Source of the DNA: Parcubacteria group bacterium
GTDB lineage: Bacteria > Patescibacteriota > Minisyncoccia > UBA10092
Direction of reading: 5' to 3'
Assembly (NCBI GenBank): GCA_016186325.1
Contig: JACPLW010000012.1
Location: 18,644-82,643 of the forward strand
Length of the DNA stretch: 64,000 nucleotides
The notes below the pieces were generated by a model. It did no database searches. It had not been told where the DNA came from and was given only the letters and a program-made list of their open reading frames with translations. Below are positions 1-64,000 of this stretch, one piece after another. Made by a program: the position numbers and the translations under genes. Within the stretch, counting starts at the first letter, position 1, and every line of letters begins with the position of its first letter.

Positions 1-431
1 TAAATTTACAATACTTGAATCAGAAAGGGGAGAAAGAAAAAGTTACTATGGGATCATACGGAATCGGCTTGGGACGGACTATGGGAACTATAGTGGAAAT
101 TTATAACGATGAACGGGGTATAATCTGGCCGGAAGCGGTGGCGCCTTTTAAAATTCATCTTATTGAGATAAAAAGTGACGAGCCGGATGTTAAAAAAGAA
201 GCAGAAAAAACTTATAAATTATTAGTTGCCAAAGGCTTTGAGGTGCTATACGATGATCGCGACGATAAGAGTGCCGGCGAAAAATTTACCGACGCCGATT
301 TGATCGGAATACCTTGGAGGCTTGTCGTAAGCCAAAAAACACTCGAGAAGGAATCGATTGAGTTAAAACGCCGTGATCAGCAAGAAGTGAAAATTATAAA
401 AATTTTACAATTAATAAATTATAAATTTTGA
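1..431 (+). CDS. proS: prolyl-tRNA synthetase, C-terminal fragment (5' end upstream of window)
   Basis: 'GSYGIGLGRTMGTIVEIYNDERGIIWPEAVAPF...LIGIPWRLVV' matches class II ProRS C-terminal anticodon-binding domain; reading frame open to window start. Confidence 0.85.
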   Translation, partial: NLQYLNQKGEKEKVTMGSYGIGLGRTMGTIVEIYNDERGIIWPEAVAPFKIHLIEIKSDEPDVKKEAEKTYKLLVAKGFEVLYDDRDDKSAGEKFTDADLIGIPWRLVVSQKTLEKESIELKRRDQQEVKIIKILQLINYKF

Positions 432-440
432 ATTTATTTT

Positions 441-1472
441 ATGTTTGATCGGTTGTTTAAATTTTTTTCCCGCGATGTCGGAATTGACCTTGGCACGGCC
501 AATACTTTAATTTACGTAAGAGGTAGGGGCATAATTATTAACGAACCGTCAATCGTTGCCATTAATAAAAAAACTAATCAAGTTCTAAGCGTCGGGATTG
601 AGGCCAAAAAAATGGTCGGCCGGACGCCATCTCACATTGTCGCGGTAAGACCCTTAATAGAAGGAGTAATTTCTGACTTCGAAGTCACCGAACAAATGCT
701 CCGTTATTTTTTCAATAAAGTCCATAAAGATTCTTATAGTTTTTTGGTACGGCCGAGAATTGTTATCGGCATTCCTTCCGGCGTAACAGAAGTTGAACGC
801 CGGGCAGTGGAAGATGCCGCTCGCAATGCCGGCGCGAGAGAGGTTTATCTTGTCGAAGAGCCAATGGCGGCGGCTATCGGAGCCCGCCTCCCGATTTCTG
901 AAGCCGTGGGTAATATGATTGTGGATATTGGCGGCGGCACTACCGATATTGCCGTAATTTCTTTGGGAGGCATTGTTGCTTCGCGTAATTTAAGGATTGC
1001 CGGTGATAGAATGAATGAAGATATTGTTCAATATGTCCGCGATAAATTCCAACTTCTTTTAGGAGAAAAAAGCGCTGAAGAAATAAAAATTTTAATAGGT
1101 TCCGTTATCCCCTTGAAAGAACAGCTAACCGCTGTGGTCAGAGGTCGCGATCTTATAAGCGGCCTACCGAAAGAAATAGTAATTAACGACTCAGAGGTTA
1201 GAGAAGCCTTATTGTCATCTACCAATGCTATTATTTCAGAAATCCGCGATGTTGTTGAAGAAACCCCGCCGGAACTTGTAGCGGATTTAATGACAAGAGG
1301 CATAATTTTAGCCGGGGGCGGCACCTTGCTTCGGGGCTTGTCGGAACTTGTTTGCCAAACAGTAGGCATACCAACGAGACTTTCGGAAGATCCTCTTACT
1401 GCCGTTGTTCGCGGCTGCGGTATAATTCTTGAAGACGTGAACTCCTTAAAAGAAATTTTAGTGAACAGCTAA
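441..1472 (+). CDS. mreB: rod shape-determining actin homolog MreB
   Basis: 343 aa; 'GIDLGTANTLIYV', 'DIGGGTTDIAVISLGG', 'ILAGGGTLLRGL' actin/MreB motifs. Confidence 0.95.
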   Translation: MFDRLFKFFSRDVGIDLGTANTLIYVRGRGIIINEPSIVAINKKTNQVLSVGIEAKKMVGRTPSHIVAVRPLIEGVISDFEVTEQMLRYFFNKVHKDSYSFLVRPRIVIGIPSGVTEVERRAVEDAARNAGAREVYLVEEPMAAAIGARLPISEAVGNMIVDIGGGTTDIAVISLGGIVASRNLRIAGDRMNEDIVQYVRDKFQLLLGEKSAEEIKILIGSVIPLKEQLTAVVRGRDLISGLPKEIVINDSEVREALLSSTNAIISEIRDVVEETPPELVADLMTRGIILAGGGTLLRGLSELVCQTVGIPTRLSEDPLTAVVRGCGIILEDVNSLKEILVNS

Positions 1473-1477
1473 TAAAA

Positions 1478-2275
1478 ATGGCGAGAGAGATTTTTACATT
1501 ATTTTTAATTCTTTTTTTTATAAGCCTGGTAATTATTTTTGCCGGTCAAACCCCGGCAGTTTTATTTTTAAAACAAATTTTTAGCGAAACACTGCGCCCA
1601 CTTGAAGTAATTTTGAGTGGTTTTAAAAATACTTTGTCTTTTTGGCAAACCGCAGTACTAAACATAAAACAACTTAAAGAATCAAACACCTCTTTAACCA
1701 ACGAAAATATTGAACTTTACGGTAAATTGGCAACGCTAAAAGAACTTGAGGAAGAAAATATTTTTTTAAGAGCGGGGCTTGACATTTCTAAAAAATTCAC
1801 CGAAATACGTCCGGCAGCCGTAATTGGACGAGATTTTGAAAATAATCGTTCATTCTTAATAAATAAGGGAAGCGATGACGGCATAGAGATTGGAATGATT
1901 GTTATCGGAATTGGAAAAACCGCCATAGGCAAAATAATTTACAGGAGCCGCAATACCGCCAAAGTCCAGACAATTTTAGATACTCAAAGCCAAATCGGCG
2001 CCGTAACTCTTAATACTAAAATTTTCGGCCTGGTTAGAGGCCTCGGTTCGGATATTGTTCTCGACTTAATCGCCAAAGATAAAAAGCCGGAAATGGACGA
2101 ATTGGTTATATCTTCGGGTACTGACGGCGTTTGGCCGCGAGGGCTTGTACTAGGAAAGGTAAAAAAAATAAAATCCGCAGATAATCAAATATTCAACTCT
2201 GCCGATTTGAAATTACCGATTGATTTCCAAAACTTTAACGATGTTTTCATCATAGTTAACGGGGAAAACCAATAA
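1478..2275 (+). CDS. mreC: rod shape-determining protein MreC
   Basis: 265 aa; N-terminal TM then coiled-coil then beta domain, immediately 3' of mreB. Confidence 0.8.
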   Translation: MAREIFTLFLILFFISLVIIFAGQTPAVLFLKQIFSETLRPLEVILSGFKNTLSFWQTAVLNIKQLKESNTSLTNENIELYGKLATLKELEEENIFLRAGLDISKKFTEIRPAAVIGRDFENNRSFLINKGSDDGIEIGMIVIGIGKTAIGKIIYRSRNTAKVQTILDTQSQIGAVTLNTKIFGLVRGLGSDIVLDLIAKDKKPEMDELVISSGTDGVWPRGLVLGKVKKIKSADNQIFNSADLKLPIDFQNFNDVFIIVNGENQ

Positions 2276-2802
2276 TGATTCCTTCAAAAAATAATTCCAA
2301 AAGTTTAAGGTCATTACTTTTGATTATATTGGCCTTATTGTTTTTAACGGCATTGCAAATTGCTTTTTTCAATCCGTCATCCTTTGGTTTAAATATTTTT
2401 TTAATTTTAATATTGGTTTTAGTTCTTATTAAACATAATAAAAGCGCGCTTTTCATCGGTTGGATATCGGGCCTTTTAATCGATACCGCGCGCTTTTCAA
2501 ATTTTGGAGAAAGCAGTTTGGTTTTTTTGATAACTATCCTCGCTCTTATTATAATTTTTAGAACGGTTTTTTTTATTTTAAAAACAGAAAATATTATTTT
2601 TATGGCATTTTTAACTGTTTTTTTATACCGCTTGATAGACTGGATTGTTTTAAACAGTTTTGCTTTATTAAAGCTCGGCGGTTTTGAAAATTTTAGTTAC
2701 TATTTTGTTCGCTGGAATTTTCCGATTGAAATTATTACAACAATTACTCTGACATTACTTATTTTTAAATCTTTTAATTTTGAAAATGGGAAAAAAATCT
2801 AA
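2275..2802 (+). CDS. mreD: rod shape-determining protein MreD (polytopic membrane)
   Basis: 175 aa all-hydrophobic ORF overlapping mreC stop, between mreC and pbp2. Confidence 0.6.
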   Translation: MIPSKNNSKSLRSLLLIILALLFLTALQIAFFNPSSFGLNIFLILILVLVLIKHNKSALFIGWISGLLIDTARFSNFGESSLVFLITILALIIIFRTVFFILKTENIIFMAFLTVFLYRLIDWIVLNSFALLKLGGFENFSYYFVRWNFPIEIITTITLTLLIFKSFNFENGKKI

Positions 2803-4693
2803 AATTTCTATCGCTCAAATTGAACCGGAAGAAATTCTCCTGGACAAAGAGTCGGTATCAAAGTTAGAAACGCCTTTAGAAAAAACCCGTGGAGCTATAA
2901 TTTTTTTTGTCGCTTTCATTATTCTGTCATCGTTTTTAAGCAGGGCTTTTTGGTTGCAAATTTGGCAAGGCGATTATTATGCGAGTCGCGCAATTAGAAA
3001 CAATGTCCGTCTTTATCCCATTCAGGCGCCGCGCGGCCTTATTTACGATAGGAATAATAAACTGCTTTTGGATAACGCGGCTAATTTTAACCTGCTTCTT
3101 GTTCCAGCTGACATTCCAAAAAAAGACGAAGCCTTGAAAAATTGGGTAAAAAAACTTTCCGAAATTTCAAATAAACGTGAGGATGAAATTTTCGATTTTC
3201 TCAAAACAGTAAACGTCGGGTCAACGGAGCCGGTTTCATTTTCTTCAAATTTAAATAAAGATGAACTGATCGCAATAGAAACGAAATTGAGAGACGCTCC
3301 CGGTATTTTTATCAGACGAGAAACAAAGCGCGACTATTTTGAAAATTACTATTTTTCTCATTTACTGGGATTCTTGGGAAAAGTTTCTGGCGCCGACCTT
3401 AAGTCCGATTCTTTTTACACGCCGCTAAATTTTATCGGTAAAACCGGACTTGAACTGCAATATGAAAACGATTTAAGAGGAAAGCCCGGTAAAACTGCCG
3501 TCATTGTGGATTCCGATAACACGGTCTTAAATATCTTAACCGCCGAAGAACCGATGCCGGGCAATAATTTAATTTTAAGCATAGATAAGGACCTTCAAAA
3601 ACTTTTAACCGACGCTTTGACGGAAAAAATGGCGGATACGATTTCGCCAGCCGCTGCCGCCGTTATAATAAATCCGAAATCCGGAGAAATTTTATCGCTT
3701 GTCAGCCTGCCTTCGTTTGACAGCAATCTTTTCAATAGCGGTCTAAGCGATAAAACATATGGCGCTTTGGCAAGCGATAAAAAGCAGCCGTTTTTTAATC
3801 GCGCTATCGGCGGTACCTACGCTTCCGGTTCAACGATAAAACCGTTTATGGCCGCCGCGGCTTTAAACGAAAATATTGTTTCTCCAGAATATAAAATTGA
3901 CGACACCTTAGGCTACATAACTATTCCCAACCAATATGACCCCGATATATCTTATATCTTTCGTGACTGGAAAGCGCACGGATTTGTTGATATGCGCCGC
4001 GCCATTGCCGTATCGGCCAATGTTTATTTTTATGTAATCGGCGGCGGTTATAAAAATATAAAAGGACTGGGAATTGACAGGATTGATAAATATTTTAAGC
4101 TTTTTGGATTTGGATCGTCTCTTGGCATTGATCTGCCGGGTGAAACTAATGGGCTAGTGCCAAATCCTGCTTGGAAAAAATCCTCAAAAAATGAAAGCTG
4201 GTTTACCGGCGATACTTACAATGTTTCCATCGGACAAGGCGATGTTTTAATAACACCTCTTCAGCTTGCTGCGGCGATTTCGGTAATTGCAAATAACGGA
4301 ACGCTTTACAAGCCAAAAATTGTTTCAAAAATAACCGATAATAATGGAAATACTATAGGAAAATTTGAGCCGGAAATAATAAGAAACGTTAATATCGATA
4401 AGGAGAAGCTTCAAATCGTAAGAGAGGGAATGAGAGGAGCCGTAACAGAAGGTTCGGCATATCTTTTAAACGATCTGTTAATTGAGGTGGCGGGAAAAAC
4501 CGGTACCGCCCAAGTAACCAATACGTTTAGAAAAACCAACGCTTGGTTTACCGGTTTTGCTCCTTATGACAACCCGGAAATTGCTCTGGCTATAGTTATT
4601 GAAGGCGCCGGCGAAGGCTCGTCGGCAGCCGTTCCGGTTGCTAAGAGAGTTTTTGAGTGGTATTACAACCAGAATTATGATAAACTAAAATGA
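2780..4693 (+). CDS. mrdA: penicillin-binding protein 2 (peptidoglycan D,D-transpeptidase)
   Basis: 637 aa; N-terminal TM, dimerisation domain, transpeptidase motifs 'ASGSTIKPF' (SxxK), 'SAN', 'KTGTAQ'. Confidence 0.9.
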   Translation: MKMGKKSKISIAQIEPEEILLDKESVSKLETPLEKTRGAIIFFVAFIILSSFLSRAFWLQIWQGDYYASRAIRNNVRLYPIQAPRGLIYDRNNKLLLDNAANFNLLLVPADIPKKDEALKNWVKKLSEISNKREDEIFDFLKTVNVGSTEPVSFSSNLNKDELIAIETKLRDAPGIFIRRETKRDYFENYYFSHLLGFLGKVSGADLKSDSFYTPLNFIGKTGLELQYENDLRGKPGKTAVIVDSDNTVLNILTAEEPMPGNNLILSIDKDLQKLLTDALTEKMADTISPAAAAVIINPKSGEILSLVSLPSFDSNLFNSGLSDKTYGALASDKKQPFFNRAIGGTYASGSTIKPFMAAAALNENIVSPEYKIDDTLGYITIPNQYDPDISYIFRDWKAHGFVDMRRAIAVSANVYFYVIGGGYKNIKGLGIDRIDKYFKLFGFGSSLGIDLPGETNGLVPNPAWKKSSKNESWFTGDTYNVSIGQGDVLITPLQLAAAISVIANNGTLYKPKIVSKITDNNGNTIGKFEPEIIRNVNIDKEKLQIVREGMRGAVTEGSAYLLNDLLIEVAGKTGTAQVTNTFRKTNAWFTGFAPYDNPEIALAIVIEGAGEGSSAAVPVAKRVFEWYYNQNYDKLK

Positions 4694-4712
4694 CGAATAT
4701 GTGGGCTGTCCC

Positions 4713-4750
4713 GCAGTTGCCTGCCTACCGCAGGCAGGCGGGATGCTCAT
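4713..4750 (+). terminator. GC-rich nested hairpin downstream of pbp2 (GTCCCGC..GCCTGCCtaccgcaGGCAGGC..GCGGGAT), weak T tract
   Basis: Inverted repeats read directly from sequence; shares the CCTGCC..GGCAGG and CCCGCAGTTG motifs repeated elsewhere in the window. Confidence 0.4.
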
Positions 4751-4797
4751 AAATTTAGCTAAAATTTATTCACTTCGTTCTAAATTATTAGAAATTT

Positions 4798-5265
4798 ATG
4801 GCAAATCAAACTTACTTAAGCCTTGAAGGCATTGAGACGCTTAAAAAAGAGCTTCAAGAACTAAAAACAAAAAAACGGCAAGAAATTGCCAAGCGCCTTC
4901 AGGAAGCTAAAGACTTGGGCGATCTTTCTGAAAACGCGGAATATTTTGAGGCCAAGGAAGCACAATCGTTAAATGAGTCGCGAATTGGAGAACTGGAAGA
5001 ACTTTTAAAAAACGCGGTTATTATTGAAGAACCCAGTGAAGAGAACACTGTTAATATTGGCTCAACAATTGAGGTAAAATCTACTACCAACGGCATAGAA
5101 CGTTTTAGTATTGTCGGTTCTGCCGAAGCCAGGCCACAAGAAGGAAAAATTTCAAATGAATCGCCGTTGGGACGCTCTTTTTTAAATCGGAAAATAGGTG
5201 AGGAAGTAGAAGTTAAAAGCCCCGGCGGAACTACGAAATATAAAATAATTAAAATTGAGAAATAA
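4798..5265 (+). CDS. greA: transcription elongation factor GreA
   Basis: 155 aa; N-terminal coiled coil 'LTLEGIETLKKELQELKTKKRQEIAKRLQEAKDLGDLSENAEY' and FKBP-like C-terminus typical of GreA. Confidence 0.9.
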   Translation: MANQTYLSLEGIETLKKELQELKTKKRQEIAKRLQEAKDLGDLSENAEYFEAKEAQSLNESRIGELEELLKNAVIIEEPSEENTVNIGSTIEVKSTTNGIERFSIVGSAEARPQEGKISNESPLGRSFLNRKIGEEVEVKSPGGTTKYKIIKIEK

Positions 5266-5270
5266 TCAGC

Positions 5271-6632
5271 ATGCCGACATTAGAAGAGCTTCGACAAACA
5301 AGAATCCAAAAGCTTGAAAACATCAGAGATGAAAAGAAAAATCCATATCCGTCACAGATTAAGCGCGATTATCGAATCAAGGAAGTTATTAATAAATTCT
5401 GGATTTGGCGTCTAACCAAAAAAGAATTTTATTTAACGGGAAGGATAAAAACTCAGCGTATTCACGGTCGGGTGGCATTTTTCGACCTTGAAGACGGTAG
5501 CGGGAAAATCCAAGGCCTTTTAAGCCCTGCCGACCTGGCCGATAAAAAATCTTACGATGAGTTTATTAGTGATTATGATATTGGCGATTTTGTTGAAATT
5601 AAAGGATCTCTTTTTAAAACTAAAAAATGTGAAAAAACAATCCGGATAAAAGAAATAAGAATGATCGCCAAGTCCCTACGGCCTTTGCCTGAAAAATGGC
5701 ATGGTCTGAAAGATACCGAGGAGCGCTACCGAAAAAGATATCTGGACCTCTTGATGAGTAGTGAGATAAGAGAAAAATTTTTAAAACGCTCTGAAATTAT
5801 CAGAGAAATTAGGAATTTTTTGGGTGAACGAGATTTTAATGAATTTGAAACCCCTATGCTCCAAATAATTCCCGGAGGCGCCTCGGCCAGGCCTTTTAAA
5901 ACACATTTAAACGCGCTTGATATGGACCTATATTTACGAATAGCGCCGGAACTTTATTTAAAACGGCTTTTAGTCGGAGGTTTTGAAAAAGTTTATGAAA
6001 TAGGCCGTAATTTCCGAAACGAAGGAATGGATGCCGCCCACAATCCCGAATTCACAATGCTTGAGACCTATATCGCCTACAAAGATTCTCGCTATTTAGA
6101 GTATTTTATTCAGGAATTATTTGAATACCTGATTAAAAAATTAAATAACGGCAATTTGGTCATAGAATATGAAAACAATCGTATTGATTTCAGTAAACCT
6201 TGGCACCAAAAAAATTACGATAAACTGATAAAAGAATACGGCGATTTTGACATCGCCAAGAAAAATCTTATCCAGCCAACTTTTGTTGTTGGCTTTCCGG
6301 CCGAACTTTTACCGCTTTCCAAAACAACGGAAAAAGATAGCTCCAAGGCCGACGCTTTTCAAGTTTTTATCGGAGGTTTAGAGTTGGTTAAGGGATACAG
6401 CGAGCTAAATGATCCTATAAAACAACAAAAAAGATTTGAAGAACAAGAAAACCTAAGATTAAATAACGAAGAAGCCCAACGACTTGATGAAGATTTTTTA
6501 GAATCTCTAGAATACGGAATGCCGCCGGCCGCTGGATTTGGAATGGGTATTGACAGATTGGCGATGCTACTCACAAATTCCCACACCGCGAGAGAAATCA
6601 TATTATTTCCAACAATGAAACCTAAGGAATAA
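5271..6632 (+). CDS. lysS: lysyl-tRNA synthetase (class II)
   Basis: 453 aa; OB-fold N-domain, motif 2 'FRNEGMDAAHNPEFTMLE', motif 3 'GMGIDRLAMLL'. Confidence 0.95.
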   Translation: MPTLEELRQTRIQKLENIRDEKKNPYPSQIKRDYRIKEVINKFWIWRLTKKEFYLTGRIKTQRIHGRVAFFDLEDGSGKIQGLLSPADLADKKSYDEFISDYDIGDFVEIKGSLFKTKKCEKTIRIKEIRMIAKSLRPLPEKWHGLKDTEERYRKRYLDLLMSSEIREKFLKRSEIIREIRNFLGERDFNEFETPMLQIIPGGASARPFKTHLNALDMDLYLRIAPELYLKRLLVGGFEKVYEIGRNFRNEGMDAAHNPEFTMLETYIAYKDSRYLEYFIQELFEYLIKKLNNGNLVIEYENNRIDFSKPWHQKNYDKLIKEYGDFDIAKKNLIQPTFVVGFPAELLPLSKTTEKDSSKADAFQVFIGGLELVKGYSELNDPIKQQKRFEEQENLRLNNEEAQRLDEDFLESLEYGMPPAAGFGMGIDRLAMLLTNSHTAREIILFPTMKPKE

Positions 6633-6637
6633 AATTT

Positions 6638-7852
6638 ATGCTTGATATAAAATACATAAAAGAAAATAAAAAGGAAACTATAAAAGGCATAAAAGCCAAA
6701 GGTTTTGATGCCGATATTGATTTGCTTTTGGAACTTAATGAAGAAAGGGGGATTTTTAGGAAAAAAATGGAAGAATTAAACACAGAGCGCAAAAAAGCCG
6801 CGGAAGTCAAAGGTATTGAACAAGGAAAACAAATTAAAATTTCGCTCGCGAAAATTGAGAGTGAAGAGAAAATTATTGATAAAAAAATTAATGACATTTT
6901 GAAAAAATTGCCTAATTTACCGTTGTCAGAAGTTCCGGTCGGTAAAGATGAAAGCGATAATATAGTTTTAAGAGAAATATGGGAAAAGACGGAATTTAAT
7001 TTTCCGGTCAAAGATTATATGGCTCTTAACGAAAAACTTGGTTGGATAGACACGGAACGGGCCGGTAAGGCCATCGGCAGTCGATTCGGGTATCTTTTGC
7101 GTGATGCCGTAGATTTAGAATTCGCCCTTATACGTTTTGCTTTTGACGTTTTAAAAAAAGAAAACTTTATTCCAATAGTGCCGCCGGTATTTCTAAAGCC
7201 GGAAGCAATGCGGGGGATGGGATATCTGGATTATAACGAAGACGAAGTTTATCACCTTGAAAAAGACGGTTTGTATTTAATAGGCACCTCGGAGCAAGCC
7301 ATCGGCGCGATGCATATGAATGAAATTTTTAGCGAAAAAGAATTACCTCTACGCTATGCCGGATTTTCTTCCTGTTTTAGGCGTGAAGCCGGTTCGTATG
7401 GCAAAGATACTAAGGGAATTTTGCGCGTCCATCAGTTTGATAAGATTGAAATGTTTAGTTTCACAAAACCGGAAGATTCGCGAAAAGAACACGAATTTCT
7501 TCTTTCAATGGAAGAGAAATTAATGCAGGCGCTCCAAATTCCTTATCGCGTGCTTCAGATTTGCACAGGCGATTTAGGTGTTCAGGCGGCTAATAAATAT
7601 GATATAGAAGCATGGCTTCCGGGCCAAAATCAGTATCGCGAAACTCATTCGACTTCAAATGACACAGATTTCCAATCGCGCCGTCTGGGAATAAAATATA
7701 AAAATTACGAAACGGGAAAGAATGAATTTGTCCACACTCTTAATGGCACGGCTTTTGCCATCGGCCGAATGATTATCGCCATAATGGAAAATTATCAGCA
7801 AGAAGACGGCAGTATAAAGATCCCGACGGTTCTGGAAGGATATATCAAATAA
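6638..7852 (+). CDS. serS: seryl-tRNA synthetase
   Basis: 404 aa; N-terminal coiled-coil arm, 'FRREAGSYGKDTKGILRVHQFDKIEMF', 'TLNGTAFAIGRMIIAIMENYQ'. Confidence 0.95.
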   Translation: MLDIKYIKENKKETIKGIKAKGFDADIDLLLELNEERGIFRKKMEELNTERKKAAEVKGIEQGKQIKISLAKIESEEKIIDKKINDILKKLPNLPLSEVPVGKDESDNIVLREIWEKTEFNFPVKDYMALNEKLGWIDTERAGKAIGSRFGYLLRDAVDLEFALIRFAFDVLKKENFIPIVPPVFLKPEAMRGMGYLDYNEDEVYHLEKDGLYLIGTSEQAIGAMHMNEIFSEKELPLRYAGFSSCFRREAGSYGKDTKGILRVHQFDKIEMFSFTKPEDSRKEHEFLLSMEEKLMQALQIPYRVLQICTGDLGVQAANKYDIEAWLPGQNQYRETHSTSNDTDFQSRRLGIKYKNYETGKNEFVHTLNGTAFAIGRMIIAIMENYQQEDGSIKIPTVLEGYIK

Positions 7853-7877
7853 ACTTCTCCATTAAAAGTACAAGCAC

Positions 7878-8669
7878 ATGCCTTCAAGCCGATACTACCG
7901 TTTCAAAACAGCAGACGAACAAGAAAAGAAAGAGAAATCTAAAACAAGGCTTTTTTGGAGCGCTTTTACGATTGCGTTACTTACAATAATCTGGTCGTTC
8001 TTCATGTCGCCATTTTTAAAAATTACCGAAATCCATATTCCCGAAAACGATGTTGTGACAAAAGAAGACATTAACAGATTAATAGCCGATAGTTTGCCGC
8101 TTAAAATCGGAATAAATATTTTACTTCTTCCGGGCGGCCGCCTTAAGGCGGATATGGCCGCTGCTTTTCCCACCATCACTAACTTAAAGATTAACAAAAA
8201 ATTATTCCACACTGTTGTAATCGGGTTCGAAAAAAGAGTGCAAATCGGATTCTGGTGTAATGAATTAAATTGCTATTCTTTTGATAAAGACGGAATTATT
8301 TTTAAAGAAGCGCCGATAAGCGAGGGATCGCTAATACTTAAAATAAAAGACTTCGAAAAAAAATCTGTTTCGATAGGCGATAAAATTTTGGATGATAGCA
8401 GTTTGAAATTCATTCTTTCTTTCAACGATACGGTGGAAAAATCCGGTCTTTTTAAAATTGGTGAATTTAAAATCAAACCGGCTTCCAATATTGATTTAGA
8501 AGCCGTAGTTGATGGCAATTGGTCTATTTATCTAGACTCGGCGCAAAGTCCGGAAATAGAGGCGTCAAACCTCTTCACGGTTGTAAACGAAGCGCTGAAA
8601 AATAAGTTAAATAGTTTATCCTACATTGACCTAAGAGTTCCCAGCCGGATTTTTTACAAATTAAAATAG
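7878..8669 (+). CDS. ftsQ: cell division protein FtsQ/DivIB-like (POTRA domain)
   Basis: 263 aa; basic N-terminus, single TM, then POTRA-like 'ITEIHIPENDVVTKEDINRLI...IGFEKRVQIGFWCNELNCYSFDKDGIIF'. Confidence 0.55.
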   Translation: MPSSRYYRFKTADEQEKKEKSKTRLFWSAFTIALLTIIWSFFMSPFLKITEIHIPENDVVTKEDINRLIADSLPLKIGINILLLPGGRLKADMAAAFPTITNLKINKKLFHTVVIGFEKRVQIGFWCNELNCYSFDKDGIIFKEAPISEGSLILKIKDFEKKSVSIGDKILDDSSLKFILSFNDTVEKSGLFKIGEFKIKPASNIDLEAVVDGNWSIYLDSAQSPEIEASNLFTVVNEALKNKLNSLSYIDLRVPSRIFYKLK

Positions 8670-8672
8670 CAT

Positions 8673-8700
8673 TTGACAAATCCTGTGGGTTTGATATAAT
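8673..8700 (+). promoter_or_regulatory. consensus sigma70-type promoter TTGACA-N16-TATAAT
   Basis: TTGACA 8673-8678, TATAAT 8695-8700, read directly; no downstream protein gene on this strand. Confidence 0.7.
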
Positions 8701-8706
8701 GAATAA

Positions 8707-8863
8707 TACCGGTTCGGGATGGTCTCGGCCGGATAGAAAAACCTCAGACTCAGAGGAGATCGCTATGAGGGCTCCGCCTTCGTTCGCGTTCGACGCGTCC
8801 CTTTCGTAACACACGTCGGCGCCGTCGGCTACACCCCGTCCCGCAACTGCGGGACGGGGCACT
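8707..8863 (+). ncRNA. candidate small RNA (unknown family), GC-rich, with embedded SD plus 14-codon sORF
   Basis: Bounded by consensus promoter and intrinsic terminator; ~55% GC in ~35% GC genome; GAGGAG then ATG (MRAPPSFAFDASLS*). Confidence 0.4.
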
Positions 8864-8870
8864 TTTTTTA
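8834..8870 (+). terminator. intrinsic terminator (CCCCGTCCCGC aact GCGGGACGGGG + T7)
   Basis: 11-bp perfect stem followed by TTTTTTT read directly. Confidence 0.8.
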
Positions 8871-10697
8871 TTTTAAATTATAAACAAAAATTGAATACCC
8901 AATTTTTACTACCGGCTTATACTGGTCAAGCCACGTATAAGAGCGTTCATTGTAAGAACAGGGGATTTTGTCGGCTTTGCAGGCGCCGCTGTAAATTGTC
9001 GCTGAAACTGCGAGCCACCCGGTTTGCGGCGCTTCGCGGTTGTAAGATTCAATCTTAACATTTTTAATATAATACTCCGCCGGAGCGCCGGAAAAATAAT
9101 CCATCTTAATTTCTTTGATATTATTTTTTTCTATAAAATCCGCTAGGCGCAAAATATCTTGCCCCCAATCTAAATTTGAATCAACAACCCATTTATGGCC
9201 ATTATTCGGTCCGCCGGCAATCTCGTTAAAGTAAGCAAGAAATGACGGATAAATAAAAAACACCGACAGAATCGCCCACGCGAAAAAAACTAAAATAACG
9301 AAGCTCCTCTTTATTCTTTTCCAATATAGACCGAATAGTTGCCAAAACCCGGAATAATTAGGAATTCTTTCGGTTATTCCTCCCTTAATCCAATTAGTAA
9401 TTTGACGCGCCGTGAGAGCGTAAATAAAAGGCAGTGTCGGCAGAATATGGCGTACGCCGATATTTAGCCGCGAATTTATTGAAAAAGCCCAATAAACTAT
9501 AATAATGGAAATCATTCCCGTTTCCACGGGGTTATTTTTTATTAAATCAATAAAATCCCGCCACCAGTGTTTTACCGATCGTTCACGGCAATGTCGAAAG
9601 CAGTGGTTTAACGCTAAAAGTAATCCAAAAACAACCATTAAAATATAAGCGAGCGGTTCTTTAATCAGATAAACGACGGGAAAATACGAGCGCGCTCCTT
9701 CCGCTGAAACTTCGCCAAGATAATAAGTCGTATTACCTCCTTCAGAACGCTGTAAAACCATCAAAAATCCTAAGAGATAGTGGCCCCAAGCTCTTAAATA
9801 TTGATTTGATGAAAGCCAAATATTAAAATCAGCAAGTGGCTTAATACCGAATGTGCTTAGTATAAATGTTGTGTCAACGGTTTGTTTTGAAGGCGGGTAA
9901 TTATAAATATGGAAGGCGTACACGGCGCCCACAAGTAAGAAAGATATAATCAAAGCAAAAATAAAACCTCCGACATACTTTTTTATCCAAAACCATTTTT
10001 TGTTTTGAATAAAAGCGTAAATTAAAGCAATCAACCCAAAAATCGGCATTAAAAGAAAGGTTGAAAATTTTGTAAGAAGCGCCAAACCAAGAACAACCCC
10101 GAAAACCCACAGATTTCTTTTTGTCGGCGTTTTAAGCCAGTGATATAAATAGTAAAAACTGATGAAAAACGCGGCTGCGGCGGCAACATCGGTGGTCACA
10201 AGCCGCGTATGCGCCAAAACGGTAGGGGAGAGAGAATAAAAGGCTAAAGCGATAATGCCGGCTAAATTACCCCACAATTCTTTGGTAAATCGCCAAATAT
10301 AAAATCCTAAAAGTAGCCCTATTAAAATTATAGGAATCCTCCCGTATCTCATCATTTTTTGCGCGTCGTTTCCGGAGTAATACAATAGATCGTTGCCAAA
10401 AGTAACATCTGTCTGCCAAGCCGGCGTTCTATTGATGTCCGACATCAATAGTGTGTTCCAGCCGGGACTTTGGTATGGAAATTTGATGTTTAAAAGTAAA
10501 AGCGGCAAGGCCGACAAATCTTTTACGAGAGGCGGATGTTCCGGATTTAGGCGCATATCTTGTTGCGTCAAATAAGAATAACCCGCCGGCAAGTGGATTC
10601 TTTCATCGTAATTGGCATTGTCATTCCACATGCTGGTTACGGCCAGCGCAGCAAAAACCACTAAAAGAATAAAAGCAATAATGTTGACAATTTTCAT
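8868..10697 (-). CDS. glycosyltransferase family 39 (PMT/ArnT-like) polytopic membrane protein
   Basis: 609 aa from ATG at 10697 (ORF-track N-terminal extension to 10844 overlaps tRNA-Leu on opposite strand and is rejected); 'DERIHLPAGYSYL' DE-motif after first TM, >10 TM, soluble C-terminal domain. Confidence 0.7.
   Translation of the reverse strand: MKIVNIIAFILLVVFAALAVTSMWNDNANYDERIHLPAGYSYLTQQDMRLNPEHPPLVKDLSALPLLLLNIKFPYQSPGWNTLLMSDINRTPAWQTDVTFGNDLLYYSGNDAQKMMRYGRIPIILIGLLLGFYIWRFTKELWGNLAGIIALAFYSLSPTVLAHTRLVTTDVAAAAAFFISFYYLYHWLKTPTKRNLWVFGVVLGLALLTKFSTFLLMPIFGLIALIYAFIQNKKWFWIKKYVGGFIFALIISFLLVGAVYAFHIYNYPPSKQTVDTTFILSTFGIKPLADFNIWLSSNQYLRAWGHYLLGFLMVLQRSEGGNTTYYLGEVSAEGARSYFPVVYLIKEPLAYILMVVFGLLLALNHCFRHCRERSVKHWWRDFIDLIKNNPVETGMISIIIVYWAFSINSRLNIGVRHILPTLPFIYALTARQITNWIKGGITERIPNYSGFWQLFGLYWKRIKRSFVILVFFAWAILSVFFIYPSFLAYFNEIAGGPNNGHKWVVDSNLDWGQDILRLADFIEKNNIKEIKMDYFSGAPAEYYIKNVKIESYNREAPQTGWLAVSATIYSGACKADKIPCSYNERSYTWLDQYKPVVKIGYSIFVYNLK
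10429..10451. repeat. 23-bp perfect palindrome CTATTGATGTC-C-GACATCAATAG inside GT39 gene, encodes 'LLMSDINR' in frame
   Basis: Read directly; same palindrome core recurs twice in the second GT39 gene at 12161-12213. Confidence 0.8.
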
Positions 10698-10712
10698 AAA
10701 ATATGATAAATT
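10684..10712 (+). promoter_or_regulatory. promoter of tRNA cluster: TTGACA-N17-TAAATT
   Basis: TTGACA 10684-10689, TAAATT 10707-10712, 11 nt upstream of tRNA-Leu. Confidence 0.55.
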
Positions 10713-10723
10713 AATAATGAGGT

Positions 10724-10808
10724 GCCGGCGTGGCGAAATGGCAGACGCGCTCCGCTTAAGATGGAGTGGGCAACTCCCGTGTCGGTTCAAGTCCGACCGC
10801 CGGTACCA
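10724..10808 (+). tRNA. tRNA-Leu (anticodon TAA), long variable arm, CCA encoded
   Basis: Acceptor GCCGGCG/CGCCGGT, anticodon loop CU-UAA-GA, T-arm GTCGGTTCAAGTCCGAC, 3' ACCA; folded by hand. Confidence 0.85.
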
Positions 10809-10829
10809 ATCTTTAAAAAACCAAGTGGC

Positions 10830-10904
10830 GCCGCCGTGACGCAATGGTAGCGTAGCGGCCTTTTAAGCCGAGAGTTGGAGGTTCAAGTCCTCCCGGCGGC
10901 ACCA
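10830..10904 (+). tRNA. tRNA-Lys (anticodon TTT), CCA encoded
   Basis: Acceptor GCCGCCG/CGGCGGC, anticodon loop CU-UUU-AA, T-arm GGAGGTTCAAGTCCTCC. Confidence 0.8.
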
Positions 10905-10916
10905 TCTTCGAATAGT

Positions 10917-10991
10917 GGGCCCGTAGCTCAACGGTAGAGCAGCCGGCTCATAACCGGTAGAGCGGAGGTTCAAATCCTCCCGGGCCCACCA
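10917..10991 (+). tRNA. tRNA-Met (anticodon CAT; elongator or tRNA-Ile2, not initiator)
   Basis: Acceptor GGGCCCG/CGGGCCC with paired 1:72, anticodon loop CU-CAU-AA, no GGG/CCC in anticodon stem, T-arm GGAGGTTCAAATCCTCC. Confidence 0.8.
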
Positions 10992-11023
10992 CTCCTTCGC
11001 TCAATGAGCTGCGGAGTGCAAGC

Positions 11024-11060
11024 ACCCCCCAACGCGAATGCGGTGGGGGACTTTATTTTT
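11024..11060 (+). terminator. intrinsic terminator after tRNA cluster (CCCCCCAACGC gaat GCGGTGGGGG + TTTATTTTT)
   Basis: Hairpin plus T-rich tract read directly. Confidence 0.7.
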
Positions 11061-12684
11061 ATGGAACTATTAAAATCGGGGTGTTTAAATAAATAAATTC
11101 AATTTTACCTTCCGATAATTTTTTATTTAATTCGTGAAGAAACGTTAAATCAAAATAAAGGGGAACAATAACGACATTATTTCTCTCTAATTTTATTTTA
11201 TCAACCCCGTTAGAAGTCGACAAGTCGTCAGACGCTGTCGGCGTCTTACTTCTAACGGGGTCAAATTCATCTGCTTTTACATAATTTACATTAGATTTTC
11301 CATAACTAAGAAAATATACCGTTTGCGCTGAAACTGGTAATCCGTTGCTTGTCTCTTTATCATCAGCGTGCCAAATAACATATTTAAAAACACTGTCCGG
11401 CAAACTATTTAAGTAGTTTGCGATTTCAATCTGGCCTTTGGAAAAAGCATCGGCAGTGCGAATATTTGAAGCCCACCTGATAAAATATTTGTTATATTCC
11501 GCGAATCCTATAAATAATAAAAAAACGATTAGCAATACAAAAATCTTTTTTTTAGTTCTTAAAAGCTGATGGTGATTCAAATATTTTTGGATTTTTTCCC
11601 AAACCCAAACTAATCCGATACCGGCAAAAACCATTGCCGCCGGCATAGAGCCTAAAGCTCGCAAAGCGTGAGGGTTGCCCTCGGTTGATAAAACATTTGG
11701 TAAAAGAAAAATCAAAAGCCATGCCAAAAGGAATTTTTCACCAAACCCCAAACGCTTAACACTAATACAGAATCCTATAAGAAACAGAATACCGACCAGC
11801 CAAAATAATTGCGGCGAACCGGCAAAATTATGCCGCCAGTTCAGGTCGCCGACAATATTAAACATTCCTATGGTTGCCACAGTGCTTATGGCCGCTGATT
11901 TGAGAGGACTATCTGCCGAAAAAATTGAAACTTGGCCGCTTCTTCCAAAAAAATCGCCCGGATTATTCAGAAAGTAAATTCCTATTGGCAGAGCAACAAT
12001 AAAAGCCGTAATCGTGAAAATCGCAAATCCCGGCCACATATTTTTTGCTCGGTGTTTTGTAAGATAAAGTATAAAAAATACCGCGGCTAAAACGGGCGCA
12101 AAGCGATATGAAATATAGGTATAAAACCCAAGACCAAACAAAGCTCCCGCTAAAACCAACATAATTATCGATGTCCGACATCGATAATTATTGATGTCCG
12201 ACATCGATAATTTAAATCCGCGTATTAAAAAATAGAAAGACCAGATTAAAAATGGCAGCATCAGGCCGGCGCGAAAACCCATACGGCTGAAATTTACGGC
12301 CCAAAAACCAACGGCCATAAAAAAACTTGAGGCCAGCGCTATTTCAACGCTAAATAGCAACTTAGTTAGAAAAAATAGCCCCAAAACTGCTAAAACGCCC
12401 GCTATAGCAGGGAATAGTCTTAGAACCCAGGATTCTATGCCAAAAAATTTTATTGCTAAAGCGTCAAGCCATATTATCATTCCTTCGCGGCCATTGTTAT
12501 TGGTATAAAAAACCTTAAATTCCCCGGTTTTAAGCGACAATAAGGCGTCGGCGCCATTCATCGCCTCATCTTGATAAAGGCCCGGCGGTATAACGTCAAA
12601 TTGCCAGAATCTGAAAAAAACCGCGATAGCGATAATTAACAATAAAATCGCCGCGTGCCTATGTTTATAAAATAATTTTGTCAT
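11059..12684 (-). CDS. glycosyltransferase family 39/83 (ArnT/PMT-like) polytopic membrane protein, paralog of 8868-10697
   Basis: 541 aa; 'YQDEAMNGADAL' after first TM, many TM helices; carries three in-frame repeat insertions (see repeats). Confidence 0.7.
   Translation of the reverse strand: MTKLFYKHRHAAILLLIIAIAVFFRFWQFDVIPPGLYQDEAMNGADALLSLKTGEFKVFYTNNNGREGMIIWLDALAIKFFGIESWVLRLFPAIAGVLAVLGLFFLTKLLFSVEIALASSFFMAVGFWAVNFSRMGFRAGLMLPFLIWSFYFLIRGFKLSMSDINNYRCRTSIIMLVLAGALFGLGFYTYISYRFAPVLAAVFFILYLTKHRAKNMWPGFAIFTITAFIVALPIGIYFLNNPGDFFGRSGQVSIFSADSPLKSAAISTVATIGMFNIVGDLNWRHNFAGSPQLFWLVGILFLIGFCISVKRLGFGEKFLLAWLLIFLLPNVLSTEGNPHALRALGSMPAAMVFAGIGLVWVWEKIQKYLNHHQLLRTKKKIFVLLIVFLLFIGFAEYNKYFIRWASNIRTADAFSKGQIEIANYLNSLPDSVFKYVIWHADDKETSNGLPVSAQTVYFLSYGKSNVNYVKADEFDPVRSKTPTASDDLSTSNGVDKIKLERNNVVIVPLYFDLTFLHELNKKLSEGKIEFIYLNTPILIVP
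11206..11260. repeat. 55-bp GC-rich palindromic element with CCCCGTTAGAAGT/ACTTCTAACGGGG termini, in frame in GT39 gene (encodes 'PVRSKTPTASDDLSTSNGV')
   Basis: Near-identical to tandem copies at 24924-25041; flanked by TCAA direct repeat. Confidence 0.8.
12161..12213. repeat. tandem 23-bp duplication of palindrome ATCGATGTCCGACATCGAT inside GT39 gene (encodes 'SMSDINNYRCRTSIIM')
   Basis: Units 12161-12183 and 12184-12206 differ at one base; period 23. Confidence 0.8.
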
Positions 12685-12713
12685 AATATGAGATGCTGGT
12701 ATAATGTTAACAT

Positions 12714-12911
12714 ATGAATACTGAACAAGAAAAACAACATGCCCCGGAAATCGAAGCTTTGGTCCAAATTGCTTTTGATAAGGGCATTGCCAAAGCTATT
12801 GAAGAGGCGAAAGCCAAAAATGATCCGCATCTCTTTGATGACTTTCACGACGCTTTGATTGACCGCTTTTATCAGAAGCTGGTTGAAGCGGGGAAAATAA
12901 CTAATAATTAA
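12714..12911 (+). CDS. hypothetical small protein (65 aa)
   Basis: ORF with TGgTATAAT extended -10 immediately upstream; no recognisable domain. Confidence 0.4.
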   Translation: MNTEQEKQHAPEIEALVQIAFDKGIAKAIEEAKAKNDPHLFDDFHDALIDRFYQKLVEAGKITNN

Positions 12912-12942
12912 CAGCTGGTAGTTTTATAGCTTACGGAATAAA

Positions 12943-15363
12943 ATGCTTTACTTATTTTTATTATTTATTTTCACAATCACCTTAATTTTGTGGCTGATTT
13001 GGTTTGTATGGAACAGAGCCTGGCAAAAGGGCATGATTTTTAGTTCATTAAACTATGTTTTGCTTGAAGTGCGCCTCCCAAAAATAATAGAAACTATTGA
13101 CAGCGCGAAAGAAAAAGAAAAATTGGCCGTAATGGAGCAATTCTATAATTCTTTAAACGCCATTCTGCCGCGAAAAAAAGGCTTTCTAAAGCCGAGGCCT
13201 TATTTGGTTTTTGAAATCGCGGTGCCGGAAAACGGCGAAGAAATCTTTTTTCACTTGGCAGTTCCCAAAAAATTCCTAAACACGATTCAAAGACAGCTTC
13301 AAGGATTCTTCCCGGAAGCAGAAATTAATGCCGTAAACGATTACAACATTTTTAACCGCAATGGGAAAAGCGTAGGATCAATCCTTAGGTTAAAACGGAA
13401 TTACGTTTTACCGTTTCAAACCTACAAAAAACTGGAAACCAGCACTTTGGGATTAATCACCAACGCCATTTCTCTGCTTGAGGCGAAAGGCGAGGGGGTT
13501 GCGATTCAAATTTTAGTGAGGCCGACAAGCGCTTCTTCAAAAAGCGATGCCTCAAAAATCATAAAACATTTATATTCCGGAAAACACCTGGACTCCGCTA
13601 TAGGCGAGTTGGATGACCCTCTCTCGTTTATAGACGCTATAAGAAATTTTTTTAATATAAAAAATTCCAAAGAAAAAGAAAAAAAACAAATACCGGAATC
13701 TCAAACTCCTTTAACGCCTCTTGCCAAGGATTTGATTGACGCCGTAGACAGCAAGGCAAAGCAACAGCTATTTGAAACTAATATCCGAGTTTTGGCGTCA
13801 GCCGAAACTGAAGAACGGGCCTTGCAGATTCTGTCAAACATAGAAAGCGCCTTTGCTCAATTTGAGGCGCCGGATTTAAATTATTTTTACAGTTACCGGC
13901 CCCAAAAAAATATATTAAAAAAATTAATTTATAACTTTTCATTCCGTTTATTCAACCCTCCGGAAACCGATTGGCTTTCCGGCGAGGAGTTAACCAGCGT
14001 ATTTCATCTGCCGATTGTAAAAATCGAAACTCCAAAAGTGAGGTTTCTTAAATCAAAAGCCGCGCCTCCGCCGGCAATTTTGCCGTCTGCCGGAGTAACT
14101 TTGGGCAAAAATGAATTCAGAGGCCAGGAGACGCTTATCAAATTAAGCCCGCTCGATAGAAGACGGCATTTATACGTTATCGGCCAGACCGGCACCGGCA
14201 AAAGCTATCTGTTAAGAAACCTCATCAAGCAAGACATCGACAGCGGTGCCGGCGTTGGCATAATCGACCCGCATGGCGATTTAGTAGAAGCAATTTTGGG
14301 GCTCGTGCCGCAATCGCGTCTTAATGATGTTATCCTGTTTGATCCTGCTGATACGGAATGGCCGATAGGTTTAAATCTTCTTGAAGCGTCTACGGCAACA
14401 GAAAAAGATTTCGCGATTCAGGAAATTATTGCCATTTTCCAAAAGCTTTTTTTGGCAGAACACCTGGGCCCTATTTTTGAACATTCAATGAGAAACGCGA
14501 TGCTTACTTTGATGGCCGATGGAGAAAATCCGGGCACTTTGGTTGATATCCCCAGAATTTTTACAGATCCGATTTTTGTCCGCCAGCTTCTTATAAAAGT
14601 AACCGATCCGTTGGTTCGCGATTACTGGGAAAAAGAAATGCTTAAAATGACGGAACAATATAAATCAGAGATGCTGGGATACTTAATTTCCAAAATCGGC
14701 CGTTTTGTTGAAAATTCAATGATGAGAAATATTATCGGCCAAACCCGGTCGGGTATTGATTTTGATGACGTGATAAATAACGGTAAAATTCTCCTGATTA
14801 ACCTTTCCAAAGGAAGATTGGGAGAAATAAATAGCGCGCTTTTGGGACTCATCATCACCGCCAAACTTCAAATGGCAGCATTTAAACGTGCCGAAGAAAA
14901 GAATGAGGAGATGAGGCGCGACTTCTACCTTTATATGGACGAATTCCAAAATTTCGCGACCGATTCTATTGCCACCACTCTTTCGGAAGCTCGAAAATAT
15001 CGCTTAAACCTTATTTTGGCGCATCAGTTCATTGCCCAGCTTACGGAAAAAATCCGCGATTCCGTATTTGGAAACGTAGGTTCAACCGTGTCTTTTCGAA
15101 TCGGACCCGATGACGCCAAATTTTTGGTCAAACAATTTGAGCCGGTATTTAACGAGTCAGATTTAATAAATATTGATAACCGCCATGCTTATGCCAAACT
15201 TCTTATCGGCGGCGCCACGACCACTCCCTTCAACTTTACAACCGAAACTGTCAAAGAAGGAAGTTTAGACGAAGCCGAGAAACTTAGGGAATTAAACCGG
15301 CAAAAATATGCCCGGCCTAGAACGGAAGTTGAAGAAATTATAAATAAGCGATTTAAACAATAG
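12943..15363 (+). CDS. VirD4/TraG/TraD-like type IV coupling-protein family ATPase (DUF87/TraM-recognition type)
   Basis: 806 aa; N-terminal TM, Walker A 'VIGQTGTGKSYLL', 'IIDPHGDL', Walker B 'FYLYMDEFQNF'. Confidence 0.6.
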   Translation: MLYLFLLFIFTITLILWLIWFVWNRAWQKGMIFSSLNYVLLEVRLPKIIETIDSAKEKEKLAVMEQFYNSLNAILPRKKGFLKPRPYLVFEIAVPENGEEIFFHLAVPKKFLNTIQRQLQGFFPEAEINAVNDYNIFNRNGKSVGSILRLKRNYVLPFQTYKKLETSTLGLITNAISLLEAKGEGVAIQILVRPTSASSKSDASKIIKHLYSGKHLDSAIGELDDPLSFIDAIRNFFNIKNSKEKEKKQIPESQTPLTPLAKDLIDAVDSKAKQQLFETNIRVLASAETEERALQILSNIESAFAQFEAPDLNYFYSYRPQKNILKKLIYNFSFRLFNPPETDWLSGEELTSVFHLPIVKIETPKVRFLKSKAAPPPAILPSAGVTLGKNEFRGQETLIKLSPLDRRRHLYVIGQTGTGKSYLLRNLIKQDIDSGAGVGIIDPHGDLVEAILGLVPQSRLNDVILFDPADTEWPIGLNLLEASTATEKDFAIQEIIAIFQKLFLAEHLGPIFEHSMRNAMLTLMADGENPGTLVDIPRIFTDPIFVRQLLIKVTDPLVRDYWEKEMLKMTEQYKSEMLGYLISKIGRFVENSMMRNIIGQTRSGIDFDDVINNGKILLINLSKGRLGEINSALLGLIITAKLQMAAFKRAEEKNEEMRRDFYLYMDEFQNFATDSIATTLSEARKYRLNLILAHQFIAQLTEKIRDSVFGNVGSTVSFRIGPDDAKFLVKQFEPVFNESDLINIDNRHAYAKLLIGGATTTPFNFTTETVKEGSLDEAEKLRELNRQKYARPRTEVEEIINKRFKQ

Positions 15364-15365
15364 AA

Positions 15366-16001
15366 ATGTTTTTTTCAAAAAAAGACTTTTGGTTAGCGGT
15401 TTTAGCCGGTGAAATTGTTGCCTGGCTCTCTTTACCAACTTTAAAAAATCTAAAAATTTTAGGCCTTCTTGCGGAGCGAGGAATTGGTTTAACCGGTTTT
15501 GTTTTTTTCTGGGCGATATTTATTCCGCTCTGTGCCATTGCCGGACTTGGCGCGTTTTATTTTTTAGCAAAATACAAAGAGCGGGTTGGTTTTTTTCAAC
15601 TTGGGAAATACGGCGTGATTGGGGTTTTAAACACTTTTCTTAACGCCGGAGTTTATAACCTTTTAATATTTATTACCGATACTTCAACCGGCATTACGGT
15701 TGATTTGTTTTTTGTGGCCGCCTTTATTGTCACCGTTATAAATAGTTTTATTTGGAACAAATACTGGTCATTTGAAGAACGGGGAACGGAAACAATTGCA
15801 AGTGAGGCATTAAGATTTTTTAGTGTTTCTGCCACCGTGGCGGTTATAAATATTGCCATTCTTCATGTGATTATAAACATTATTGGCACGCCAGCCGGAC
15901 TAGACTCCAAAATTTGGGCTAATATAGCGCTCGCTTTCACAATTGTTACGGCCTTCTTCGGCAACTTTTTCGGCTATAAATTCATCGTTTTTAAAAAATA
16001 A
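15366..16001 (+). CDS. GtrA-family membrane protein
   Basis: 211 aa, 4-6 TM; C-terminal half 'KYGVIGVLNTFLNAGVYNLLIF...SFIWNKYWSFEE...FGYKFIVFKK' resembles GtrA family. Confidence 0.55.
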   Translation: MFFSKKDFWLAVLAGEIVAWLSLPTLKNLKILGLLAERGIGLTGFVFFWAIFIPLCAIAGLGAFYFLAKYKERVGFFQLGKYGVIGVLNTFLNAGVYNLLIFITDTSTGITVDLFFVAAFIVTVINSFIWNKYWSFEERGTETIASEALRFFSVSATVAVINIAILHVIINIIGTPAGLDSKIWANIALAFTIVTAFFGNFFGYKFIVFKK

Positions 16002-16013
16002 CCCTAATAACCC

Positions 16014-17123
16014 TTGAACCAATCTTCTGATTTTTATAACCTCGGAATTGCGCCTAATATTTTAGAGGTGCTTAATAAACTTAACTTCAAGATTCCCACG
16101 CCTATCCAGGAAAAATCAATCCCCCTTGCAATAGAGGGAAAAGACATGATAGGTATTGCCCAAACAGGTACCGGGAAAACACTTGCTTTTGGCGTGCCAA
16201 TGATTCAAGCGGCCCTGCGCGGCAAAGAGGGACTCGTTGTACTGCCAACGCGAGAGCTGGCCTTCCAAGTAAATGAGGTCTTTCAAAAAATTGGGTTGCA
16301 TCTTGGTGTACGAACGGCAGTTTTAATCGGCGGCGAGTCAATCAACCGCCAGATTCAATCACTTCGCAAAAACCCGCAAATCGTAATCGGCACTCCGGGA
16401 CGGATTATTGACCATCTGGAACAAAAAACAATTTCGCTTGGATCGGTCGCTGTTTTGGTGTTAGACGAGGCAGACCGGATGCTTGATATGGGTTTTGCGC
16501 CGCAATTGAAACAGATACTTCAAACATTGCCGCAAAATCGGCAAACCATGCTTTTTTCGGCGACAATGCCCCAGGATATTTTTACTATAGCGCGAGCATA
16601 CATGAAACTTCCTGTTCGCGTTGAAGTGGCTCCGTCAGGCACTCCACCGGCAAAAATCACCCAAGAGCTTTTCTTTTTAGAGAAACAGGATAAACCGCGG
16701 CTTCTTAAAAAAATTCTTGATGAATATCGCGGATCAATACTGGTATTCGCACGCACAAAACACGGCGCCAGGAAAATTACGCAAGGTATTCGAACGCTTG
16801 GCCATACCGTGGCCGAAATTCATTCCAATAGATCGCTAAACCAACGCAGAGAGGCACTTAATGGATTTAGGAATGGGAAATATAGGATTCTTATCGCTAC
16901 CGACATTGCCGCCCGCGGCATAGATGTGAAGGGGATTGAACTTGTTTTAAACTATGACCTTCCTCAACATCCCGAAAATTATGTCCATCGCATCGGACGG
17001 ACCGGACGAGTAGGCGGCATCGGACATGCCATATCTTTCGCCACTCCAGATCAGAAAAATGACGTGAGGGGAATTGAGCGTCTCATTCGCGCAACACTGC
17101 CTGTCTCCAAACGCTACTCGTAA
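16014..17123 (+). CDS. DEAD-box ATP-dependent RNA helicase
   Basis: 369 aa; Q-motif 'FKIPTPIQ', 'AQTGTGKT', 'PTRELA', 'DEAD', 'SAT', 'ARGID', 'HRIGRTGR'. Confidence 0.9.
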   Translation: MNQSSDFYNLGIAPNILEVLNKLNFKIPTPIQEKSIPLAIEGKDMIGIAQTGTGKTLAFGVPMIQAALRGKEGLVVLPTRELAFQVNEVFQKIGLHLGVRTAVLIGGESINRQIQSLRKNPQIVIGTPGRIIDHLEQKTISLGSVAVLVLDEADRMLDMGFAPQLKQILQTLPQNRQTMLFSATMPQDIFTIARAYMKLPVRVEVAPSGTPPAKITQELFFLEKQDKPRLLKKILDEYRGSILVFARTKHGARKITQGIRTLGHTVAEIHSNRSLNQRREALNGFRNGKYRILIATDIAARGIDVKGIELVLNYDLPQHPENYVHRIGRTGRVGGIGHAISFATPDQKNDVRGIERLIRATLPVSKRYS

Positions 17124-17344
17124 GCAAACCTTAAATTGCCATCTTTGTTCAATCGAAAAAATAAGGTAATCGTAACCTTATTTTTATTTTTAAAAACTAA
17201 GCGAGAATTTCCAGCCAAGTTGGCTTTTTTACTGACAAACTTAACAATGCCTTCTTCTTTTGCCAGAACGAGACGTTTTGCTTCTACATCCAGTTTTTGA
17301 TTTAGCTCTTTTAGAGAAACGGGTAGAAACTTAGGTTTGTTCAT
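17114..17344 (-). CDS. hypothetical small protein (76 aa)
   Basis: ORF convergent with helicase; no recognisable domain. Confidence 0.35.
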   Translation of the reverse strand: MNKPKFLPVSLKELNQKLDVEAKRLVLAKEEGIVKFVSKKANLAGNSRLVFKNKNKVTITLFFRLNKDGNLRFAYE

Positions 17345-17399
17345 ATTGAAGCAATTTTACCACGCATTCATTAATAAAACAATTCCAAGGGCCTAATTT

Positions 17400-18362
17400 T
17401 TATTTCTTATTCTTAATGTCATTTAGGATCTTTTCTATATTTTTTATGCTTTTTTGGTCATTGATAGAGATCGCTATTGCATGAGGATCTATTTTTTTAA
17501 GCGCCAGTAATTTTTTATCAAGTTCTTCTGGTGTTACCAGGTCGCTCTTGGTAAGAAAAATGCGTTCTGGTTTTTTAAGAAGGGCCTTGTTCCAGGCGCC
17601 TAATTCTTTGCGGATTACCCTGTAGTCTTTTAAAGGAGCGGGGGATTCTGCTCTAATAAAATGGAAAAGAATATGTGTTCGCTCAATATGGCGCAGAAAC
17701 TTGATACCCAAGCCCCGGCCACTTGATGATCCCTCTATTAGCCCCGGAATATCCGCTAAGATAAGTTCGTAATATGCGCCTAAACTGGGTTCAAGCGTAG
17801 TAAATGGATAATTTGCTACTTTGCTTCTGGCATTAGTAAGCTTATTGAGCAGGCTTGATTTGCCGACATTTGGAAGCCCTATAAAACCGATATCGGCAAT
17901 GAACTTAAGCTCGAATCTGAACGCAAAACTCTCTCCCGGCGTACCCGGTTGAAATTGTGTCGGTGAAGTGTTGGTTGAAGAACGAAAATAAAAATTACCG
18001 TTTCCTCCAATTCCGCCTTTCGCGAGGATAATCCGCTCGCCGATCTTTTTAAAGTTAATTTCTTTGCCGCTTGTAAGATTGTGGGCCACGGTTCCTACCG
18101 GAAGTTTTAGGATGAGATCGCTTCCGTCGCGACCAACGCGAAATTGGTCACGGCCGGGACTGCCGTTTTCCGCGGAAAATTCTTTTTTAAAACGAAATTG
18201 CTGGAGCGCGGTAAGATCGGAGACGCCCATGCCCAAGACACTGCCGCCTTTACCGCCTCTGCCGCCAACCGGTCCCAAATTCATCTTATTTTTATTAAAC
18301 GCCACGGCGCCCTTCCCGCCATGTCCGGCGTTTATTTTTATTTCAACGTCATCAATAAGCAT
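17400..18362 (-). CDS. obg: GTPase Obg/CgtA
   Basis: 320 aa; Gly-rich Obg fold 'GGKGGSVLGMG...GGIGGNGN', G-domain 'GLPNVGKSSL', 'DIPGLIEG'. Confidence 0.95.
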   Translation of the reverse strand: MLIDDVEIKINAGHGGKGAVAFNKNKMNLGPVGGRGGKGGSVLGMGVSDLTALQQFRFKKEFSAENGSPGRDQFRVGRDGSDLILKLPVGTVAHNLTSGKEINFKKIGERIILAKGGIGGNGNFYFRSSTNTSPTQFQPGTPGESFAFRFELKFIADIGFIGLPNVGKSSLLNKLTNARSKVANYPFTTLEPSLGAYYELILADIPGLIEGSSSGRGLGIKFLRHIERTHILFHFIRAESPAPLKDYRVIRKELGAWNKALLKKPERIFLTKSDLVTPEELDKKLLALKKIDPHAIAISINDQKSIKNIEKILNDIKNKK

Positions 18363-18378
18363 TGATTTTAAATTCTAC

Positions 18379-18500
18379 AAAAAAACGGCGCGCCGGAAAC
18401 CGCTCGATGCGGTTTCCCGGCGCGCCTTGTTGCCGCGTTGCGCAGCGTTAGGAACTTTCCGGCATCATTATGGACAAGTCACCATGACCAGCCATTGATA
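18379..18500 (-). promoter_or_regulatory. GC-rich 5' leader of obg ending in a strong intrinsic terminator (candidate attenuator/riboswitch or sRNA)
   Basis: On minus strand: GGCGCGCCGGGAAACCGC aucgag GCGGUUUCCGGCGCGCC + U7 (plus 18379-18426) ~17 nt upstream of obg ATG; upstream CCGGAAAG can alternatively pair with terminator arm. Confidence 0.45.
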
Positions 18501-18536
18501 CCATCACTTATGATAAGTTAACATACACTATTATTT

Positions 18537-18565
18537 TTGTCAATATTTTCTTACTATGATATAGT
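18537..18565 (+). promoter_or_regulatory. promoter TTGTCA-N17-TATAGT for 18613 gene
   Basis: Hexamers at 18537-18542 and 18560-18565; GGGAGG SD precedes ATG. Confidence 0.5.
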
Positions 18566-18612
18566 ATGTATTAAAAAAAACAGCTCATTGAAATAGTTAT
18601 TGGGAGGCGACA

Positions 18613-19224
18613 ATGCGCGCAACCGTTTTCATTTTTGCTGTATTTATTTTTCTTGTAATCCCGCCTGTTTTCAGGCCTGAAATAGAAAATGCCGCCGATA
18701 TGCCGTATCGGCTTGACCAAAAATTTATTGAAGATATTTGGAAAAAAGTTATTCGGTTAACAAACGAAGAGGCAATAATTTTAAAAGTTGAGCCGGACAT
18801 TAAAGCGCCAAAAATAATATACATTAGCGAGCAACCGAGAGTTTCGAGACGGGGCCTACTTATTGCCGCAAAAATTACATATTATGTTGACAAAAAAATC
18901 TTGGATGAAGAAAAGATTCAAAAAGTGCTTCTGGACTATCCGAGGGTGATACGGATATATCCAGCGGCGTTTCTGCCGCTGGAAATGGCTGGCGAGCTGG
19001 TATATGGATTTATCGCTCAGGAATTCTTTCACGAAACATTGCTTCAACAATACGTTCTTCCGGATTATCACCATTGCGCGATGATTTATCGCGGCACGCT
19101 TCTTAAAGCGCTAATGTTTATAGACGGGCGCCTTGGTACGGGAAAGCGAATTACCGATACGGTTATCAAACATACCAAAGCTCAATGCGAAGAAGATTCC
19201 GGCGGCCGTATCCGTTTTAAATAA
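18613..19224 (+). CDS. hypothetical protein with N-terminal signal/TM
   Basis: 203 aa, hydrophobic N-terminus, good SD; no domain recognised. Confidence 0.5.
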   Translation: MRATVFIFAVFIFLVIPPVFRPEIENAADMPYRLDQKFIEDIWKKVIRLTNEEAIILKVEPDIKAPKIIYISEQPRVSRRGLLIAAKITYYVDKKILDEEKIQKVLLDYPRVIRIYPAAFLPLEMAGELVYGFIAQEFFHETLLQQYVLPDYHHCAMIYRGTLLKALMFIDGRLGTGKRITDTVIKHTKAQCEEDSGGRIRFK

Positions 19225-19284
19225 GCCCCAAATAATTTATATTTAGGGGATTTTTTTATATATAAATTATATTACTTAATTTAT

Positions 19285-19749
19285 TTATCTTCTAACGGGC
19301 CCCGGTTCTGAATAGGGGATTCTTTTTTCTGAATTCTCTAACGCGGTCTTAACATGATGCATCATGTTTTCAGGTAATTTTTTTATCGGGAACCATCGAA
19401 GGTCGTCGCATTTATCCGGCTCGTTTATTCTAACTTCTCCAAACCATTTTTTACACTTAAAAAATAAATCCAACCTTTCTCCGGTTTCATCGTGTTTTGT
19501 GCGATACATAGTATGAACCAGTATTAGATCTTTTGGGTTAATATCAATCCCTAATTCTTCTTTCATTTCCCTTACTAATCCACCGATAGGCAATTCTCCG
19601 GCTTCCACATGGCCAGCCGGAACAGAATACCAGCCATCATAGTAACCAGAACCTCGCCGTCGTCCAAGCAAAATTTCTTTTCCTTTTCGAAGGAACAAAT
19701 AAACCGCCGGCACTGCTTTATTTCTTTCTTTTGATATTTTTAAATCCAT
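19285..19749 (-). CDS. NUDIX hydrolase
   Basis: 154 aa; Nudix box 'GHVEAGELPIGGLVREMKEELGI'. Confidence 0.85.
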   Translation of the reverse strand: MDLKISKERNKAVPAVYLFLRKGKEILLGRRRGSGYYDGWYSVPAGHVEAGELPIGGLVREMKEELGIDINPKDLILVHTMYRTKHDETGERLDLFFKCKKWFGEVRINEPDKCDDLRWFPIKKLPENMMHHVKTALENSEKRIPYSEPGPVRR

Positions 19750-20348
19750 TGATTTTTAATTAAAAAATCCTTTACTTGAACAAAAACTTTTTCATGACCG
19801 GATGCATTAGGATGCAGGCCATCATCAAAATCCTCGTTTTCTAACAACTTGATATCTAAGAAAAGTATATTATTTTTATTGCAAACTTCTTTCATAATTT
19901 CGCTATATTTCTTTATATTTTCGTTAGTGTAGTAAATATCAATCCAGGGGACAGGCATTGTTTTAGATTCGTCACAATTCTTTAAATCCACAAAAACAAC
20001 ATTATTGGTTATTTTCTTAGCCCGCTTGATAATTTCTTCCAGGTTTTCTCTGAATTTTTCCGGAGTAACCAAGTAATTACCCGGTTTGTTTTCATAAGAT
20101 GCATCGTTTCCGCCTGTTTGGAATATTAAAGCATCTGCTTCTCTGATTTTTGCCTCATTTTCAAATCGTTCTAAAATTGTTTTGGTTGTTCCGCCGGAAA
20201 TACTGCAATTATAAACTTCTACATACTCGTCGCCGTCTCTTTTAGCGACATGAAACCATAGACGGTTTACCCAGCCGCCTTTTTCCAAATCCCACGCACC
20301 CCAAGCAGTGCTATCTCCGAATATACAAATTGATTTTGGTTTAGGCAT
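19740..20348 (-). CDS. SGNH/GDSL hydrolase family protein
   Basis: 202 aa; 'IFGDSTA' (GDS), 'QTGGND', 'DGLHPN' blocks. Confidence 0.8.
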   Translation of the reverse strand: MPKPKSICIFGDSTAWGAWDLEKGGWVNRLWFHVAKRDGDEYVEVYNCSISGGTTKTILERFENEAKIREADALIFQTGGNDASYENKPGNYLVTPEKFRENLEEIIKRAKKITNNVVFVDLKNCDESKTMPVPWIDIYYTNENIKKYSEIMKEVCNKNNILFLDIKLLENEDFDDGLHPNASGHEKVFVQVKDFLIKNQWI

Positions 20349-20373
20349 TGTTTTACGAGCTCAATTTTTATAT

Positions 20374-20781
20374 TTAAATTTTTGATAAATCGCCATTGAT
20401 TACACTTGGATTCATGCCGAGTAACTCATCAGTAAATATACAATCGGGAATTGGGTTAAAAAGAAAAATTTTTTTTCCACTATCAAAAGCCCGGAATACC
20501 TCAAGAAAAGTCGCGCCGCCAATATAATTTGATTGATTATTTTTATCAAAATTAAGCACTAAAATCGCATCATTTGCCAAAACTTTAGTATCTTGGTTTT
20601 TCAACATGTCGGCTTTCCATTTTTGATGCGCGTCGGGTCCGATTTCTTTCATTTCGTTTTCTTTCATAGGGTTGTCGTAACTGTTCGGTAATGTAACAAA
20701 GTGTCCTAGAGCTTCCAGTTTTTGTTTAATCAACCCAACCTTGTCGTAATTGTGTTTGCTGGCACAAATAAAAATTTTCAT
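20374..20781 (-). CDS. hypothetical protein (possibly nucleoside 2-deoxyribosyltransferase-like fold)
   Basis: 135 aa, overlaps SET gene stop by 4 nt; weak resemblance only. Confidence 0.4.
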   Translation of the reverse strand: MKIFICASKHNYDKVGLIKQKLEALGHFVTLPNSYDNPMKENEMKEIGPDAHQKWKADMLKNQDTKVLANDAILVLNFDKNNQSNYIGGATFLEVFRAFDSGKKIFLFNPIPDCIFTDELLGMNPSVINGDLSKI

Positions 20782-21311
20782 AGTTTATTGTTCATAATCA
20801 TTTTTTGAATTAGGGGATGAAAATGACCTTTGTATTTTTCTTGAACGCCAGGAATTTTCCAATCGTTTTCTGTTAGAATTTTTCGGCAATCTTTCGCACC
20901 GCAAAAACACGGCTCTTTATCGTCAGTGTATTCGCTATCTTCAAAATTCCAGGTACCTTGGTCTAAAGTTATTTCTTCTCCCGCTTCTATATCTCTTTTC
21001 GCGACAATTGTAACTTCGTCAATAAGCCAGGTATTGGCGTCGCAAGAATGATTAAGATTTTCGTCTAGGCTTTCTTGCGTATCGCTTTTTGGCAAAGCCA
21101 AATAGCTATTTTCATCCACTATCCAAACGGAACGGCTTCTGTAATTTCCAGAAAGTGCTTCTTCTTTTGAAATCAGCTCGCCTCCAAACTCCATAACCTT
21201 TTCTCCTTCCGAAATTTTTTCACCGGTAAAAACACCCTCGCCGTGAATAGGAGATTTGCCAGCTTTAAGTTTCGGATTGACCCAAGTGCGTGATAGATAT
21301 TGTTTTTTCAC
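20778..21311 (-). CDS. SET-domain protein (putative protein-lysine methyltransferase)
   Basis: 177 aa; 'NHSCDAN' (NHSCxPN motif), 'GEEITLDQG', post-SET Cys cluster 'CFCGAKDCR'. Confidence 0.8.
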   Translation of the reverse strand: MKKQYLSRTWVNPKLKAGKSPIHGEGVFTGEKISEGEKVMEFGGELISKEEALSGNYRSRSVWIVDENSYLALPKSDTQESLDENLNHSCDANTWLIDEVTIVAKRDIEAGEEITLDQGTWNFEDSEYTDDKEPCFCGAKDCRKILTENDWKIPGVQEKYKGHFHPLIQKMIMNNKL

Positions 21312-21721
21312 ATTTGTCGATTAATCATATCCGAATAATGTTCTATCATAAAATCGTGATAAAACTTATTATCGGAAATGTATTTGTAAACATTAGCCGT
21401 TTTTTCTGGCGATTCGTTGTTGAATTCGGCGCATAACTTATCAATTTCCTGCTCATTTTCAGGAGATAATCTATACTCTTTAATATTGCCGTCTTGGAAC
21501 TTAAATAAGAATATTATTTCCTTTTCGCCGATAATTTCGTTCCAAAAGCCATTTGTGAGTTTATTTTTTACAAGTTCAATATATTGAGGTAGTTTGTCCT
21601 CAGGAATTTTAAGCGAGCGATCGCCGTCAGTATCTATGTCTTCAATTTTAATATCCAAATCTTCCAATTCCTTATCTTCAATTTTTTCCGCTCCCATTAG
21701 ATAACTTAAATAATAAGACAT
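21308..21721 (-). CDS. hypothetical acidic protein (137 aa), first gene of the SET operon
   Basis: ORF overlapping SET gene by 4 nt. Confidence 0.45.
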   Translation of the reverse strand: MSYYLSYLMGAEKIEDKELEDLDIKIEDIDTDGDRSLKIPEDKLPQYIELVKNKLTNGFWNEIIGEKEIIFLFKFQDGNIKEYRLSPENEQEIDKLCAEFNNESPEKTANVYKYISDNKFYHDFMIEHYSDMINRQM

Positions 21722-21779
21722 GGTTTATTTTTTAATTTTATTACTAGGCATCTCAGTCATTTGACTTAGCATATGTTTG

Positions 21780-21850
21780 CTCGGGGACAGGGAATCGAAC
21801 CCCAATTAACGGCTTCAAAGGCCGCTGTCCGACCATTAGACGATCCCCGA
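21780..21850 (-). tRNA. tRNA-Gln (anticodon TTG)
   Basis: Minus-strand fold: acceptor TCGGGGA/TCCCCGA, anticodon loop CU-UUG-AA, T-loop TTCGATT, discriminator G; T-stem has two G-U pairs. Confidence 0.7.
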
Positions 21851-21884
21851 ATATTTATAAATTTTCAAACTTGTCTCTTATTTC

Positions 21885-22946
21885 TTACTTGCCCTCCGTA
21901 GCCTTGGCGAAGGAGAGTTCCTTACTACTTATTATCTCCACCGCCGCGAGTTCTATCGGCAAAGAGGGGATTGGTGAGCGCTTTATATCCTGCTGGGCGA
22001 TAAAAAGAATCTTAATCGCTTGGGCGGTTTTATCAAGCGGCCACGCTTCGGATTGTTTTTTTACCGTTTCAATTTGGTCCGGAGTGAGTTCTTGCACCAT
22101 TAGCTCTACAAGAGAAGAATCAACTTTAACAAGAAGAATTTTTCGGAAATGGTTTATTAACGATTTAGTAAATTCCTGAAGATCCGTTCCATCTTCGCAC
22201 AATTTTCCGACATAATCTATCGCTTCTTTGGGATTAACAGAGCAAAGGTGATCGGCCATTATTTTTACTTTTTCAAAATCAACCGCGCCTAAAAGTTCTT
22301 CTATATCTTGTTTCGTGATACTTTTTTCGCTCCAGTTTCTTAACTGTTCAAGCATTGATTCGGCATCACGATAGCTTCCTCCGGCATAATTGGCAATTAA
22401 CCTTATGGCATCATCATTAATTTTTATTTTTTCCGCTTCAATAATTTTTGAAAGTTTTTTCATGATTTCCAAAACCGTAAGCCGTCTGAAAGCAAACTGC
22501 TGGACGCGTGATAAAATGGTTTCCGGTACTTTGTGAGCTTCGGTTGTCGCCAGAACAAAAATTGCGTGAGCCGGCGGTTCTTCCAATGTCTTTAAAAGAG
22601 CGTTAAACGCTTCCTTAGTAAGCTGATGAACCTCATCAATAATAAAAACCTTATATTTTCCAGCAGTCGGCGCGAATTTTATTCCCTCCCGCAATTCTCT
22701 TATCTCATCAATGCCCCTGTTTGAAGCGGCATCAATTTCTATGAGGTCAAGGTCGGAACATTCAAGCGACTTTGCCAGAAGCCGGGCTATGGTGGTTTTC
22801 CCCGTGCCGCGCGGCCCGGAAAATAAATAAGCGTGGCCAACGCGATTAAGTTTCAAGGCATTGGTCAGAGTCCTTACGACATGCTCCTGCCCGATAACTT
22901 CACTCCATTCCTGCGGCCGATATTTTCTATATAAAACAAGATTCAT
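21885..22946 (-). CDS. dnaX: DNA polymerase III subunit gamma/tau (short form)
   Basis: 353 aa; 'YRPQEWSEVIGQEHV', Walker A 'GPRGTGKTT', 'IDEVHQL'; C-terminal tail 'SFAKATEGK' encoded by repeat element. Confidence 0.9.
   Translation of the reverse strand: MNLVLYRKYRPQEWSEVIGQEHVVRTLTNALKLNRVGHAYLFSGPRGTGKTTIARLLAKSLECSDLDLIEIDAASNRGIDEIRELREGIKFAPTAGKYKVFIIDEVHQLTKEAFNALLKTLEEPPAHAIFVLATTEAHKVPETILSRVQQFAFRRLTVLEIMKKLSKIIEAEKIKINDDAIRLIANYAGGSYRDAESMLEQLRNWSEKSITKQDIEELLGAVDFEKVKIMADHLCSVNPKEAIDYVGKLCEDGTDLQEFTKSLINHFRKILLVKVDSSLVELMVQELTPDQIETVKKQSEAWPLDKTAQAIKILFIAQQDIKRSPIPSLPIELAAVEIISSKELSFAKATEGK
21891..21917. repeat. GC-rich element GCCCTCCGTAGC..GCGAAGGAG(G) at 3' end of dnaX (encodes C-terminal 'FAKATEGK')
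   Basis: Family also at 25595-25630, 27070-27130, 36684-36710, 53349-53428. Confidence 0.7.
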
Positions 22947-22989
22947 ACGCGGTTTACTTTATCACAAAATTAGTATAAAGTAAAAAATA

Positions 22990-23283
22990 ATCCCCCACCC
23001 TTAAAGCATAGATTATGTTTTATGTTTATATATTAAAATCTAAAAAAGATGATAGTATCTATATTGGCTTTGCCCCAGATTTGAAAGCCAGATTTATAAA
23101 ACATAATCAAGGACTGGTTCAATCAACTAAAAATCTAAGACCATTGGAATTAGCATATTATGAAGCTTACAAATCTAAAAAAGACACTCTCATGAGAGAA
23201 AAAAGACTTAAACAATTTAAAAAAGGATATGCTTCGCTTAAAGGTCGAATAATAAACTCTTTAATGCTTTAAGGGTGGGGGAT
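22990..23283. mobile_element. 294-bp cassette: 20-bp perfect terminal inverted repeats (ATCCCCCACCCTTAAAGCAT / ATGCTTTAAGGGTGGGGGAT) flanking a GIY-YIG nuclease gene
   Basis: IRs at 22990-23009 and 23264-23283 read directly; miniature relative at 53936-54069 shares the outer 13 bp. Confidence 0.55.
23015..23272 (+). CDS. GIY-YIG nuclease family protein (YhbQ-like)
   Basis: 85 aa; 'FYVYILKSKKDDSIYIGFAPDLKARFIKH' GIY-YIG motif. Confidence 0.8.
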   Translation: MFYVYILKSKKDDSIYIGFAPDLKARFIKHNQGLVQSTKNLRPLELAYYEAYKSKKDTLMREKRLKQFKKGYASLKGRIINSLML

Positions 23284-23431
23284 GAAAAATTATTCGCGAA
23301 ACAACGCTGGAAAAGGCAAAACCGCTTTTAGGACAGGAGACAAATGGCGAGCAAGAAAAAATATAGTGGTAAGAGATATAAAAAGCATGCATAGAAGCAA
23401 GTCTCGACTGCCGCAATTAAAATCACAATAA
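23282..23431 (+). CDS. hypothetical very basic 49-aa protein; start codon overlaps right TIR (GGGTGGGGG acts as SD)
   Basis: MKNYSRNNAGKGKTAFRTGDKWRARKN...; below the ORF-track length cutoff. Confidence 0.3.
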   Translation: MKNYSRNNAGKGKTAFRTGDKWRARKNIVVRDIKSMHRSKSRLPQLKSQ

Positions 23432-23438
23432 AAATACC

Positions 23439-24290
23439 ATGGCTATCAAAAAAATAGGCCTAGCTTTAGGCGGCGGGGGAGCAAAAGGGTTTGCTCATAT
23501 TGGCGTTATTAAAGCGCTTGAAGCGGCAGGAATTAATATTGATTATATTGCCGGCACCAGTATGGGGGCTCTTATCGGAGGTTATTACGCCGCGACTAAA
23601 GATATTAAGACGCTTGAAGAATTGTCGCTCGGTATTAAAAAAAGCGACATTTTTCCCATCAGTGAAGTAATCCGCAGAAAAGACGGATCGCTGTTCCGGG
23701 GCGAATCAATAGTAAAACTCCTTGATCATCGCCTGTCTGGCATAAAAATTGAAGATTGTAAAATTCCTTTTACAGCCGTGGCTACTGATTTAAAAACTGG
23801 AGACGAAATAAAACTTAAAAGCGGAAGTTTAACAGACGCGATACGCGCAAGCATTGCCATACCTGTAGTTTTCAGTCCTGTAGAAATAGACGGGAGATTT
23901 CTTATGGACGGCGGCTTTTCAAATCCCGTTCCGGCCGATATCGTTAGAGAAATGGGGGCTGATATTGTAATCGCTGTTGATGTTTCCAGCCGTTGGATTA
24001 TGGCGCCTGACGAAATATTAAACACTCATGATATTTACTCTTTATTCAGTAATGCTTTATCGGTAATCGAGTATCAGCTTGCAAAAAACATTCTTAAAGA
24101 CGCGGATATTGTTATTCGCCCGCCGGTTTTAACCTACGACTGGATGGCATTTGATAAATCGGCCGAGATAATAAAAACCGGCCAAAAAGAACTGGAACTT
24201 AATCTTAAAGAAATAAGAAAAAAAACCGGTCATCATACCCCGCGCCGCACTACCCTTGAAAAGTTTTTTGACTTTATTATAAATAAATAA
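23439..24290 (+). CDS. patatin-like phospholipase
   Basis: 283 aa; 'GGGGAKG', 'GTSMG' (GxSxG), 'DGG'. Confidence 0.9.
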   Translation: MAIKKIGLALGGGGAKGFAHIGVIKALEAAGINIDYIAGTSMGALIGGYYAATKDIKTLEELSLGIKKSDIFPISEVIRRKDGSLFRGESIVKLLDHRLSGIKIEDCKIPFTAVATDLKTGDEIKLKSGSLTDAIRASIAIPVVFSPVEIDGRFLMDGGFSNPVPADIVREMGADIVIAVDVSSRWIMAPDEILNTHDIYSLFSNALSVIEYQLAKNILKDADIVIRPPVLTYDWMAFDKSAEIIKTGQKELELNLKEIRKKTGHHTPRRTTLEKFFDFIINK

Positions 24291-24302
24291 ATAACAATAA
24301 CT

Positions 24303-24917
24303 ATGAAATACGAACTGCCAAAACTGCCATATTCTTACGATGCACTAGAACCTTACATTGACACTAAGACAATGGAAATCCACCATGGAAAACACCATCA
24401 GTTTTATATTGATAAGCTCAACGCTGCTTTGGAAAAATATCCCGATTTAGCCGATAACCCCGCCCTTAAGCTTAAGAGCGGGGATAAAAAACTGGAGGAG
24501 CTTATAAAAGACCTGCCCAATTTAACTATGGTAGACGAAGCCGACAAAAAAGCGATTCATAACAACGGCGGGGGACACATAAACCATTCGTTTTTCTGGC
24601 AAATTATGGCGCCGCAAAAAGAAGTTGATGAAGCATTGTTTGAAGAGATTAAATCAACTTTCGGTTCGCCGGAAGAATTTAAAAAAATATTCAGCAACAC
24701 CGCCGCCACCCACTTTGGCAGCGGATGGGCTTGGCTGGCGCGCGACGAACAAAATAAACTTCAAATATATTCATTGCCAAATCATGATTTTCCTTATTTG
24801 AAAGGCCATCAGCCTCTTATAGTACTTGATCTCTGGGAACACGCCTATTATCTAAAATACCAGAACCGCCGGGCCGAATATATAGAAAATTGGTGGAATG
24901 TTTTGAAGTTATTATAG
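24303..24917 (+). CDS. sodA: Fe/Mn superoxide dismutase
   Basis: 204 aa; 'LPYSYDALEPYID..MEIHHGKHH', 'DLWEHAYY'. Confidence 0.95.
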   Translation: MKYELPKLPYSYDALEPYIDTKTMEIHHGKHHQFYIDKLNAALEKYPDLADNPALKLKSGDKKLEELIKDLPNLTMVDEADKKAIHNNGGGHINHSFFWQIMAPQKEVDEALFEEIKSTFGSPEEFKKIFSNTAATHFGSGWAWLARDEQNKLQIYSLPNHDFPYLKGHQPLIVLDLWEHAYYLKYQNRRAEYIENWWNVLKLL

Positions 24918-24923
24918 GGTTGG

Positions 24924-25041
24924 CCCCGTTAGAAGTCCGACAAGTCGGCAGACGTCGTCGGCGTCTTACTTCTAACGGGGTTGACCCCGTTAGAAGTCCG
25001 ACAAGTCGGCAGACGCCGTCGGCGTCTTACTTCTAACGGGG
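24924..25041. repeat. two tandem 57-bp GC-rich palindromic elements (CCCCGTTAGAAGT..ACTTCTAACGGGG) separated by TTGA
   Basis: Copies 24924-24980 and 24985-25041 differ at one base; second copy abuts the -35 TTGACA of the downstream promoter. Confidence 0.85.
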
Positions 25042-25069
25042 TTGACAGATTATGTAGATTTGATATAAT
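25042..25069 (+). promoter_or_regulatory. consensus promoter TTGACA-N16-TATAAT (near-twin of promoter at 8673)
   Basis: TTGACA 25042-25047, TATAAT 25064-25069; both promoters share 'tttgaTATAATg'. Confidence 0.7.
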
Positions 25070-25075
25070 GTAGGT

Positions 25076-25573
25076 AATGCTGGGAAACAGGCCGAATCCT
25101 GGTTGTAAGACAAGTTTCAGGTGCCTCGAAGAGCATGGACCTATCCCAGCAGCACATTTTTCCTTAACAAAGCCAAAAATCGGCGCGACAGTTCTGTAAC
25201 TGTCCAAATGTGCCGGAGACTAACCTTTGCGGTTTTGCCTCTGTCGCGCCGAACAAAATCCCGTTGCCACTGTCGCTGTCGCGACAGGGGAGACGCCTTC
25301 TTACCTAGCGTCTCGTGAAGCAACGGAACTAAAGTCCTGGCCACATGTCCATGCGGGGTTGGTGGTCCAGGAGCGGTGCCCTATCGCCACAAGTGAGATG
25401 GGCAAACCGATGGTAGTGAGCCTCTCGGTTAGTAATTCAACTCCTTCGCTGTTGACCTATGGTCCACGGTGAATGCGCCTCTTGGCACACCCGTGTAAAG
25501 GATGGCCGCCATGTGCCGTCTAACAGCGAAGATCGTTCCTGCCTGCGCGAGCTCACCGCGCAGGCCTTTTTTT
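25076..25573 (+). ncRNA. candidate ~500-nt structured non-coding RNA of unknown family
   Basis: GC-rich (~55%) island with multiple long-range complementary segments (TCGGCGCGACAG/CTGTCGCGCCGA, CCGTTGC/GCAACGG, GAGACGC/GCGTCTC), no convincing ORF, promoter and terminator on + strand. Confidence 0.5.
25541..25573 (+). terminator. intrinsic terminator GCCTGCGCG agctcacc GCGCAGGC + T7
   Basis: Read directly. Confidence 0.8.
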
Positions 25574-25633
25574 ATTCTTCTTAAAGAAGAATAACCCTTC
25601 CGTAGCCCCGCTTTTCGGGGCGAAGGAGGGTAC

Positions 25634-26491
25634 TCAACTATTTAATATACTTCCAACAAAATCTCTGTGGCCGTTTAGAAATTCTTCGGCAGTCAATATT
25701 TTTCCGCCCTCAAGTTGAAGTTTTTTTATAATTAAAATATTTTTGCCACATTTAATTATGATGTCGCTATTTTTCAGAAAAATTTCACCCTGCCTGCCGG
25801 CAGGCAGGCGATTTTTATTGTTACTATCATAAAAAATATCCGCTTCTATTATTTTTAAACTTTTACCATTCCACATTGTCCAAGCGCTTGGCCACGGATA
25901 ATAGCCCCTGGTCATTCTTTCAATCTCGCCTGCGCTTTTTGTCCAATCAATTTTTCCGTCTTCTTTTTTTATAATTTTAGTATAAGTCGCTTTCGAATGC
26001 TCTTGTTCAATCGGCTTAATTTTTCCTGAAATATAATCGGGAATAGTTTTTATCAAAAGCTCCGCCCCTATTTCGGCAAGTTTTTTAGAAAGAGTTTCAT
26101 AACTATCTGATTTAGAAATTAGAAATTTGGACTTAGAAATTATCGCCCCGTGGTCCATTTCTTCATCAATTTTTATTATAGTTACGCCCGTTTCTTTTTC
26201 ACCGTTTAAAATAGCCGACTGAATCGGCGAAGCGCCGCGGTATTTTGGAAGTAGCGATGGATGAACATTAATAAAACCATAGCGGGGGATATCTAAAATT
26301 TCTTTTGGCAAAATCTTTCCGTAAGCCGCTATTAAGCCCAGATCCGGCTTTAAATCTTTTAGTTTTTCTATTAAAACAGAAACCGATTCCTTAGGGTCGC
26401 GAAACATGGCTTGCGGTTCAAGCCCTGATTTTATTAACTTTTCCAAAATTATCGTCGCAAATTCCGGCGTCCCAAAAAATATAAATTTCAT
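25634..26491 (-). CDS. fmt: methionyl-tRNA formyltransferase
   Basis: 285 aa; 'FFGTPEFA', 'NVHPSLLPKYRGASPIQ'; contains 20-bp perfect palindrome CCTGCCTGCCGGCAGGCAGG at 25789-25808 (encodes 'LPAGRQG'). Confidence 0.9.
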   Translation of the reverse strand: MKFIFFGTPEFATIILEKLIKSGLEPQAMFRDPKESVSVLIEKLKDLKPDLGLIAAYGKILPKEILDIPRYGFINVHPSLLPKYRGASPIQSAILNGEKETGVTIIKIDEEMDHGAIISKSKFLISKSDSYETLSKKLAEIGAELLIKTIPDYISGKIKPIEQEHSKATYTKIIKKEDGKIDWTKSAGEIERMTRGYYPWPSAWTMWNGKSLKIIEADIFYDSNNKNRLPAGRQGEIFLKNSDIIIKCGKNILIIKKLQLEGGKILTAEEFLNGHRDFVGSILNS

Positions 26492-26586
26492 CCCGTTAGA
26501 AATCTATCTAGATTTTTCTTAATTATAAATACAATAGTAGTTGCTAATCTTAATTTAGTTTTATCTAATATAAAATTTCTAACGGG
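26492..26586. mobile_element. 95-bp AT-rich cassette with 12-bp TIRs CCCGTTAGAAAT/ATTTCTAACGGG between def stop and fmt start; flanking direct repeat ATGAA (start codon duplicated)
   Basis: TIRs read directly; same architecture at 29372-29471, 46605-46702, 49122-49218. Confidence 0.6.
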
Positions 26587-26591
26587 ATTCA

Positions 26592-27062
26592 TTATTTCTC
26601 CTCAACTACGTTAATCTTTTCCGCTTTATCAATAAACAAAATGCCGTTCAAATGGTCCATTTCATGCTGAATTACGCGAGCCAATAGTCCCTTGGCATGA
26701 ATTTTTATCGGCCTGCCGTTTTCATCCAGCGCTTTTATAGTTAGTTTTTTAGGACGAATTACCGGTCCCCAGGTTTTTTGAACCGACAAACAACCCTCTT
26801 CAAAAGGAACCAGCTCTTTTGAAAAATCCCTTATTTCCGGGTTGATGAAAACAAAAATACTACCCTCTATATCCGCGGTAAAAACCCGTAAAGAAACACC
26901 CACTTGAGGCGCCGCAAGGCCGAGGCCTTTAGCGCCTTTCATAGTTGCGACCATGTCTTTAATTAATTTCTGGATTTCCGGACTTTTTGGGTCTTTTACG
27001 ATTTCCGATTTTTTTCTTAGAACCGGATCGCCCTCTTGAATTATTTTTAACACTTTTGCCAT
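26592..27062 (-). CDS. def: peptide deformylase
   Basis: Start taken at ATG 27062 ('MAKVLKIIQEGDPVLRKKSE'); 'GLAAPQVG', 'EGCLS', 'HEMDHLNG'; the ORF-track extension to 27122 is translation through a repeat element. Confidence 0.85.
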   Translation of the reverse strand: MAKVLKIIQEGDPVLRKKSEIVKDPKSPEIQKLIKDMVATMKGAKGLGLAAPQVGVSLRVFTADIEGSIFVFINPEIRDFSKELVPFEEGCLSVQKTWGPVIRPKKLTIKALDENGRPIKIHAKGLLARVIQHEMDHLNGILFIDKAEKINVVEEK

Positions 27063-27345
27063 AGATTTGCTTGCCCTCCGTAGCTTTCTTGCCCGCCGAA
27101 GCTTTAGCGTAGGCGGGAGCAAAGGAGGATAATTCCTTTTTTAAAATCCCCATGAAATACTTGCCGCGGTCTTCGCTTTTGATTTTCCCTTGACGCCAGA
27201 CATCTTTTACCAAGCTTAGTATCCGCCTTAAAAATGATTCGTCATAGGTTTTTGCCAGACGAAAATATACCCCCTTATGCTTTTCGTCATCCAAACCCTC
27301 AACCAAATCCCACGCTAAAACTTGATGTTTTGTCGTTAAAGGCAT
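26959..27345 (-). CDS. hypothetical small protein; 3' end uncertain (reading frame runs through a GC-rich repeat and ~100 nt into def)
   Basis: Start at internal ATG 27345 ('MPLTTKHQVLAWDLVEGL...'); upstream part of track ORF overlaps ctpA start. Confidence 0.3.
   Translation of the reverse strand: MPLTTKHQVLAWDLVEGLDDEKHKGVYFRLAKTYDESFLRRILSLVKDVWRQGKIKSEDRGKYFMGILKKELSSFAPAYAKASAGKKATEGKQIYGKSVKNNSRGRSGSKKKIGNRKRPKKSGNPEIN
27070..27130. repeat. GC-rich composite hairpin element (TTGCCCTCCGTAGC..TGCCCGCC..GGCGGGAG..AAGGAGGA) immediately upstream of def
   Basis: Same family as 21891-21917; in the upstream ORF frame it encodes 'SSFAPAYAKASAGKKATEGK'. Confidence 0.7.
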
Positions 27346-27361
27346 AATATTAAAATACCAT

Positions 27362-28588
27362 ATGTTTGAGGAAAATAAAAAATATATATATTTAGCGGTT
27401 GTTACTATTGCCATAGTCGTGGCATTTGGGGCTGGTTTTGTTTTTGGATCGGTAGAGCGACTTCCTCGGCCGGTGCAGGGGATTATAAATAAAGAATTCG
27501 GCCAACCGAAAGAATTTGATTTTGGCTTATTTTGGGAAACTTTAGATAAACTTAATGAAAAGTACGTTGATAATGGCAAACTAAAAGACGACGAATTGCT
27601 TTACGGCGCTATTTCCGGATTGGTTAAAGGTGCCGGCGATCCTTACACGGTATTCTTTCCTCCGGTTGAATCAAAAAGTTTTAAGCAGGATGTTGGCGGC
27701 AGTTTTGGCGGTATCGGAGCCGAAATAGGTAAAAGAAATGGATTTTTGGTTATTATAGCGCCCCTTGAAGATACGCCTGCCCAAAAATCCGGGCTGCTCG
27801 CGGGTGATAAAATTTTAAAGATAAATAATGAACCGACCGACGATATAACCGTTGAAAAAGCGGTTACGAAAATACGCGGCGAGGTAGGCACCAAAGTAAC
27901 TCTAGCTATTTTAAGAGGTAATGACGGCACAAAAACGAAAGATATTGTCATTGAAAGAGCAATAATTAAAATCCCGATAACAAAACTTGAGGCGTTAGAA
28001 GATAACGCGATCGCTCATTTATCATTTTACAGCTTCACTTCAACAGCCCCATTTGAATTTCAAAAAGAGGCATCAAAAATTCTTGCCACTTCCGGCTATA
28101 AGGGTATAATTTTAGATTTGAGAAATAACCCAGGAGGTTACTTGGAAGTTGCGGTTGATATTGCCGGCTGGTTCCTTAATGCCGGAGATCTTGTTGCGAT
28201 TGAGGATTTCGGGAAAACCAGCGCAAAAACTGAATTTCGAGCAAGCGGCGTAGCCGCTCTTAAAAATTATCCGATGGTGGTTTTAGTTAATCAAGGCACG
28301 GCTTCGGCAGGCGAAATTTTAGCCGGCGCCCTAAGAGATAACCTAGGCATCAAATTAATAGGCGAAAAAACCTTCGGCAAGGGATCGGTGCAAGAACTGG
28401 TAAATTTTAAAGACGGCTCATCGCTCAAGGTTACCGTTGCCAAATGGCTCACGCCAAAAGGGATCTCAATTTCGGAACAAGGTTTGGAGCCAGACTTTAA
28501 GGTAGCTCCTACCGAAAAAGAACTAACAAACAAAAAAGATCCCCAGCTTGATAAAGCGGTGGAGATTCTCTTAAAAATGCTGAAATAA
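27362..28588 (+). CDS. ctpA: carboxyl-terminal processing protease (S41 family)
   Basis: 408 aa; TM anchor, PDZ, '[13 protein letters not shown]', '[11 protein letters not shown]'. Confidence 0.85.
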
Positions 28589-28610
28589 GAACGCGATACC
28601 AATATATTTT

Positions 28611-29066
28611 ATGAAAATAGTTTTACTTCAAGATGTTGATGGTTTGGGTAAAAAAGGAGACATTAAAAATGTCAGCGATGGCTACGGCCGTAATTTTCTT
28701 TTAAGAAAAGGGCTTGCTGAAATTTTAACGCCGGAAATAGAAAATCGGATAAAACTTGGGAAAGAAAAACAGGAAAAAGATGCAGTCAAACTAAAATCTC
28801 AAACAGCAATTTTAAAAGAAAATATTGAAAAACTAAAACTGGTAATTAAAACCAAAATAGGAAAAACAGGACAAGCATTTGGCTCAATAACTCCGGTAAA
28901 AATAGCAGCAGAACTTGAAAAACAGGGGATAGGGCTTCAAAAAGAGCAGATATTGTCTTCGCCGGTAAAAACCCTAGGCGAACATAAAATAAAAATAAAA
29001 CTGCCCCAAGGAATTGAGGCAGAATTGACAATTCTTATTGAATCGGAAGATACTAAAACTAAATAA
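28611..29066 (+). CDS. rplI: 50S ribosomal protein L9
   Basis: 151 aa; '[31 protein letters not shown]'. Confidence 0.9.
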
Positions 29067-29331
29067 CGTTTATTACTTTAAAAACTCTTCTGGAATTATC
29101 GTAACGTTTTGTCTTTTTATCGGTAAATTTTATGATTCCGGGACGCATGGCGTAAAGCGTGTCATCGCTGCCTTTTTTAACATTCTTTCCGGGAACCCAT
29201 TTAGTGCCCCTTTGACGCACCAAAATATTGCCCGCTTTTACCCGTTCGCCGTCAAAAAGTTTTATGCCTAATCGTTTTGATGCTGATTCTCGGCCTAATC
29301 TTGTTGAACCGGCCGATTTAGTAGTCGCCAT
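29059..29331 (-). CDS. rpmA: 50S ribosomal protein L27
   Basis: 90 aa; '[22 protein letters not shown]...[12 protein letters not shown]'. Confidence 0.9.
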
Positions 29332-29371
29332 AGATTTCTAATAGAATAACAAATTATGAATTATAAATCAA

Positions 29372-29471
29372 CCCCGTTAGAAATCTAATAAATCTTATGA
29401 GATTTAGCAGCATGTTTATATTTTATATTTAAACTATGTTTGATTGGTTAAAAAATAAATTTCTAACGGGG
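29372..29471. mobile_element. 100-bp AT-rich cassette with TIRs CCCCGTTAGAAAT/ATTTCTAACGGGG upstream of rpmA; flanking direct repeat TTGA
   Basis: Read directly; member of the CCCGTTAGAAAT TIR family. Confidence 0.6.
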
Positions 29472-29855
29472 TCAAGATACTCATACTTAATAAGGTGGGG
29501 GAAGGGGCATGAAAAAAACCTTTTAATCGGCTTAGTTTTAACGCTAGGATTTTTAATCGGACTGGGGACCGGTTTGCTTATGAATTCAAACCAAGTTTCA
29601 CCTATTATTATTGATAAAAATATCAAAGTCGGCCTGTTGGAGCCTGAAAATTACGGAACGGGGGATACAAATTCATCTAAAATAAACGCGAGTTTCGGCA
29701 ATTTTGTGGCTTCAATTAACGGCAAGGCTTATTACCCTAAAGATTGCAAATCCGCAAATGTAATTAAAGAAGAAAACAGGATCTGGTTTGAAAATGCAGA
29801 GGAAGCCGAAGCCGATGGTTATAGGCCGGCTCAAAATTGCCCTGTGAATAAATAA
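29436..29855 (+). CDS. small secreted/lipoprotein-like hypothetical; true start probably ATG 29509 with a +1 frame discrepancy in an A7 run
   Basis: Strong SD AAGGTGGGGGAAGGGG then ATG at 29509 is out of frame by one base with the long ORF; adding one A gives MKKNLLIGLVLTLGFLIGLGTGLL signal peptide. Confidence 0.4.
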   Translation: MFDWLKNKFLTGSRYSYLIRWGKGHEKNLLIGLVLTLGFLIGLGTGLLMNSNQVSPIIIDKNIKVGLLEPENYGTGDTNSSKINASFGNFVASINGKAYYPKDCKSANVIKEENRIWFENAEEAEADGYRPAQNCPVNK

Positions 29856-29913
29856 AGTGTTAAAATTATAATAGAAAAGTTAATATAGAAATATCTCAAA
29901 ATAATTTTTCACT

Positions 29914-30576
29914 ATGAAATTTTTATTTGACCTTTTGGCATCAATTTCAAGCTTGTTTGTTTTACAGGCAAATAAACCTGAAAATATCCATGTTCCGCCA
30001 TTAAATACGGCAATTATTTCTTTCCAAGACACTTATTATGCGTCTGCCGTAGCCGATCCCGATAACTTTCCGAAAACAAATTCTGTAACTATAGTTAAAA
30101 AATCGACGCCGGTTGTTGTTCCGCCGCCGGTTGCCCAACCAACGCCGCCGCCGCCTCCGCCACCGCCGCCAGCTCCAGTCGTTGTTTTACCGCCGGAAGA
30201 TCCGTATGTAGTAAAGACGGAACCTATAATTACCTGGCTTAATACGAATTTTGGTTTTACGGGAACAAGTTCCGAAGGCGATCGCACTCTTCCGGAACTT
30301 ACATTTGACAGAGAATATTGGCGAATAGAAATTTTTACGTACTGGGCTCCAACTGTGGTGCCGCCAAAACCGGCTTTAGAAAAAGATTATGTCAAAATAG
30401 AAGTTTATGAAGCGGGGACAAACAAACTTATCCATACAATAACATCGGGTAATGAAGAATCGTCTCATAAATTTCAAACATTTAGAAAACCGGGGAAATA
30501 CTACTTAAAAGTATATTCCAAATCGCCAAGCCAGTGGGAAATAGCTTTCACCGTTTCATCAAAAATTGCGCAATAA
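29914..30576 (+). CDS. secreted proline-rich hypothetical protein
   Basis: 220 aa; signal/TM, 'PTPPPPPPPPPAPVVVLPPE' linker, beta-rich C-domain; architecture like 62828-63568. Confidence 0.5.
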   Translation: MKFLFDLLASISSLFVLQANKPENIHVPPLNTAIISFQDTYYASAVADPDNFPKTNSVTIVKKSTPVVVPPPVAQPTPPPPPPPPPAPVVVLPPEDPYVVKTEPIITWLNTNFGFTGTSSEGDRTLPELTFDREYWRIEIFTYWAPTVVPPKPALEKDYVKIEVYEAGTNKLIHTITSGNEESSHKFQTFRKPGKYYLKVYSKSPSQWEIAFTVSSKIAQ

Positions 30577-30654
30577 ATAAGAAGGGGAGAAGAAGTTTTT
30601 AAATCAATACAACGTCGGACAAGATACCTTTTGCGACGTATCCCTTATTAAATA

Positions 30655-30690
30655 CCGGCCGGGCACTACCCTGGCCGGTATTTTTAATTT
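30655..30690 (+). terminator. intrinsic terminator ATACCGGCC gggcactaccct GGCCGGTAT + TTTTT
   Basis: Read directly. Confidence 0.65.
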
Positions 30691-31047
30691 TCACTTTACG
30701 GGGCAAAAAGTCTCAACAAGTTTATTTTCTACAGATCCTTTAATTAACCCCTTGGCTTTATCAATAACTATCGGAATTAGTTTGCTGGCCTCTGATCCAA
30801 CTGTTTCGGCCCCTGTTTTTATTTTATCCGTTATTTCCGAATAAGACGTATCCCCTATTTTTTCACCTGAAAGTTGGGGAAGACTATCAGTTTTAAAATT
30901 ATTAACCTTATTTAAAATAAATTTTGCGATATCGGTTCCTACCGGTAAAACCTCGCTTCCTTTTATAGTAAAGGATCTATCGGCATTTACGACAAAGTAG
31001 AGAGATAAAACCGCTAATATGATACCAATTATAATTAACGTTTTCAT
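30691..31047 (-). CDS. hypothetical membrane-anchored protein (118 aa)
   Basis: N-terminal TM helix; no domain recognised. Confidence 0.45.
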   Translation of the reverse strand: MKTLIIIGIILAVLSLYFVVNADRSFTIKGSEVLPVGTDIAKFILNKVNNFKTDSLPQLSGEKIGDTSYSEITDKIKTGAETVGSEASKLIPIVIDKAKGLIKGSVENKLVETFCPVK

Positions 31048-31081
31048 TAATTTAATAATACCACGCGCGGTGTTTTAACGC

Positions 31082-32312
31082 CTAAAATCCCATAGACAGA
31101 TAGTCGAAAGGATTAACCGAACCGCCAAACGGCAAAAGCCCGTACCAGCGATTTTCCACTCGGAAAGTGTTTGTTGAATACACCGTAAAATGCAGATGCG
31201 GGCCGGTGGTAAAACCGCTTGAGCCGACATAGCCGATAACTTGTCCCTGATTGACCGTTTCGCCTTTAGAAGCCGATTTTGACGATAAATGAGTATAAAG
31301 AGTAGTTAAACCGTTACTATGGCGAATAGATAGCCAAGAACCATAGGCGTACCGCCCATCATCGGCCGATGCCGACACAACGCCGCCTAAAGCCGCGTGA
31401 ACAGGTGTTCCATAATAAGCCGCAATATCAATGCCGTTATGAAACTTATAAGAATGATTGTAGAAACCGGTCACGGATGTCGGGCCGTAACCTTGGGTTA
31501 TCCGCCCCAATACGGGCCACATTAAAGCGCCGGGTTTGGGCTTGGGCAGTCCCCCCCACCTGCCCTCTTAATTTTTCTTCCAGATCAAAAATTTCTTTCT
31601 GAATTTCTGCCTGACGAATTTGAATTTTTGATATTATTTTCTGATACTCTATTTCCTGATTATTGGTCTGATTCAGTAATTCTTTTTTCTCGTTGTTTTG
31701 ATTTTTAACAAGCTGGTTTTTTACCAGAAGCTCTTTTTTAAGATTATTTAAATCTCCCTTTAATGTTTCCTGTGATTTAAGAAGGTCTTTAAGCTCTGCT
31801 TTTTCTTGAGCCAAAATTTTAAAATCCCTATAAAGACCGTTTTCAATATTTATAAGATACTCGCTCTGGTTAAGAAAATCCGAGAGTTGTTTACTTTCCA
31901 AAATCGCCGTAATAAAGCCCCGATTATCGGCATAGGCCAAAAATCTCAAAGATCTCGCCATTGCCGTTTGCCGCTCGGAAATTTTTTTGTCTTTTTCAAC
32001 TATCTGTTTTGAGGCCAATTTTATATTGAATTCTGTTTTTGAAATTTTTGCCTGGGTAATTTTTAAATCCGCGTTTAATTGCTTAAGCTGGGTTTCTATT
32101 TTTATAATTTGGCTTTTAAGGGTTTTTGATTCAAATTGCGTAGATTCTAGCGCCGTTTTATATTTATTTAACTCTGTTTCCAGTTTTTTTATCTCCTCTT
32201 CTTTTGTTTTTATTTGCGAAAATAGAACGTCATTCTCTGACTGCGCCAAAACAACCTGTTGCGCGTTAAGCAAAAGAACAAGCCCTGAAATTACAAAAAG
32301 GCAAAATTTCAT
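31082..32312 (-). pseudogene. M23 (LytM) peptidase with N-terminal coiled-coil (EnvC-like), split by 1-bp frameshift in a C7/G7 homopolymer (31551-31557)
   Basis: Upstream ORF (31446-32312) has signal peptide plus coiled coil; downstream ORF (31082-31522) has 'HNGIDIAA...GSSGFTTGPHLHF'; removing one G restores continuous '..GQVGGLPKPKPGALMWPVLGRITQGYGP..'. Confidence 0.6.
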
Positions 32313-32333
32313 GCTAATTAAATAATACCAGTT

Positions 32334-33824
32334 TTACACCAGGTTTTTTAGAGCGGCTTCAATTCGTTTAATGCTCTCTTTTTTGCCTAAAATCTCAAGA
32401 ATTTCAAATGGGCTTGGCGATGTTTGAAGGCCGGTCAGGGCAACTCGAAGCGGCCACAACAAGCGTCCCCTATCATTGTTTTTGGCTCTTGAAGCTTCTT
32501 TTAATAAAATATTTTCTAAATTACTGCGAGTAAAATCTTCTTCGCCAATTTCTATTAATGAATCTCGGGAAATTTTTAAAGAGATTCTTATATCTTTAAA
32601 CATCATATCGCGCCAAATTAAAAGATTAGAATCATATTTTGGAACCTGGAAAAAATAAGCTACCCTATCCCCTATCTCACCAAACTTCTTAAGTCGCGGC
32701 TGTTCTAGCGCCAATATTTTTTTAACATATCCCGAATCATAATTATTTTTTTCTACTAAATTGTCTTTTATTAAAAACGGAACGGCGTATTCTTTTAGTT
32801 TATCGAGCGATAATTGCTTTATATAATGGCCGTTCAGCCAATCCAGTTTTTCTATATTAAAAATCGCACCGGCTTTGTGAACTTTTTCAAGCGAAAAATC
32901 TTTAAGCAATTCTTTCATTGAATAAACCTCTTTTTCCCCGCCGGGGTTCCATCCCAAAAAAGCAAGAAAATTTACCATTGCTTCGGGAAGATAGCCCTTT
33001 TTTATATAATCATCAACAGAAACGTCCCCTTTGCGCTTGCTCATTTTCGTTTTATCGGGATTTAGCAAAAGAGGCAAATGAGCCCAGTAAGGTGCTTTCC
33101 AGCCAAAAAATTCATATAACAAAATATGTTTTGGCGTTGACGGCAACCATTCTTCCGAACGTATAACATGAGAAATTTCCATTAAATGATCGTCCACAAC
33201 TACCGCCAGATGATAGGTCGGATAGCCGTCTGATTTTAAAAGCACCTGATCGTCAAGTTCGCCAGAATTATATAAAATCTTTCCACGGACAATATCGTTT
33301 ATTTCTATAACCCGATTATCAGGAATTTTCATTCTTATTACGTAAGATTCGCCGGCATTAAGTTTTTTACCGATTTCTTCTTCGCTTAAAGAGCAGCACC
33401 GCCTGTCATATTTGGAAATCTGTTTTTTAGACGTTTGTTCTTGACGCATTTTTTCAAGCGTCTCTTCGGTGCAAAAGCAATAGTATGCATTATTGTTTTT
33501 AACTAATTCATCAGCATATTTTTTATAAATATCCAATCTTTCCGACTGAATATACGGGCCATATTGGCCATCGGCATCGGGGCCTTCGTCGTATTCCAAT
33601 CCGGCCCATTTTAAACCCGAATAAATTGCTTGCGCCGCTTTTTCAACATATCTTTCCTGGTCGGTATCTTCCAGGCGCAAAATAAATTTTCCGCCGTGTT
33701 GCTTGGCAAAAAGATAAGAATAAAGCGCAGTGCGCAAACCGCCGACGTGCAAAAAACCGGTCGGGCTTGGCGCAAACCGCGTTCTTATTTTTTCTTTTTT
33801 AAATAAGAATTTTAAAAATGTCAT
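32334..33824 (-). CDS. gltX: glutamyl-tRNA synthetase
   Basis: 496 aa; 'RFAPSPTGFLHVGGLRTAL' (HIGH-class), 'KMSKR'. Confidence 0.95.
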   Translation of the reverse strand: MTFLKFLFKKEKIRTRFAPSPTGFLHVGGLRTALYSYLFAKQHGGKFILRLEDTDQERYVEKAAQAIYSGLKWAGLEYDEGPDADGQYGPYIQSERLDIYKKYADELVKNNNAYYCFCTEETLEKMRQEQTSKKQISKYDRRCCSLSEEEIGKKLNAGESYVIRMKIPDNRVIEINDIVRGKILYNSGELDDQVLLKSDGYPTYHLAVVVDDHLMEISHVIRSEEWLPSTPKHILLYEFFGWKAPYWAHLPLLLNPDKTKMSKRKGDVSVDDYIKKGYLPEAMVNFLAFLGWNPGGEKEVYSMKELLKDFSLEKVHKAGAIFNIEKLDWLNGHYIKQLSLDKLKEYAVPFLIKDNLVEKNNYDSGYVKKILALEQPRLKKFGEIGDRVAYFFQVPKYDSNLLIWRDMMFKDIRISLKISRDSLIEIGEEDFTRSNLENILLKEASRAKNNDRGRLLWPLRVALTGLQTSPSPFEILEILGKKESIKRIEAALKNLV

Positions 33825-33825
33825 T

Positions 33826-34965
33826 TTATCGGGGGATTAAATTTAATAACGCTTGCGCGATTAATTTTGCCGCGTCGGGAGTGGCGAATTTTCTGGCTTT
33901 TTCCTCCATATTCTTCTTTTTTTCCGGATTACTCAATATAGCGCTGATTACCGACATCAGTAAGCGCGGCGTAAGATTGGACTCCTCAATTACTTCCGCT
34001 CTGCCGTCACCCCCGAAAATATAAGCGTTTTTGCGCTGGTGATTATTCGCCGAATCGGTTATCGGAATAATAATACTCGCTTTTCCCGATGCCGCTATTT
34101 CAAAAATACTGCCGGCGCCGGACCTTGAAATTATTAAATCAGCGCTGTGATAAGCCGCGATATATTCCGGTTCAACCAAAAAATTAACCGGATGATAAGA
34201 AGCAAACAGTTCGCCCGAAAGACCGGCAAGAGCTACTTTTGATTCACTAAGAACGCTCGAGTAATTTTCGTCTCCAGTTTGATGGATAACTTCGGCCGTG
34301 ATAAGTAAATCCGGTAAAATATCAAGAATCATGTCATTTATTTTTTGAGCGCCCTGCGAACCGCCAAGTATCAGCACCACCGGCTTTTGGGATGCTAAGT
34401 GAAGCATGGGCCGTTCTATTTCCGGATTGGGCGGCGCGAAAAACGCATCGCGTATCGCTTCGCCGGTAAAATAAGTTTTATTTTTCGGAAAATAATCTAC
34501 CGCTTCATTAAAAGATATGGCAACCAGCGAAGCAAAACGCGCTAAAATTTTATTGGTTAAACCCGGAATTGAATCTGAATCGTGAAGAATAATCGGGATT
34601 CTGTAAACCCAGCCGGCAATCACTACGCCAAAACTGCCGTAACCTCCTTTACTAAAAATTACGTCCGGCATAATTCGCCAAACCTCGTAAAGCGCCTGAA
34701 GAAGGCCGGCTCCGATTTTGAAAAGATCGGCAAAGTTTTGAAAAGAAAAATAACGGCGCCATTTGCCGGTTATAATAATTTTGTAATGAAAATTCATTTC
34801 TTCCCGCTCCAAACTTGATTCCAAAAAAAGTCCGGGACCCAAATAATAAATTTCCGGTTCTCCCATATCTGAAAATTGCGCCAGTTCGTTAAGTTTTCTT
34901 GAGACGGCAACTAAAGGAAACAGATGTCCTCCCGTCCCACCTCCAGTTAACACAATCTTTATCAT
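33826..34965 (-). CDS. murG: undecaprenyldiphospho-muramoylpentapeptide beta-N-acetylglucosaminyltransferase MurG
   Basis: 379 aa; 'LTGGGTGGHLFP', C-terminal 'GGSQGA' block. Confidence 0.9.
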   Translation of the reverse strand: MIKIVLTGGGTGGHLFPLVAVSRKLNELAQFSDMGEPEIYYLGPGLFLESSLEREEMNFHYKIIITGKWRRYFSFQNFADLFKIGAGLLQALYEVWRIMPDVIFSKGGYGSFGVVIAGWVYRIPIILHDSDSIPGLTNKILARFASLVAISFNEAVDYFPKNKTYFTGEAIRDAFFAPPNPEIERPMLHLASQKPVVLILGGSQGAQKINDMILDILPDLLITAEVIHQTGDENYSSVLSESKVALAGLSGELFASYHPVNFLVEPEYIAAYHSADLIISRSGAGSIFEIAASGKASIIIPITDSANNHQRKNAYIFGGDGRAEVIEESNLTPRLLMSVISAILSNPEKKKNMEEKARKFATPDAAKLIAQALLNLIPR

Positions 34966-34992
34966 TTGTTTAAAAATTTAAAATTTAAAATT

Positions 34993-36099
34993 TCAAGTAG
35001 TGTATCTTGAAATATTAGCCACAATCCCCGCTCCAATCATGTTAATAACAAGCCCGGAACTGCCATAGCTAACAAACGGCAAAGGCATGCCGGTAAGCGG
35101 CACTAATCCGGAAATTGCCGCGATGTTAGTGAAACTTTGAATTAAAATCCAGGAAGTTATACCAACAGCAAGAAGTTTGTTAAAAGAATTCTGACTTCTA
35201 ATAGCAATACTATAACCGAAAATCGCAAATAAAATATAAAGCGCTAACGCAAAACTAATGCCAAAAAGCCCCATTTTTTCGCCTAAAACCGCAAAAATTG
35301 AATCCCCTATCGGTTCCGGTAAATAAGCCGAATGTAAATTTTGATTTAGCCCAATGCCCGTAAGCCCTCCGACGCCGATTGAAGAAACTGCCTGATTTAT
35401 TTGGTAACCGGAACCGGCGGTGTCCATTCCGCCATTCAAAAATGCTTTAAATCTTTCCGCTCCGTAAGGCTTTAAAAATATAAAAATAAAAAATGTCGCC
35501 ACTCCTATAAAAGCAATTAAAGCGAGATGGCTTATTTTTCCGCCGGCTACAAAATAAACCGCCGCCGCGGAAAGCGCTATTACGGCAAATGTTCCAAAGT
35601 TCGGCTGCATTAAAAGTAGTAAGCCGATAATTCCGATTATCATAAGAAAAGGCAAAAAACCTCCGGAAAAATCTTTTAACTCTTTTTGCCTAGACTCAAA
35701 CCATGAAGCCAGATAAATTAAAAATGAAATTTTTAAAATTTCGCTAGGTTGAAAACTAACAGGTCCGATTGCAAGCCAGCGCGTTGAACCGGCGTGCGAA
35801 AGACCAAGTTGTGGAATAAAAACAAGCGTTAAAATGCCGATTGAAAAAATTAAGAACAAAAAGCTGTATTTTTTAAGAAAACCTAACGGCACTTTTAAAA
35901 AAACAAAAAAACCGGCAATTCCGATTAATACCCCCTTTAAAAGCTGCTCCCGCAAATAGTAGTTTTGATCGTTAAATTTTTTTTGCCCGGCAATAAATGA
36001 AGCGGAGGAAAGGATAAAAAGTCCAAACACCAAAAGAATGCCTACGATAACAACAAATTTGAAGTCAATACTTTTAAGTTTTACATTTTTAATTCCCAT
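34993..36099 (-). CDS. ftsW: SEDS-family peptidoglycan glycosyltransferase FtsW
   Basis: 368 aa, 10 TM, SEDS signature; adjacent to murG. Confidence 0.8.
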   Translation of the reverse strand: MGIKNVKLKSIDFKFVVIVGILLVFGLFILSSASFIAGQKKFNDQNYYLREQLLKGVLIGIAGFFVFLKVPLGFLKKYSFLFLIFSIGILTLVFIPQLGLSHAGSTRWLAIGPVSFQPSEILKISFLIYLASWFESRQKELKDFSGGFLPFLMIIGIIGLLLLMQPNFGTFAVIALSAAAVYFVAGGKISHLALIAFIGVATFFIFIFLKPYGAERFKAFLNGGMDTAGSGYQINQAVSSIGVGGLTGIGLNQNLHSAYLPEPIGDSIFAVLGEKMGLFGISFALALYILFAIFGYSIAIRSQNSFNKLLAVGITSWILIQSFTNIAAISGLVPLTGMPLPFVSYGSSGLVINMIGAGIVANISRYTT

Positions 36100-37688
36100 T
36101 ATAGTAGCCGGCCAAGGCCCTGGTTTTGTATTTTTCCTTCAGAAAAAGCCATTTTCCCGTTAATAATAACCGAATGAATTCCTCCGGAATACTGAAAAGG
36201 GTTTTCGTAAGTCGCCAGGTCTTTTACGGTCTCCGGGTTAAAAACGGTAATATCGGCAAAATACCCGTCTTTAATAACGCCGCAGTTTTTTAGGCCCATT
36301 TTAAGCGCCGGCAAAGCCGTCATTTTCTTTATCGCCTCTTCCCAGCTCAAAATGTTTTTTTCACGAACATAGCGGCCCAAAACTCTGGTAAAAGAGCCGA
36401 AAGAGCGGGGATGAAAAAGCTGATTTGATTGCGCGTCATCCAAATTGGCGGCAACGCCGTCGGAAACAATGATAGAAAACGGACTTTTTAACGATTCAAT
36501 TAAATTTTCTTCACTAAGAGAATTCCAAAAAACCATTAATCTTCCTTCCGCGGAAATCAAAAGATTAATTATCGCTTCGCAAACTCCTACGCCTTGATTC
36601 TTGGCGATATTGCCGATAGTTTTCCCGATATAAATTTTATCAATGTCTCCGGACGCGATTACAATATCTTTAAATTCATCCTTGCCCTCCATAGCTTTAG
36701 CGACGGAGGGTTGTTTCATCTCCGAAATAGCGCGAGCCCGCAGTTGTTGATTTTTTAAGTTTTCTACAAGTTTTGTTCTGCCGCCAACGGCAATCCAGTC
36801 GGGCAAAAGAGTATACAAAATGGTTGCGGTTGAAGCATACGGATAGACATCAAAATTAATATTCATCCCCGTTTCGGCCGCTTGGTGAATCTCGTCCAAG
36901 CTTTTTTTAAACAGCGGCCAATTATTTTTTCCGACAGCTTTAAAATGAGAAATCTCAAGATTTGTTTTATTTTTTCTTGCCGTTTCAATAGCCTCAACAA
37001 CACTTTCGTAAAGCTTGGCGCCTTCGTCTCTTAAATGCGTCGCGTAAATTTTTCCGGAATCTAAAATCGACAAAAGGCCGGATATTTCTTCGGACAAGAC
37101 TATCTTAGCGTGCGAATAGCTTAGTCCGGTTGAAAATCCAATCGCCCCGTCGTTTATAGAGGCCTCAAGCAGATGTTTCATTTGAGAAAATTCCTTTGAG
37201 TCCAAATCCCGAAATTCATCCTTTATAATCCCCCGCCGCAAGGTAGAATGACCAACTAAAGTACCGAAATTCAAAAGTAGTTTTCTTTTTTTTATTTCTT
37301 CAAAAAATTCACGGGTCGTCTGCCAGTTAACGTTAATTTTTTTGACATCGGCCCATTTTTGGATGCTTAAAATAATGTTGCCGGAGGTTAGCGGTGATAA
37401 AGAAGAACCGCAGTTTCCTCCGATAATCGTGGTAATCCCCTGGCGCACCAAACTTTCCGCGTTCGGATGGCTAAAAAGCGTCCAGTACCGGTCTGAGGCA
37501 TTGTTTATATCAATAAATCCGGGAGCAACAAAAAGACCGGTGGCATCAATGGTGGTTTTCGCGCTTGGCGTGCCTAAAAAACCGATTTTCTCTATCTTTC
37601 CGTCTTTTATTGCGATATCAGCATGATACGCCGGCGTCCCCACGCCATCTATCACCGTTCCGTTTTTAATTAAAATATCTAAGGCCAT
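36099..37688 (-). CDS. amidohydrolase, N-acyl-D-amino-acid deacylase (D-aminoacylase) family
   Basis: 529 aa; 'ILIKNGTVIDGVG..DIAIKDGKI', 'APGFID'; contains in-frame GC-rich repeat (36684-36710) encoding 'SVAKAMEGK'. Confidence 0.6.
   Translation of the reverse strand: MALDILIKNGTVIDGVGTPAYHADIAIKDGKIEKIGFLGTPSAKTTIDATGLFVAPGFIDINNASDRYWTLFSHPNAESLVRQGITTIIGGNCGSSLSPLTSGNIILSIQKWADVKKINVNWQTTREFFEEIKKRKLLLNFGTLVGHSTLRRGIIKDEFRDLDSKEFSQMKHLLEASINDGAIGFSTGLSYSHAKIVLSEEISGLLSILDSGKIYATHLRDEGAKLYESVVEAIETARKNKTNLEISHFKAVGKNNWPLFKKSLDEIHQAAETGMNINFDVYPYASTATILYTLLPDWIAVGGRTKLVENLKNQQLRARAISEMKQPSVAKAMEGKDEFKDIVIASGDIDKIYIGKTIGNIAKNQGVGVCEAIINLLISAEGRLMVFWNSLSEENLIESLKSPFSIIVSDGVAANLDDAQSNQLFHPRSFGSFTRVLGRYVREKNILSWEEAIKKMTALPALKMGLKNCGVIKDGYFADITVFNPETVKDLATYENPFQYSGGIHSVIINGKMAFSEGKIQNQGLGRLL
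36684..36710. repeat. GC-rich element GCCCTCCATAGCTTTAGCGACGGAGGG in frame inside amidohydrolase gene
   Basis: Same family as 21891-21917 and 27070-27130. Confidence 0.65.
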
Positions 37689-37854
37689 TACTCATATTAT
37701 ACAACAATGATAGTCAAAAACAAAAAACCGCTAAGGAGGCGAGCAATTTTGTGGCTGTGGACAACCTATTGACTTTTTATAAGCGCTTATGCTATACTTT
37801 TTCTATTCATAAGAAGAAGCACCTCCTTGGGTTTTGTCCCTCGGCGGTGCTTTT

Positions 37855-38343
37855 TCATTTATATTCAAGCTTTTTTCGCAAATTATCCATAAATACAACT
37901 CTCTCTTTTGCTTCCTTTTTCAGTAAAGTTGAACAGGTTTTAACATACGGACTCATCACAAATCGCAATTTATTATTTTGATAAAGATGTTTTACCAGAG
38001 AATAAAAATCTCCATCACTCGAAACAATGATTGCCTGATTATAGTTTGGAAAATCAATCATGGCCTGTAAAACGAGATCGGCATCTATATTGCCCTTTAC
38101 ATTCCCATCATCGTCCGGAATAGTTGGCTTAAAAACCAATACATAGCCAGCTTTTTGCAGCTCAGAATAAAGCGGCTGATTGCCAGCCACATAACCGATA
38201 AAGTAATACGCTGTTGCTACAGAATATTTTTCCGCAAGGTATTTTCTAAAACGCCAATAATTTAATTTCCAGCCCAAGCTTTGAATACCTAGATTAAGAT
38301 TCTGACCATCTATAAACGCAAAATTGTTTTCGTCTTTTTTCAT
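37855..38343 (-). CDS. NYN-domain (LabA/DUF88-like, PIN-fold) putative ribonuclease
   Basis: Start at internal ATG 38343 ('MKKDENNFAFIDGQNL'); 'IVSSDGDF'; the track N-terminal extension overlaps the upstream gene. Confidence 0.65.
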   Translation of the reverse strand: MKKDENNFAFIDGQNLNLGIQSLGWKLNYWRFRKYLAEKYSVATAYYFIGYVAGNQPLYSELQKAGYVLVFKPTIPDDDGNVKGNIDADLVLQAMIDFPNYNQAIIVSSDGDFYSLVKHLYQNNKLRFVMSPYVKTCSTLLKKEAKERVVFMDNLRKKLEYK

Positions 38344-38356
38344 AAATTTACCATGC

Positions 38357-38557
38357 CTAATTTTTTGTTGGCCAGTATTCAAATAATTCACCGCATTTAT
38401 TACATTCGTATTGATAAAAAACATTAGTAAATTTAGGATATTCTTGCATTAATCTTGGTCTAACTATTGCGTCTCCATTTTCAATTTTAGTAATTTCGTG
38501 AATGTTAGAACTTTTACATTTAAGATTAGGGCATTCCTTTTCATTAGTTTTTTTCAT
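38357..38557 (-). CDS. small zinc-ribbon protein (two CxxC pairs)
   Basis: 66 aa; 'CPNLKC' ... 'CNKCG'; 13 nt upstream of NYN gene. Confidence 0.45.
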   Translation of the reverse strand: MKKTNEKECPNLKCKSSNIHEITKIENGDAIVRPRLMQEYPKFTNVFYQYECNKCGELFEYWPTKN

Positions 38558-38602
38558 AAATTTATTTTTAATAATTTAAGTTGATCATATAACTAAAAAC
38601 GA

Positions 38603-39913
38603 CTACTTATCTGACAGGTCTTCGATAGCGCCCTCTTTAATACCTCTAGCAGCCTTCACTGATTGAATTATCTTGTCCAACATAGTTTCATCCTTCCCAT
38701 AGACTTGCCCTGGGTGGCGCGCTATTACCTTTATCAGTTGAACGTCAAGTTCTTTTCTTGCTCCGGGTGAAATTGGATACGAGCCTTGTGTCTCTCTTGA
38801 AGAGAAATTTAGATACATTTTAGTTACTTGTGCTTTGTGGTTATATTCTTCAGCCAATCGTCTTTTGTGCGAGATACTTCTTTGTCCAAACCATGAGATC
38901 CACCATAAAGGTAAGCTAATAATTAGGCGGCCGTAAAAATTTAATCCACTTAGGTGACTTGCAATAATACTACTCGGATCTTGAGAACCCACTGCCCGAG
39001 CAAACCATTCAGGCTGAATAAAAATAGAGACAGAAATTAAGAGTGGCAATACAAAAAATACATAATCAAGAAGAACCATTATTATACTAATCACAAACAT
39101 TAAGATATTGGAAAAAATCGAGCCTACATTTTGGCCCAGTGTTCCATCTAATTTTTTGTATTCAGGTTCTTGTTTGTACTCTTTTTTTGATTTTAAAAAA
39201 CCTTCAACCAAAGAACCTCCAGAAGCCCCGACTAGCAACGCCTTAACATCCTTCGCCTTATTTACTATGTCGTCCTTAGTTTCTTTTAGAAATGGTGAGA
39301 TATCATTGTCGACATTAGCTCGAAAAGTTCTTATACGCTCAATATCCTTATTTAGTTTAGAAACCTTATTGTCTCCCTGCTCATCTTTAGCATATAGATC
39401 CTCATGAGATTTAATAACCTCTGCATGAGCAGACTCAATGGCTTTTGCGTACCCACCATCTTTCGTAAGATCAGAGTGGAATTTAGTAATATCCTCTATT
39501 ACTGTCTTTATTTTCTTCTCTTCTCCCTCTCCTTCTGTTCCACCAAAAAGATAAACATAAAAATCCGTAATATTATCTTGAGACTCCCGTATATCAGATT
39601 TAATAGACTCATCGCCTTCGAGTAAATCTTTATGATACTTTCGTATATCATCTAATTTTGTATTTAGTTCTGAAATCTTTGAAACACCAGATTCATTACT
39701 AACAAACAAATCACTGTATAGCTTTATAATATCTTCTAGGTGTGTTTCTACCTCGACAATAAGAGATTTCTTACCATCCTCACTTTCAAATAGCTTTTTA
39801 TAAGCTTCATTTATTTTTTTAATTTGAGATAAAGCATCTTTAACAAAGTTATCAAACTCTTTTTTACTAAAAGAATCTTCCGATTGAATATTTTGATTAT
39901 TTACATCTTCCAT
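38603..39913 (-). CDS. hypothetical protein: ~230-aa acidic cytoplasmic domain with internal ~45-aa repeats, then C-terminal membrane domain
   Basis: Repeated 'K(Y/F)H.DL..G' / 'DLYAKDEQG' units; TM segments 'ILMFVISIIMVLLDYVFFVLPLLI' and 'LIISLPLWWISWF'. Confidence 0.5.
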   Translation of the reverse strand: MEDVNNQNIQSEDSFSKKEFDNFVKDALSQIKKINEAYKKLFESEDGKKSLIVEVETHLEDIIKLYSDLFVSNESGVSKISELNTKLDDIRKYHKDLLEGDESIKSDIRESQDNITDFYVYLFGGTEGEGEEKKIKTVIEDITKFHSDLTKDGGYAKAIESAHAEVIKSHEDLYAKDEQGDNKVSKLNKDIERIRTFRANVDNDISPFLKETKDDIVNKAKDVKALLVGASGGSLVEGFLKSKKEYKQEPEYKKLDGTLGQNVGSIFSNILMFVISIIMVLLDYVFFVLPLLISVSIFIQPEWFARAVGSQDPSSIIASHLSGLNFYGRLIISLPLWWISWFGQRSISHKRRLAEEYNHKAQVTKMYLNFSSRETQGSYPISPGARKELDVQLIKVIARHPGQVYGKDETMLDKIIQSVKAARGIKEGAIEDLSDK

Positions 39914-40058
39914 AAATTTAATATTTTAATTCTGGCAAATATTTGGAGACTGATTTAAGACTAATTTTCCGGCTACATTTTATCTCTTTTATACTTTTTT
40001 GGCAAATTAAAAACTACCTCCGCCTGAATGGAGTCGGATTGGTAATTTGTAACTATTT

Positions 40059-40277
40059 TCATTTCGTATGTTTTTCTAGCGCTTCTCTTATAGACTCGAC
40101 TTCGTATTCTCTCTTGAACGTATCCCAACGCATATCTTTGCGCACGTTGAAATCAACGTTGTAGCGTTTCTCTAGTGTTTCTATCTTAGTATCACCGCGA
40201 ATTTTTTTAAGACGACCTCCTTGTGTCCTTGCTGCATGACCGGGCATATTTGGTGCGTTAGTATCTAGTTTTGGCAT
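40059..40277 (-). CDS. hypothetical small basic protein (72 aa)
   Basis: ORF preceded by GC-rich leader with terminator (40322-40342). Confidence 0.4.
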   Translation of the reverse strand: MPKLDTNAPNMPGHAARTQGGRLKKIRGDTKIETLEKRYNVDFNVRKDMRWDTFKREYEVESIREALEKHTK

Positions 40278-40321
40278 GATATCTTTTAATACTTAATTTT
40301 TATATTCGACCTTTAAGCAAC

Positions 40322-40420
40322 AAAAAACGCGGCTTTCCCGCGATTCATTTCTGAAACACCACCGAACAGCGGAGCTGTCGGGAAAGTATTTTTATGTGAA
40401 TCGGGGCGATAATGATTGAG
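40322..40420 (-). promoter_or_regulatory. candidate attenuator leader: CCGACAGC-ucc-GCUGUUCGG hairpin then CGCGG-gaaag-CCGCG + U6 terminator upstream of 40059-40277
   Basis: Upstream CUUUCCCG can pair with the terminator 5' arm CGGGAAAG (alternative antiterminator). Confidence 0.35.
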
Positions 40421-40573
40421 ATTTAATAAATTTAAAATTTTATAAATCCCCGATTGATGGATGCCGATTTTTAGTTGTTATTTAGATTTTAACAAATGTA
40501 TTACGTATGTCAATACAATATGTGGATAACTTTCGGTTTATTTTCGGTATCAGAAGTTTTATAATTAATATAT

Positions 40574-41167
40574 ATGTTAACAAAACGCCAAAAACAAATT
40601 TTAGATTTTTATAACAAGTTTTCTAAGAAACATGAATATTCCCCTTCTCTAGAAGAAACGGCAAAACACTTTCACCTATCGTCGGTTTCTGGTATCCACC
40701 AACATATTCAGGCACTTATAGAAAAGGGATGCTTAAGTAGGCAAAAAAATAAGCCGCGAGGAATTGAAATAGAAAAATCGGAAAAGCTTGTAAAAATTCC
40801 CTTGCTTGGCACAATCGCGGCTGGTGGCCCCATTGAAGCAATTAGAAGCCCCGAGATTATAGAAGTTATGCGCAGCATGCTCTCAAGTGGCGCTAATCAC
40901 TATGCCCTAAAAGTGTTGGGAGTAAGTATGATAGAAGAAGGTATTTCTGACGGCGATATTGTGATTGTTCGTGAACAATCGGCCGTCAATGACGGTGAAA
41001 AAGCAGTTGCGTATCTTCCCGACAAAAATACGGTTACTTTAAAAAAGATTTATAGAGAGCAAAATCGTATAAAACTTGTTCCGACAAATAAAACGATGAA
41101 GCCGTTTTACGAAAAAAATATTGAAGTTCAGGGCAAGGTAGTTGGAGTTTTAAGAAAGGAAATTTAG
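40574..41167 (+). CDS. lexA: LexA-family repressor (wHTH + S24 peptidase)
   Basis: 197 aa; 'GTIAAGGPIEA', catalytic Ser in 'LGVSMIEEGI', Lys in 'VTLKKI'. Confidence 0.8.
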   Translation: MLTKRQKQILDFYNKFSKKHEYSPSLEETAKHFHLSSVSGIHQHIQALIEKGCLSRQKNKPRGIEIEKSEKLVKIPLLGTIAAGGPIEAIRSPEIIEVMRSMLSSGANHYALKVLGVSMIEEGISDGDIVIVREQSAVNDGEKAVAYLPDKNTVTLKKIYREQNRIKLVPTNKTMKPFYEKNIEVQGKVVGVLRKEI

Positions 41168-41179
41168 TAAAATTACATT

Positions 41180-42721
41180 ATGAGTGGAAGCAAATCAATA
41201 ATAAATAATCTGCCAATACAAGATTTTAATTTAGTGCTTGACCGCCTTGGATTAGAAAAGGCATGGTATTCAATTTTAGCGACTAACTTAAGTAAAAATA
41301 ACAGAGACGACTTAAGATACATTTTTGACGAAAAAGAATTTAGAAATAACGAAATTCAAAACTTTGATTTTATTGGAGGCCTTACCATTGGTGAAATTTC
41401 GGTACTTTATGAATATTCTCTTGCTTATACAGATCGCGACAAGCGAAAACAAGAGGGACAATATTTTACTCCGGACGACGTTGCACAAATCATGGCAAAA
41501 AAGGTCTCCTCTTTTCCAAAAAATAAATTATGGATAGACCCGTGTTCTGGTGTCGGAAATTTGTCTTATTGGCTTATTCAACATCAAGAAAATAAGGAGA
41601 ATTTTTTAAAAAATAATATATTTCTTATTGATCGTGATAAATTAGCCTTATTTATTGCGCGATTTGTTTTAACAGTTAATTTTCAGAAAAAAGATAAAAA
41701 ATTATTTAAAAATATAAAATCCCGCTTTATCGTTTCTGACTTCTTGCTTTCTGATAATATACCAAAATATGATTATGCAATTCTTAACCCGCCCTATGTA
41801 GTTGTAGAACCCGATATGCGATTTGAAACAAGTACAACAAGAGATCTTTATGCTTATTTTTTAGAAAAAGTTATAAAAACTTCTATCGGTTTTGTTTCAA
41901 TCACGCCGCAAACATTTACAAATGGTCAAAAATTTAATCCTTTAAGGAAACTACTTCTAAATAACTTCGGTGACATTAGTGTTTATTGTTTTGACAATGT
42001 ACCTGATAACATTTTTCGCGGGATCAAATTTGGTTCAAAGAATACAAACAAAGCGAATAGTACAAGAGCAGGTATTATAGTTGCAAAACAAAATGATAAG
42101 GAACAAATTTTTAGAATAACCCCACTTCTCCGATGGCGTGTTAAAGATAGACAAAAACTTCTTAACTCTGTTGATGAATTTTTGGTTCAAATTAAACCAA
42201 AGGAAGATATTTTCCCGAAACTACAAAAGAATTTATTACCTCTTTACGATTTCGCGAAGAGACAAGAAAAAGTATTGGCCCACTTTGTGTCACAACGGCC
42301 AACACAATATAAGTTGATCGTTCCATCTACGCCAAGATACTTTATCTCCGCCCTCAAAAGGTCAGTGGAGCGATCTTCGTTCAAAACACTTTATTTTTAT
42401 AGCGAACAAGAAAGAGACACTGCGTATCTATTACTAAATAGCAGTTATATGTACTGGTGGTGGCGAGTTAATGATGGAGGAATGACGATATCAGAAAGAA
42501 CATTACTGACATTACCTATCATTAATAAAATTTCAATTGATAAAAACCTTTTGTTAAAAATCGAGCAATCAGAACGAACAAATTGTGTAGTTAAAAGAAA
42601 TGCAGGTAAAGATAATGAAAATGTAAAACATGACCCGTCATTAATAAAAGAAATTAACCAATGCCTTTTCCCGCGCTTTGCAAATGCACTAGAAATGTTA
42701 CATAATAATTCTGTAATTTAA
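41180..42721 (+). CDS. N6-adenine DNA methyltransferase (gamma-class), type II R-M
   Basis: 513 aa; 'GQYFTPDDVAQIM', motif I 'IDPCSGVGNL', motif IV 'AILNPPYVV', ~280-aa C-terminal putative TRD. Confidence 0.75.
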   Translation: MSGSKSIINNLPIQDFNLVLDRLGLEKAWYSILATNLSKNNRDDLRYIFDEKEFRNNEIQNFDFIGGLTIGEISVLYEYSLAYTDRDKRKQEGQYFTPDDVAQIMAKKVSSFPKNKLWIDPCSGVGNLSYWLIQHQENKENFLKNNIFLIDRDKLALFIARFVLTVNFQKKDKKLFKNIKSRFIVSDFLLSDNIPKYDYAILNPPYVVVEPDMRFETSTTRDLYAYFLEKVIKTSIGFVSITPQTFTNGQKFNPLRKLLLNNFGDISVYCFDNVPDNIFRGIKFGSKNTNKANSTRAGIIVAKQNDKEQIFRITPLLRWRVKDRQKLLNSVDEFLVQIKPKEDIFPKLQKNLLPLYDFAKRQEKVLAHFVSQRPTQYKLIVPSTPRYFISALKRSVERSSFKTLYFYSEQERDTAYLLLNSSYMYWWWRVNDGGMTISERTLLTLPIINKISIDKNLLLKIEQSERTNCVVKRNAGKDNENVKHDPSLIKEINQCLFPRFANALEMLHNNSVI

Positions 42722-42726
42722 TCCTT

Positions 42727-43383
42727 ATGATCTCAAAAGGTTTAGCTATACAATTAGAAAAATTGCTTAAAAAAATACCGGCCTTTTGGGACGGCCGCAA
42801 AGCAATCCTTGAAATGAAAGGGACGGGTTATTCGCACTGGAAACAAATGGAGTGGATAGGTTTCTATTTTCAATTTCTTTGTGATACAAAATTATCTCCG
42901 TTGGTAAAAATACCCGGTCCCAAGTACAATAGAGTAGAGTTTGATGGATTTGCCGAAATACCTTGGGATTTTAAAGCACACCCGAACAAAAACGCTACTG
43001 GTCAGGAGAACAAAAGTATTATTATCAATGATCGATTGGCCACCATAAAAGCAATTAAGCAATTCGGAGAAGCCGGACTTATACTAGCAATTGGGGATGC
43101 AGAATATAATGATGAAAATAGAAGCTTCCAAATTTGGCATAAAAAATTAAAGGGTGGGTTGTCTAATTACGAGAAACAAAGAATTTTGCGTAAAGCGCCT
43201 TCACGCTTGAGAAAAACCGCCTTCAAGTTGAAAGAAATTAAATTGGTTTTGATGAATAATAATATGATTCGAAAACTAAGTTCATTTCAAGAAGGTTTTA
43301 GAAATTCTGATGGAAGCCCAAGAAACGCGAAGTTACTTTTGGACTTAGATAAGATTGTTGCTGCCAAAACAATCCGATTTTAA
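42727..43383 (+). CDS. putative restriction endonuclease partner (PD-(D/E)xK-like)
   Basis: 218 aa directly 3' of MTase; 'VEFDGFAEIPWDFKAH' fits D...E.K spacing; weak. Confidence 0.4.
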   Translation: MISKGLAIQLEKLLKKIPAFWDGRKAILEMKGTGYSHWKQMEWIGFYFQFLCDTKLSPLVKIPGPKYNRVEFDGFAEIPWDFKAHPNKNATGQENKSIIINDRLATIKAIKQFGEAGLILAIGDAEYNDENRSFQIWHKKLKGGLSNYEKQRILRKAPSRLRKTAFKLKEIKLVLMNNNMIRKLSSFQEGFRNSDGSPRNAKLLLDLDKIVAAKTIRF

Positions 43384-43577
43384 AAAATTTTATTCTAATC
43401 TTCTTTTTCAAAATTAAGGCAAACGGAGTTTATGCAATACCTTTTTCCTTGCATTTGTACACCCCCTTTTCATGAGTATCCCAATATTTCCCGGAAAAAG
43501 GCGCTTCCGTATTATTTAAATCTTTATCTTTTTGATCGTAGGGCATTTAATCAATTAATGCATATTTTATTAAATAT

Positions 43578-43937
43578 TTATTGTCGTTTTTTATACTCTC
43601 CGAAAACGTGTACCCAGCCTTTTCTTTTGCGCTGCGTTTTTTCCGTTAATTCTCTTGTCTCGGCATCGTAGTATATGTTTTTTACTTCTTCGTCGGTTAT
43701 TGTTTCTTGAATTCGATCAAGCGCATCAACATTCACGTCATATTTTTTAACCAACTCAAAATCGCCTAAGTTTAATTGCGCCGTCTCGTTGTTATTAAGA
43801 TAGTTTACAGATATATATTCGGGGCCACTGCTATATGCTTGCGCCCAGCGACCATCAATTTTAATAATATCAAGCGTTGGCGGATATTCCGCTTTCTGTT
43901 CAGTTTCTCTTTTTATACTTTCTTCATTTTTCATTTC
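43578..43937 (-). CDS. hypothetical protein (start at internal ATG 43937)
   Basis: 'MKNEESIKRETEQ...'; the longer track ORF overlaps mraY. Confidence 0.4.
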   Translation of the reverse strand, partial: EMKNEESIKRETEQKAEYPPTLDIIKIDGRWAQAYSSGPEYISVNYLNNNETAQLNLGDFELVKKYDVNVDALDRIQETITDEEVKNIYYDAETRELTEKTQRKRKGWVHVFGEYKKRQ

Positions 43938-44964
43938 ATTTACCAAGTAGACCGATGACAAGGCCGATGGTGGCGGTAACGGCGGAAATAATCCAAAAGC
44001 GCATTGTAACTTTTGTTTCCGGCCAGCCCATTGCCTCAAAATGGTGATGAATGGGCGTTGAAAGAAAGATTTTTTTTCCGCGGAATTTTTTTGAAATCAT
44101 CTGAACGATTACCGAACCGGATTCCAAAACAAGAATAAAAGCGATAAGCGGCAAAAGAAGCGCGGCGTTAGTAAGCATGGCAACAATGCCAAGCGTTACT
44201 CCAAGCGACATCGCACCAGTGTCCCCCATAAAAAACCGCGCCGGATGAATATTAAACCACAAAAATGCCAATAGGGCGCCCACGATAACGCCGGTAAATG
44301 CCGCCAAATCATAATGTTCTTGAGTGAAGGCTAGGGCGCCCAAAGCGGCAAAAGCGAATAAAAGAACTCCGCCCGCAAGGCCGTCCAAACCGTCGGTTTC
44401 ATTGGTAGAAAAAGCAGTGGCAACAATTATAAAAATAAAAATCGGCAAATACCAAAAGCCGACACTAAAATCCCCTAAAAATGGAATATAAAAAACATCA
44501 AAGCCAAGTTTGAAATAAAACCACCACGCGCCTATGGCCGCCACGGCAGTATAAAGAAAAATCTTATGTTTCATTGACAATCCCCCGCCCTTTGGACCTA
44601 TCCGAAAAATACCAAGTAAATCATCGGCAAATCCTAAGATTGCCGAAAAAACTAAGGCGCCTAGCGGCAAAAATGTCTGTGAACGGCTTAAAAAATTAAA
44701 ACGGTTGAAAATGCCGTCAAAAAACAAAGAAAATAACCAGAAGCCGATAGCTAAAACCAGGGTTGTCCCCCAAACCAAGATTCCACCCATAGTCGGCGTG
44801 CCTTCTTTGCTTCCATGAATTTTGGCAAAAATTGGAGCGCCCTCGGTTCTTATCTGCTTTCCAAGCCTATATTTAAACAAAAAATGCGTTAAAAGCGGAG
44901 TTAAAGAAAACGCCACCAAAAACGAAACTGAAGTTAAAATTAAAAGTCGTGTTATCTCGCTCAT
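43936..44964 (-). CDS. mraY: phospho-N-acetylmuramoyl-pentapeptide transferase MraY
   Basis: Start at ATG 44964 ('MSEITRLLILTSV'); 'DDLLGIF', 'NETDGLDGLAGG', 'MGDTGA'. Confidence 0.9.
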   Translation of the reverse strand: MSEITRLLILTSVSFLVAFSLTPLLTHFLFKYRLGKQIRTEGAPIFAKIHGSKEGTPTMGGILVWGTTLVLAIGFWLFSLFFDGIFNRFNFLSRSQTFLPLGALVFSAILGFADDLLGIFRIGPKGGGLSMKHKIFLYTAVAAIGAWWFYFKLGFDVFYIPFLGDFSVGFWYLPIFIFIIVATAFSTNETDGLDGLAGGVLLFAFAALGALAFTQEHYDLAAFTGVIVGALLAFLWFNIHPARFFMGDTGAMSLGVTLGIVAMLTNAALLLPLIAFILVLESGSVIVQMISKKFRGKKIFLSTPIHHHFEAMGWPETKVTMRFWIISAVTATIGLVIGLLGK

Positions 44965-44983
44965 ATGAATATTAGCATCGCAC

Positions 44984-45949
44984 TTACCAGATATATGCCT
45001 CTCGTAACCAATTAATAAGTTTTTCCGATTCGCCAAAACGATCGGGAGATCCCAAAATTACCGTTATTACATTTTCTTCACTTCCAAAGTTTAGGCTGGA
45101 AATCAAAAGCATCAGCGAGCCGCCAGCGTTGTCGGTATAGCCAGTCTTACCGGCCACTACTTCGCTTATGTGTCTCAAAAGTTCATTGGTATTTTTAAGA
45201 CGGTGTTCAATTTTTCCGTTATTAGAATAAACTACCATATTTTGGGTTTTTAAAATATCCAATATTTCCGGATAAGTATTTATTAGATAACTAAAAATTT
45301 TGGCCATATCAAGCGCGGAAGAATAATTTCCATCTTCATCTAGTCCGTCGGCATTTACAAAATTAGTATTTTTGAGGCCAAGATTGCTAGCCTTTTTATT
45401 CATCAGCAAAATGAAATCTATTCTATATTCGGCCAGCGCTGAAGCGGCATCATTTGAGGAACTAATAAGCATTATGGCTAGAAGAGATCTTACTGTTATT
45501 TCTTCGTTTAAATATAAGCCGCCTTGCGATCCTTCTCTTTTTATATTATCTTCGGAGATTTTAATTATATCGTTTAAATTGTAATTTTCCAAAACAACTA
45601 TCGCCGTCATCAGTTTAGTAAGAGAGGCAATCGGCCGCCGAACTTCCATATTTTTATTGTAATAGATTCTTAGGGCATCAGGTCTCATAGCAACAGCCGC
45701 TTCCGCTTGGATTTCTAATGCCTGTATTGACCAATTTCTTTTTGGCAAAACGTTTTCCGAATCATCAAAAACAACTAGCTTCGGCGGCGCGAAATTTGTA
45801 AATGCCAATGGCGTTCCTTTAAGCTGAAATTTCGGCCCTTCGTCAGCGGTTGTTGGCCTGTCTTTAAACGGCGCGCCAAAAACCCAAATCAAAAAAGCGA
45901 TACCCAAAACGGCAGACATTTTAAAATAAAAATTTTCAGTGGAGTCCAT
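44984..45949 (-). CDS. dacA: D-alanyl-D-alanine carboxypeptidase (S11, PBP5-like)
   Basis: 321 aa; 'IASLTKLMT' (SxxK), 'SSNDAA' (SxN), 'AGKTGYT' (KTG). Confidence 0.8.
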   Translation of the reverse strand: MDSTENFYFKMSAVLGIAFLIWVFGAPFKDRPTTADEGPKFQLKGTPLAFTNFAPPKLVVFDDSENVLPKRNWSIQALEIQAEAAVAMRPDALRIYYNKNMEVRRPIASLTKLMTAIVVLENYNLNDIIKISEDNIKREGSQGGLYLNEEITVRSLLAIMLISSSNDAASALAEYRIDFILLMNKKASNLGLKNTNFVNADGLDEDGNYSSALDMAKIFSYLINTYPEILDILKTQNMVVYSNNGKIEHRLKNTNELLRHISEVVAGKTGYTDNAGGSLMLLISSLNFGSEENVITVILGSPDRFGESEKLINWLREAYIW

Positions 45950-45985
45950 GTAGTATAAAAATAAATATAAATTATTTTCCGAAGC

Positions 45986-46047
45986 TTATGAAAGCGTTTT
46001 AGCATGGTTCCCCCGCAACTGCGGGGAATAAAACGCTTTCATCGGAC
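45986..46047. repeat. compound hairpin ATGAAAGCGTTTTA-[..CCCCCGCAACTGCGGGG..]-TAAAACGCTTTCAT then GTCCCGCgctgGCGGGACGAGCGCGCGAG
   Basis: 14-bp IR flanking the recurrent CCCGCAACTGCGGG core; related GTCCCGCG..GCGGGACGAGCG motif at 47585-47625. Confidence 0.6.
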
Positions 46048-46097
46048 AATGAGTCCCGCGCTGGCGGGACGAGCGCGCGAGAAAAATGATTTAAATT

Positions 46098-46604
46098 TTA
46101 ATTTTTTAATTCGTTATAATTCGGCAAATCTTCTAACTTATTTAAACCCAAATGTTTTAAAAAATCAAAAGATACCTTGTAAATATAAGAGCGGCCGTCT
46201 TCCGGATTATTTTTTTTCTCTACAAGGCCGCGAATGGCCAAGTTCTGTAAAATAAAGCTGCAATTGACGCCGCGTAAATTTTCAATTACCGCGCGGCTTA
46301 CTGGGCCGCGATAAGCAATAATCGCCAAAGTTTCCAAAGCGGCTTGGGATAGGTCTTCCTCAAAATCGCTCTTAATCAATTTTTTAACCGCTTCTTCCGA
46401 TTCCGGCGCCGTTACCAGCTGAACTTTATTATCGGAAAAAACCAAACGAAAGCCGCGATTGTTTGTTTCGTAATCGCTTGCTAATATGTTTAATTCATTT
46501 TCCAGTTCTTTTTCAGGAATCTCTAAAATTTCTGATAATTTTTTAAAACCGATAGGATGTCCGGAAGTAAACAACAAACTTTCTATTATTGAAATAAGAT
46601 TCAT
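46098..46604 (-). CDS. scpB: segregation and condensation protein B
   Basis: 168 aa; 'IIESLLF', 'AALETLAIIAYRGPVSRAVIENLRGV'. Confidence 0.85.
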   Translation of the reverse strand: MNLISIIESLLFTSGHPIGFKKLSEILEIPEKELENELNILASDYETNNRGFRLVFSDNKVQLVTAPESEEAVKKLIKSDFEEDLSQAALETLAIIAYRGPVSRAVIENLRGVNCSFILQNLAIRGLVEKKNNPEDGRSYIYKVSFDFLKHLGLNKLEDLPNYNELKN

Positions 46605-46702
46605 CCCGTTAGAAATTTAATAAAATTATAATTAACTAAATTATTATTAAGCAATTGTTTTTGCAATGCGATATTAAATGAGAAAAATAGATTTCTAACG
46701 GG
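46605..46702. mobile_element. 98-bp AT-rich cassette with TIRs CCCGTTAGAAAT/ATTTCTAACGGG between scpA stop and scpB start; ATGAAT duplicated on both sides
   Basis: Upstream ATGAAT contains scpA TGA stop; downstream ATGAAT is scpB M-N. Confidence 0.65.
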
Positions 46703-46704
46703 AT

Positions 46705-47508
46705 TCATAAATTATCGCTGACTTTTTTTACTTTAATCTCTCCGAATAATTTATCTTGGGAAATTTCTAAAACTCTTTTTCTAAAAAGCATTAAAATCGC
46801 AATAAACGCCAAAACAACATTAATCTTTTCTGCTTTTGAGGTCGAACCACTTGTGGTGAGCAAAGTCGAACCACTTGTGGTGAGCAAAGTCGAACCACTT
46901 GTGGTGAGCAAAGTCGAACCAGAAATTTCGTTAAATGACGCTTCGGCCGCCGTACTTACTCTGCCCATAAGTTCTTCAATTTTTTCTTCCAAACTCATTA
47001 TTCTAACAAGGCCTTTTTCTTCCAATTTTTCAATCTGGGGCAGAGTCTTTAAAAATAGTTCGTAGATGTTTTTGAGATCTTCTATCGTAATACTTTTAGG
47101 CGGATAGAAGGTGGTTTGTAGGTTTAAAAAGTATTCTCTTGAAAAATAAGAATTGCGGCCCTTTGTCCATTTTCCCAGCATCTTCGCCATTGTTTTGATT
47201 TCCTGATACGCCTTTAACCGATTTTGCAGGTCTTTTATATCATCTTCTTCTTCAACGCTTAAAACAAGATTGGGCAAAAGCGAACGCGATTTTATAAGAA
47301 TCAGGCGGCTTGCAACAACCAAAAAATCAGCAAGTATTCTTTGATACTCGCTAGATACATCGCTTTTTATTTTTTTTAGATATTCCAAAAACTGATCCGT
47401 AACCTGTGCCAAAGAAATTTCGCCTATGGCCATCTTTTTTTCTTCTATTAAAGAAATTAGAAGATCTAACGGACCGGTAAATTTTTCTAAACTGACTTTA
47501 TATTCCAT
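46705..47508 (-). CDS. scpA: segregation and condensation protein A
   Basis: 267 aa; 'FTGPLDLLISLIEEKK'; C-terminal region contains a tandem octapeptide repeat. Confidence 0.85.
   Translation of the reverse strand: MEYKVSLEKFTGPLDLLISLIEEKKMAIGEISLAQVTDQFLEYLKKIKSDVSSEYQRILADFLVVASRLILIKSRSLLPNLVLSVEEEDDIKDLQNRLKAYQEIKTMAKMLGKWTKGRNSYFSREYFLNLQTTFYPPKSITIEDLKNIYELFLKTLPQIEKLEEKGLVRIMSLEEKIEELMGRVSTAAEASFNEISGSTLLTTSGSTLLTTSGSTLLTTSGSTSKAEKINVVLAFIAILMLFRKRVLEISQDKLFGEIKVKKVSDNL
46841..46922. repeat. 24-bp tandem repeat x3.4 (GTCGAACCACTTGTGGTGAGCAAA) inside scpA, encoding (TTSGSTLL)x3
   Basis: Perfect copies at 46841, 46865, 46889 read directly. Confidence 0.85.
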
Positions 47509-47539
47509 AATTTATTGCTAGAAAAAATAATTACATATT

Positions 47540-47655
47540 TATTCTCTAAGCGGGTTATGAGCGCGAAGCGGGCATGGTGTCCCGCGAAGCGGGACGAGCG
47601 AGCGCGAATCCCTGAGCGAGCACGCTGGGCGAGCGAGGAAAGCGAGAGAATAAAT
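47540..47655. repeat. GC-rich repeat-laden intergenic block (GCGCGAAGCGGG, GTCCCGCgaaGCGGGACGAGCGAGCGCGAA, GAGCGAG repeats) bounded by IR TATTCTCT/AGAGAATA
   Basis: Between aspS stop and scpA start. Confidence 0.5.
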
Positions 47656-47678
47656 ATGGAATTATTGTTGTATTTTGA

Positions 47679-49121
47679 TTATTTTTTTACAGAAATATGT
47701 AATTCTTTTAACTGTTTTTCGTTAACTTCTGATGGTGCGCCCATCAGCAAATCTCTATCATCGCCGGTTTTGGGAAACGCAATAACTTCCCTAATTGACT
47801 GCTCATTCATTAAAATCATCATGAGCCGATCAAGCCCAAGCGCAATGCCCCCATGCGGTGGAGCGCCATATTCAAAAGCGCGAAGCATATGGCCAAAACG
47901 CGCCTCAATGTCTTTTTTCTCAACTCCTAAAACTTCAAACATTTTATTTTGCAATTCTCTTTTATGGATTCTGATGCTTCCACCGCCTATTTCACTGCCA
48001 TTCAAAACCAAGTCATATGCTTTTGCTTTTAATTTTTCCGGATGAGTCATGTCGATATCAGCGGGTTTGCCCGCCAAAATTTCTTCGAAATTTCCGGCGG
48101 GCGCAGTAAACGGATGGTGCGATGAAACCCATTTTTTTTCGGTTTTGGAATATTCCAATAACGGCATATTCACTACCCAGGCGAAAGCCAATTCATCGGG
48201 ATTATTTTTACCTGCCCCGTAGGGTCGCGAAGCGACTCCTTCGGGGTCTTCGCGCAAATCCGGTTTATCGGAATTATATCTTGCCATTACTTCATCATAA
48301 TCCATTCTCGGAAACGGCTTCTTCCAAATTTTCTTTTCTGGAAAAATTGTTTCAACAAGTTTAATCATCATTCCTTCAATCAAATCCAAGACGTCGTCTT
48401 CCTCAACAAAACTCATTTCAACATCAAGCTGGGTAAATTCCGGCTGGCGGTCTCCCCTGCTATCTTCATCTCTAAAACAGCGAGCAATTTGAAAATATCT
48501 CTCCAAACCGGCGACCATTAAAAGCTGTTTGAATTGCTGGGGCGACTGGGGTAAAACATAAAAATTACCCGGGTGCTTTCTGGAAGGCACAACAAATTCC
48601 CGCGCTCCTTCGGGCGTGCCCTTGGTTAAATCCGGTGTTTCAACTTCTATAAATTTTTGTTCTTTTAGATAATTATTTAAAAATCTTAAAACTTCAGAGC
48701 GCTTCGTTAAGTTTTTCTGCATTTTTGGGTCGCGCAAATCAAGATAGCGATATTCCATCCGCAACTCCTCCCCTACTTTATCTTTTTCTCCAATTTCAAA
48801 AGGTGGAGTTTTGGCCTCATTTAAAACTTCCAGTTCTTCGGCGGCAAGTTCAATTTCGCCGGTTTCCAGTTTTGGGTTTTTCAGATTTTCCGGCCGCTCT
48901 TTTACCGTGCCTTCAATTGAAACAACCCACTCGGAGCGAAGCTGGTCGGCTTGTTTTCGCAAATCTTCGTTTCCTGCAAAAACAACCTGGAGCAAGCCGG
49001 AGCGGTCTCTTAAATCAATAAAAATAATCTTGCCGTGGTCGCGGCGCACATGAACCCAGCCGGAAACCTTAACCTTCTCTCCCACTTTTGAAATTGTTTC
49101 GTTTATAAATATGCGTTTCAT
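47679..49121 (-). CDS. aspS: aspartyl-tRNA synthetase (short, non-GAD type)
   Basis: 480 aa; OB fold, motif 2 'FRDEDSRGDRQPEFTQLDVEMSF', motif 3 'GGIALGLDRLMMIL'. Confidence 0.9.
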   Translation of the reverse strand: MKRIFINETISKVGEKVKVSGWVHVRRDHGKIIFIDLRDRSGLLQVVFAGNEDLRKQADQLRSEWVVSIEGTVKERPENLKNPKLETGEIELAAEELEVLNEAKTPPFEIGEKDKVGEELRMEYRYLDLRDPKMQKNLTKRSEVLRFLNNYLKEQKFIEVETPDLTKGTPEGAREFVVPSRKHPGNFYVLPQSPQQFKQLLMVAGLERYFQIARCFRDEDSRGDRQPEFTQLDVEMSFVEEDDVLDLIEGMMIKLVETIFPEKKIWKKPFPRMDYDEVMARYNSDKPDLREDPEGVASRPYGAGKNNPDELAFAWVVNMPLLEYSKTEKKWVSSHHPFTAPAGNFEEILAGKPADIDMTHPEKLKAKAYDLVLNGSEIGGGSIRIHKRELQNKMFEVLGVEKKDIEARFGHMLRAFEYGAPPHGGIALGLDRLMMILMNEQSIREVIAFPKTGDDRDLLMGAPSEVNEKQLKELHISVKK

Positions 49122-49218
49122 CCCGTTAGAAATTTATTTAAATAAATAATGTTAATTTTTAATCAATATCCGACATTTGGCATATCCCGCAGACTAATAT
49201 TTATAGATTTCTAACGGG
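49122..49218. mobile_element. 97-bp AT-rich cassette with TIRs CCCGTTAGAAAT/ATTTCTAACGGG abutting aspS start; ATGAA duplicated
   Basis: Read directly. Confidence 0.6.
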
Positions 49219-49268
49219 ATTCATAATAGACAAATTCTACCATATCAAATAATAAAAATTCAAATCGC

Positions 49269-49296
49269 TTGACAAAAAACCAAAAGATTGTAACAT
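49269..49296 (+). promoter_or_regulatory. promoter TTGACA-N16-TAACAT then SD TAAGGAGG for 49347 gene
   Basis: Read directly. Confidence 0.5.
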
Positions 49297-49346
49297 AGAA
49301 CCCGTCGATAGTAGGTCCCTTCACAATTAAAGTTAAGGAGGCGGTA

Positions 49347-50318
49347 ATGAATAAATTCACAGCGTATTTCTTTCTGTTTGTTACCCTACTTCTGCCAAAT
49401 CTCACGCAAGCCAGCTCTTTTGATGCAAAAATCGAGTTTAGCAACGCTAAAAAACTTTGTCTCGCAAAGCTCGGGGAAGATAACCTAAATCAATGGGAAA
49501 AAATCACCCTTGAGGACGGTACAATCATTGTCTGTGGAAAAGGTGAGAAAACGCCGTGGAGTGAGACAACCGGCCCAGAAATTACGGTACTTACTGAAAC
49601 CGGAGGTCGTACCTGCGCCTCAACGGCTTATAACCTCTCTGGAAATTTGCAGACCCTTGGCATATCTGCCGGAGAAACCGCGAGAACACTCATTGTCATT
49701 ATGGGTAGTGTTCTTGAAAAGATGAAGGAAACCGGTAGGTATGATTACGAAATTACTGACGCGCTTTTCCGCCAAATAAACGAACTTCTGCCGTCTCTTG
49801 ATTGGATAGTCAAAGACAGCGGCTGGTATATTTTGGGTGAAGCAGATAGTGCGCTCTCGCGGCTCTCATACATGGGACGTCTTTACGGCAAGCGTTACGG
49901 CATGCAAGTCATATCACTTTTCAACCAACTCATAGTAGATGGCAATGCGCGCTACCGAGATAACGAAGCGTGGTCGTTGTATTATAGAAAAGAAATCCTA
50001 AAGAATTTATACTATGCGATTAACGGCCTGATTCTTATTTCGGATACATTGCCGGACTGGGAAAAACCCACAAAACAGGAAATGAAAGAACTTGCCAAGA
50101 CATACCTTGAGTTTATAAAAGCTTACCCAGAAAAACACGGCTGGCTTTCAAAAAAAGAAATAGAAGTATTGGCCGATACCGACCCAGACATTCTTGCGGA
50201 AATTAGGAAGCTGGAAACGAAACGTGAAGAGACGGCTAACCTGAAAAACGTTACGGAAGAAGCAGAAAAAGAGTGGCAGAAAAAACAACCGGACATCATT
50301 GATACCGTTGAAAATTAA
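49347..50318 (+). CDS. secreted hypothetical protein (323 aa), visibly higher GC than neighbours
   Basis: Signal peptide 'MNKFTAYFFLFVTLLLPNLTQASS'; canonical SD; terminator hairpin AACCGCCTCGCAAGGCGGTT follows. Confidence 0.55.
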   Translation: MNKFTAYFFLFVTLLLPNLTQASSFDAKIEFSNAKKLCLAKLGEDNLNQWEKITLEDGTIIVCGKGEKTPWSETTGPEITVLTETGGRTCASTAYNLSGNLQTLGISAGETARTLIVIMGSVLEKMKETGRYDYEITDALFRQINELLPSLDWIVKDSGWYILGEADSALSRLSYMGRLYGKRYGMQVISLFNQLIVDGNARYRDNEAWSLYYRKEILKNLYYAINGLILISDTLPDWEKPTKQEMKELAKTYLEFIKAYPEKHGWLSKKEIEVLADTDPDILAEIRKLETKREETANLKNVTEEAEKEWQKKQPDIIDTVEN

Positions 50319-50326
50319 ATTTAAAA

Positions 50327-50352
50327 AAATAACCGCCTCGCAAGGCGGTTTA
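50327..50352 (+). terminator. hairpin AACCGCCTCGCAAGGCGGTT + TATCTT
   Basis: Read directly; weak T tract. Confidence 0.45.
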
Positions 50353-50521
50353 TCTTATGTACCTAAACTATCAAGAAGCTTTCTTAACCAGCTCTCATCT
50401 TCGGCCTTCTTTTTGTTAAACAGTAGTTACTTCACCCTCTGTAAATTTTCTATCACAATTATCGCAAGCGGTTTTATCGCCCCCATATCCTTCCAAGTCC
50501 TCGTAGTCCATTTTTTCCTCC

Positions 50522-51022
50522 TTACCGCTCCTCAAACTGTCTGCCAACGATATTTTCCGGATGCTCTTTATTAAAAAGCTTTTCACTGTCACAAAGTAAA
50601 TAAACATTCGCTATCCCAGCTTCAATCATCTTATCCCAACAATCCTTACAACACCACCAATGGCCCCAGAGATAAAGATCGGCATCGATCGTTTCATCAA
50701 CTCTTTGTCGCTTAACATCTGCGATCGCCTTTGCTTCGCTGTGATTTTTAGGATGACAACCTTCACATAATTCGTAACCCTCGCCGCTCTTACAACCCAA
50801 AAGTACTCTCTGGCATTGATGCTTTTTATGATAATCGCTGCCGTTTGCTCCCATGCCAATCATTACATTGTTTTTAACAATAACCGCCGCTCCGGGCATC
50901 GTTTTATCCAGCGAATACCTTTTAGCAAACATCCGCACACACGCCATATATTTGTCATCGTCGGACACGTATCTTATTTCTTTTCCTTCAGGTAAATATG
51001 GATATTGAATTTTATTTTCCAT
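50522..51022 (-). CDS. CMP/dCMP deaminase family zinc-binding protein
   Basis: 166 aa; 'HSEAKAI' (H.E), 'CKDCWDKM' (C..C). Confidence 0.75.
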   Translation of the reverse strand: MENKIQYPYLPEGKEIRYVSDDDKYMACVRMFAKRYSLDKTMPGAAVIVKNNVMIGMGANGSDYHKKHQCQRVLLGCKSGEGYELCEGCHPKNHSEAKAIADVKRQRVDETIDADLYLWGHWWCCKDCWDKMIEAGIANVYLLCDSEKLFNKEHPENIVGRQFEER

Positions 51023-51112
51023 TAGCTGATCCTTCTCATTGAAATAAAAAAGAACTAGTATTAAAATACTACAATATGACGACGTCTTGACACAATAAGA
51101 AATTTTGTGTCT

Positions 51113-52199
51113 TTATTTTTTTAACTCTGCTTCTATAAATTCGTCTAAATCGCCGTCTAAAACTTTTTCAACTTGGGAAGTTTCATAATCGGTGCGATGG
51201 TCTTTTACCATTTGATAAGGATGAAACACATAGGAACGGATTTGGGCACCCCATTCGGCTGATTTTTTAATTTTTTTAACTTTAGCTAATTCCACTTCTT
51301 CTTTCTTTATTTGTAGCGCGTGAAGCTTGGAAGCTAAAAGCTGCATGGCTTTATCGTGATTTTTCGATTGGGAACGTTCTGTTTGGACAGCCACGGCAAT
51401 TCCGGTTGGTAAATGAGTAATTCTGACCGCTGTCTCGCGCTTATTTACGTTTTGCCCGCCGGCACCGGAAGATCGGAATGTATCAACTCTTAAGTCCTCT
51501 GTCTTTATATTAATATCTTTAGATTCAATTTCAGGCACTACTTCCAAAGCGGCAAAAGAAGTGTGGCGCAATTTATTTGGTGAAAATGGAGAAATCCTCA
51601 CGAGGCGATGAACACCGGCTTCATTTTTTAAATACCCGTAAGCGTAAGAACCGCGCACTTCAATAGTGGCGCTTTTTACTCCGCCTTCTTCACCTAAAGA
51701 TTCGCTAAGAATGCCGGATTCCCATCCTCGAGATTCCACAAACCGGCTGTACATTCTTAGTAACATCGATGCCCAATCTTGGGCATCGCGGCCTCCAACT
51801 CCTGCCGAAATTGTTAGAATGGCGTTATTTTTATCGTATTTTCCAGAAAGAAAAACTTGAAGTTCCGCTTTAGAAAATCTTGCTTCAAGAGCGGCAAATT
51901 TTTCCGCAGTTTCGTTTAAAAGTTTTTTGTCGGATTCTTTTTCTCCCAAAGTGGCAAGTTCCAAAATTTCAACGGCTTCGGTTTCAAAATCGCTCCAAGC
52001 GTGGATTTCTTTTTCAAGTTCCGAAATTTCTTTTTGAACCAATTTGGCTTTATCCTGATTTTTCCAAAAATCAGATTTTTCGGTTTCTTTTTTTAATTCT
52101 TCAATCCTGGATTTCTTTCCGGGTAAATCAAAGACGGTCCGCAGTAATGCGGGATTTAGTGAGTAATCCTTGAATTTTTTCTTTTAAGTTCTCTATCAT
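51113..52199 (-). CDS. prfB: peptide chain release factor 2 with programmed +1 frameshift
   Basis: Frame 0: MIENLKEKIQGLLTKSRITADRL then CTT-TGA-T (plus 52128-52133); +1 frame continues DLPGKKSRIEELKKE.. into the 309-aa ORF containing 'GGQNVNK'. Confidence 0.85.
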
Positions 52200-52295
52200 A
52201 TTGCAATTATATTATCACAAAATTGATAAAATTACAAATAATGGTTCGGCTTCTTTCAACTCCACTCAGAACAAGTTACTCACCACAAATAAAAT

Positions 52296-52330
52296 CCCTC
52301 CCGCAATGCGGGAGGGATTTTATTTAAAAT
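52296..52330. terminator. bidirectional terminator TCCCTCCCGC aat GCGGGAGGGA flanked by A/T runs
   Basis: Read directly. Confidence 0.7.
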
Positions 52331-52339
52331 ATCTTGTTA

Positions 52340-53128
52340 TTACTTTGCCCAAATGACAAATGTGAAGAGTTTTTCACCGTTGCCGAGATTTCGCTCGTAT
52401 AGAGAATTATTGCCTCGCGCGTCTTGTTTCACTGCCTTGCCCCAAGCTGACGGGTCGTTAAGGTCTATATCCTGACCGACAGTTGCGGGCTTACCATTGC
52501 CTCCGCCGTCAACTGAAAAAAGAGCTGTATCAAAGCCGTCTAGATGGGCGTAGATTTCTGCGAGCTCATCATAATCGTGCTGATTCGGATGTTGGTTGGT
52601 TGACGGATCACTGGTGTAATCCATGCAAGTGCCGAGATTGGGATTGTCAAAAATTTCATCCTGATGGTCAAGCCCCAAAGTGTGGCCGACTTCCTGGCAC
52701 ATGACTAAATTTCTCCATTCCGGAGTATTGTAGGTGGCAGTATTAAAATAAGAATCATTTACTTTTACCGCACCTTTAGTTATATGCTCGCCATTTACCC
52801 AAATCTGGGCAACGCCGAGCCAGCCATTAAATCCATATTTTTCACTGCACACTTCTACCCTGCCGGTGGTTGCCTTGCAGGTGCGCGGCTTTGTTTTGCC
52901 CAAATCAACAACGGTATCAAGAACGTCAGAAATACTCCAATCGCTTGCAGTTGTTGCAAGATAGCTGTCCCATGCCAAAGAAACATTATCGCCGAGTTTC
53001 AATGTGAACGGATTTGAAGTGCGCGCCCAGTGGTATCCATTCCAAGAATGAGTTGCGCTTACAACTGACACCGCAACAAAAACTGCCACAAGAACCGAAA
53101 AGACTATTACATATTTTCTTATATTCAT
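52340..53128 (-). CDS. secreted zinc metalloprotease (metzincin-type HExxHxxGxxH)
   Basis: 262 aa; signal peptide; 'MCQEVGHTLGLDHQDE'; higher GC than genome. Confidence 0.7.
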   Translation of the reverse strand: MNIRKYVIVFSVLVAVFVAVSVVSATHSWNGYHWARTSNPFTLKLGDNVSLAWDSYLATTASDWSISDVLDTVVDLGKTKPRTCKATTGRVEVCSEKYGFNGWLGVAQIWVNGEHITKGAVKVNDSYFNTATYNTPEWRNLVMCQEVGHTLGLDHQDEIFDNPNLGTCMDYTSDPSTNQHPNQHDYDELAEIYAHLDGFDTALFSVDGGGNGKPATVGQDIDLNDPSAWGKAVKQDARGNNSLYERNLGNGEKLFTFVIWAK

Positions 53129-53202
53129 AATAATTTATTTAATTTAATTACATAATAATATTAAAAAGAAAGACTGTCAAAAATGGGAAAGTCTAATCTT
53201 AG

Positions 53203-53274
53203 AGCCGCCCCTCGGAATCGAACCGAGGACCTACTGTTTACGAAACAGTTGCTCTACCACTGAGCTAGGGCGGC
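53203..53274 (-). tRNA. tRNA-Thr (anticodon CGT)
   Basis: Minus fold: GCCGCCC/GGGCGGC acceptor, D-arm GCTCAGTGGTAGAGC, anticodon loop UU-CGU-AA, T-arm CTCGGTTCGATTCCGAG. Confidence 0.85.
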
Positions 53275-53277
53275 ATA

Positions 53278-53348
53278 AGCGGGTAAGGAGAATCGGACTC
53301 CTGTCTCAACCTTGGGAAGGTCGTATACTACCATTGTACTATACCCGC
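53278..53348 (-). tRNA. tRNA-Gly (anticodon CCC)
   Basis: Minus fold: GCGGGTA/TACCCGC acceptor, anticodon loop UU-CCC-AA, T-arm AGGAGTCCGATTCTCCT. Confidence 0.8.
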
Positions 53349-53520
53349 CTTCGCCCTCCGAAGCTAAAGCTTCTGCGGGCTACGGCGGGCAAAGCCCGCT
53401 ATAACCCATTTTAGCGAAGGAGGGTTCGTCCCGCCTCGGCGGGGCTTCGGTCGCACGCCGCCATAGCTTTGGCGACGGCGCGCGGACAAGCCCGCTAAGA
53501 TCACGAAGGCGAGATTTTCA
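53349..53520. repeat. GC-rich block of nested hairpins upstream of tRNA-Gly/Thr (GCCCTCCGAAGC..GCGAAGGAGGG, GGGCTACGGCGGGCAAAGCCC, CCCGCCTCGGCGGGG)
   Basis: Shares motifs with 27070-27130 family. Confidence 0.5.
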
Positions 53521-53523
53521 ATT

Positions 53524-53934
53524 TTATTTACCGAAAAAATAATACCACCATTGTTTGTAATTAGGTAAGTTTGTGTTGCTAACGGGCGATGCGGAGATTG
53601 TTTCACTGCCCGACGACGTTGCGGCGGTCGGCAAAATGACAACAACTTTCTCACCTTCTTTTTTATAATTTAACCTCACCCGCGCTTCTTTTTCTAAATT
53701 TGAAGAGCTCTTATAATAATCGAGTAATTTATCCATATCTTCTTTTTGTTTATTAAGACTCATAATTTCCGCGTTGAGCCGATCCAGGTCTATTTTAACT
53801 TGATAGCGGTGATAAAGGTTCTGAAAAATACCGATAATTAACGCGATTGAAATCGGAACAAGAAAAATAAAAAATATCTTTGATTTTATAAGACGCTTAT
53901 AAATTGAAATATTGTCTTTTTCTATTATTTTCAT
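53524..53934 (-). CDS. septum formation initiator FtsB/DivIC-like
   Basis: 136 aa; TM, coiled coil, 'EKEARVRLNYKKEGEKVVVI'. Confidence 0.6.
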   Translation of the reverse strand: MKIIEKDNISIYKRLIKSKIFFIFLVPISIALIIGIFQNLYHRYQVKIDLDRLNAEIMSLNKQKEDMDKLLDYYKSSSNLEKEARVRLNYKKEGEKVVVILPTAATSSGSETISASPVSNTNLPNYKQWWYYFFGK

Positions 53935-53935
53935 T

Positions 53936-54069
53936 ATCCCCCACCCTTTGTGGATTTGCTTTATTAATTATAAATTTGTATAATTCAAGTCAACCGTTTT
54001 ATTTATTAGATTTTTTAAGAGATAGTATAACTACTAAGCAATTATAATTATCCACAAAGGGTGGGGGAT
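53936..54069. mobile_element. 134-bp miniature element: 20-bp perfect TIRs ATCCCCCACCCTTTGTGGAT/ATCCACAAAGGGTGGGGGAT around ~95 bp AT-rich core; outer 13 bp identical to the GIY-YIG cassette TIR
   Basis: Read directly; abuts the ftsB-like start codon. Confidence 0.55.
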
Positions 54070-54175
54070 GGGCAATAAAAACAAAAAAATAGTTAATATG
54101 CTGTGGCTTATAATCACTATTTTAGCCGTTATTTCAATGGTGGCGTTTATGTTTATTCCTCTATTGAGATTTTAG
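54068..54175 (+). CDS. 35-aa single-TM micro-ORF whose SD/ATG is formed by the right TIR (GGGTGGGGGATG)
   Basis: MGNKNKKIVNMLWLIITILAVISMVAFMFIPLLRF*. Confidence 0.3.
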   Translation: MGNKNKKIVNMLWLIITILAVISMVAFMFIPLLRF

Positions 54176-54291
54176 CATTGAAATTGAACTGTTGACAAAG
54201 TTGTTATTTGTTGTTATTCTATTAAAGTAAATCGGGCCTTTTCAAGCACGGCCCATCATCAAGCAATGGGCCGTCTACGGACGGCCTGTTT

Positions 54292-56184
54292 CTATTCTCC
54301 GCTTCTAAACATTTTCAAATAAACATCGCTATCAAGCTCAACATGGCCGAAAACGCCTCTTTTTTTCTTACCCTTTTTCTGTTTTTCTAATAACTTCTTT
54401 TTTCTTGTTACGTCGCCGCCGTAAAGATATCCGGTTACATCTTTTCTCATAGCAGGAATGGTTTCCCGCGCGATTACTTTTCCGCCTATTGCCGCCTGAA
54501 GCGCCACGGCAAAATTTTGTTTTGGGACAATTTCCTTAAGTTTTTTTACTAATTCGCTTCCCTCACGATAAGCCCTTTCTTTTGGCACAATTTTTGAAAA
54601 AGCTTCAACCGGCTTATCGGCGATAAGAATCTGCAGTTTAATTAAGTTACCCTTCTTAAATCCCAAAAGTTCATAATTCATTGAAGCATAACCCTCGGAA
54701 ACACTCTTCAGCCGGTCATGAAAATCAACAAGAATCTCCGAAAGAGGCATTTCAAAGTTCAACATTAAATGGTCTAAGCCCAAATAATCGGTGTGGTTGT
54801 AAATACTGCGAAAATTCCCCGTAAGTTTCATCACATTTCCCAAATATTTTGTCGGCAAAAGTATTCCCAATTTAACCCACGGCTCTTCAACTGACTCAAT
54901 AAATGAAGAGTCGGGCCAATCGGCTGGTGTGAAGATTTCTTTAACTCCGCCTTTCCTGTCTATTATCCTATAAGAAACAGTAGGGGTAGTTATCACCACG
55001 CTTATGCTATGTTCCCGTTTAAGCCGCTCGGCGGTAATATCAAGGTGAAGCATGCCCAAAAAACCGACTCGGAAACCGCGCCCTAGCGCTTCCTGCGTTT
55101 CCGGCTCATAGTGAAGCGCGGCGTCGTTTAACTTAAGTTTTGAGAGCGCGTCTTTTAATAAATCAAAATCGTCGGCAGATTCGGGATAAAAACTCGCCCA
55201 AACCATAGGTTGTGGTTCGGTGTATCCGGAAAGCGGCTCCGCACTGGCATCGGAAGCCAAAGTATCACCTACCCTGATAAGTTGGGTATTTTTAAGGCCC
55301 GTGGCGATATAGCCGATTTCTCCCGATAATAGCTTTTCCGATGGCGTAAGCTCCGGCTTAAATATGCCGACTTCAATGATTTGGGCTTTAGACTTTGTCG
55401 CTAAAGCATGAATCAATTGTTGTTTTGAAATTTCGCCCTCAATCACTCTAATATAAGCGACAACTCCTTTATAAGCATCAAAATGGGAATCAAAAACCAA
55501 TGCCCTGAAAGGTTTTACTGAATTAATTTCTGGCGCAGGAAATTCTGTAACAACTTTTTCTAAGATTTTATCAACATTACGGCCGGTTTTTGCCGAAACC
55601 ATTAAAATCTCCTCCGGTTTTTGATCTGTTAGTTTGGCGACTTCTTGTTTTAAACTTTCCAACTTTTCCGTATCGTTCACAAGGTCAACTTTATTTATTA
55701 CGCCGATAATTTTTAAATTTTCTTTCTTAGCCAAATGAAGGTTGGCCAATGTCTGTGCTTGAATGCCTTGGGTTGCGTCAACTAAAAGAATCGCGCCTTC
55801 AACAGCCGCGAGCGCTCTTGAAACTTCGTAAGTAAAATCAATATGGCCCGGAGTATCAATCAAATTCAAAACAAATTCTTGTTCTGAATTTGCAATTTCT
55901 AATTTCGAATTTCTAATTTCTAAACCGTTTTGGTTATTAGAATTTGAGATTTGGGATTTGTTTAGAGATTCGGATTTAGGATTTATAGATTTCGCATGGT
56001 ATATCATGCGGACCGGCTGCATTTTTATGGTGATTCCTCTTTCCCTTTCCAGATCCATTTGGTCTAAAAATTGCTCTCTCATTTTTCTTTGCGTAATAGT
56101 TTGGGTCAATTCCAAAAGCCGATCCGCAAGAGTGGACTTTCCGTGATCTATATGCGCGATAATGACAAAATTACGTATATTCAT
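54292..56184 (-). CDS. lepA: elongation factor 4 (LepA) with ~40-aa low-complexity insertion in the G domain
   Basis: 630 aa; 'AHIDHGKST', 'DTPGH', 'NKVD'; insertion 'SINPKSESLNKSQISNSNNQNGLEIRNSKLEIANSEQ' from repetitive DNA 55868-55995. Confidence 0.95.
   Translation of the reverse strand: MNIRNFVIIAHIDHGKSTLADRLLELTQTITQRKMREQFLDQMDLERERGITIKMQPVRMIYHAKSINPKSESLNKSQISNSNNQNGLEIRNSKLEIANSEQEFVLNLIDTPGHIDFTYEVSRALAAVEGAILLVDATQGIQAQTLANLHLAKKENLKIIGVINKVDLVNDTEKLESLKQEVAKLTDQKPEEILMVSAKTGRNVDKILEKVVTEFPAPEINSVKPFRALVFDSHFDAYKGVVAYIRVIEGEISKQQLIHALATKSKAQIIEVGIFKPELTPSEKLLSGEIGYIATGLKNTQLIRVGDTLASDASAEPLSGYTEPQPMVWASFYPESADDFDLLKDALSKLKLNDAALHYEPETQEALGRGFRVGFLGMLHLDITAERLKREHSISVVITTPTVSYRIIDRKGGVKEIFTPADWPDSSFIESVEEPWVKLGILLPTKYLGNVMKLTGNFRSIYNHTDYLGLDHLMLNFEMPLSEILVDFHDRLKSVSEGYASMNYELLGFKKGNLIKLQILIADKPVEAFSKIVPKERAYREGSELVKKLKEIVPKQNFAVALQAAIGGKVIARETIPAMRKDVTGYLYGGDVTRKKKLLEKQKKGKKKRGVFGHVELDSDVYLKMFRSGE
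55868..55995. repeat. in-frame repetitive DNA inside lepA (ATTTCTAA x3; GATTTGGGATTTG/GATTCGGATTTAGGATTTATAGATTTCG)
   Basis: Read directly. Confidence 0.6.
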
Positions 56185-56247
56185 TAACTTTGGTATTCTT
56201 TCTTTATAGACTGTAATTCTTGCTATAGCAAGAATTAGTGACCTTAA

Positions 56248-56802
56248 TTAAATTAGGTCAAATTGTTTACGCAATTGATATTCTCTGTTTCCTACATTTT
56301 CTGTAATTATAACATCAAGCCAAAAATCTGAAAGGTTAAACGCACTTTTAATAAGAATAACTTCTTCTTCGCAAGGAAATGGCGTCACCCAAATGCTGTC
56401 TTGAAGTTTTATTAAACCCAAATCTTTTAATTTTTGGCGCAACGCTTCGCGTGCCAGTTTTTTACGTTCAGGGATATCAAAAATAACCAGGCGCCATTTT
56501 TTATCCCAAACATCGGGTTTTATCAGCGACAGGTTGTCAAAATCAAATTTTTTAAGATAATTTTTTCCTTTTTCGGTAATTTTGGCAACAATAACATTAT
56601 TCTTTTCTATATATTGAATTCTATCTTGTGTTTTCAGATACAACAAAGCGCGTCGTAATTTCAATCTTTTATATCGCTTTAATTCTTTTGGTATTTCTTT
56701 TAGAAACCTTCTTGTTCCGGATGGCGAAGATAAAATTAATAAAATTGCCCCGCCAATTACAAGGTATTTCAAAATGTCTTTTATAATTATCTCTTTTTTC
56801 AT
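56248..56802 (-). CDS. membrane-anchored protein with PaaX-like C-terminal domain
   Basis: 184 aa; TM; 'WDKKWRLVIFDIPERKKLAREALRQKLKDLGLIKLQDSIWV'. Confidence 0.5.
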   Translation of the reverse strand: MKKEIIIKDILKYLVIGGAILLILSSPSGTRRFLKEIPKELKRYKRLKLRRALLYLKTQDRIQYIEKNNVIVAKITEKGKNYLKKFDFDNLSLIKPDVWDKKWRLVIFDIPERKKLAREALRQKLKDLGLIKLQDSIWVTPFPCEEEVILIKSAFNLSDFWLDVIITENVGNREYQLRKQFDLI

Positions 56803-56982
56803 TATATTTTCTATTTTTATTATAGTATGTAGTTTTTGCTATAGCAAGTTTTAGTGTTCTTAGTAGTAACTACTAATTAAAAGGTAAAAATAAAAGCGCG
56901 TTGCCGCGCTGAAGAACAGATTTTGATAAAAAAAACCCCACACCTAATATGAGTGTGGGATACAAAAAATATTAAATTACTT

Positions 56983-57333
56983 TTATTCTTGATCGCTTGT
57001 TGATAGCCGTTGCCCGAAGATACAAACACAAGCCGATAGGATTAAAGTAAAAAGAGATATTGGCCAAACTAAGATATTAATCAAAAATAGCAAACCAAGT
57101 TTTAATTGGAAGATTACATTAAAACCATTAATCGCAAACTCATCGTCTACATCAGCTAATACGACGGTAATAGATGATAAACTAAAAATAAAAACTGATT
57201 TTTCACTAGTGATAATAATACTAATTTCGCCTTTATCCAATGACTTTTTTAAAACCAACATCTTTGTAAAGAAACAAGCAAAAATAAAAGCAATTACGAA
57301 TCCCACCGATAGATACCATTCTAAATAACCCAT
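56983..57333 (-). CDS. hypothetical membrane protein (116 aa)
   Basis: 3-4 TM segments. Confidence 0.4.
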   Translation of the reverse strand: MGYLEWYLSVGFVIAFIFACFFTKMLVLKKSLDKGEISIIITSEKSVFIFSLSSITVVLADVDDEFAINGFNVIFQLKLGLLFLINILVWPISLFTLILSACVCIFGQRLSTSDQE

Positions 57334-57391
57334 CTGCCCCTCCTTGGGTGCTTAAAAGTTATAGACAAGAATTAAGCTTAATGTACCATAT

Positions 57392-59092
57392 TTAATACTG
57401 ATCGTCAAGGGATTCGCCGGCCGGTACCAGTTCAGGCTTTTTAATGCCATGCCAATTTAAAAGCGTCGCGGGCATATTAAGCATCAGCATTTCTTCGGAT
57501 TTTAAAATAAACGCAGTTACTAAGTATCCAGATACCGCCATAATAAATGCCCCGAAAGTCTGAAAAAATAATCCGAAAACGGTACCGGTATTAAAAATAT
57601 TGTTAAAGATATTCAGCCCGGCATAAGCCAGAATAATGCTAACGGCGCTGGCAATAATAATTTTAAAAACCGATTTTTTTATTTCCGAAATTCCGAAATC
57701 GCCGACATGACGCTTTAAATCAATCCAGTGCCAAATAATATTTATAATCGAAGCGGTGGTAATTGCAAGCGGCAGTCCTAAAATAGCCGCGCCGCTAATA
57801 TTGCCCACTTTCAGAAAACTCGCCAAAATGTTGCCTAATAAGGGAATTTTTATAAAAGCGATTACGAATAAAAAACTTAAAAATACGCTTACTGCCATAG
57901 AAACAACATTTATAAAAACCGGGGTTTTGGTGTTGTGAAAAACAAAAAAAGCGCGGGTAAAAAGCGGTAATAGAGCCGCGGCAAAAATTCCAAAAGAAAA
58001 AAGTCCTAAAACCGCGGCGGTAAGCCGCGTCGCATCCCAGTCAAACTGTCCGGTGCCTAAAATTATCCTTACAATTTGAGCTCTAAAAACAAAAAATAAA
58101 AGAGAAAGAGGAATAATAATAAAAAGAGTTTGACGTACGGCAAGAGAAAATCTTTTTAAAAACAAATCTTTTTTGCCTTGCGCGTAGGCAATGCTCATCG
58201 CCGGAAAAGCGGCTGTAGAAAATGCTACTCCAAAAATCCCTATCGGAACAAAGCGGAGATTATCGGCAAAGTTAAATATCGCGATACTTCCGGTTGAAAT
58301 AACGGAGGCAATAGCCGTCATTACTATGCTGTTAACCTGCAAAGCCGCAAGACTTACGGTTCTGGGCAACCACAGTTTCGCGGTTTTAATTAAACCTGCA
58401 TCTTTAAGATTAAGACCCTTAAAAGGTCTAAAACCAATACTATAGAGAGACGGCAGTTGAATCAATAAATGTAATAATGCTCCCAAAACAACGCCGTAAG
58501 CCAGACCCCAAATCCCGAATTTTGGCGTTAAAAATACAATGCCAAAAATGATTCCTAAATTATAAAAAATAGGGGCAAGCGATGTAATAAGAAACCGGGA
58601 GAATGCCTGAAGAAGAGCCGAAGCAAATGCCGAAATTCCCAATAAGAGCGGGCTTAAAAACAATACGCGGCTTATTTTTACCGTAATATCATGAGAGGCT
58701 TTATCAAAGCCGGGCGCTACAAGATAAATCAGAAAAGGAGCAAATAAAACCAATAACGCGGAAAATAATATTAGCGCCATAAGCAAAACATTAAGAATGT
58801 TGCCGGAAAACCGCCAAGCCTCATCTTTATCTTTTGTTGAATATTCATAAAAAACCGGCAAAAAAACAGAGGAAATTATACCTACGATTAAAAGATTATA
58901 AACCAGGTCGGGAATTTTAAAAGCGGCATAATAAATATCAAGCGTTCTTGTCGCTCCGAATTGGCCGGCCAGCATCCGATCGCGCCAAAGGCCAAAAAGG
59001 CGGCTGACTAAGCCAAAAGCGGCAATCGTTAAGGCAGCCGAAGATATTTTTTCCGACCTATTATTTAAAAATTTTCCTATGACTGCAAACAT
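57392..59092 (-). CDS. murJ: lipid II flippase MurJ
   Basis: 566 aa, 14 TM, 'GLWRDRMLAGQFGATRTLDIYYAAFKIPDLVYNLL'. Confidence 0.9.
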   Translation of the reverse strand: MFAVIGKFLNNRSEKISSAALTIAAFGLVSRLFGLWRDRMLAGQFGATRTLDIYYAAFKIPDLVYNLLIVGIISSVFLPVFYEYSTKDKDEAWRFSGNILNVLLMALILFSALLVLFAPFLIYLVAPGFDKASHDITVKISRVLFLSPLLLGISAFASALLQAFSRFLITSLAPIFYNLGIIFGIVFLTPKFGIWGLAYGVVLGALLHLLIQLPSLYSIGFRPFKGLNLKDAGLIKTAKLWLPRTVSLAALQVNSIVMTAIASVISTGSIAIFNFADNLRFVPIGIFGVAFSTAAFPAMSIAYAQGKKDLFLKRFSLAVRQTLFIIIPLSLLFFVFRAQIVRIILGTGQFDWDATRLTAAVLGLFSFGIFAAALLPLFTRAFFVFHNTKTPVFINVVSMAVSVFLSFLFVIAFIKIPLLGNILASFLKVGNISGAAILGLPLAITTASIINIIWHWIDLKRHVGDFGISEIKKSVFKIIIASAVSIILAYAGLNIFNNIFNTGTVFGLFFQTFGAFIMAVSGYLVTAFILKSEEMLMLNMPATLLNWHGIKKPELVPAGESLDDQY

Positions 59093-59119
59093 TACCGCTA
59101 TATGATAACTTAAATAATA

Positions 59120-59158
59120 CTAAAAATGAACACCACCCTTGCATGCAAGGGTGGTGTT
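59120..59158 (-). terminator. terminator of rnpB: perfect palindrome AACACCACCCTTGCA|TGCAAGGGTGGTGTT then U-run on minus strand
   Basis: Read directly. Confidence 0.7.
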
Positions 59159-59204
59159 CTATTGATCTTATTTACCCGCCTAAATTTTGCGAAAGCAAAA
59201 CTTT

Positions 59205-59540
59205 GGCAGGTGAAAGGAAACTATAAGCCGGATTCTGTCCCCGCAACTGCGGGGGACGATTATCTATCTGAGCTCTGCATTGCTGCCGAGCTTTAGCCCT
59301 CATAACGAGGTTGCACCCAGTAAGGATTTAGCCGTTTCACTTCCATATTTCTATGGAATTCACCCTGCAAATGCGGGGTGCCTTGCGCCTTTCGGCGCCC
59401 GGCGTCGCTGTTCGCACCTCTCGCGTTATTTATTTCGCGGCGGGTCGTTAACCCGTACGCTTTTCCCCCGCAACTGCGGGGTGGTGTCCGGACTTTCCTC
59501 CCCTCGATAAACTCAGGGCAATCGTCCGTTTCCTTAATTA
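59205..59540 (-). ncRNA. rnpB: RNase P RNA (bacterial type A)
   Basis: Minus strand shows CR-I 'GGAGGAAAGUCCGGAC' and CR-V 'ACAGAAUCCGGCUUAUAG' (P4 halves complementary), 3' tail 'GUUUCCUUUCACCU' pairing with 5' 'AGGAAAC'. Confidence 0.85.
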
Positions 59541-59667
59541 AATTCTTAAGACCAACGCTTCCTTTAGGGAAGCGTTTTAATGCTATCAAATTTTTAGTGT
59601 TTTGTCAATATTATAAAAAATGAGCCGCGTCATAAAGACTGCGGCCCTAAAACTAAAGATTGAAATC

Positions 59668-59961
59668 TTATTTACGCTTACATAATGTAAGTACAGTCGT
59701 CAAAACGACTACAGCAACTAACTGAGACCATGAATTGTCTAGAGCCAAAACCCACCGTTCTTTTCCTGTGATTGCCTCATAAAGGAAGTTACTCGATATC
59801 ATTCCCAGAAAAACAACGATAGAAGTTACCCACAATTCACCTGTCTTAAACTTAACCATCGTCCACTCCCCTCTCGAATTGTGTGGAACAATTGGAAAAT
59901 GACCCCATGCCACTTCCCAAGTCTTAATTTTTATATTATCAATTTTCGGCGTAAAAGTCAA
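59668..59961 (-). CDS. hypothetical membrane protein (97 aa)
   Basis: ORF with TM segments. Confidence 0.35.
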   Translation of the reverse strand: MTFTPKIDNIKIKTWEVAWGHFPIVPHNSRGEWTMVKFKTGELWVTSIVVFLGMISSNFLYEAITGKERWVLALDNSWSQLVAVVVLTTVLTLCKRK

Positions 59962-59983
59962 TAGAGCGTTGCATTTCTAAAGT

Positions 59984-60586
59984 CTATCTTCTATGAAACC
60001 CCAGATCGGCAGGGTTGTCGTCGCCGGAAATATATTCTATTTTTCCGCCTTGTTCTTCAAATATTTTTCTTAAACGCGATACTGATTTTATCAACCTTTT
60101 AGTTTTTAACGGTAGCTTGTCTTTATTCATATATCCTTTGGACCAATAATTTATTACCAGTTTGCTGTCACCGAAAATTTTTTTAATTTCTTCCTTAGCC
60201 GCTATTTTTAAGGCGTGATAACAAGCCAATAGTTCGCCATAGTTATTGGAAACATCTTGCAATATAAAATGACCGGCTTTATCCAGGTGTTTCTTAAATT
60301 TCTTTTCTGATAGTAAATTACTGCCGTTTTCATCAGTAACGCTAATCTCAACGCCGAGCCCCCTTCCGGTACCGGAATCAAAATAAATACCGGATTTTAA
60401 TTTTTTCCTAAAACCATAAATAGCTCCCGCTTTTAGCCACTCTTCCGCTTCTTTAAGTGTTTTAAAACCTTTAAATCTTGAATTTATTTCTCCGTGAATT
60501 ATTTTTTCGCACTCTTTCCAATTTTCGGTTATTCCTTTTTTGTTGCTCCGAGGCACAAAATAAGCATAGTATTTGCGTTTTTCCAT
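59984..60586 (-). CDS. rnhA: ribonuclease HI with N-terminal hybrid-binding domain
   Basis: 200 aa; HBD-like 'YYAYFVPRSNKKGITENWKECEKIIHGEINSRFKGFKTLKEAEEWL'; RNase H DEDD 'YFDSG','GEL','GDSKLV','GDDNPADL'. Confidence 0.8.
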   Translation of the reverse strand: MEKRKYYAYFVPRSNKKGITENWKECEKIIHGEINSRFKGFKTLKEAEEWLKAGAIYGFRKKLKSGIYFDSGTGRGLGVEISVTDENGSNLLSEKKFKKHLDKAGHFILQDVSNNYGELLACYHALKIAAKEEIKKIFGDSKLVINYWSKGYMNKDKLPLKTKRLIKSVSRLRKIFEEQGGKIEYISGDDNPADLGFHRR

Positions 60587-60595
60587 AATCAGATA

Positions 60596-61144
60596 TTAGT
60601 AGGTTATCAGCTTAACAAAAAGTTCATAAGTAGCGCGGGCGTCGTCTAGAGCCCTGTGAGCGCGCGCCCGATTAATGCCAAAATATTTAGTAAGTTCGTC
60701 CAAACTAAATTTTTCTATTCCCGGGACATTTCGCAGTTTTGAGTAAGCTAAAGAAACCGTGTCAAAACCCTGATAATAAAACTTTCCCGATTCAAATTTC
60801 ATACTGGGCAATAAACCATTTTCAAAAAGCGACCGGTGGAGCCACAGCCAGTCAACACTCAAATTATGGCCGACTAAAACTTTATTGGAAGTTTTTTCCA
60901 AAAACATTTGAAGAGCCGGATTAATTTCTAAAGCGTCGGCCCATTCGACGTCGTTATATCCGTTAATCGCAAGAGACTCCGGATCGGCTTTATTCAAATA
61001 TTTAGGTTTTATTTTAACAGACCATTCTTCCAATACTTCCAGACTTTCATGACTTACCGTAATAACTGCCATTTCTATTATTTCGCTGTCAAAACCAAGG
61101 CCGGTCGTTTCAAAATCAATAAAAGCCAAATCAAAATTTCTCAT
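60596..61144 (-). CDS. DnaQ-like 3'-5' exonuclease (DEDDh)
   Basis: 182 aa; Exo I 'FIDFETTGL', Exo II 'VGHNLSVDW', Exo III 'HRALDDA'. Confidence 0.8.
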   Translation of the reverse strand: MRNFDLAFIDFETTGLGFDSEIIEMAVITVSHESLEVLEEWSVKIKPKYLNKADPESLAINGYNDVEWADALEINPALQMFLEKTSNKVLVGHNLSVDWLWLHRSLFENGLLPSMKFESGKFYYQGFDTVSLAYSKLRNVPGIEKFSLDELTKYFGINRARAHRALDDARATYELFVKLITY

Positions 61145-61153
61145 TTGTTATGT

Positions 61154-61723
61154 TTAATTTTTTTCCGTACTGCCACAGCCAATCTTTACTTTAAATTTGC
61201 CCGTTTGGGGTTCTAACTCCATTTCCAGAAAAATTTCTTTACCTATTGGATCGCACTCGGCGCCTTGCTGTTTGTTAAAAAAATTTATTAAAGCCCCTCC
61301 ATCGTATTTATCCGGAATAATGGCAATTTTATAAGCATTTTTAATTCCGATTAATGATTTTATGCGCACCACTGTTTCCGCCGGCGTCGTAATTCCTTGA
61401 ATAATAAAATCATCAACATTCATTTTTTGAGCCAACTCTTGATCTTCCGGCCGACCCCTATGGGAGTTGATCGCTACCGGAATTTTAGCCAGCTCTTCGT
61501 CCGCCTGCATTTTGGCAATAAGCTCAAAGCCGGTCATTTTAGGCATAGTGATACCGGTGAAAACTACGTCGGGAGTATTACCGGATTTTATAATATCCCA
61601 CGCCTCTTGACCATCATGTGCCGTAAAAACTTCAAATCCTTCATCTCTAAAATTTTTTGCATAAATCCCTAGAATAAACTCATCGTCATCAACTATTAAA
61701 ATCTTCTTTGATTGGTTGTTCAT
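61154..61723 (-). CDS. response regulator (CheY-like receiver + ~60-aa C-terminal domain of unknown type)
   Basis: 189 aa; 'KKILIVDDDEF', phospho-acceptor Asp region 'VFTGITMPKMTG', conserved K in 'PVAINS'. Confidence 0.7.
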   Translation of the reverse strand: MNNQSKKILIVDDDEFILGIYAKNFRDEGFEVFTAHDGQEAWDIIKSGNTPDVVFTGITMPKMTGFELIAKMQADEELAKIPVAINSHRGRPEDQELAQKMNVDDFIIQGITTPAETVVRIKSLIGIKNAYKIAIIPDKYDGGALINFFNKQQGAECDPIGKEIFLEMELEPQTGKFKVKIGCGSTEKN

Positions 61724-62826
61724 ATATCTTGAGAGCTAATTTTAATGTTTTGAATAACTCCGAAAGCAATAAATGTTGTAATTAAATTTGAGCCGCCGTA
61801 ACTTAAAAACGGCAAGGGAATACCGGTTACCGGTATAAAACCTATGTTCATTCCAATGTTAATAGATATGTGACTTAAAAGCAAAATCATAAATCCCGCG
61901 ATAAAAAGGCGGGCAAAATTAGTTTCGGCATTAAATCCAATAATAAAAAGCCGCCAAAAAATTATCGTCCACAGGATTAATAAAAAAGATACGCCAAGAA
62001 ACCCCCATTCCTCGGCAATGGTAGCGAAAATAAAGTCTGTATGCTGTTCCGGCAAAAAATTCAGCTGCGACTGGCTGCCATGCCCCAACCCTTTGCCCCA
62101 AAATCCTCCCGATCCGACGGCAATAATGGATTGTAAAACATTATAGCCGCTTCCCAAGGGATCGTTTTGGGGTTTTAAAAAAGTTGTAATCCGCGATTTT
62201 TGATAATCTTCCAAAAAAAATTGCCAAGCCGAACCTGTCAAAATCAAAAAAATTAAAAATAACGCCAGAAGATGCCGCACTCTTATTCCGGAAACAAACA
62301 TAATGCCGGCCCATATCGCGATCATCAAAACCGCCGATCCCAAATCCGGCTGAAGCAAAACTAAAATTACGGGAATTAAAACATAAATACCGGAAATGAT
62401 AATGTGCCTAAAAAGTCCGAAATCAACATGCCGGCTTGAAAAATATTTCGCCAAAAGCGCGATTAAAATAAATTTTGTTATTTCTACGGGTTCAAAACCT
62501 AATTTGCCGCCTTCGCCGAACCTAAACCATGAGGTTGAACCCCTGATTTGGCTTCCAAAAAAAAGAAGTAGAATTAAAAGTGCAACGGACAAAGCATAAA
62601 GAGACAAGACCACAACCGGATAATTTCTTAAAAAACGGTAATCCGTAAAACCGAATAAAAAAAGCAAAGATAAACCGAGAAAACTAAAAATTAGCTGTTT
62701 TTTAAAAACACTGAAGGTGCCCGTTCTGGCTTGAGAAGTAGAGGCAATGCTTAAAAGGCCGATGGCTAAAAGCAGGATAATGGCACCGATTAAAATCCAA
62801 TCGAATTTTTTTAAAGCCTGAAACAT
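61720..62826 (-). CDS. rodA: SEDS-family protein RodA
   Basis: 368 aa, 10 TM; second SEDS paralog. Confidence 0.75.
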   Translation of the reverse strand: MFQALKKFDWILIGAIILLLAIGLLSIASTSQARTGTFSVFKKQLIFSFLGLSLLFLFGFTDYRFLRNYPVVVLSLYALSVALLILLLFFGSQIRGSTSWFRFGEGGKLGFEPVEITKFILIALLAKYFSSRHVDFGLFRHIIISGIYVLIPVILVLLQPDLGSAVLMIAIWAGIMFVSGIRVRHLLALFLIFLILTGSAWQFFLEDYQKSRITTFLKPQNDPLGSGYNVLQSIIAVGSGGFWGKGLGHGSQSQLNFLPEQHTDFIFATIAEEWGFLGVSFLLILWTIIFWRLFIIGFNAETNFARLFIAGFMILLLSHISINIGMNIGFIPVTGIPLPFLSYGGSNLITTFIAFGVIQNIKISSQDI

Positions 62827-62827
62827 G

Positions 62828-63568
62828 TCATTGTCCGAGCAGTTCCGGCCGATTAAAAAGATTAGTTGAAATGCTCAGGTCAACCGAAGTTGGAATGCCG
62901 GAAAATGGAGAAAACCAAGGCATGCTAAAAGGCCGACGTTCTTTTGATTTGAGATTCTCAAAAATTGTTGAATTAACTGCAATGGGAAGATTGCCCCTGC
63001 CAAAAAGTACGGCTGAAACATAAACTTTACTTAGGTCGTAAGAAGTGCCATTAAATGCCGTAGCATTAACTTCATAAAATTTTCCGGAACCGGCCTTTCC
63101 TTGGCCGTAAAAAATGTTGCTAACCGTCAAATCAATGCTTTTAAAATCTTTAACTTCCCGCCATGTCGGCTCGCCGAGTTGAAGTTTAACTGAAACTGGC
63201 GCCTTTAAAAGTTCAATTCCGGCTTCTATAAGGTACTTTGACTCCCCCGGCCAAATAAACGACTCGCCGGGTTTGTTTGAGAGCAAATTTCCGCTGGCAT
63301 CGTATAAATAAAAAGTATAAGTGAAAAAACTCGCGCCGAAACCGGTGTTAGGATTGCGTATTTTAGCTCCGATGGAATACAGGTCTTGGCCCGAAACAAA
63401 CACTTGTGACCAAATTATTTCAACCGGATCTACGACAGGTGCAGGTGGCGGAGGCGGCACGGGTGTGGGCCGCACTAAAAAATAAATCCCCGTTCCGACA
63501 CCGGAAAAAATCGCTAAGTAAATAACAGCAATAAATATTCTTTTAAATATTCGTCGACGATCGTTCAT
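62828..63568 (-). CDS. membrane-anchored proline-rich hypothetical
   Basis: 246 aa; TM, 'PTPVPPPPPAPVVDP' linker, beta-rich domain; architecture like 29914-30576. Confidence 0.5.
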   Translation of the reverse strand: MNDRRRIFKRIFIAVIYLAIFSGVGTGIYFLVRPTPVPPPPPAPVVDPVEIIWSQVFVSGQDLYSIGAKIRNPNTGFGASFFTYTFYLYDASGNLLSNKPGESFIWPGESKYLIEAGIELLKAPVSVKLQLGEPTWREVKDFKSIDLTVSNIFYGQGKAGSGKFYEVNATAFNGTSYDLSKVYVSAVLFGRGNLPIAVNSTIFENLKSKERRPFSMPWFSPFSGIPTSVDLSISTNLFNRPELLGQ

Positions 63569-63607
63569 ATAATTATATTATAGCAATATTAAAGAAAAAT
63601 TAAAACT

Positions 63608-63644
63608 AAACCCCGCCCTTCAGCTGAAGGGCGGGGTTTTTATT
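63608..63644. terminator. palindromic terminator CCCCGCCCTTCAGCTGAAGGGCGGGG with T/A runs both sides (ends rRNA operon)
   Basis: Read directly. Confidence 0.8.
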
Positions 63645-63651
63645 AACCCCA

Positions 63652-63774
63652 TTGTCCCGGCGATAACTACTTTCCCCGACCATCGAGGGCCGAGTATCAT
63701 CGTCGACACGGTGTTTCACTTCTCTGTTCGGAATGGGAAGAGGTGGTACCACCGCGCTGTTGTCACCAGGACAA
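63652..63774 (-). rRNA. rrf: 5S ribosomal RNA
   Basis: Minus strand 'GUCCUGGUGACAACAGCGCGGUGGUACCACCUCUUCCCAUUCCGAACAGAGAAGUGAAAC..' matches 5S consensus. Confidence 0.9.
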
Positions 63775-63847
63775 CGGGGTTAATGGTGAGCTTTGTCGAA
63801 CCATTAATTTCAGGTTTCAAAATTAAAAACTCATGCTCATATAAGGG

Positions 63848-64000
63848 ATGAGTAGATTTCGCTTTATTAGTACGACTTGGCTCAACGCGTTACCGCGCTT
63901 ACACCTGTCGCCTATCAACCTCGTAATCTTCGAGGAAGCTCTTGGGACTTTCGTCCCATCGATACCTAATCTTGGAGATTGCTTCGCGCTTAGATGCTTT
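63848..64000 (-). rRNA. rrl: 23S ribosomal RNA, 3'-terminal fragment (continues beyond window)
   Basis: Minus strand 'AAAGCAUCUAAGCGCGAAGC..GGUUGAUAGGCGACAGGUGUAAGCGCGGUAACGCGUUGAGCCAAGUCGUACUAAUAAAGCG' matches 23S domain VI/3' end. Confidence 0.85.

Follow-up and report, generated by a model that had tools for sequence, protein, structure and literature searches.

A stem-loop at the 5' terminus followed by a strong Shine-Dalgarno (SD) sequence is the classical stabilizer of Gram-positive mRNAs, known from the aprE leader of Bacillus subtilis and the STAB-SD element of cryIIIA in Bacillus thuringiensis, and RNAs that carry it are shielded from 5'-end-dependent decay. Bacteria of the candidate phyla radiation (CPR) have not been cultivated, and their tiny genomes leave little space for accessory DNA; to our knowledge almost nothing is known about their small RNAs or small open reading frames (ORFs). 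Small RNAs (sRNAs) that encode peptides of about 15 residues are documented in other bacteria, as in the case of Spot 42 of Escherichia coli, which encodes the 15-aa peptide SpfP (PMC8916003; reviewed in PMC12310071 and PMC12612679). Here we describe a complete-looking promoter-to-terminator gene, with a predicted RNA of about 160 nt, which lies between two convergent genes on the plus strand (8673-8870) of a metagenome-assembled genome (MAG) of Candidatus Azambacteria, an uncultivated CPR bacterium from groundwater. Coordinates refer to the window, by which we mean the whole 64-kb stretch of DNA that was analyzed. The features of this unit and of its neighbors are as follows.

7878-8669, plus strand: ftsQ-like gene (263 aa, from the ORF list), with its stop codon at 8667-8669, 3 nt 5' of the -35 box of the unit.
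8673-8700, plus strand: sigma-70-type promoter with an extended -10 element; TTGACA at 8673-8678, a 16-nt spacer, TG at 8692-8693 and TATAAT at 8695-8700.
8705-8744, plus strand: conserved 5' module, consisting of AAUA, a hairpin and the A-rich tail AUAGAAAAACC, from the module fold and the consensus structure.
8709-8713/8728-8732 and 8715-8719/8723-8727: outer and inner stem of the hairpin in the 5' module, with the loop UGG.
8753-8758, plus strand: SD-like GAGGAG, 6 nt before the ATG (AAGGAGG in homologs), with predicted pairing to CCUC at 8743-8746.
8765-8809, plus strand: mini-ORF of 14 codons and a stop (ATG at 8765, TAA at 8809), with the translation MRAPPSFAFDASLS.
8810-8833, plus strand: GC-rich spacer CACACGUCGGCGCCGUCGGCUACA from the stop codon to the terminator, in which GCCGUCGGC is common to the homolog L024.
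8834-8869, plus strand: intrinsic terminator; an 11-bp stem at 8834-8859 with 10 G-C pairs, the 4-nt loop AACU, then CAC and a run of seven T at 8863-8869.
8868-10700, minus strand: convergent gene for a PMT_2-family glycosyltransferase (Pfam PMT_2, 2e-12; ORF list).

A protein of a Parcubacteria-group MAG matches the ftsQ-like protein at 100% identity; relatives of the latter are annotated as FtsQ-type POTRA proteins or as Candidatus Azambacteria, the nearest ones as Candidatus Azambacteria. No terminator was found between the ftsQ-like stop codon and the unit, so that transcripts reading through from ftsQ would include it. On the other side, the final two T of the unit's T-run also form part of the stop codon of the PMT_2 gene (8868-8870), while the ORF call for this gene reaches 10844 and its first part overlaps tRNA genes (tRNAs at 10724-10991). 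The window sequence and the ORF list show neither repeats nor mobility genes in the flanks of the unit. A 95-aa minus-strand ORF (8575-8862) and all other frames were rejected as candidate genes, as their reading frame is not conserved in the homologs, and the homolog comparison revealed no conserved ORF longer than the mini-ORF on either strand.

The initial annotation described the promoter as a near-copy of one at 25042, and this proved accurate: the site at 8673 scores 12 of 12 in the promoter scan, the two promoters have the 12-mer TTTGATATAATG in common, and no further perfect promoter site exists in the window, for which the expected number is 0.06. The promoter, including a motif in the spacer, is conserved in the five related loci L019, L001, L125, L024 and L153 with the form TTGACA-R.TT.TGT.G.-TTTG-N-TATAAT. 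Within about 250 kb of fetched CPR sequence, the strict form occurs only before these units and before the unit at 25042. The position of the -10 element would place the transcription start at about 8706-8708. At the other end, the GC stem of 11 bp followed by seven T that had been reported for the end of the transcript was recovered in full, and a terminator scan ranks it as the strongest terminator-like site of the neighborhood. GC-rich terminators of lineage-specific sequence are found at the equivalent position in all homologs. The promoter and terminator signals are both maximal in strength and conserved, and an independent small transcript is predicted from them; the consensus promoter is the one argument for an independent start, and read-through from ftsQ could also supply the RNA.

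The core of the terminator stem had also been said to recur in rnpB and at 46016. The recurrence itself stands, with four copies of the 14-mer CCCGCAACTGCGGG in the window (8840, 46012, 59240 and 59467) against 0.01 expected. All four copies are on the plus strand and rnpB is on the minus strand, however, so that the RNase P RNA carries the complement CCCGCAGUUGCGGG and not the core as such, and the 14-mer is not conserved in the terminators of the homologs. The likeness of the terminator core to rnpB is a within-genome curiosity and no family feature.

Loci for comparison were fetched from genome contigs through alignment of FtsQ-like proteins, exact-protein matching and one DNA-pattern scan of metagenomes, and conservation was analyzed across five independent sequences. 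Besides the window, these comprise homologous units from four other Azambacteria-like lineages, each in the same gap between ftsQ and PMT_2: L019 (identical to L020; FtsQ 81% identical), L001 (FtsQ 57% identical), L024 (identical to L025; FtsQ 56% identical) and L125, a 2.5-kb metagenome contig with the same synteny. The convergent PMT_2 arrangement of the window is found in L019, L024 and L125. The homologs keep the promoter, the ribosome-binding site and start, a short ORF and the terminator, which bears out the discrete promoter-to-terminator unit of the original view and shows that it is no accident of one genome. In L153, half a terminator directly follows ftsQ, and about 100 nt further on there is an intact promoter of the window type, at which the contig ends; the half terminator is a deletion remnant of the unit.

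The distribution of the unit is patchy. About 16 related loci lack it in the gap, which is empty or holds unrelated hairpins; loci with an FtsQ identity of 76-79% (L021, L026 and L150) are among them. The contig look-ups P0006, P0026, P0033, P0012, P0003, P0009, P0023 and P0008 yielded no further complete homolog, but seven loci without the unit and the L153 remnant. That the unit is missing from the gap in some 16 loci means that it is either dispensable or located elsewhere. In the metagenome scan, which used the 19-mer CCGGTTCGGGANGGTCTCG, L125 was the sole true homolog among the matches listed; the others listed are chance matches in high-GC genomes, some 16S rRNA genes included. A scan of viral contigs gave no matches. 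By these comparisons, the unit is a lineage-restricted gene, present in part of Candidatus Azambacteria.

Conservation is distributed very unevenly along the unit. Across lineages, the 5' module shows 80-93% identity, compared with 64-83% for the adjacent ftsQ, and the 23-nt core of its hairpin differs by a single transition among the lineages. The consensus of the module reads AAUACCGG-UUCGGGAYGGUCUCG-(G/AUA)CCGGAU, followed by an A-rich tail, and folds into a two-tier hairpin; with a start at about 8706-8708, this hairpin would begin 0-3 nt from the 5' end and be essentially 5'-terminal. The stretch of about 90 nt from the SD to the terminator, by contrast, is 48-65% identical between lineages, again compared with 64-83% for ftsQ; between the window and L019 it is 53% identical, whereas the ftsQ genes are 83% identical. 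Covariation is absent in the 5' hairpin because its sequence is invariant. The comparison indicates that the hairpin is constrained in sequence, beyond shape, which suggests a specific partner. No perfect complements of the 5' module of at least 11 nt were found in the 64-kb window. The hairpin sequence GGUUCGGGAUGG can pair over 11 bp with CCAUUCCGAAC of 5S rRNA, a match that we judge to be due to chance.

L024 has, in place of the short hairpin or as an expansion of it, a domain of about 80 nt; its 7-bp closing stem UGCUGGG/CCCAGCA and its AAU leader match exactly those with which the RNA from the 25042 promoter begins. The remainder of L024 (the SD, the ORF beginning MKAPPS, GCCGUCGGC and the terminator) is closest to the unit of the window, at 60% identity. 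Read directly from the sequences, the basal stems CCGG/CCGG and CUGGG/CCCAG differ by one compensatory change from C-G to U-A. The RNA from the 25042 promoter spans 25076-25572 (497 nt), is strongly structured (z = -4.26) and has no match in Rfam. It resembles the 160-nt unit in its type of promoter, including TTTGATATAATG, and in a transcript that begins with AAU and a terminal stem; it differs in being three times longer, in having no AAGGAGG-start element and in the remaining sequence, which is unrelated. The 5' modules thus appear to have been exchanged between RNA genes of the 160-nt type and the 497-nt type, and this apparent swapping hints at a common expression or regulatory cassette.

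The 14-codon ORF reported within the unit is present as described, from the ATG at 8765 to the TAA at 8809, with the product MRAPPSFAFDASLS; the distance from GAGGAG to the ATG, given previously as 7 nt, is in fact 6 nt. Taken by itself, the combination of SD and start is unremarkable in the window, where GGAG-N4-9-ATG occurs 19 times (22 expected) and AGGAGG 12 times (16 expected), with no excess over chance. SD-like motifs lie upstream of 5 of the 54 long ORFs of the window, which marks the genome as SD-poor, and good SDs do occur at some genes (18613 and 49347), so that the ribosomes of this organism are probably not SD-blind. It is conservation alone that gives the pair of SD and start codon its meaning: all five lineages keep AGGAGG, which reads GAGGAG in the window, then 5-6 nt and ATG or, in L125, GTG. 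This conserved geometry speaks, indirectly, for translation of the small ORF. In ensemble folds the SD core is mostly paired, and in every homolog its predicted partner is a nearby CU-rich strand up- or downstream; the Ala-Pro codons GCUCCG supply a CUCC strand that is able to pair with it.

The peptide itself shows little constancy. The homologous ORFs read MKAPPSSFGSHFDKR, MRSPPLSRKG, MRHLSTQGNYT and, from a GTG start, MRHLLTDQGG; their length varies from 10 to 15 codons, and they fall into two N-terminal types, with MRAPPSFAFDASLS, MKAPPSSFGSHFDKR and MRSPPLSRKG on one side and MRHLSTQGNYT and MRHLLTDQGG on the other. The tetrapeptide after the initial Met is RAPP in the window, RSPP in L019 and KAPP in L024, and there is none of this kind in L001 or L125. 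GC at third codon positions (GC3) is 0.79 in the mini-ORF of the window and about 0.5-0.82 across the homologs, compared with 0.35-0.40 in five flanking genes. The two indels seen inside the ORFs both measure 3 nt, and Pro-Pro persists despite synonymous changes of its codons, which provides weak hints of a reading frame. Since neither length nor sequence is conserved and GC3 is unlike that of the genome's genes, a functional peptide from the mini-ORF is doubtful. In GC-rich sequence, a stop-free run of 10-15 codons is nothing unusual.

The GC-rich character noted for the transcript is pronounced, with 59% GC in an island at 8708-8876 against 39% for the window. Homologous units hold 56-62% GC throughout despite the turnover of their sequence, which argues for selection at the RNA level. 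The fold of the whole transcript is moderately more stable than that of shuffled sequences (z = -2.25; antisense strand, -2.22), but the middle part of 98 nt (8736-8833) reaches only z = -0.63, which traces the stability signal to the 5' hairpin and the terminator. Neither conserved structure nor covariation was found in the middle part among the homologs, and no consensus structure in the spacer at 8810-8833; with the middle in this state, the RNA-level mechanism cannot be named.

The Rfam scan and the comparative alignment proposed in the initial annotation yielded no known family and the homologs described above. At gathering scores, Rfam 15, whose families include 6S, SRP, tmRNA, riboswitches and r-protein leaders, has no match for the unit in a search of the whole window, and with E up to 10 across 8600-8950 it returns only terminator-hairpin noise of 13-19 bits, compared with thresholds of 39-171; ARAGORN finds no tmRNA. 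This lack of a known family is as direct an observation as the anatomy and the conservation of the unit. A 6S RNA was rejected, as in five homologs the 5' end is a local hairpin and the 3' end is the terminator, with no long rod; the sole pairing seen between the 5' and 3' ends, which involves the 5' arm of the terminator, is specific to the window. By eye, the SRP domain IV motif, a preQ1-I-like hairpin with an A-rich tail and a tRNA-like T-arm with CCA end do not fit either, and Rfam agrees. A ranking of targets among the neighboring genes with RNAduplex returned implausible long-loop structures and was discarded.

Taken together, the evidence favors an independently transcribed, stable small RNA that is loaded by ribosomes, of the dual-function sRNA or mini-mRNA type, in which the sequence of the peptide is unconstrained; we assign this reading a probability of about 0.4. 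It is favored because selection keeps the ribosome-binding geometry and the RNA modules, and not the peptide. Counting against it are the predicted pairing of the SD core in every homolog, the unconserved peptide with its atypical GC3, the lack of conserved structure in the middle part, the relatives without the unit in the gap and the possible supply of the RNA by ftsQ read-through. Of the earlier proposal of a small dual-function RNA or a leader peptide, the former label is still the best available, whereas the latter is not supported, as there is no same-strand downstream gene, no conserved antiterminator and no conserved peptide. From the signals of the unit we infer its transcription start, translation, stability and any downstream effect as follows. 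The near-consensus extended -10 promoter would fire at about 8706-8708, and the transcript would open directly with the almost invariant hairpin module. This would be followed by AAGGAGG, 5-6 nt and AUG or GUG, in a site partly masked by short CU-rich partner strands, then by the fast-evolving, GC-rich mini-ORF of 10-15 codons, and the RNA would end at the strong intrinsic terminator. Ribosomes would initiate on this RNA, with selection keeping the act or site of loading and the RNA modules (the 5' hairpin, the GC clamp and the terminator) but no defined peptide, and the 5'-terminal hairpin and the SD-bound ribosome may together protect the RNA from 5'-end-dependent decay. In this arrangement, with a perfect SD at optimal spacing, the unit looks built for high output and stability.

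Two other readings also give the ribosome-binding motif a central place. In a purely non-coding sRNA, AAGGAGG...AUG would go untranslated and act as a structural strand or as a motif that binds the 3' end of 16S rRNA, a CU-rich target or a GGA-binding protein, with the near-invariant hairpin as the functional, binding module. The SD-poor genome is in keeping with such an RNA, as is the observation that most GC-rich islands in its AT-rich sequence correspond to structured RNAs of known kinds, such as tRNAs, RNase P RNA and 5S rRNA. The nearly invariant sequence of the hairpin, an ORF body that outpaces the neighboring gene in divergence and its non-genic codon use point the same way. So does the predicted pairing of the SD with nearby CCUC or CUCC strands in all homologs, in which the proline codons of the window and L024 (GCUCCGCC) double as the anti-SD strand. 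A non-coding RNA does not, however, call for an SD-start spacing fixed at 5-6 nt in five of five lineages, or for a start that stays start-competent, and the middle shows no conserved fold or covariation, the 5' module no complementary target of at least 11 nt in the window, and the whole no match to an Rfam family; we consider it the main rival, a possible but rather unlikely account. A ribosome-dedicated decoy or sensor, which would engage the anti-SD of 16S rRNA and titrate or report ribosomes in which the anti-SD is free, with a 5' module exchangeable between RNAs as in the L024 hybrid and with the lone SD-led rpsU of Bacteroidia as its nearest analogy, is in our view decidedly improbable, and if true would represent a new kind of ribosome-directed regulatory RNA.

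The remaining readings look to the position, the peptide or the history of the unit. It always lies in the same gap, its terminator overlaps the PMT_2 stop codon or lies within a few nt of it, and no terminator separates it from ftsQ, which would suit a cis-acting element that serves as terminator or insulator of ftsQ and as strongly expressed, convergent antisense partner of the 3' end of the PMT_2 mRNA, acting through transcriptional interference or a duplex with a read-through 3' UTR. Read on the minus strand, the hairpin is followed by no T-run, so that transcription of PMT probably continues through the unit in antisense; where relatives lack the unit, their gap is empty or contains different hairpins. 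Such a position is expected from descent alone, however, since the synteny lysS-serS-ftsQ-PMT is conserved anyway; many relatives manage with a gap of a few nt between ftsQ and PMT_2, and the conserved SD and start, the invariant 5' hairpin and the consensus promoter are left unexplained, so we hold a cis-acting role to be unlikely. The least probable of the readings is a regulatory leader or arrest peptide, in which pausing on MRAPP or MRSPP (RAPP-like, or at Pro-Pro in dependence on EF-P) would control formation of the terminator or the fate of the RNA, as in attenuators and the ApdA/ApdP/SecM class. The ORF of the window begins M-R-A-P-P and that of L019 M-R-S-P-P, in likeness to the RAPP arrest peptides (ApdA, ApdP and SecM-like; PMC10951233, PMC12992588), and RAPP and RSPP are tetrapeptides that tend to cause arrest and are depleted from proteomes (PMC12992588); KAPP in L024, the survival of Pro-Pro through synonymous changes and a distance of 25-45 nt from the sORF to the terminator are also compatible with pausing. 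In the known peptides, however, the motif is C-terminal and is insufficient without an essential adjacent N-terminal region (PMC12992588), whereas here it is N-terminal and preceded only by Met; they regulate a downstream gene, and in no homolog does such a gene follow on the same strand. Two of the five homologs lack the motif, their clade B ORFs (MRHLST.. and MRHLLT..) having no Pro-Pro, and the CUCC of the Ala-Pro codons is explicable as an anti-SD strand. The sole antiterminator-like pairing, between the 5' sequence CGGGAUGG and the terminator arm CCGUCCCG, is confined to the window and absent in L019, L001, L125 and L024. A trpL-type attenuator was rejected, as the next gene is convergent (window, L019, L024 and L125), there is no common antiterminator and the ORFs have no repeated codon type. 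An evolutionary leftover or selfish insertion, that is, a functionless promoter/terminator cassette persisting in a few lineages, would fit the patchy distribution, including the absence from the gap at 76-79% FtsQ identity, the deletion remnant after ftsQ in L153 and the rapid turnover of the middle region. Decay in a genome of 39% GC should nevertheless erase the GC richness, the perfect promoter, the SD and start and the hairpin, all of which are retained at an ftsQ identity of about 65%, and the unit has no flanking repeats or mobility genes; this origin, too, strikes us as very unlikely.

As a conserved, probably highly expressed RNA outside the known families, the unit is a concrete candidate for a metatranscriptome or heterologous-reporter study; it brings together a 5' hairpin that does not vary and a conserved ribosome-binding site, of a kind hardly used elsewhere in this genome. 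If it proves to be no more than a stable mini-mRNA whose peptide is not conserved, it would be of modest general importance.

Comparison with known systems places the unit near several of them and within none. A conserved, strong SD amid no SD enrichment recalls rpsU, the lone SD-led gene of the SD-blind Bacteroidia (PMC13000453, PMC7797042), but the unit belongs to a CPR bacterium and its ORF does not encode bS21. With the aprE and STAB-SD leaders, the unit has in common a hairpin that, given the predicted start, lies within a few nt of +1, with a perfect SD after it; downstream of those leaders come long protein genes, while the unit has only an ORF of 10-15 codons. Like the dual-function sRNAs of the Spot 42/SpfP type, it is predicted to be a stand-alone transcript in the range of 100-200 nt, bounded by a promoter and an intrinsic terminator of its own, and it includes a ribosome-binding site and an ORF some 15 codons long; unlike them, it has an unconserved peptide of which translation is predicted, and, in line with the absence of an Rfam match, it has no relation to them in sequence or structure. 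On the comparisons made here, the unit is best filed outside the described families, as a probable new lineage-restricted bacterial small RNA with a mini-ORF.

The second perfect consensus promoter in the window (at 25042; the other is that of the ~160-nt small RNA gene at 8673-8870) drives a GC-rich RNA of 497 nt, for which folding indicated strong structure (z = -4.26) and to which no Rfam family was matched. This RNA is a candidate novel large ncRNA. Its 5' closing stem matches exactly that of the 5' domain in L024, the homolog of the 8673 unit at a related ftsQ locus, and its neighbors are a gene for Fe/Mn superoxide dismutase on one side and a convergent gene for methionyl-tRNA formyltransferase on the other.

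25076-25572, +, 497-nt RNA (whole unit 25042-25572)
about 25541-25572, +, its terminator, at the transcript 3' end

Immediately 5' of the 25042 promoter are two tandem copies, of 61 nt each, of a palindromic intergenic element with terminal inverted repeats CCCCGTTAGAA...TTCTAACGGGG; the second overlaps the -35 box. The window contains 15 half-sites of this family, against 0.19 expected, and three copies (TTTCTAACGGGATG) abut gene start codons.

24917-25038, 11206/11250, 26492/26577, 29373/29461, 46605/46693, 49122/49209 and 19290, palindromic intergenic elements

A 14-mer hairpin, CCCGCAACTGCGGG, occurs four times in the window (8840, 46012, 59240 and 59467; 0.01 expected), each time on the plus strand. 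RNase P RNA, encoded on the minus strand, has two of these copies as peripheral hairpins with the sequence CCCGCAGUUGCGGG, so that the terminator of the small RNA is an exact complement of both hairpins. The RNase P RNA itself scores barely above threshold, and atypical peripheral hairpins are inserted in its P5-P7 and P19-equivalent regions. The terminators of homologs of the 8673 unit differ from the 14-mer terminator.

59208-59537, -, RNase P RNA (106 bits; threshold 100)

Relatives that lack the small RNA downstream of ftsQ often have AT-rich hairpins in that gap. Such long hairpins were seen just 3' of ftsQ at L005, L006, L009, L022, L027, L029, L150 and L153, with the palindrome CCGATCGG or CGATCG at the apex (for example GTGTCGTTATTCAACCGATCGGTCTTATAACAGCAC); they are probably terminators or a second palindromic repeat family. 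Further along the window, three tRNA genes are flanked by two tandem PMT_2 glycosyltransferase genes on the opposite strand. Because the mechanical 658-aa ORF call of the first PMT_2 gene spans the tRNA genes, its true start is probably near 10700.

10724-10991, +, tRNA genes Leu-UAA, Lys-UUU and Met-CAU

The genome is SD-poor: an SD-like motif precedes 5 of 54 long ORFs in the window, and GGAG-N4-9-ATG is not enriched across it (19 found, 22 expected). A few genes do carry a perfect SD: two that encode hypothetical proteins (18613 and 49347) and, on the minus strand, an ORF of 31 codons at 50511, preceded by TAAGGAGGAAAAAATG.

A third strong promoter precedes a leader that had no Rfam match at gathering score.

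40513-40486, -, promoter, TTGACA-N16-TGTTAAAAT
40513-40276 region, -, leader of ~200 nt between this promoter and the ORF starting at 40276

Within it, before the ORF, lies a terminator-like hairpin (CGCGGGAAAGCCGCG followed by a T-run), and the sequence may be a riboswitch or attenuator leader.

Follow-up and report, generated by a model that had tools for sequence, protein, structure and literature searches.

Results

The window, by which we mean the whole 64-kb stretch of DNA analysed here, carries two minus-strand membrane glycosyltransferase genes that host short palindromic units. GT1 (8868..10709) encodes a 613-aa PMT_2 protein (GT-C, GT39/ArnT-like) and hosts a single unit; its likely start is the ATG at 10709, because a longer ORF would overrun the tRNA genes at 10724-10991. 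GT2 (11059..12684) encodes a 541-aa PMT_2 protein and hosts a double unit. A first, sequence-only reading had taken the two genes for GT39 paralogs. While both indeed pass the Pfam PMT_2 model (PF13231; 47.8 bits for GT1 and 38.7 bits for GT2, cutoff 26.1), BLASTP reveals no recognisable paralogy between them (E = 1.1). The closest of the 3461 homologues of GT1 bear Azambacteria or Parcubacteria GT39 names, and the DE motif of the first extracytoplasmic loop reads NYDERIH in GT1 and YQDEAMNG in GT2.

The single unit of GT1 (10429..10451, minus strand) is a perfect 11-1-11 palindrome with arms CTATTGATGTC-C-GACATCAATAG, identical to the consensus ACTATTGATGTCsGACATCAATAGT of the dispersed copies described below; minus-strand translation of 10428-10451 gives residues 87-94, LLMSDINR. 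GT2 holds two 23-nt units and a 6-nt partial third (12161..12212, minus strand): the tandem copies at 12161-12206, ATAATTATCGATGTCCGACATCG and ATAATTATTGATGTCCGACATCG (period 23, one mismatch), are directly followed by ATAATT, and 12161-12191, within the pair, forms a perfect 15-1-15 palindrome of its own. By an asymmetry common to both units the pair is a direct repeat. Residues 159-174 of GT2, the minus-strand translation of 12163-12210, read LSMSDINNYRCRTSII, where in gene order the first unit contributes LSMSDINN and the second, one frame shifted, YRCRTSII. The palindromes, their coordinates and their translations thus stand as first read.

The signal exceeds chance: three copies of the 13-mer core GATGTCCGACATC are present in the window, whereas shuffles averaged 0.39 (matches counted at up to 2 mismatches) and 0 of 100 reached the observed count. 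Nine perfect palindromes with arms of 11 nt or more occur in the window versus 0-1 in 20 shuffles, and the RNA hairpins of the palindromes are predicted to fold at -27.9 kcal/mol (z = -6.0) and -20.1 kcal/mol (z = -4.4). Altogether the window holds three unit copies in two genes, all intragenic; no extragenic copy of the 23-bp unit was found in the 64 kb. A different palindromic element lies in frame in the C-terminal domain of GT2 (11197..11259, minus strand), bounded by terminal inverted repeats CCCGTTAGAAGT / ACTTCTAACGGG and encoding PVRSKTPTASDDLSTSNGV. This element is of another family than the 23-bp unit and represents the same phenomenon: among 46 aligned GT2 orthologues only the query and P0002 have it, the segment (residues 475-494) has pLDDT <50 in the AlphaFold2 model, intergenic copies lie at 24917-25040 and elsewhere, and its predicted RNA fold is -35.5 kcal/mol (z = -8.7).

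Mapped on predicted topology, the units of both genes fall in loop or coil positions. In the AlphaFold2 models, the GT1 unit occupies coil between helices 60-72 and 97-111 (local pLDDT 66-73 versus ~91-94 in the flanks), and the GT2 site spans helix 134-162, coil 163-169 and helix 170-186 (local pLDDT 66; model mean 78.9). The positions of the units in the two proteins are non-homologous. The GT2 site is a short loop, probably on the cytoplasmic side, and we infer that the two sites lie on opposite sides of the membrane.

Comparison of orthologues shows that the GT2 site is filled in some and empty in others. The empty allele measures 15 aa (LKGFRLQKYIYFIIA) and is present in L092, L104, L107, L110 and every distant homologue. 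The query has 26 aa, a gain of 11 codons (33 nt), which leaves the net change divisible by 3 although the two units are read in different frames. The earlier suggestion that the frame is kept only by the surrounding context does not hold; what keeps it open is this net +33 nt combined with a T-to-C change that removes a stop. In most Azambacteria the site holds other palindromes: 24 of the 35 distinct filled alleles contain a strong palindrome (a perfect inverted repeat whose arms measure 9 nt or more, with p <= 0.005 versus shuffles in every case), with at least eight core sequences, and close orthologues show unrelated peptides there, each palindrome-encoded. Alignment of L080 with L104 reveals an apparently clean 24-nt insertion without target duplication. 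The allele of the closest relative (L033) is a perfect inverted doublet, and the window's own pair could have arisen by tandem duplication or represent a REP doublet.

In-frame insertion, originally proposed for both genes, is thus borne out for GT2 and not for GT1, where close orthologues carry a same-length, non-palindromic segment at the unit position. This segment mostly reads PLTADSSR, with LLMSDIN in a subset, and the palindromic and non-palindromic states are interleaved in a neighbour-joining tree; in distant orthologues the GT1 loop is ~10-11 aa shorter. In palindrome-free orthologues MSDIN is not conserved, and the observation that would have overturned the first reading thus did not materialise. 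Where unit copies occupy orthologous sites they are 88-100% identical, whereas their coding flanks are 47-86% identical, and paired changes in the arms preserve the symmetry. In a large LTD protein, such paired substitutions alter amino acids while the 15-1-15 palindrome is retained.

The recurring peptide follows from the unit itself, because LLMSDINS is its only open frame on either strand, the other two frames of each strand containing TGA or TAG. The GT1 unit and the first GT2 unit are read in the open frame. Copies read in closed frames have the stop mutated (GT2 unit 2, KsgA in L051, L011 and a transposase gene); in the second GT2 unit, ATCGAT replaces ATTGAT and turns TGA into CGA, as the stops in the other frames of the unit would demand.

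Searched for beyond the two genes, the palindrome proved to be scattered over related genomes, both in other genes and between genes. The full unit is ~25-29 bp long, (AA)ACTATTGATGTC-C/G-GACATCAATAGT(TT), with a 25-bp consensus common to the dispersed copies. An exact scan for ATYGATGTCCGACATCRAT across 185,579 species genomes returned 64 stretches, including nine loci from MAG CAZBVM01, four from CAZKLP01 and further matches in Azambacteria, Nomurabacteria and Patescibacteria MAGs; the remainder are one match each in unrelated bacteria, in keeping with chance. CAZBVM01 has at least 18 unit copies on its 9 loci, 8 of the 18 being intragenic in long ORFs with recognisable functions, and CAZKLP01 has 6 copies on 4 loci. 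In-frame copies occupy one and the same site in TsaD of L002 and L059, and likewise in KsgA of L037, L051 and L026; others lie in a GT4 glycosyltransferase (L057), RsmE (L008), a 794-aa membrane protein (L011), the large LTD protein (L036, L145, L146, L148) and the transposase gene itself. Units frequently occur as doublets or tandem arrays, with inverted doublets in L011, L027, L033, L043 and L051 and in many GT2-site alleles, where arms reach 24 nt. Many copies in related genomes adjoin two DnaA-box-like 9-mers and then a TTGACA hexamer, a companion motif not found in the window. A consensus built from 38 oriented copies contains no conserved asymmetric tetranucleotide, that is, no GTAG or CGTC tag beside the hairpin.

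In three genomes the window's unit lies on both sides of a gene for an IS200-like Y1 (HUH) transposase. The ORF at 4118-4834 of L036 scores 34.8 bits against Pfam Y1_Tnp (cutoff 23) and has units both upstream (3937 and 4098) and downstream (4834 and 4957); two other assemblies (L145 and L151) share this layout. As the units are nearly perfect odd-length palindromes, the orientation of the flanking copies is unreadable. The transposase is ~225-230 aa long, and its HUH (NHYHLLL) and catalytic-tyrosine (YIHLNP) motifs are invariant in an alignment of 12 homologues. It scores 37.4 bits against the NCBIfam RAYT model NF047646, below the cutoff of 80, weakly matches ISDra2 TnpA around the HUH motif and has no significant sequence match among solved RAYT or IS200 structures. 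The gene order is MS-channel gene, transposase, small ORF, large LTD protein, and because these neighbours are unchanged in six assemblies the transposase gene is seemingly not mobile. Four flanking palindrome types accompany same-synteny transposase orthologues of 55-86% identity: among them, ACTATCGATTCT-T-AGAATCGATAGT flanks both sides in L148, CCGATAGGTTTC-C/G-GAAACCTATCGG flanks both sides in L149 and L150, and TCACTATTGATTCT-A-AGAATCAATAGTGA lies upstream in L146 and L147. The L148-type palindrome also fills the GT2 site of L072, L074, L093 and L114. The 64-kb window contains no transposase homologue and no extragenic copy, and the link to the transposase therefore rests on related genomes.

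Discussion

Taken together, our comparison makes it likely that the 23-bp palindromes belong to a family of REP-type elements in Candidatus Azambacteria, one that spreads by a Y1 transposase (RAYT-like) mechanism. The dispersal of the unit, its in-frame intragenic copies, the filled and empty alleles, the units flanking the transposase gene and the covariation of transposase lineage with palindrome type all point in this direction. By analogy with the workings of characterised REP/RAYT and IS200/IS605 systems, we suggest that a chromosomally fixed Y1 HUH tyrosine transposase (RAYT-like) would recognise the hairpin of the unit in single-stranded DNA, cut and rejoin it, and so move the units, with singles and doublets copied elsewhere without target duplication; the window's own genome presumably still has this enzyme. 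In such gene-dense genomes many surviving copies are intragenic, and a copy would persist there only if it falls in a tolerant loop, alters the length by a net number of nucleotides divisible by 3, and either uses the open frame (LLMSDINS) or has lost the TGA or TAG of the other frames by mutation. The encoded peptides are presumably tolerated rather than useful.

REP/REPIN elements and their REP-associated tyrosine transposases (RAYTs) are known in E. coli, Pseudomonas and Stenotrophomonas (Nunvar 2010, PMC2817692; Bertels & Rainey 2011, PMC3116915, PMC3337134; Ton-Hoang 2012, PMC3333891). As in those systems, the Azambacteria units are short, dispersed palindromes, often in doublets; the Y1 HUH transposase gene has palindromes on either side, keeps to a conserved chromosomal neighbourhood instead of existing in many copies, and has its own palindrome type in each lineage. 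Unlike them, the units lack a GTAG or CGTC tag and are almost perfect odd-length palindromes, many accompanied by the module with DnaA-box-like 9-mers; the transposase measures ~225-230 aa and falls under the NCBIfam RAYT cutoff; the host is a CPR bacterium; and, whereas REP copies are mostly extragenic, ~40% are intragenic in our best-sampled genome, not a small minority. The transposase shares its Pfam family (Y1_Tnp) with IS200/IS605, hairpins would likewise serve as recognition elements, and no target duplication is seen at the GT2 site. In contrast to those insertion sequences, the transposase gene seems immobile, and the repeats far outnumber it and are not left and right IS ends.

The likeness to Rickettsia palindromic elements, noted from the sequence at the outset, is supported, in that a palindrome adds peptide segments to conserved proteins, and can now be sharpened: REP/RAYT is the better-fitting family, given that a Y1 transposase gene is bordered by the unit. 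At ~100-150 bp, classic RPE-1 is far longer than the 23-bp unit, and to our knowledge no transposase is tied to it. Common to RPE, as also related in the portion of Di Nocera et al. considered here (PMC3733652), and to the Azambacteria units are in-frame palindromic repeats that add loop segments to conserved proteins of a small genome; the host here is a CPR bacterium and not Rickettsia. The same portion of that survey (Di Nocera et al. 2013) describes intragenic REPs in Opitutus terrae, Rickettsia conorii, Thauera and others, where singles and dimers encode roughly 10-30 extra residues and some genes are hit twice, much like the singles and dimers inside known genes here and the two hits on GT2. 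Its families, unlike the Azambacteria units, carry GTAG or CGTC tags, with intragenic copies exceptional, and that portion does not describe one orthologous site repeatedly occupied by many palindrome variants. The kind of element is therefore already known and intragenic REPs are already published; we found no published description of REP-type elements in Azambacteria, which are tiny CPR bacteria.

Alternatively, the hairpins could be locus-specific functional mRNA or DNA structures kept by selection, for example in translation pausing between transmembrane helices, as a processing or stability signal or in protein binding, with the resemblance to dispersed repeats secondary. Strong palindromes of differing sequence in most filled GT2 alleles, the higher conservation of orthologous-site copies over flanking coding DNA, the amino acid-changing paired substitutions at the LTD site and the very stable predicted RNA hairpins would all fit such a role. 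However, the identical unit recurs in unrelated genes and intergenic DNA and flanks a transposase gene, the window's two sites seem to lie on opposite membrane sides, and the empty GT2 alleles of several Azambacteria and all distant homologues mean that the hairpin is dispensable for the gene, making this explanation improbable. Less probable still is a scattered site for a DNA-binding protein (operator, partition-type or replication-linked) with incidental intragenic occurrence: the near-perfect 12-1-12 inverted repeat is highly conserved across species and many copies in related genomes have the DnaA-box-like companion, but different palindromes occupy the same places in related genomes and track the transposase lineage, as is typical of REP/RAYT pairs rather than of a conserved regulator site; the units frequently come as doublets or tandem arrays, the window lacks the companion motif, and no cognate regulator was identified. 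That MSDIN is a conserved functional glycosyltransferase motif, with the palindrome a codon by-product, can hardly be credited even though both proteins and some of the GT1 orthologues share LLMSDIN, for orthologue comparison and dispersal contradict it: the segment is missing from distant orthologues, close orthologues mostly have PLTADSSR (GT1) or unrelated palindrome-encoded peptides (GT2), and the same peptide, simply the unit's only open frame, appears in TsaD, KsgA, GT4, RsmE and others.

Returning to the REP-type reading, simple insertion and drift does not explain why copies are conserved above their flanks and why arm changes are paired. We tentatively raise the possibility, which we consider rather unlikely, that the palindromic symmetry of intragenic copies is actively maintained at fixed sites in essential genes across deeply diverged species, because copies outconserve their coding flanks, paired arm changes alter amino acids and the GT2 loop holds at least eight hairpin types. 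If so, either the Y1 transposase rewrites these sites time and again, whether by conversion or by site-specific re-insertion, or CPR bacteria have recruited the hairpins as signals of a regulatory or structural kind inside genes. The filled, empty and differently filled alleles of the GT2 site offer a natural data set on REP origin, turnover and upkeep of symmetry.

CPR/Patescibacteria genomes are usually described as streamlined and repeat-poor. A REP/RAYT-type system with many copies read as loops of envelope and housekeeping proteins would imply that palindromic repeats can nonetheless form a population in these genomes that is active or was so recently. For annotators and structure predictors this is a caution that low-confidence short loops such as LLMSDINS, IDVGHQ and YRCRTSI are repeat-derived, and for the biology of these bacteria the units offer a tangible origin for loop insertions that are specific to single lineages of CPR proteins.

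Results

Palindromic units in two glycosyltransferase genes

Two minus-strand genes for membrane glycosyltransferases, GT1 (8868-10709, 613 aa) and GT2 (11059-12684, 541 aa), harbor in-frame palindromic units. The single unit in GT1 (10429-10451) is a perfect 11-1-11 palindrome, CTATTGATGTC-C-GACATCAATAG, read as LLMSDINR (residues 87-94). In GT2, a pair of 23-nt units that differ at one base (12161-12206) runs into a partial third, and the tract is read as LSMSDINNYRCRTSII (residues 159-174); here, 12161-12191 alone forms a perfect 15-1-15 palindrome. The sequence-only reading, which had described 23-bp palindromes in both genes, is borne out at these coordinates. Chance does not explain them: the 13-mer core occurs three times in the window against about 0.4 matches in shuffles, with up to two mismatches allowed there, nine perfect palindromes have arms of 11 nt or longer against 0-1 in shuffles, and the RNA hairpins predicted at the two sites have z = -6.0 and -4.4. 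A relaxed search of the window for variant units revealed none beyond the three known copies, and no extragenic copy is present in these 64 kb.

Both proteins pass the Pfam PMT_2 model, show no detectable similarity to each other (BLASTP E = 1.1) and have closest homologues that bear the names Candidatus Azambacteria or Parcubacteria (CPR), names that point to the same group as the source of the window. Three tRNA genes (Leu-taa, Lys-ttt and Met-cat) occupy the other strand in the interval that separates GT1 from GT2; because the mechanical GT1 ORF (8868-10844) overruns them, the true start is probably the ATG at 10709. The GT2/GT1 pair (window 8868-12684; loci L110-L144 from other genomes) is kept far beyond Azambacteria, with homologues at 40-50% identity. 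A known RNA family was rejected as an identity for the palindromes, as an Rfam scan of the window returned only tRNAs, RNase P RNA class A (59208-59537, minus strand; 106 bits, just over the gathering score), 5S rRNA (63655-63770, minus strand) and the 3' end of 23S rRNA (63847-64000, minus strand).

Reading frames and position in the proteins

MSDIN as a conserved protein motif is rejected on the GT1 and GT2 orthologue alignments. Distant GT2 homologues have about six residues (FRxKKI) between the conserved LIWSFYFL.RG and F.IAGILFGLGFYTYISYRF, a segment that is hypervariable in both length and sequence in Azambacteria orthologues. Distant GT1 homologues read W..DINGQW..FG; all Azambacteria are about 10-11 residues longer there, most with PLTADSSRTP and a subset with LLMSDIN(S)RTP. 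The LLMSDIN peptide recurs because the unit has a single open frame of three on either strand, giving (L)LMSDIN(S). The two remaining frames hold TGA or TAG, and copies read in them no longer contain the stop: the change is from TAG to TAT in the transposase gene described below and in the KsgA gene of locus L051 (IDVGHQY), and from TGA to CGA in the window's second GT2 unit (TAT CGA TGT CGG ACA TCG = YRCRTS), which is why the GT2 units have ATCGAT against the consensus ATTGAT. The 23-nt period sets the two GT2 units in different frames, and the gene's frame is intact because of the net length change, the window allele having 11 codons more than the empty allele.

Both sites are loops, at non-homologous positions. 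AlphaFold2 models GT2 with a mean pLDDT of 78.9; the residues that the repeat encodes, with a local value of 66 against about 91-93 in the flanks, cover the end of helix 134-162, the coil 163-169 and the start of helix 170-186. Since comparison with solved GT-C structures gave only a distant AglB match of no use for topology, we counted the AlphaFold2 helices back from clearly positive loops and applied the positive-inside rule, which would place the site on the cytoplasmic side, in the loop that joins transmembrane helices four and five. For GT1 (mean pLDDT of the model 84.1), residues 87-94 (local 66-73) lie in a 24-residue coil with helices 60-72 and 97-111 on either side, and their location after the DE and EHPPL motifs would put them in the first extracytoplasmic loop.

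Turnover at the GT2 and GT1 sites

Excising the DNA between conserved flanks in 80 fetched metagenome loci reveals an empty GT2 allele of 15 codons, LKGFRLQKYIYFIIA, in L092, L104, L107 and L110; all distant homologues are likewise empty, as FKGFREKKILNFIIS and similar. Loci L065-L116 derive from groundwater samples. Most Azambacteria have filled alleles. The window holds two direct units, L033 (from the related MAG CAZKLP01) has the unit as a perfect inverted doublet, and other alleles have the cores GGTGTCCGACACC, GAAGTCCGACTTC, GACGTCCGACGTC, GACATCCGATGTC, GAGGTTGAACCTC, ATCGATTCTTAGAATCGAT, GATTCCCGGAATC and AGATTTCGGAAATCT. In 24 of the 35 distinct filled alleles there is a perfect inverted repeat whose arms measure 9-24 nt, each with p <= 0.005 when compared with shuffled versions of its own allele, and several of these palindrome variants turn up again at other places in the loci. 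When the site is masked, a neighbour-joining tree mixes empty alleles with differently filled ones, which suggests that the site underwent repeated gain, loss or replacement. L080 differs from the empty L104 by 24 additional nucleotides, CTATTGATTTACGAAATCAATAGT, a clean insertion that duplicated no target sequence. IS200/IS605-type elements insert without target duplication, a chemistry that the L080 insertion would fit.

The pattern at the GT1 site is less clear-cut. L040 and L105 share the window's perfect palindrome, L067, L075 and L113 have it in partly decayed form, and L080 has a different one, GACATCGGATGTC. Most orthologues have a non-palindromic segment of equal length, and the tree does not separate these two states but mixes them. 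The GT1 copy may have arisen by insertion or by replacement, or may retain the ancestral state of an older insertion. Concordance of GT1 and GT2 variants within genomes is not a general rule: in the MAG CAZBVM01, GT1 is of the window's type and GT2 of a GGTGTC type.

Dispersal in related genomes

An exact-pattern scan for ATYGATGTCCGACATCRAT over 185,579 species-representative genomes returned 64 stretches. About 40 are single matches in unrelated bacteria, consistent with chance; the rest are concentrated in a few CPR genomes, with nine loci in CAZBVM01, whose 91.9-kb contig bears the GT1 orthologue, four in CAZKLP01, and single loci in other Azambacteria, Nomurabacteria and Patescibacteria MAGs. 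A 25-bp consensus, ACTATTGATGTC[C/G]GACATCAATAGT, is common to the copies and is frequently extended to AAACT...AGTTT; many copies are doublets a few bases apart. In-frame units are present in TsaD (L002 and L059, same site), KsgA/RsmA (L037, L051 and L026, same site), a GT4 glycosyltransferase (L057), RsmE (L008), a 794-aa polytopic membrane protein (L011, as a doublet) and, at one shared site, a large LTD-domain protein (L036 7527-7557; L145 6139-6169; L146 6273-6297; L148 6455-6485). Within CAZBVM01, 8 of 18 copies lie in such ORFs. KsgA was rejected as a clean insertion case, as the protein of known structure from B. subtilis also has a loop there, variable and about as long.

Copies at orthologous sites are 88-100% identical, compared with 47-86% for their 150-nt coding flanks, and at the LTD-protein site paired arm changes alter amino acids yet preserve the 15-1-15 palindrome. 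Hairpin selection, correction of one arm by the other, or re-insertion time and again may account for both features.

In related genomes a companion module, AGTTTT-GGGGATAA-GG-TGGGGATAA-GTGATATTGACA, comes after many of the units; it contains two DnaA-box-like 9-mers (some exactly TGTGGATAA), to which a -35-like hexamer (TTGACA) is appended. The module occurs at L036 3957-3995 and 4853-4892, in L016, L037, L043, L057, L145 and L151, and at the GT2 sites of L073, L074 and L079, and is in frame as FGDKVGI(T/S) in KsgA, the GT4 enzyme and GT2 orthologues; a motif search found none in the window. This module could be a mobile promoter or DnaA-binding module. The centre base C/G was rejected as an orientation marker, being uncoupled from the side on which the companion motif lies.

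A Y1 transposase flanked by the unit

On contig 18 of CAZBVM01 (L036), two upstream units (3937, 4098) and two downstream units (4834, 4957) surround an ORF (4118-4834) that matches Pfam Y1_Tnp (IS200-like; 34.8 bits against a cutoff of 23) and scores 37 bits, under the cutoff of 80, with the NCBIfam REP-associated tyrosine transposase model. Against solved structures it has no significant sequence match, the best being ISDra2 TnpA (E = 0.7) around the HUH motif. More than 4000 homologues were found, many annotated as Azambacteria or Patescibacteria transposases, and HUH (NHYHLLL) and YIHLNP show no variation among 12 that were aligned. The gene itself carries an in-frame unit in a variable loop, read as STIDVGHQY (L036 4319-4337; L145 2796-2816; L151 4178-4190), which the alignment shows to be missing from more distant homologues. 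No transposase homologue is present in the 64-kb window.

Gene order is the same in six assemblies: MS-channel protein, transposase, a 170-190-aa protein and the large LTD-domain protein. The type of palindrome around the transposase follows the transposase lineage, with the window's unit, ACTATTGATGTCsGACATCAATAGT, on both sides in L036, L145 and L151, ACTATCGATTCT-T-AGAATCGATAGT on both sides in L148, CCGATAGGTTTC-C/G-GAAACCTATCGG on both sides in L149 and L150, and TCACTATTGATTCT-A-AGAATCAATAGTGA upstream in L146 and L147. For the LTD-protein unit, two of its four genomes have a transposase flanked by a different palindrome.

Other repeats in the window

A second palindromic family has terminal inverted repeats CCCGTTAGAA...TTCTAACGGG and a length of 54-98 nt, with 15 half-sites in the window against about 0.1 expected. 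It occurs at 11197-11259, 24917-25040, 26492-26586, 29373-29470, 46605-46702, 49122-49218 and 19290-19299. One copy is read in frame within GT2, in the C-terminal domain, adding PVRSKTPTASDDLSTSNGV, a segment with pLDDT below 50 that is missing from 44 of 46 orthologues; elsewhere, a superoxide-dismutase-like ORF is followed by two tandem copies. The window also contains a 24-nt sequence, GTCGAACCACTTGTGGTGAGCAAA, that is repeated in tandem as three or more exact, overlapping copies (46841-46921), and a perfect 12-0-12 palindrome, TAATTCTTGCTATAGCAAGAATTA, within a 651-aa ORF (56214-56237), with a degenerate copy about 600 nt off (56815-56862). The latter palindrome may be another in-frame palindromic element.

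Discussion

In REP/RAYT systems, REPs flank a transposase gene, REP type is specific to the individual RAYT, and RAYTs behave as fixed single-copy genes (PMC3337134). The Azambacteria unit and transposase share this layout of flanking palindromes, lineage-specific type and fixed gene neighbourhood. Nunvar 2010 and Ton-Hoang 2012 reportedly treat the same arrangement. The likeness to Rickettsia palindromic elements (RPEs) proposed in the sequence-only reading holds up, and it can be made more specific as a system of REP/RAYT type, given that the unit flanks a Y1 transposase gene in related genomes.

Intragenic REPs are described that encode 20-30 residues, at times two per gene, in Opitutus terrae, Rickettsia conorii, Thauera and others, with RPEs as the classic in-frame case (PMC3733652). 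In contrast to these described intragenic REPs, the Azambacteria units show neither a GTAG nor a CGTC tag in their copy consensus, are near-perfect palindromes of odd length, have a large intragenic share among their copies and a companion module beside many of them, are associated with a divergent transposase, and have a CPR bacterium as host. Within the literature searched, we found no paper that ties a RAYT or REPIN to CPR, Parcubacteria or Azambacteria. The unit family is probably of REP/RAYT type, a kind of system already known.

Follow-up and report, generated by a model that had tools for sequence, protein, structure and literature searches.

What kind of sequence can lie directly against a consensus promoter in one place and be translated inside a glycosyltransferase gene in another? 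The question is raised by a 64 kb stretch of DNA from a Parcubacteria group bacterium, which we call the window. A 57-bp GC-rich palindrome occurs in it twice in tandem after sodA, with TTGA between the copies, and once more, flanked by TCAA, in a GT39 gene. The preliminary description had reported this arrangement, and we recovered it at the positions given in Table 1. Patescibacteria genomes are tiny, densely packed, and usually called poor in mobile DNA; in the window, a mobile element recurs about every 9 kb. We put a probability of about 80% on the reading that the 57-bp units are non-autonomous transposable elements (MITEs) of a large superfamily, inserted with a 4-bp target duplication.

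Common ends and flanking duplications

The superfamily is delimited solely by its ends, 5'-Y CCCGTTAGAA R T ... A Y TTCTAACGGG R-3'. Seven intact copies are present in the window, and the 10-nt core is perfect at 14/14 termini. As in MITEs, the ends are inverted repeats, here a 10-nt core that extends to 11-13 nt, and the elements, 39-114 nt in size, are non-coding and multi-copy. The 13-mer terminus, with up to two mismatches, is found 15 times in the window against 1.13 expected (0/100 shuffles had as many), and the 32-nt interior of the GC-rich unit is found 3 times against 0 expected, counts that chance does not explain. The GC-rich and AT-rich copies have these ends in common, but their interiors are unrelated, and interior GC ranges from 15 to 82% across the family. 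Kinship between the two kinds had been proposed from termini differing by one base. It holds, as the 10-nt core is identical and the differing base is position 11, which is polymorphic throughout the superfamily (A in 86 copies, G in 42).

Table 1. Copies of the element, their target duplications, and the adjoining promoter in the window
Feature	Position	Strand	Remarks
GC-rich copy in GT39/PMT_2 gene 11059-12684(-), 56 bp, one base shorter	11205..11260		
TCAA target duplication of GT39 copy	left 11201..11204, right 11261-11264		
Putative decayed AT-rich copy	19210..19299		right terminus intact, left degenerate
TTGG, degenerate left target duplication of copy 1	24920..24923		L208 here: TTGA
GC-rich copy 1, 57 bp	24924..24980		ends C-CCCGTTAGAAGT / ACTTCTAACGGG-G; two inner hairpins
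TTGA target duplication, common to both tandem copies	24981..24984		
GC-rich copy 2, 57 bp	24985..25041		
Consensus sigma-70-type promoter, TTGACA, 16 nt, TG-TATAAT	25042..25069	+	12/12 consensus
AT-rich member, 97 bp, at def/fmt stop-start overlap	26491..26587		target duplication TTCA (= TGAA on gene strand)
AT-rich member, 100 bp	29372..29471		TCAA duplication
AT-rich member, 100 bp, scpA stop / scpB start	46604..46703		target duplication TTCA
AT-rich member, 99 bp, start codon of class II aminoacyl-tRNA synthetase gene	49121..49219		target duplication TTCA

The evidence for insertion comes from the flanks. In the set of copies drawn from genomes, a 4-bp direct repeat is perfect around 80/136 copies and has one mismatch in 19 more, whereas shuffling the pairing of left and right flanks gave 8.9 perfect repeats, with a maximum of 19. 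The GC-rich subfamily in metagenomes behaves similarly (perfect in 66/103, one mismatch in 13 more). The flanks in the genome set favor T at -5/+2 and either A or G at -2/+5; in 126/134 copies, complementary Y...R bases adjoin the core. TTAA is rare among the perfect duplications (0/80 in the genome set, 2/66 in the metagenome set). On this sequence evidence, we read the TTGA and TCAA flanks in the window as 4-bp target-site duplications. Nested insertions are seen in three of the fetched loci (L061, L010, L108), and termini number up to 7 within a single locus of 7.7 kb. Since the flanks of GC-rich and AT-rich units behave alike, one mobilization system for both is the simplest reading.

The same ends also recall integron attC sites, or empty gene cassettes. 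They are imperfect palindromes with GTTAGAA / TTCTAAC, which resemble the GTTRRRY / RYYYAAC core sites; the size range in the genome scan (about 51-114 nt) fits, and the host phyla are integron-rich. However, the motif order is reversed (GTT...AAC here, AAC...GTT in attC), each core-like motif is off consensus at one position, and a variable 4-bp duplication is present. The copies are moreover dispersed, in genes and at start codons rather than after cassette ORFs, and no integrase was found among the window ORFs scanned, so that an attC origin is barely credible.

The lone arm noted at the end of the NUDIX gene is real. It lies at 19290-19299, matches TTCTAACGGG at 10/10 positions, and encodes the last codons of the ORF (..GPVRR, stop). 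A probable, though only suggestive, reading is that it is the right end of a decayed AT-rich copy of ~90 bp, whose left end, TCCGTTTTAAAT at about 19211, would have degenerated. A search of Rfam gave no family at gathering score, and an E-value threshold returned chance-level matches only (E >= 0.24).

Insertion sites, reading frames, and hairpins

Together with its duplication, the copy lengthens the GT39 gene by 60 nt (20 codons), and the stretch is translated as ..D PVRSKTPTASDDLSTSNG VD... The 20-residue segment is missing from 20/22 aligned orthologues and 118/120 homologues, and it is modeled as a low-confidence loop (coil, pLDDT 28-47) in the predicted structure, as anticipated for an in-frame insertion. 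The preliminary description was to be abandoned if the genome held no further copies and the segment were ancestral in GT39; many further copies were found, and GT39 orthologues are without the segment. At the DNA level, the orthologous site is uninterrupted in L124. A GT39 orthologue with 72% protein identity (L122) carries a copy in the identical position and orientation. The DNA of the copy is 87% identical between the two and its third codon positions 85%; the corresponding values over the whole gene are 72% and 52%. Most orthologous pairs came from the perfect-end pattern and carry its ascertainment bias, and the GT39/L122 pair alone is free of it. A second empty site is found at def/fmt, where L123 has AATGAAAT and the window has AATGAA-[element]-TGAAAT; L264 is likewise empty. 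Orthologous sites that differ by a precise insertion, a mark of MITEs, are thus available for GT39, for def/fmt and, as one versus two copies, for the sodA/promoter site.

At the last of these sites, the -35 box TTGACA (25042-25047) directly follows copy 2, as had been described, and the right-hand target duplication TTGA forms the first four bases of the promoter. The two tandem copies differ by a single base (T/C). In a syntenic relative (L208, ~79% nt identity), a single copy flanked by a perfect TTGA...TTGA takes the place of this pair. The 55-nt core of copy 2 is identical to that of metagenome loci L138/L165 and matches the single copy of L208 at 54/55 positions, while the flanks of the latter are roughly 87-89% identical as read off the alignment. 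On the MITE reading, the TTGA of the -35 TTGACA was the target, and its duplication rebuilt the promoter box. A duplicated target joined to the terminal base of the element would again be a good target, and a second insertion, or slippage between TTGA copies, could turn a single copy such as that in L208 into a pair. Reading the TTGA/TCAA flanks as target duplications thus accounts for both the survival of the -35 box and the tandem stacking. Three independent 55-nt copies exactly abut -35 TTGACA boxes. As a separate observation, the GT39 and L208 copies appear older and better conserved than plain junk, which we counted against a plain MITE reading.

We suggest that copies persist in compact genomes because they are compatible with translation. 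For either strand, 2/3 reading frames pass through the termini without meeting a stop (PVR/PLE ... SNG/LTG). Stop codons are also depleted from the PVR frame of the interiors, and that frame is free of stops in about half of the copies in either orientation. Long ORFs read through 22/137 copies in the genome set, 20 of which have a core length divisible by 3, and through 34/90 (38%) in the metagenome set (PVRS...TSNG), where 33 have such a length. Core length is a multiple of 3 in 83/104 members of the GC-rich subfamily (about 80%). In GC-rich members, the length of the element plus its duplication is mostly a multiple of 3, and copies in genes form short loop peptides, as in GT39. AT-rich members lie at ATGA-type starts, where the start codon is restored by the duplication and a short leader ORF has its stop either overlapping this ATG or 4 nt upstream of it. 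Consistent with this, the sense orientation is open in 17/31 start-codon copies, versus 6.1/31 with shuffled interiors, and the leader ORF of gene-start copies ends exactly at the right-terminus TAA or an overlapping TGA in 15/31. At def/fmt, a 34-codon leader ORF runs through the element to a TGA that overlaps the fmt ATG; the leader ORF of the scpA/scpB copy likewise stops at a TGA overlapping the ATG. The element thus appears to survive through its readability: it adds peptides to proteins such as the GT39 glycosyltransferase, separates overlapping stop/start junctions (def/fmt, scpA/scpB), and spares the -35 boxes it hits. The practical side is that copies break short-read assemblies (Logan contigs end within them), cause spurious "insertions" in protein alignments, and introduce small leader ORFs, which gene callers then list.

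The interior of the GC-rich subfamily is predicted to fold into two hairpins within the terminal stem, a three-way junction; the RNA fold of copy 1 has a free energy of -32.3 kcal/mol (z = -6.4). Ten base pairs have changed on both sides (44 cells vs 9.4 +/- 2.4 in shuffles), and we conclude from the alignments that the hairpins are kept through compensatory changes on both strands. An RNA acting from one strand was rejected because mispairs are balanced between strands (12 G:T vs 20 A:C). An intrinsic terminator was also dismissed: GTTGAC rather than a U-run lies 3' of the hairpin, and a terminator scan flags the inner stem only, with a weak tail.

Such conservation could instead mean that the palindrome is selected by the host and only seems mobile, for example as a stabilizing or terminating hairpin, a protein-binding site, or a DNA-uptake signal in competent Patescibacteria. 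Identity at orthologous sites above the level of the flanks, the compensated hairpins, and the exact placement at three -35 boxes all speak for such a role, as does the 10-mer, which agrees with the Neisseria uptake sequence GCCGTCTGAA at 7/10 positions. We nevertheless judge it improbable. The termini are nearly always inverted pairs with a duplication rather than single sites; identical ends recur in several phyla around unrelated interiors; no U-tract follows the hairpin; copies inside ORFs lie in both orientations with no strand bias; and copies are missing in close relatives with no visible consequence.

Another reading, which we consider unlikely, is that the elements are no ordinary decaying parasites but a long-lived palindrome system under selection across several phyla, served by an unrecognized enzyme other than the known insertion-sequence transposases. 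It would draw on the exact ends at orthologous sites through ~30% host-gene divergence, on the compensated hairpins, and on a length and frame tuned to coding DNA and start codons. Such a system could, at the level of the host, interrupt genes reversibly, couple translation, or act as a signal for the uptake or recognition of DNA in ultra-small bacteria that are competent.

Hosts and the putative mobilizing enzyme

A genome pattern scan placed the element at >120 loci among the matches listed, in several phyla; about 30 of these loci could be chance matches (596 Gb x 61 spacings / 4^20). The hosts are Patescibacteria, Omnitrophota, Planctomycetota, and Desulfobacterota; some of the matches outside Patescibacteria are without a duplication. 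The GC-rich subfamily alone is present on >120 metagenome contigs among the matches listed, and 11 viral contigs carry the element. It therefore occurs in many groundwater bacterial phyla and is not private to the source genome. The common 10-13-nt ends across four phyla suggest a shared transposase, or DNA exchange between groundwater lineages.

The 4-bp duplication, mostly TNAA/TTNA in a loose context of R before and Y after TNNA, implies an enzyme with 4-nt staggered cuts. It is most likely a DDE-type transposase acting in trans, an assignment deduced from the duplication alone because no transposase was found. We searched for an autonomous partner as two termini spaced 130-6000 bp apart and flanked by a matching duplication, and no pair enclosed a transposase ORF in 255 fetched loci (1.69 Mb) plus the window; apart from a few pairs due to chance, the yield was small copies, either nested or adjacent. 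Two candidates (L203, L242) enclose lectin-like, GIY-YIG or NTP-transferase genes and no transposase. An inverted pair 2.7 kb apart in L018 is no transposon either: both copies belong to inverted repeats of ~330 bp that enclose a gene for a Big_5 surface protein. Pfam and NCBIfam models detected no transposase or integrase among nearly all window ORFs with a length of at least about 190 aa, and the element-dense loci L249, L229, and L231 likewise yielded no transposase domain. When 903 neighboring ORFs were clustered all-against-all, the largest cluster, of 8 loci, consisted of ABC ATPases.

Y1_Tnp/REP_Tyr_transpos-like genes turned up in 4 independent loci among those fetched, in one case at a distance of 79 nt from a copy, which brings up REPIN/REP-type palindromes moved single-stranded by a single-copy HUH/Y1 REP-associated tyrosine transposase (RAYT) and long kept by the host lineage. 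The elements are palindromic hairpins conserved on both strands, orthologous copies persist and are conserved, and, as in REPIN/RAYT systems, long-persisting palindromes are diverse around a conserved recognition part. However, we rejected this lead because the Y1 genes have different short hairpins of their own at their borders, GGAGGTTGAACCTCC and CTTGGAAACCCCGTTTCCAAG among them, in place of CCCGTTAGAA termini; on Pfam and NCBIfam models, these genes also score under the curated cut-offs. REPs are extragenic, and Y1 transposition leaves no target duplication, whereas many copies here are intragenic and a variable 4-bp duplication is clear. We regard the REPIN/REP explanation as very unlikely.

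Comparison with known systems

As a MITE family, the element is apparently undescribed so far: neither 10-mer occurs in any relevant paper in the literature searched, and MITEs or palindromic elements were not linked there to these phyla. With the classical MITEs, such as the Correia elements of Neisseria and Nezha of cyanobacteria, it has in common inverted ends, target duplication, lack of coding capacity, high copy number, insertions close to promoters and to the starts of genes, and now and then a tandem or nested arrangement. Correia elements have a TA duplication and 26-bp ends, whereas the duplication here is of 4 bp (TNAA) and the ends of 11-13 bp. Known MITE families usually belong to one lineage and are tied to a known insertion sequence; by contrast, the ends of this superfamily recur unchanged in several phyla around highly diverse interiors, and no parent was found.

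The 4-bp duplication and ends beginning CC(C) are also features of the IS1380/piggyBac group. PiggyBac starts CCCTAGAAA and ISEcp1 starts CCTAGA, with CCCGTTAGAA in the element here, and the target differs, TNAA rather than TTAA. No IS1380-like or piggyBac-like transposase bounded by the ends of the element was found in the window or the fetched loci. IS1380 is used as the prokaryotic outgroup of piggyBac (PMC10813416), and we treat the resemblance as a lead, not a test.

The Rickettsia palindromic elements (RPEs) offer the nearest parallel in behavior, though we do not file the element among them. The two were compared by description, and they differ in hosts (Rickettsiales as against the four phyla listed above) and in form, the elements here being smaller (39-114 nt), with sharp 11-13-bp ends and a clear 4-bp duplication. 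What they appear to share is the way of life of a short palindromic repeat dispersed in a small genome, both between genes and in frame within them (here 22/137, 34/90, and GT39), where it adds a short peptide in a region of the protein that tolerates it.

Elements in the window and their target duplication

The window holds a tandem pair of the GC-rich unit, a third, shorter copy within an ORF encoding a GT39/PMT_2 glycosyltransferase, and four AT-rich units with the same termini. The preliminary description had proposed the tandem pair and the GT39 copy, together with a lone arm at the end of the NUDIX gene, and each is borne out; the lone arm, a solo right terminus, is probably the leftover of a decayed AT-rich copy. 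The tandem copies differ at one base, with TTGA between them. Chance cannot explain the repeats, because the 13-nt terminus occurs 15 times in the window with at most two mismatches (1.13 expected) and the 32-nt interior of the GC-rich unit three times (0 expected). For the GC-rich copies in the window, folding energies are −31 to −33 kcal/mol, with z from −6.3 to −7.3. The source is a bacterium of the Patescibacteria (Parcubacteria group); among named homologues, those closest to its GT39 and fmt carry the labels Candidatus Azambacteria or Parcubacteria group.

Features in the window and, where marked with an L-number, in fetched genome or metagenome loci
Feature	Position	Size	Context
GC-rich unit, copy 1	24924-24980	57 bp	tandem
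GC-rich unit, copy 2	24985-25041	57 bp	tandem
GC-rich unit, third copy	11205-11260	56 bp	within ORF 11059-12684(-)
AT-rich unit	26491-26587	97-100 bp	start codon of fmt
AT-rich unit	starting 29372	97-100 bp	
AT-rich unit	46604-46703	97-100 bp	start codon of scpB
AT-rich unit	49121-49219	97-100 bp	start codon of class II aaRS
Solo right terminus	19290-19299		end of NUDIX ORF
Promoter	25042-25069		
Region downstream of promoter	25070-25575 (+)	~500 nt	
Intrinsic terminator	25541-25575		
fmt	25634-26491	285 aa	
Second palindrome family	21874-21919, 27074-27119, 36667-36712, 25598-25635		
Tandem repeat	46841-46921	24 bp, at least 3 copies	within scpA ORF 46705-47508(-)
Further repeats	53917-53955 / 54050-54088		
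Further repeats	56199-56256 / 56811-56862		
AT-rich island	38000-43400		GC 0.335-0.35
NYN-domain protein	37855-38424		AT-rich island
ORF	38603-39913	436 aa	AT-rich island; no Pfam or NCBIfam match
LexA-like repressor	40574-41167		AT-rich island
N6/Eco57I-type methylase	41180-42721		AT-rich island
IS200-like Y1 (REP-associated-type) transposase genes	L203 4071-4724; L229 7048-7803; L090 3508-4242; L188 334-1056	~220-250 aa	
Inverted repeats	L018 2046-2369, 4832-5155	~330 bp	
Mini-element	L123 10815-10841	27 nt	GT39 orthologue P0051

Genomes, one per species, were scanned for CCCGTTAGAA and TTCTAACGGG separated by 31-91 nt, which returned at least 120 stretches. By our own arithmetic (596 Gb x 61 spacings / 4^20), ~30 genome matches could be due to chance, and the match count by itself therefore proves little. 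Among the genome matches listed, 126 of 134 copies have Y adjoining the left 10-nt core and the complementary R adjoining the right one; T is the prevailing base at −5 and +2, and A/G prevail at −2 and +5. Beyond the Y/R pair, the next four bases on each side form a perfect direct repeat in 80 of the 136 listed copies, with one mismatch in 19 more, against 8.9 (maximum 19) when left and right flanks are shuffled among copies. Because the flanks are nonrandom and the direct repeats exceed the shuffle, the element can be written as Y-CCCGTTAGAA-(R T)...(A Y)-TTCTAACGGG-R, flanked by a 4-bp duplication. The TTGA and TCAA flanks described earlier are present, and given this excess they are reinterpreted as target duplications. 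The most frequent duplications in the listed set are TGAA/TTCA (22), TAAA/TTTA (21), and TCAA/TTGA (16), and position 11, the sole base dividing the AT-rich from the GC-rich types of the window, is A in 86 listed copies and G in 42. The hosts listed include many Patescibacteria classes as well as Omnitrophota, Planctomycetota, Desulfobacterota, and a few others. Family members are nested in one another at L061, L010, and L108.

Insertion at a promoter, at gene starts, and within GT39

As the preliminary description stated, copy 2 abuts a promoter: TTGACA at 25042 (−35), 16 nt, and TG-TATAAT match the consensus at 12/12. A metagenome contig syntenic with the window at ~79% nucleotide identity, L208, carries a single copy in a perfect duplication, TAG-GGAG-TTGA-[element]-TTGA-CAGATT, where the window has two; the copy is identical at 54/55 positions and the flanks at roughly 87-89%, as read off the alignment. 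This arrangement implies that the ancestral −35 TTGACA lay shortly (a few bases) past the sodA stop codon, that the element inserted at its TTGA, and that the duplication rebuilt TTGACA. The second tandem copy is a later event, which may have been either a new insertion into the recreated G-TTGA-C target or slippage between TTGA repeats. At two other unrelated loci (L138/L165 and L197), a 55-nt variant lies exactly on TTGACA with a plausible −10 downstream.

The region downstream of this promoter has no ORF of at least 100 aa and is closed by a strong intrinsic terminator (GCCTGCGCG...CGCGCAGGC + T7), and the 2-kb window around it has the highest GC of the 64-kb window. It gave no Rfam match even at E < 5. 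In L208, the promoter and 34-nt terminator are kept (100% identical) and the body is ~70% identical where alignable. The region looks like an unannotated structured RNA gene.

At the def/fmt junction of a relative (L123), ...AAAATGAAATATATATTTTTTGG, the stop of def and the start of fmt overlap; the corresponding window sequence, ...ATAATGAA-T[CCCG...CGGG]A-TGAAATTTATATTTTTTGG, is a clean insertion with TGAA duplicated. The L264 site is also empty. The preferred target R-TGAA fits the ATGAA of gene starts, and the duplication restores the start codon in 31 listed gene-start copies. In 15 of these 31, a leader ORF runs through the entire element and ends at the right-terminus TAA, 4 nt before ATG, or at a TGA overlapping ATG; the def/fmt and scpA/scpB copies of the window are of the overlapping-TGA type. 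In these two window copies, where the leader ends at a TGA overlapping the restored ATG, translational coupling of the genes appears to persist through the element. A 34-codon leader is called by gene callers on independent Logan contigs. Two of the three AT-rich members of the window that lie exactly on start codons split ATGA/TAATG stop-start overlaps. The window fmt protein has ~30 residues fewer than the 313-aa protein of L123, with internal gaps past residue 38 and both ends intact, and the scpA ORF contains a perfect tandem repeat of GTCGAACCACTTGTGGTGAGCAAA.

The 20-residue GT39 segment PVRSKTPTASDDLSTSNGVD has no counterpart in 20 of 22 aligned orthologues, and among 120 homologues it was found in only one other, P0002. 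The 56-nt element and 4-nt duplication make 60 nt, or 20 codons, which fits a precise insertion, and an empty site is seen in L124 DNA. An AlphaFold model (mean pLDDT 68, pTM 0.72) places the segment in a predicted coil (residues ~475-503, block pLDDT 28-47). The orthologue alignment that had been proposed as a check thus identifies the segment as an insertion.

In the P0002 gene (locus L122; 72% protein identity), the site and orientation of the copy match those in the window. Each core is 54 nt long, with the first 15 and last 22 nt identical, and hairpin 2 differs by compensatory pairs (AGACGC.../...GCGTCT against AGTTGCC/GGCAACT). DNA identity across the inserted codons is 87% (85% at third positions), versus 72% and 52% for the whole gene, so that the segment ranks among the top 4% and the top 2.5%, respectively, of 20-codon windows. 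A neighbour-joining tree does not settle whether the two carriers group as sisters, and orthologues that look closer are without the copy; its history may be an old insertion and then precise loss, repeated hot-spot insertion, or conversion between copies. Conservation of the element equals or exceeds that of its flanks in nine further orthologous pairs; these pairs are biased, having been retrieved with a pattern fixing 29 positions, and the L122 case alone is unbiased. Judged from these alignments, constraint at orthologous sites is a real but unproven signal, and on it is based the reading of a palindrome system maintained by selection.

Orthologues P0007, P0019, P0051, and P0022 have other in-frame insertions (alignment A1, columns 223-250 and 353-363). 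In P0051, an 11-aa segment, TPLKTEFLTGF, comes from the mini-element CCCGTTAAAAAC..GTTTTTAACGGG; P0019 and P0007 share a GxxPFVS... insertion whose ends resemble another inverted-repeat element.

Structure and reading frame of the GC-rich subfamily

A metagenome scan (CCCGTTAGAAGT, 8-38 nt, GTCTTACTTCTAACGGG) returned at least 120 contigs, many from groundwater metagenomes, and the matches listed gave 104 nonredundant GC-rich copies. Their layout is the same throughout: between the two halves of the terminal stem lie hairpin 1 (typically CCGATGCG-loop-CGCATCGG) and then hairpin 2 (AGACGCC-loop-GGCGTCT), separated by a single base. In 34 gap-free 63-mers, 10 base pairs are changed on both sides, double-change cells number 44 (9.4 +/- 2.4 in shuffles), and 95.6% of cells are paired, versus 35-44% with partners slid. 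Mispairs have no strand bias (G:T 12 vs A:C 20); the structure is therefore maintained as DNA or on both strands, and a single-strand RNA signature is ruled out.

On each strand, the termini lack stop codons in two of the three frames, with left-side readings CCC GTT AGA (PVR) and CCG TTA GAA (PLE) and right-side readings TCT AAC GGG (SNG) and CTA ACG GG (LTG). Among the matches listed, 22 of 137 genome copies are read through in a long ORF, 20 of them with a core length divisible by 3; for the metagenome subfamily, the counts are 34 of 90 and 33, in both orientations (21 vs 13). The core is a multiple of 3 in 83 of 104 listed subfamily members, with sizes 63, 66, and 60 dominant. The PVR frame is stop-free in about half of all listed copies in either orientation, and 17 of the 31 start-codon copies are open in sense orientation (6.1 of 31 with interiors shuffled). 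The canonical 57-mer of the window has a core of 55, which is not divisible by 3, and is intergenic; the GT39 copy fits its frame because it is one base shorter. The elements may be adapted to translation, or selection may merely filter surviving insertions.

Enzyme search and relation to known systems

In the fetched loci and the window, we found no long element with these ends; no recurrent gene neighbours the copies among the fetched loci, and no transposase or integrase was seen in the window or the copy-dense loci. Four loci contain Y1/RAYT-like genes, each with its own short hairpin on both sides (e.g., GGAGGTTGAACCTCC). A link to the family was rejected because these hairpins are different and the scores fall below curated cut-offs; genes and hairpins together make up a small mobile element of their own, distinct from the family, in these genomes.

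A second, unrelated GC-rich palindrome family of the window, ..GCCCTCCGTAGC-n-GCGAAGGAGGG.., has a GTAG motif as in REP sequences, and some copies overlap ORF ends. The further repeats of the window, inverted and direct, comprise ATCCACAAAGGGTGGGGGAT arms 94 nt apart and TTGCTATAGCAAG-containing repeats upstream of two genes. The AT-rich island may be acquired DNA. At L018, a gene for a 686-aa surface protein with a Big_5 domain lies between inverted repeats that each contain a 92-nt family member, and the segment may be invertible or recombining.

The family conforms to a MITE in every testable respect except a known parent. It is not an attC site (its motifs stand in the opposite order, and it has a duplication), nor of the REP/REPIN type, nor an intrinsic terminator. 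An Rfam search assigned the copies to no family, and no description was found in the searchable literature, where absence is no proof of novelty. The family resembles Rickettsia palindromic elements as an in-frame passenger in proteins, and Correia-type MITEs in its insertions at promoters and gene starts, but belongs to neither. The 4-bp duplication and the ends, which start with CC(C), are reminiscent of the IS1380 family and of piggyBac, its relative in eukaryotes; the target of the present family is TNAA, not TTAA, and we treat the resemblance as a lead only. IS1380 serves as the piggyBac outgroup in the literature (PMC10813416). Unusual in the present family are the same ends across phyla, the tuning to reading frame, and the apparent long-term conservation.
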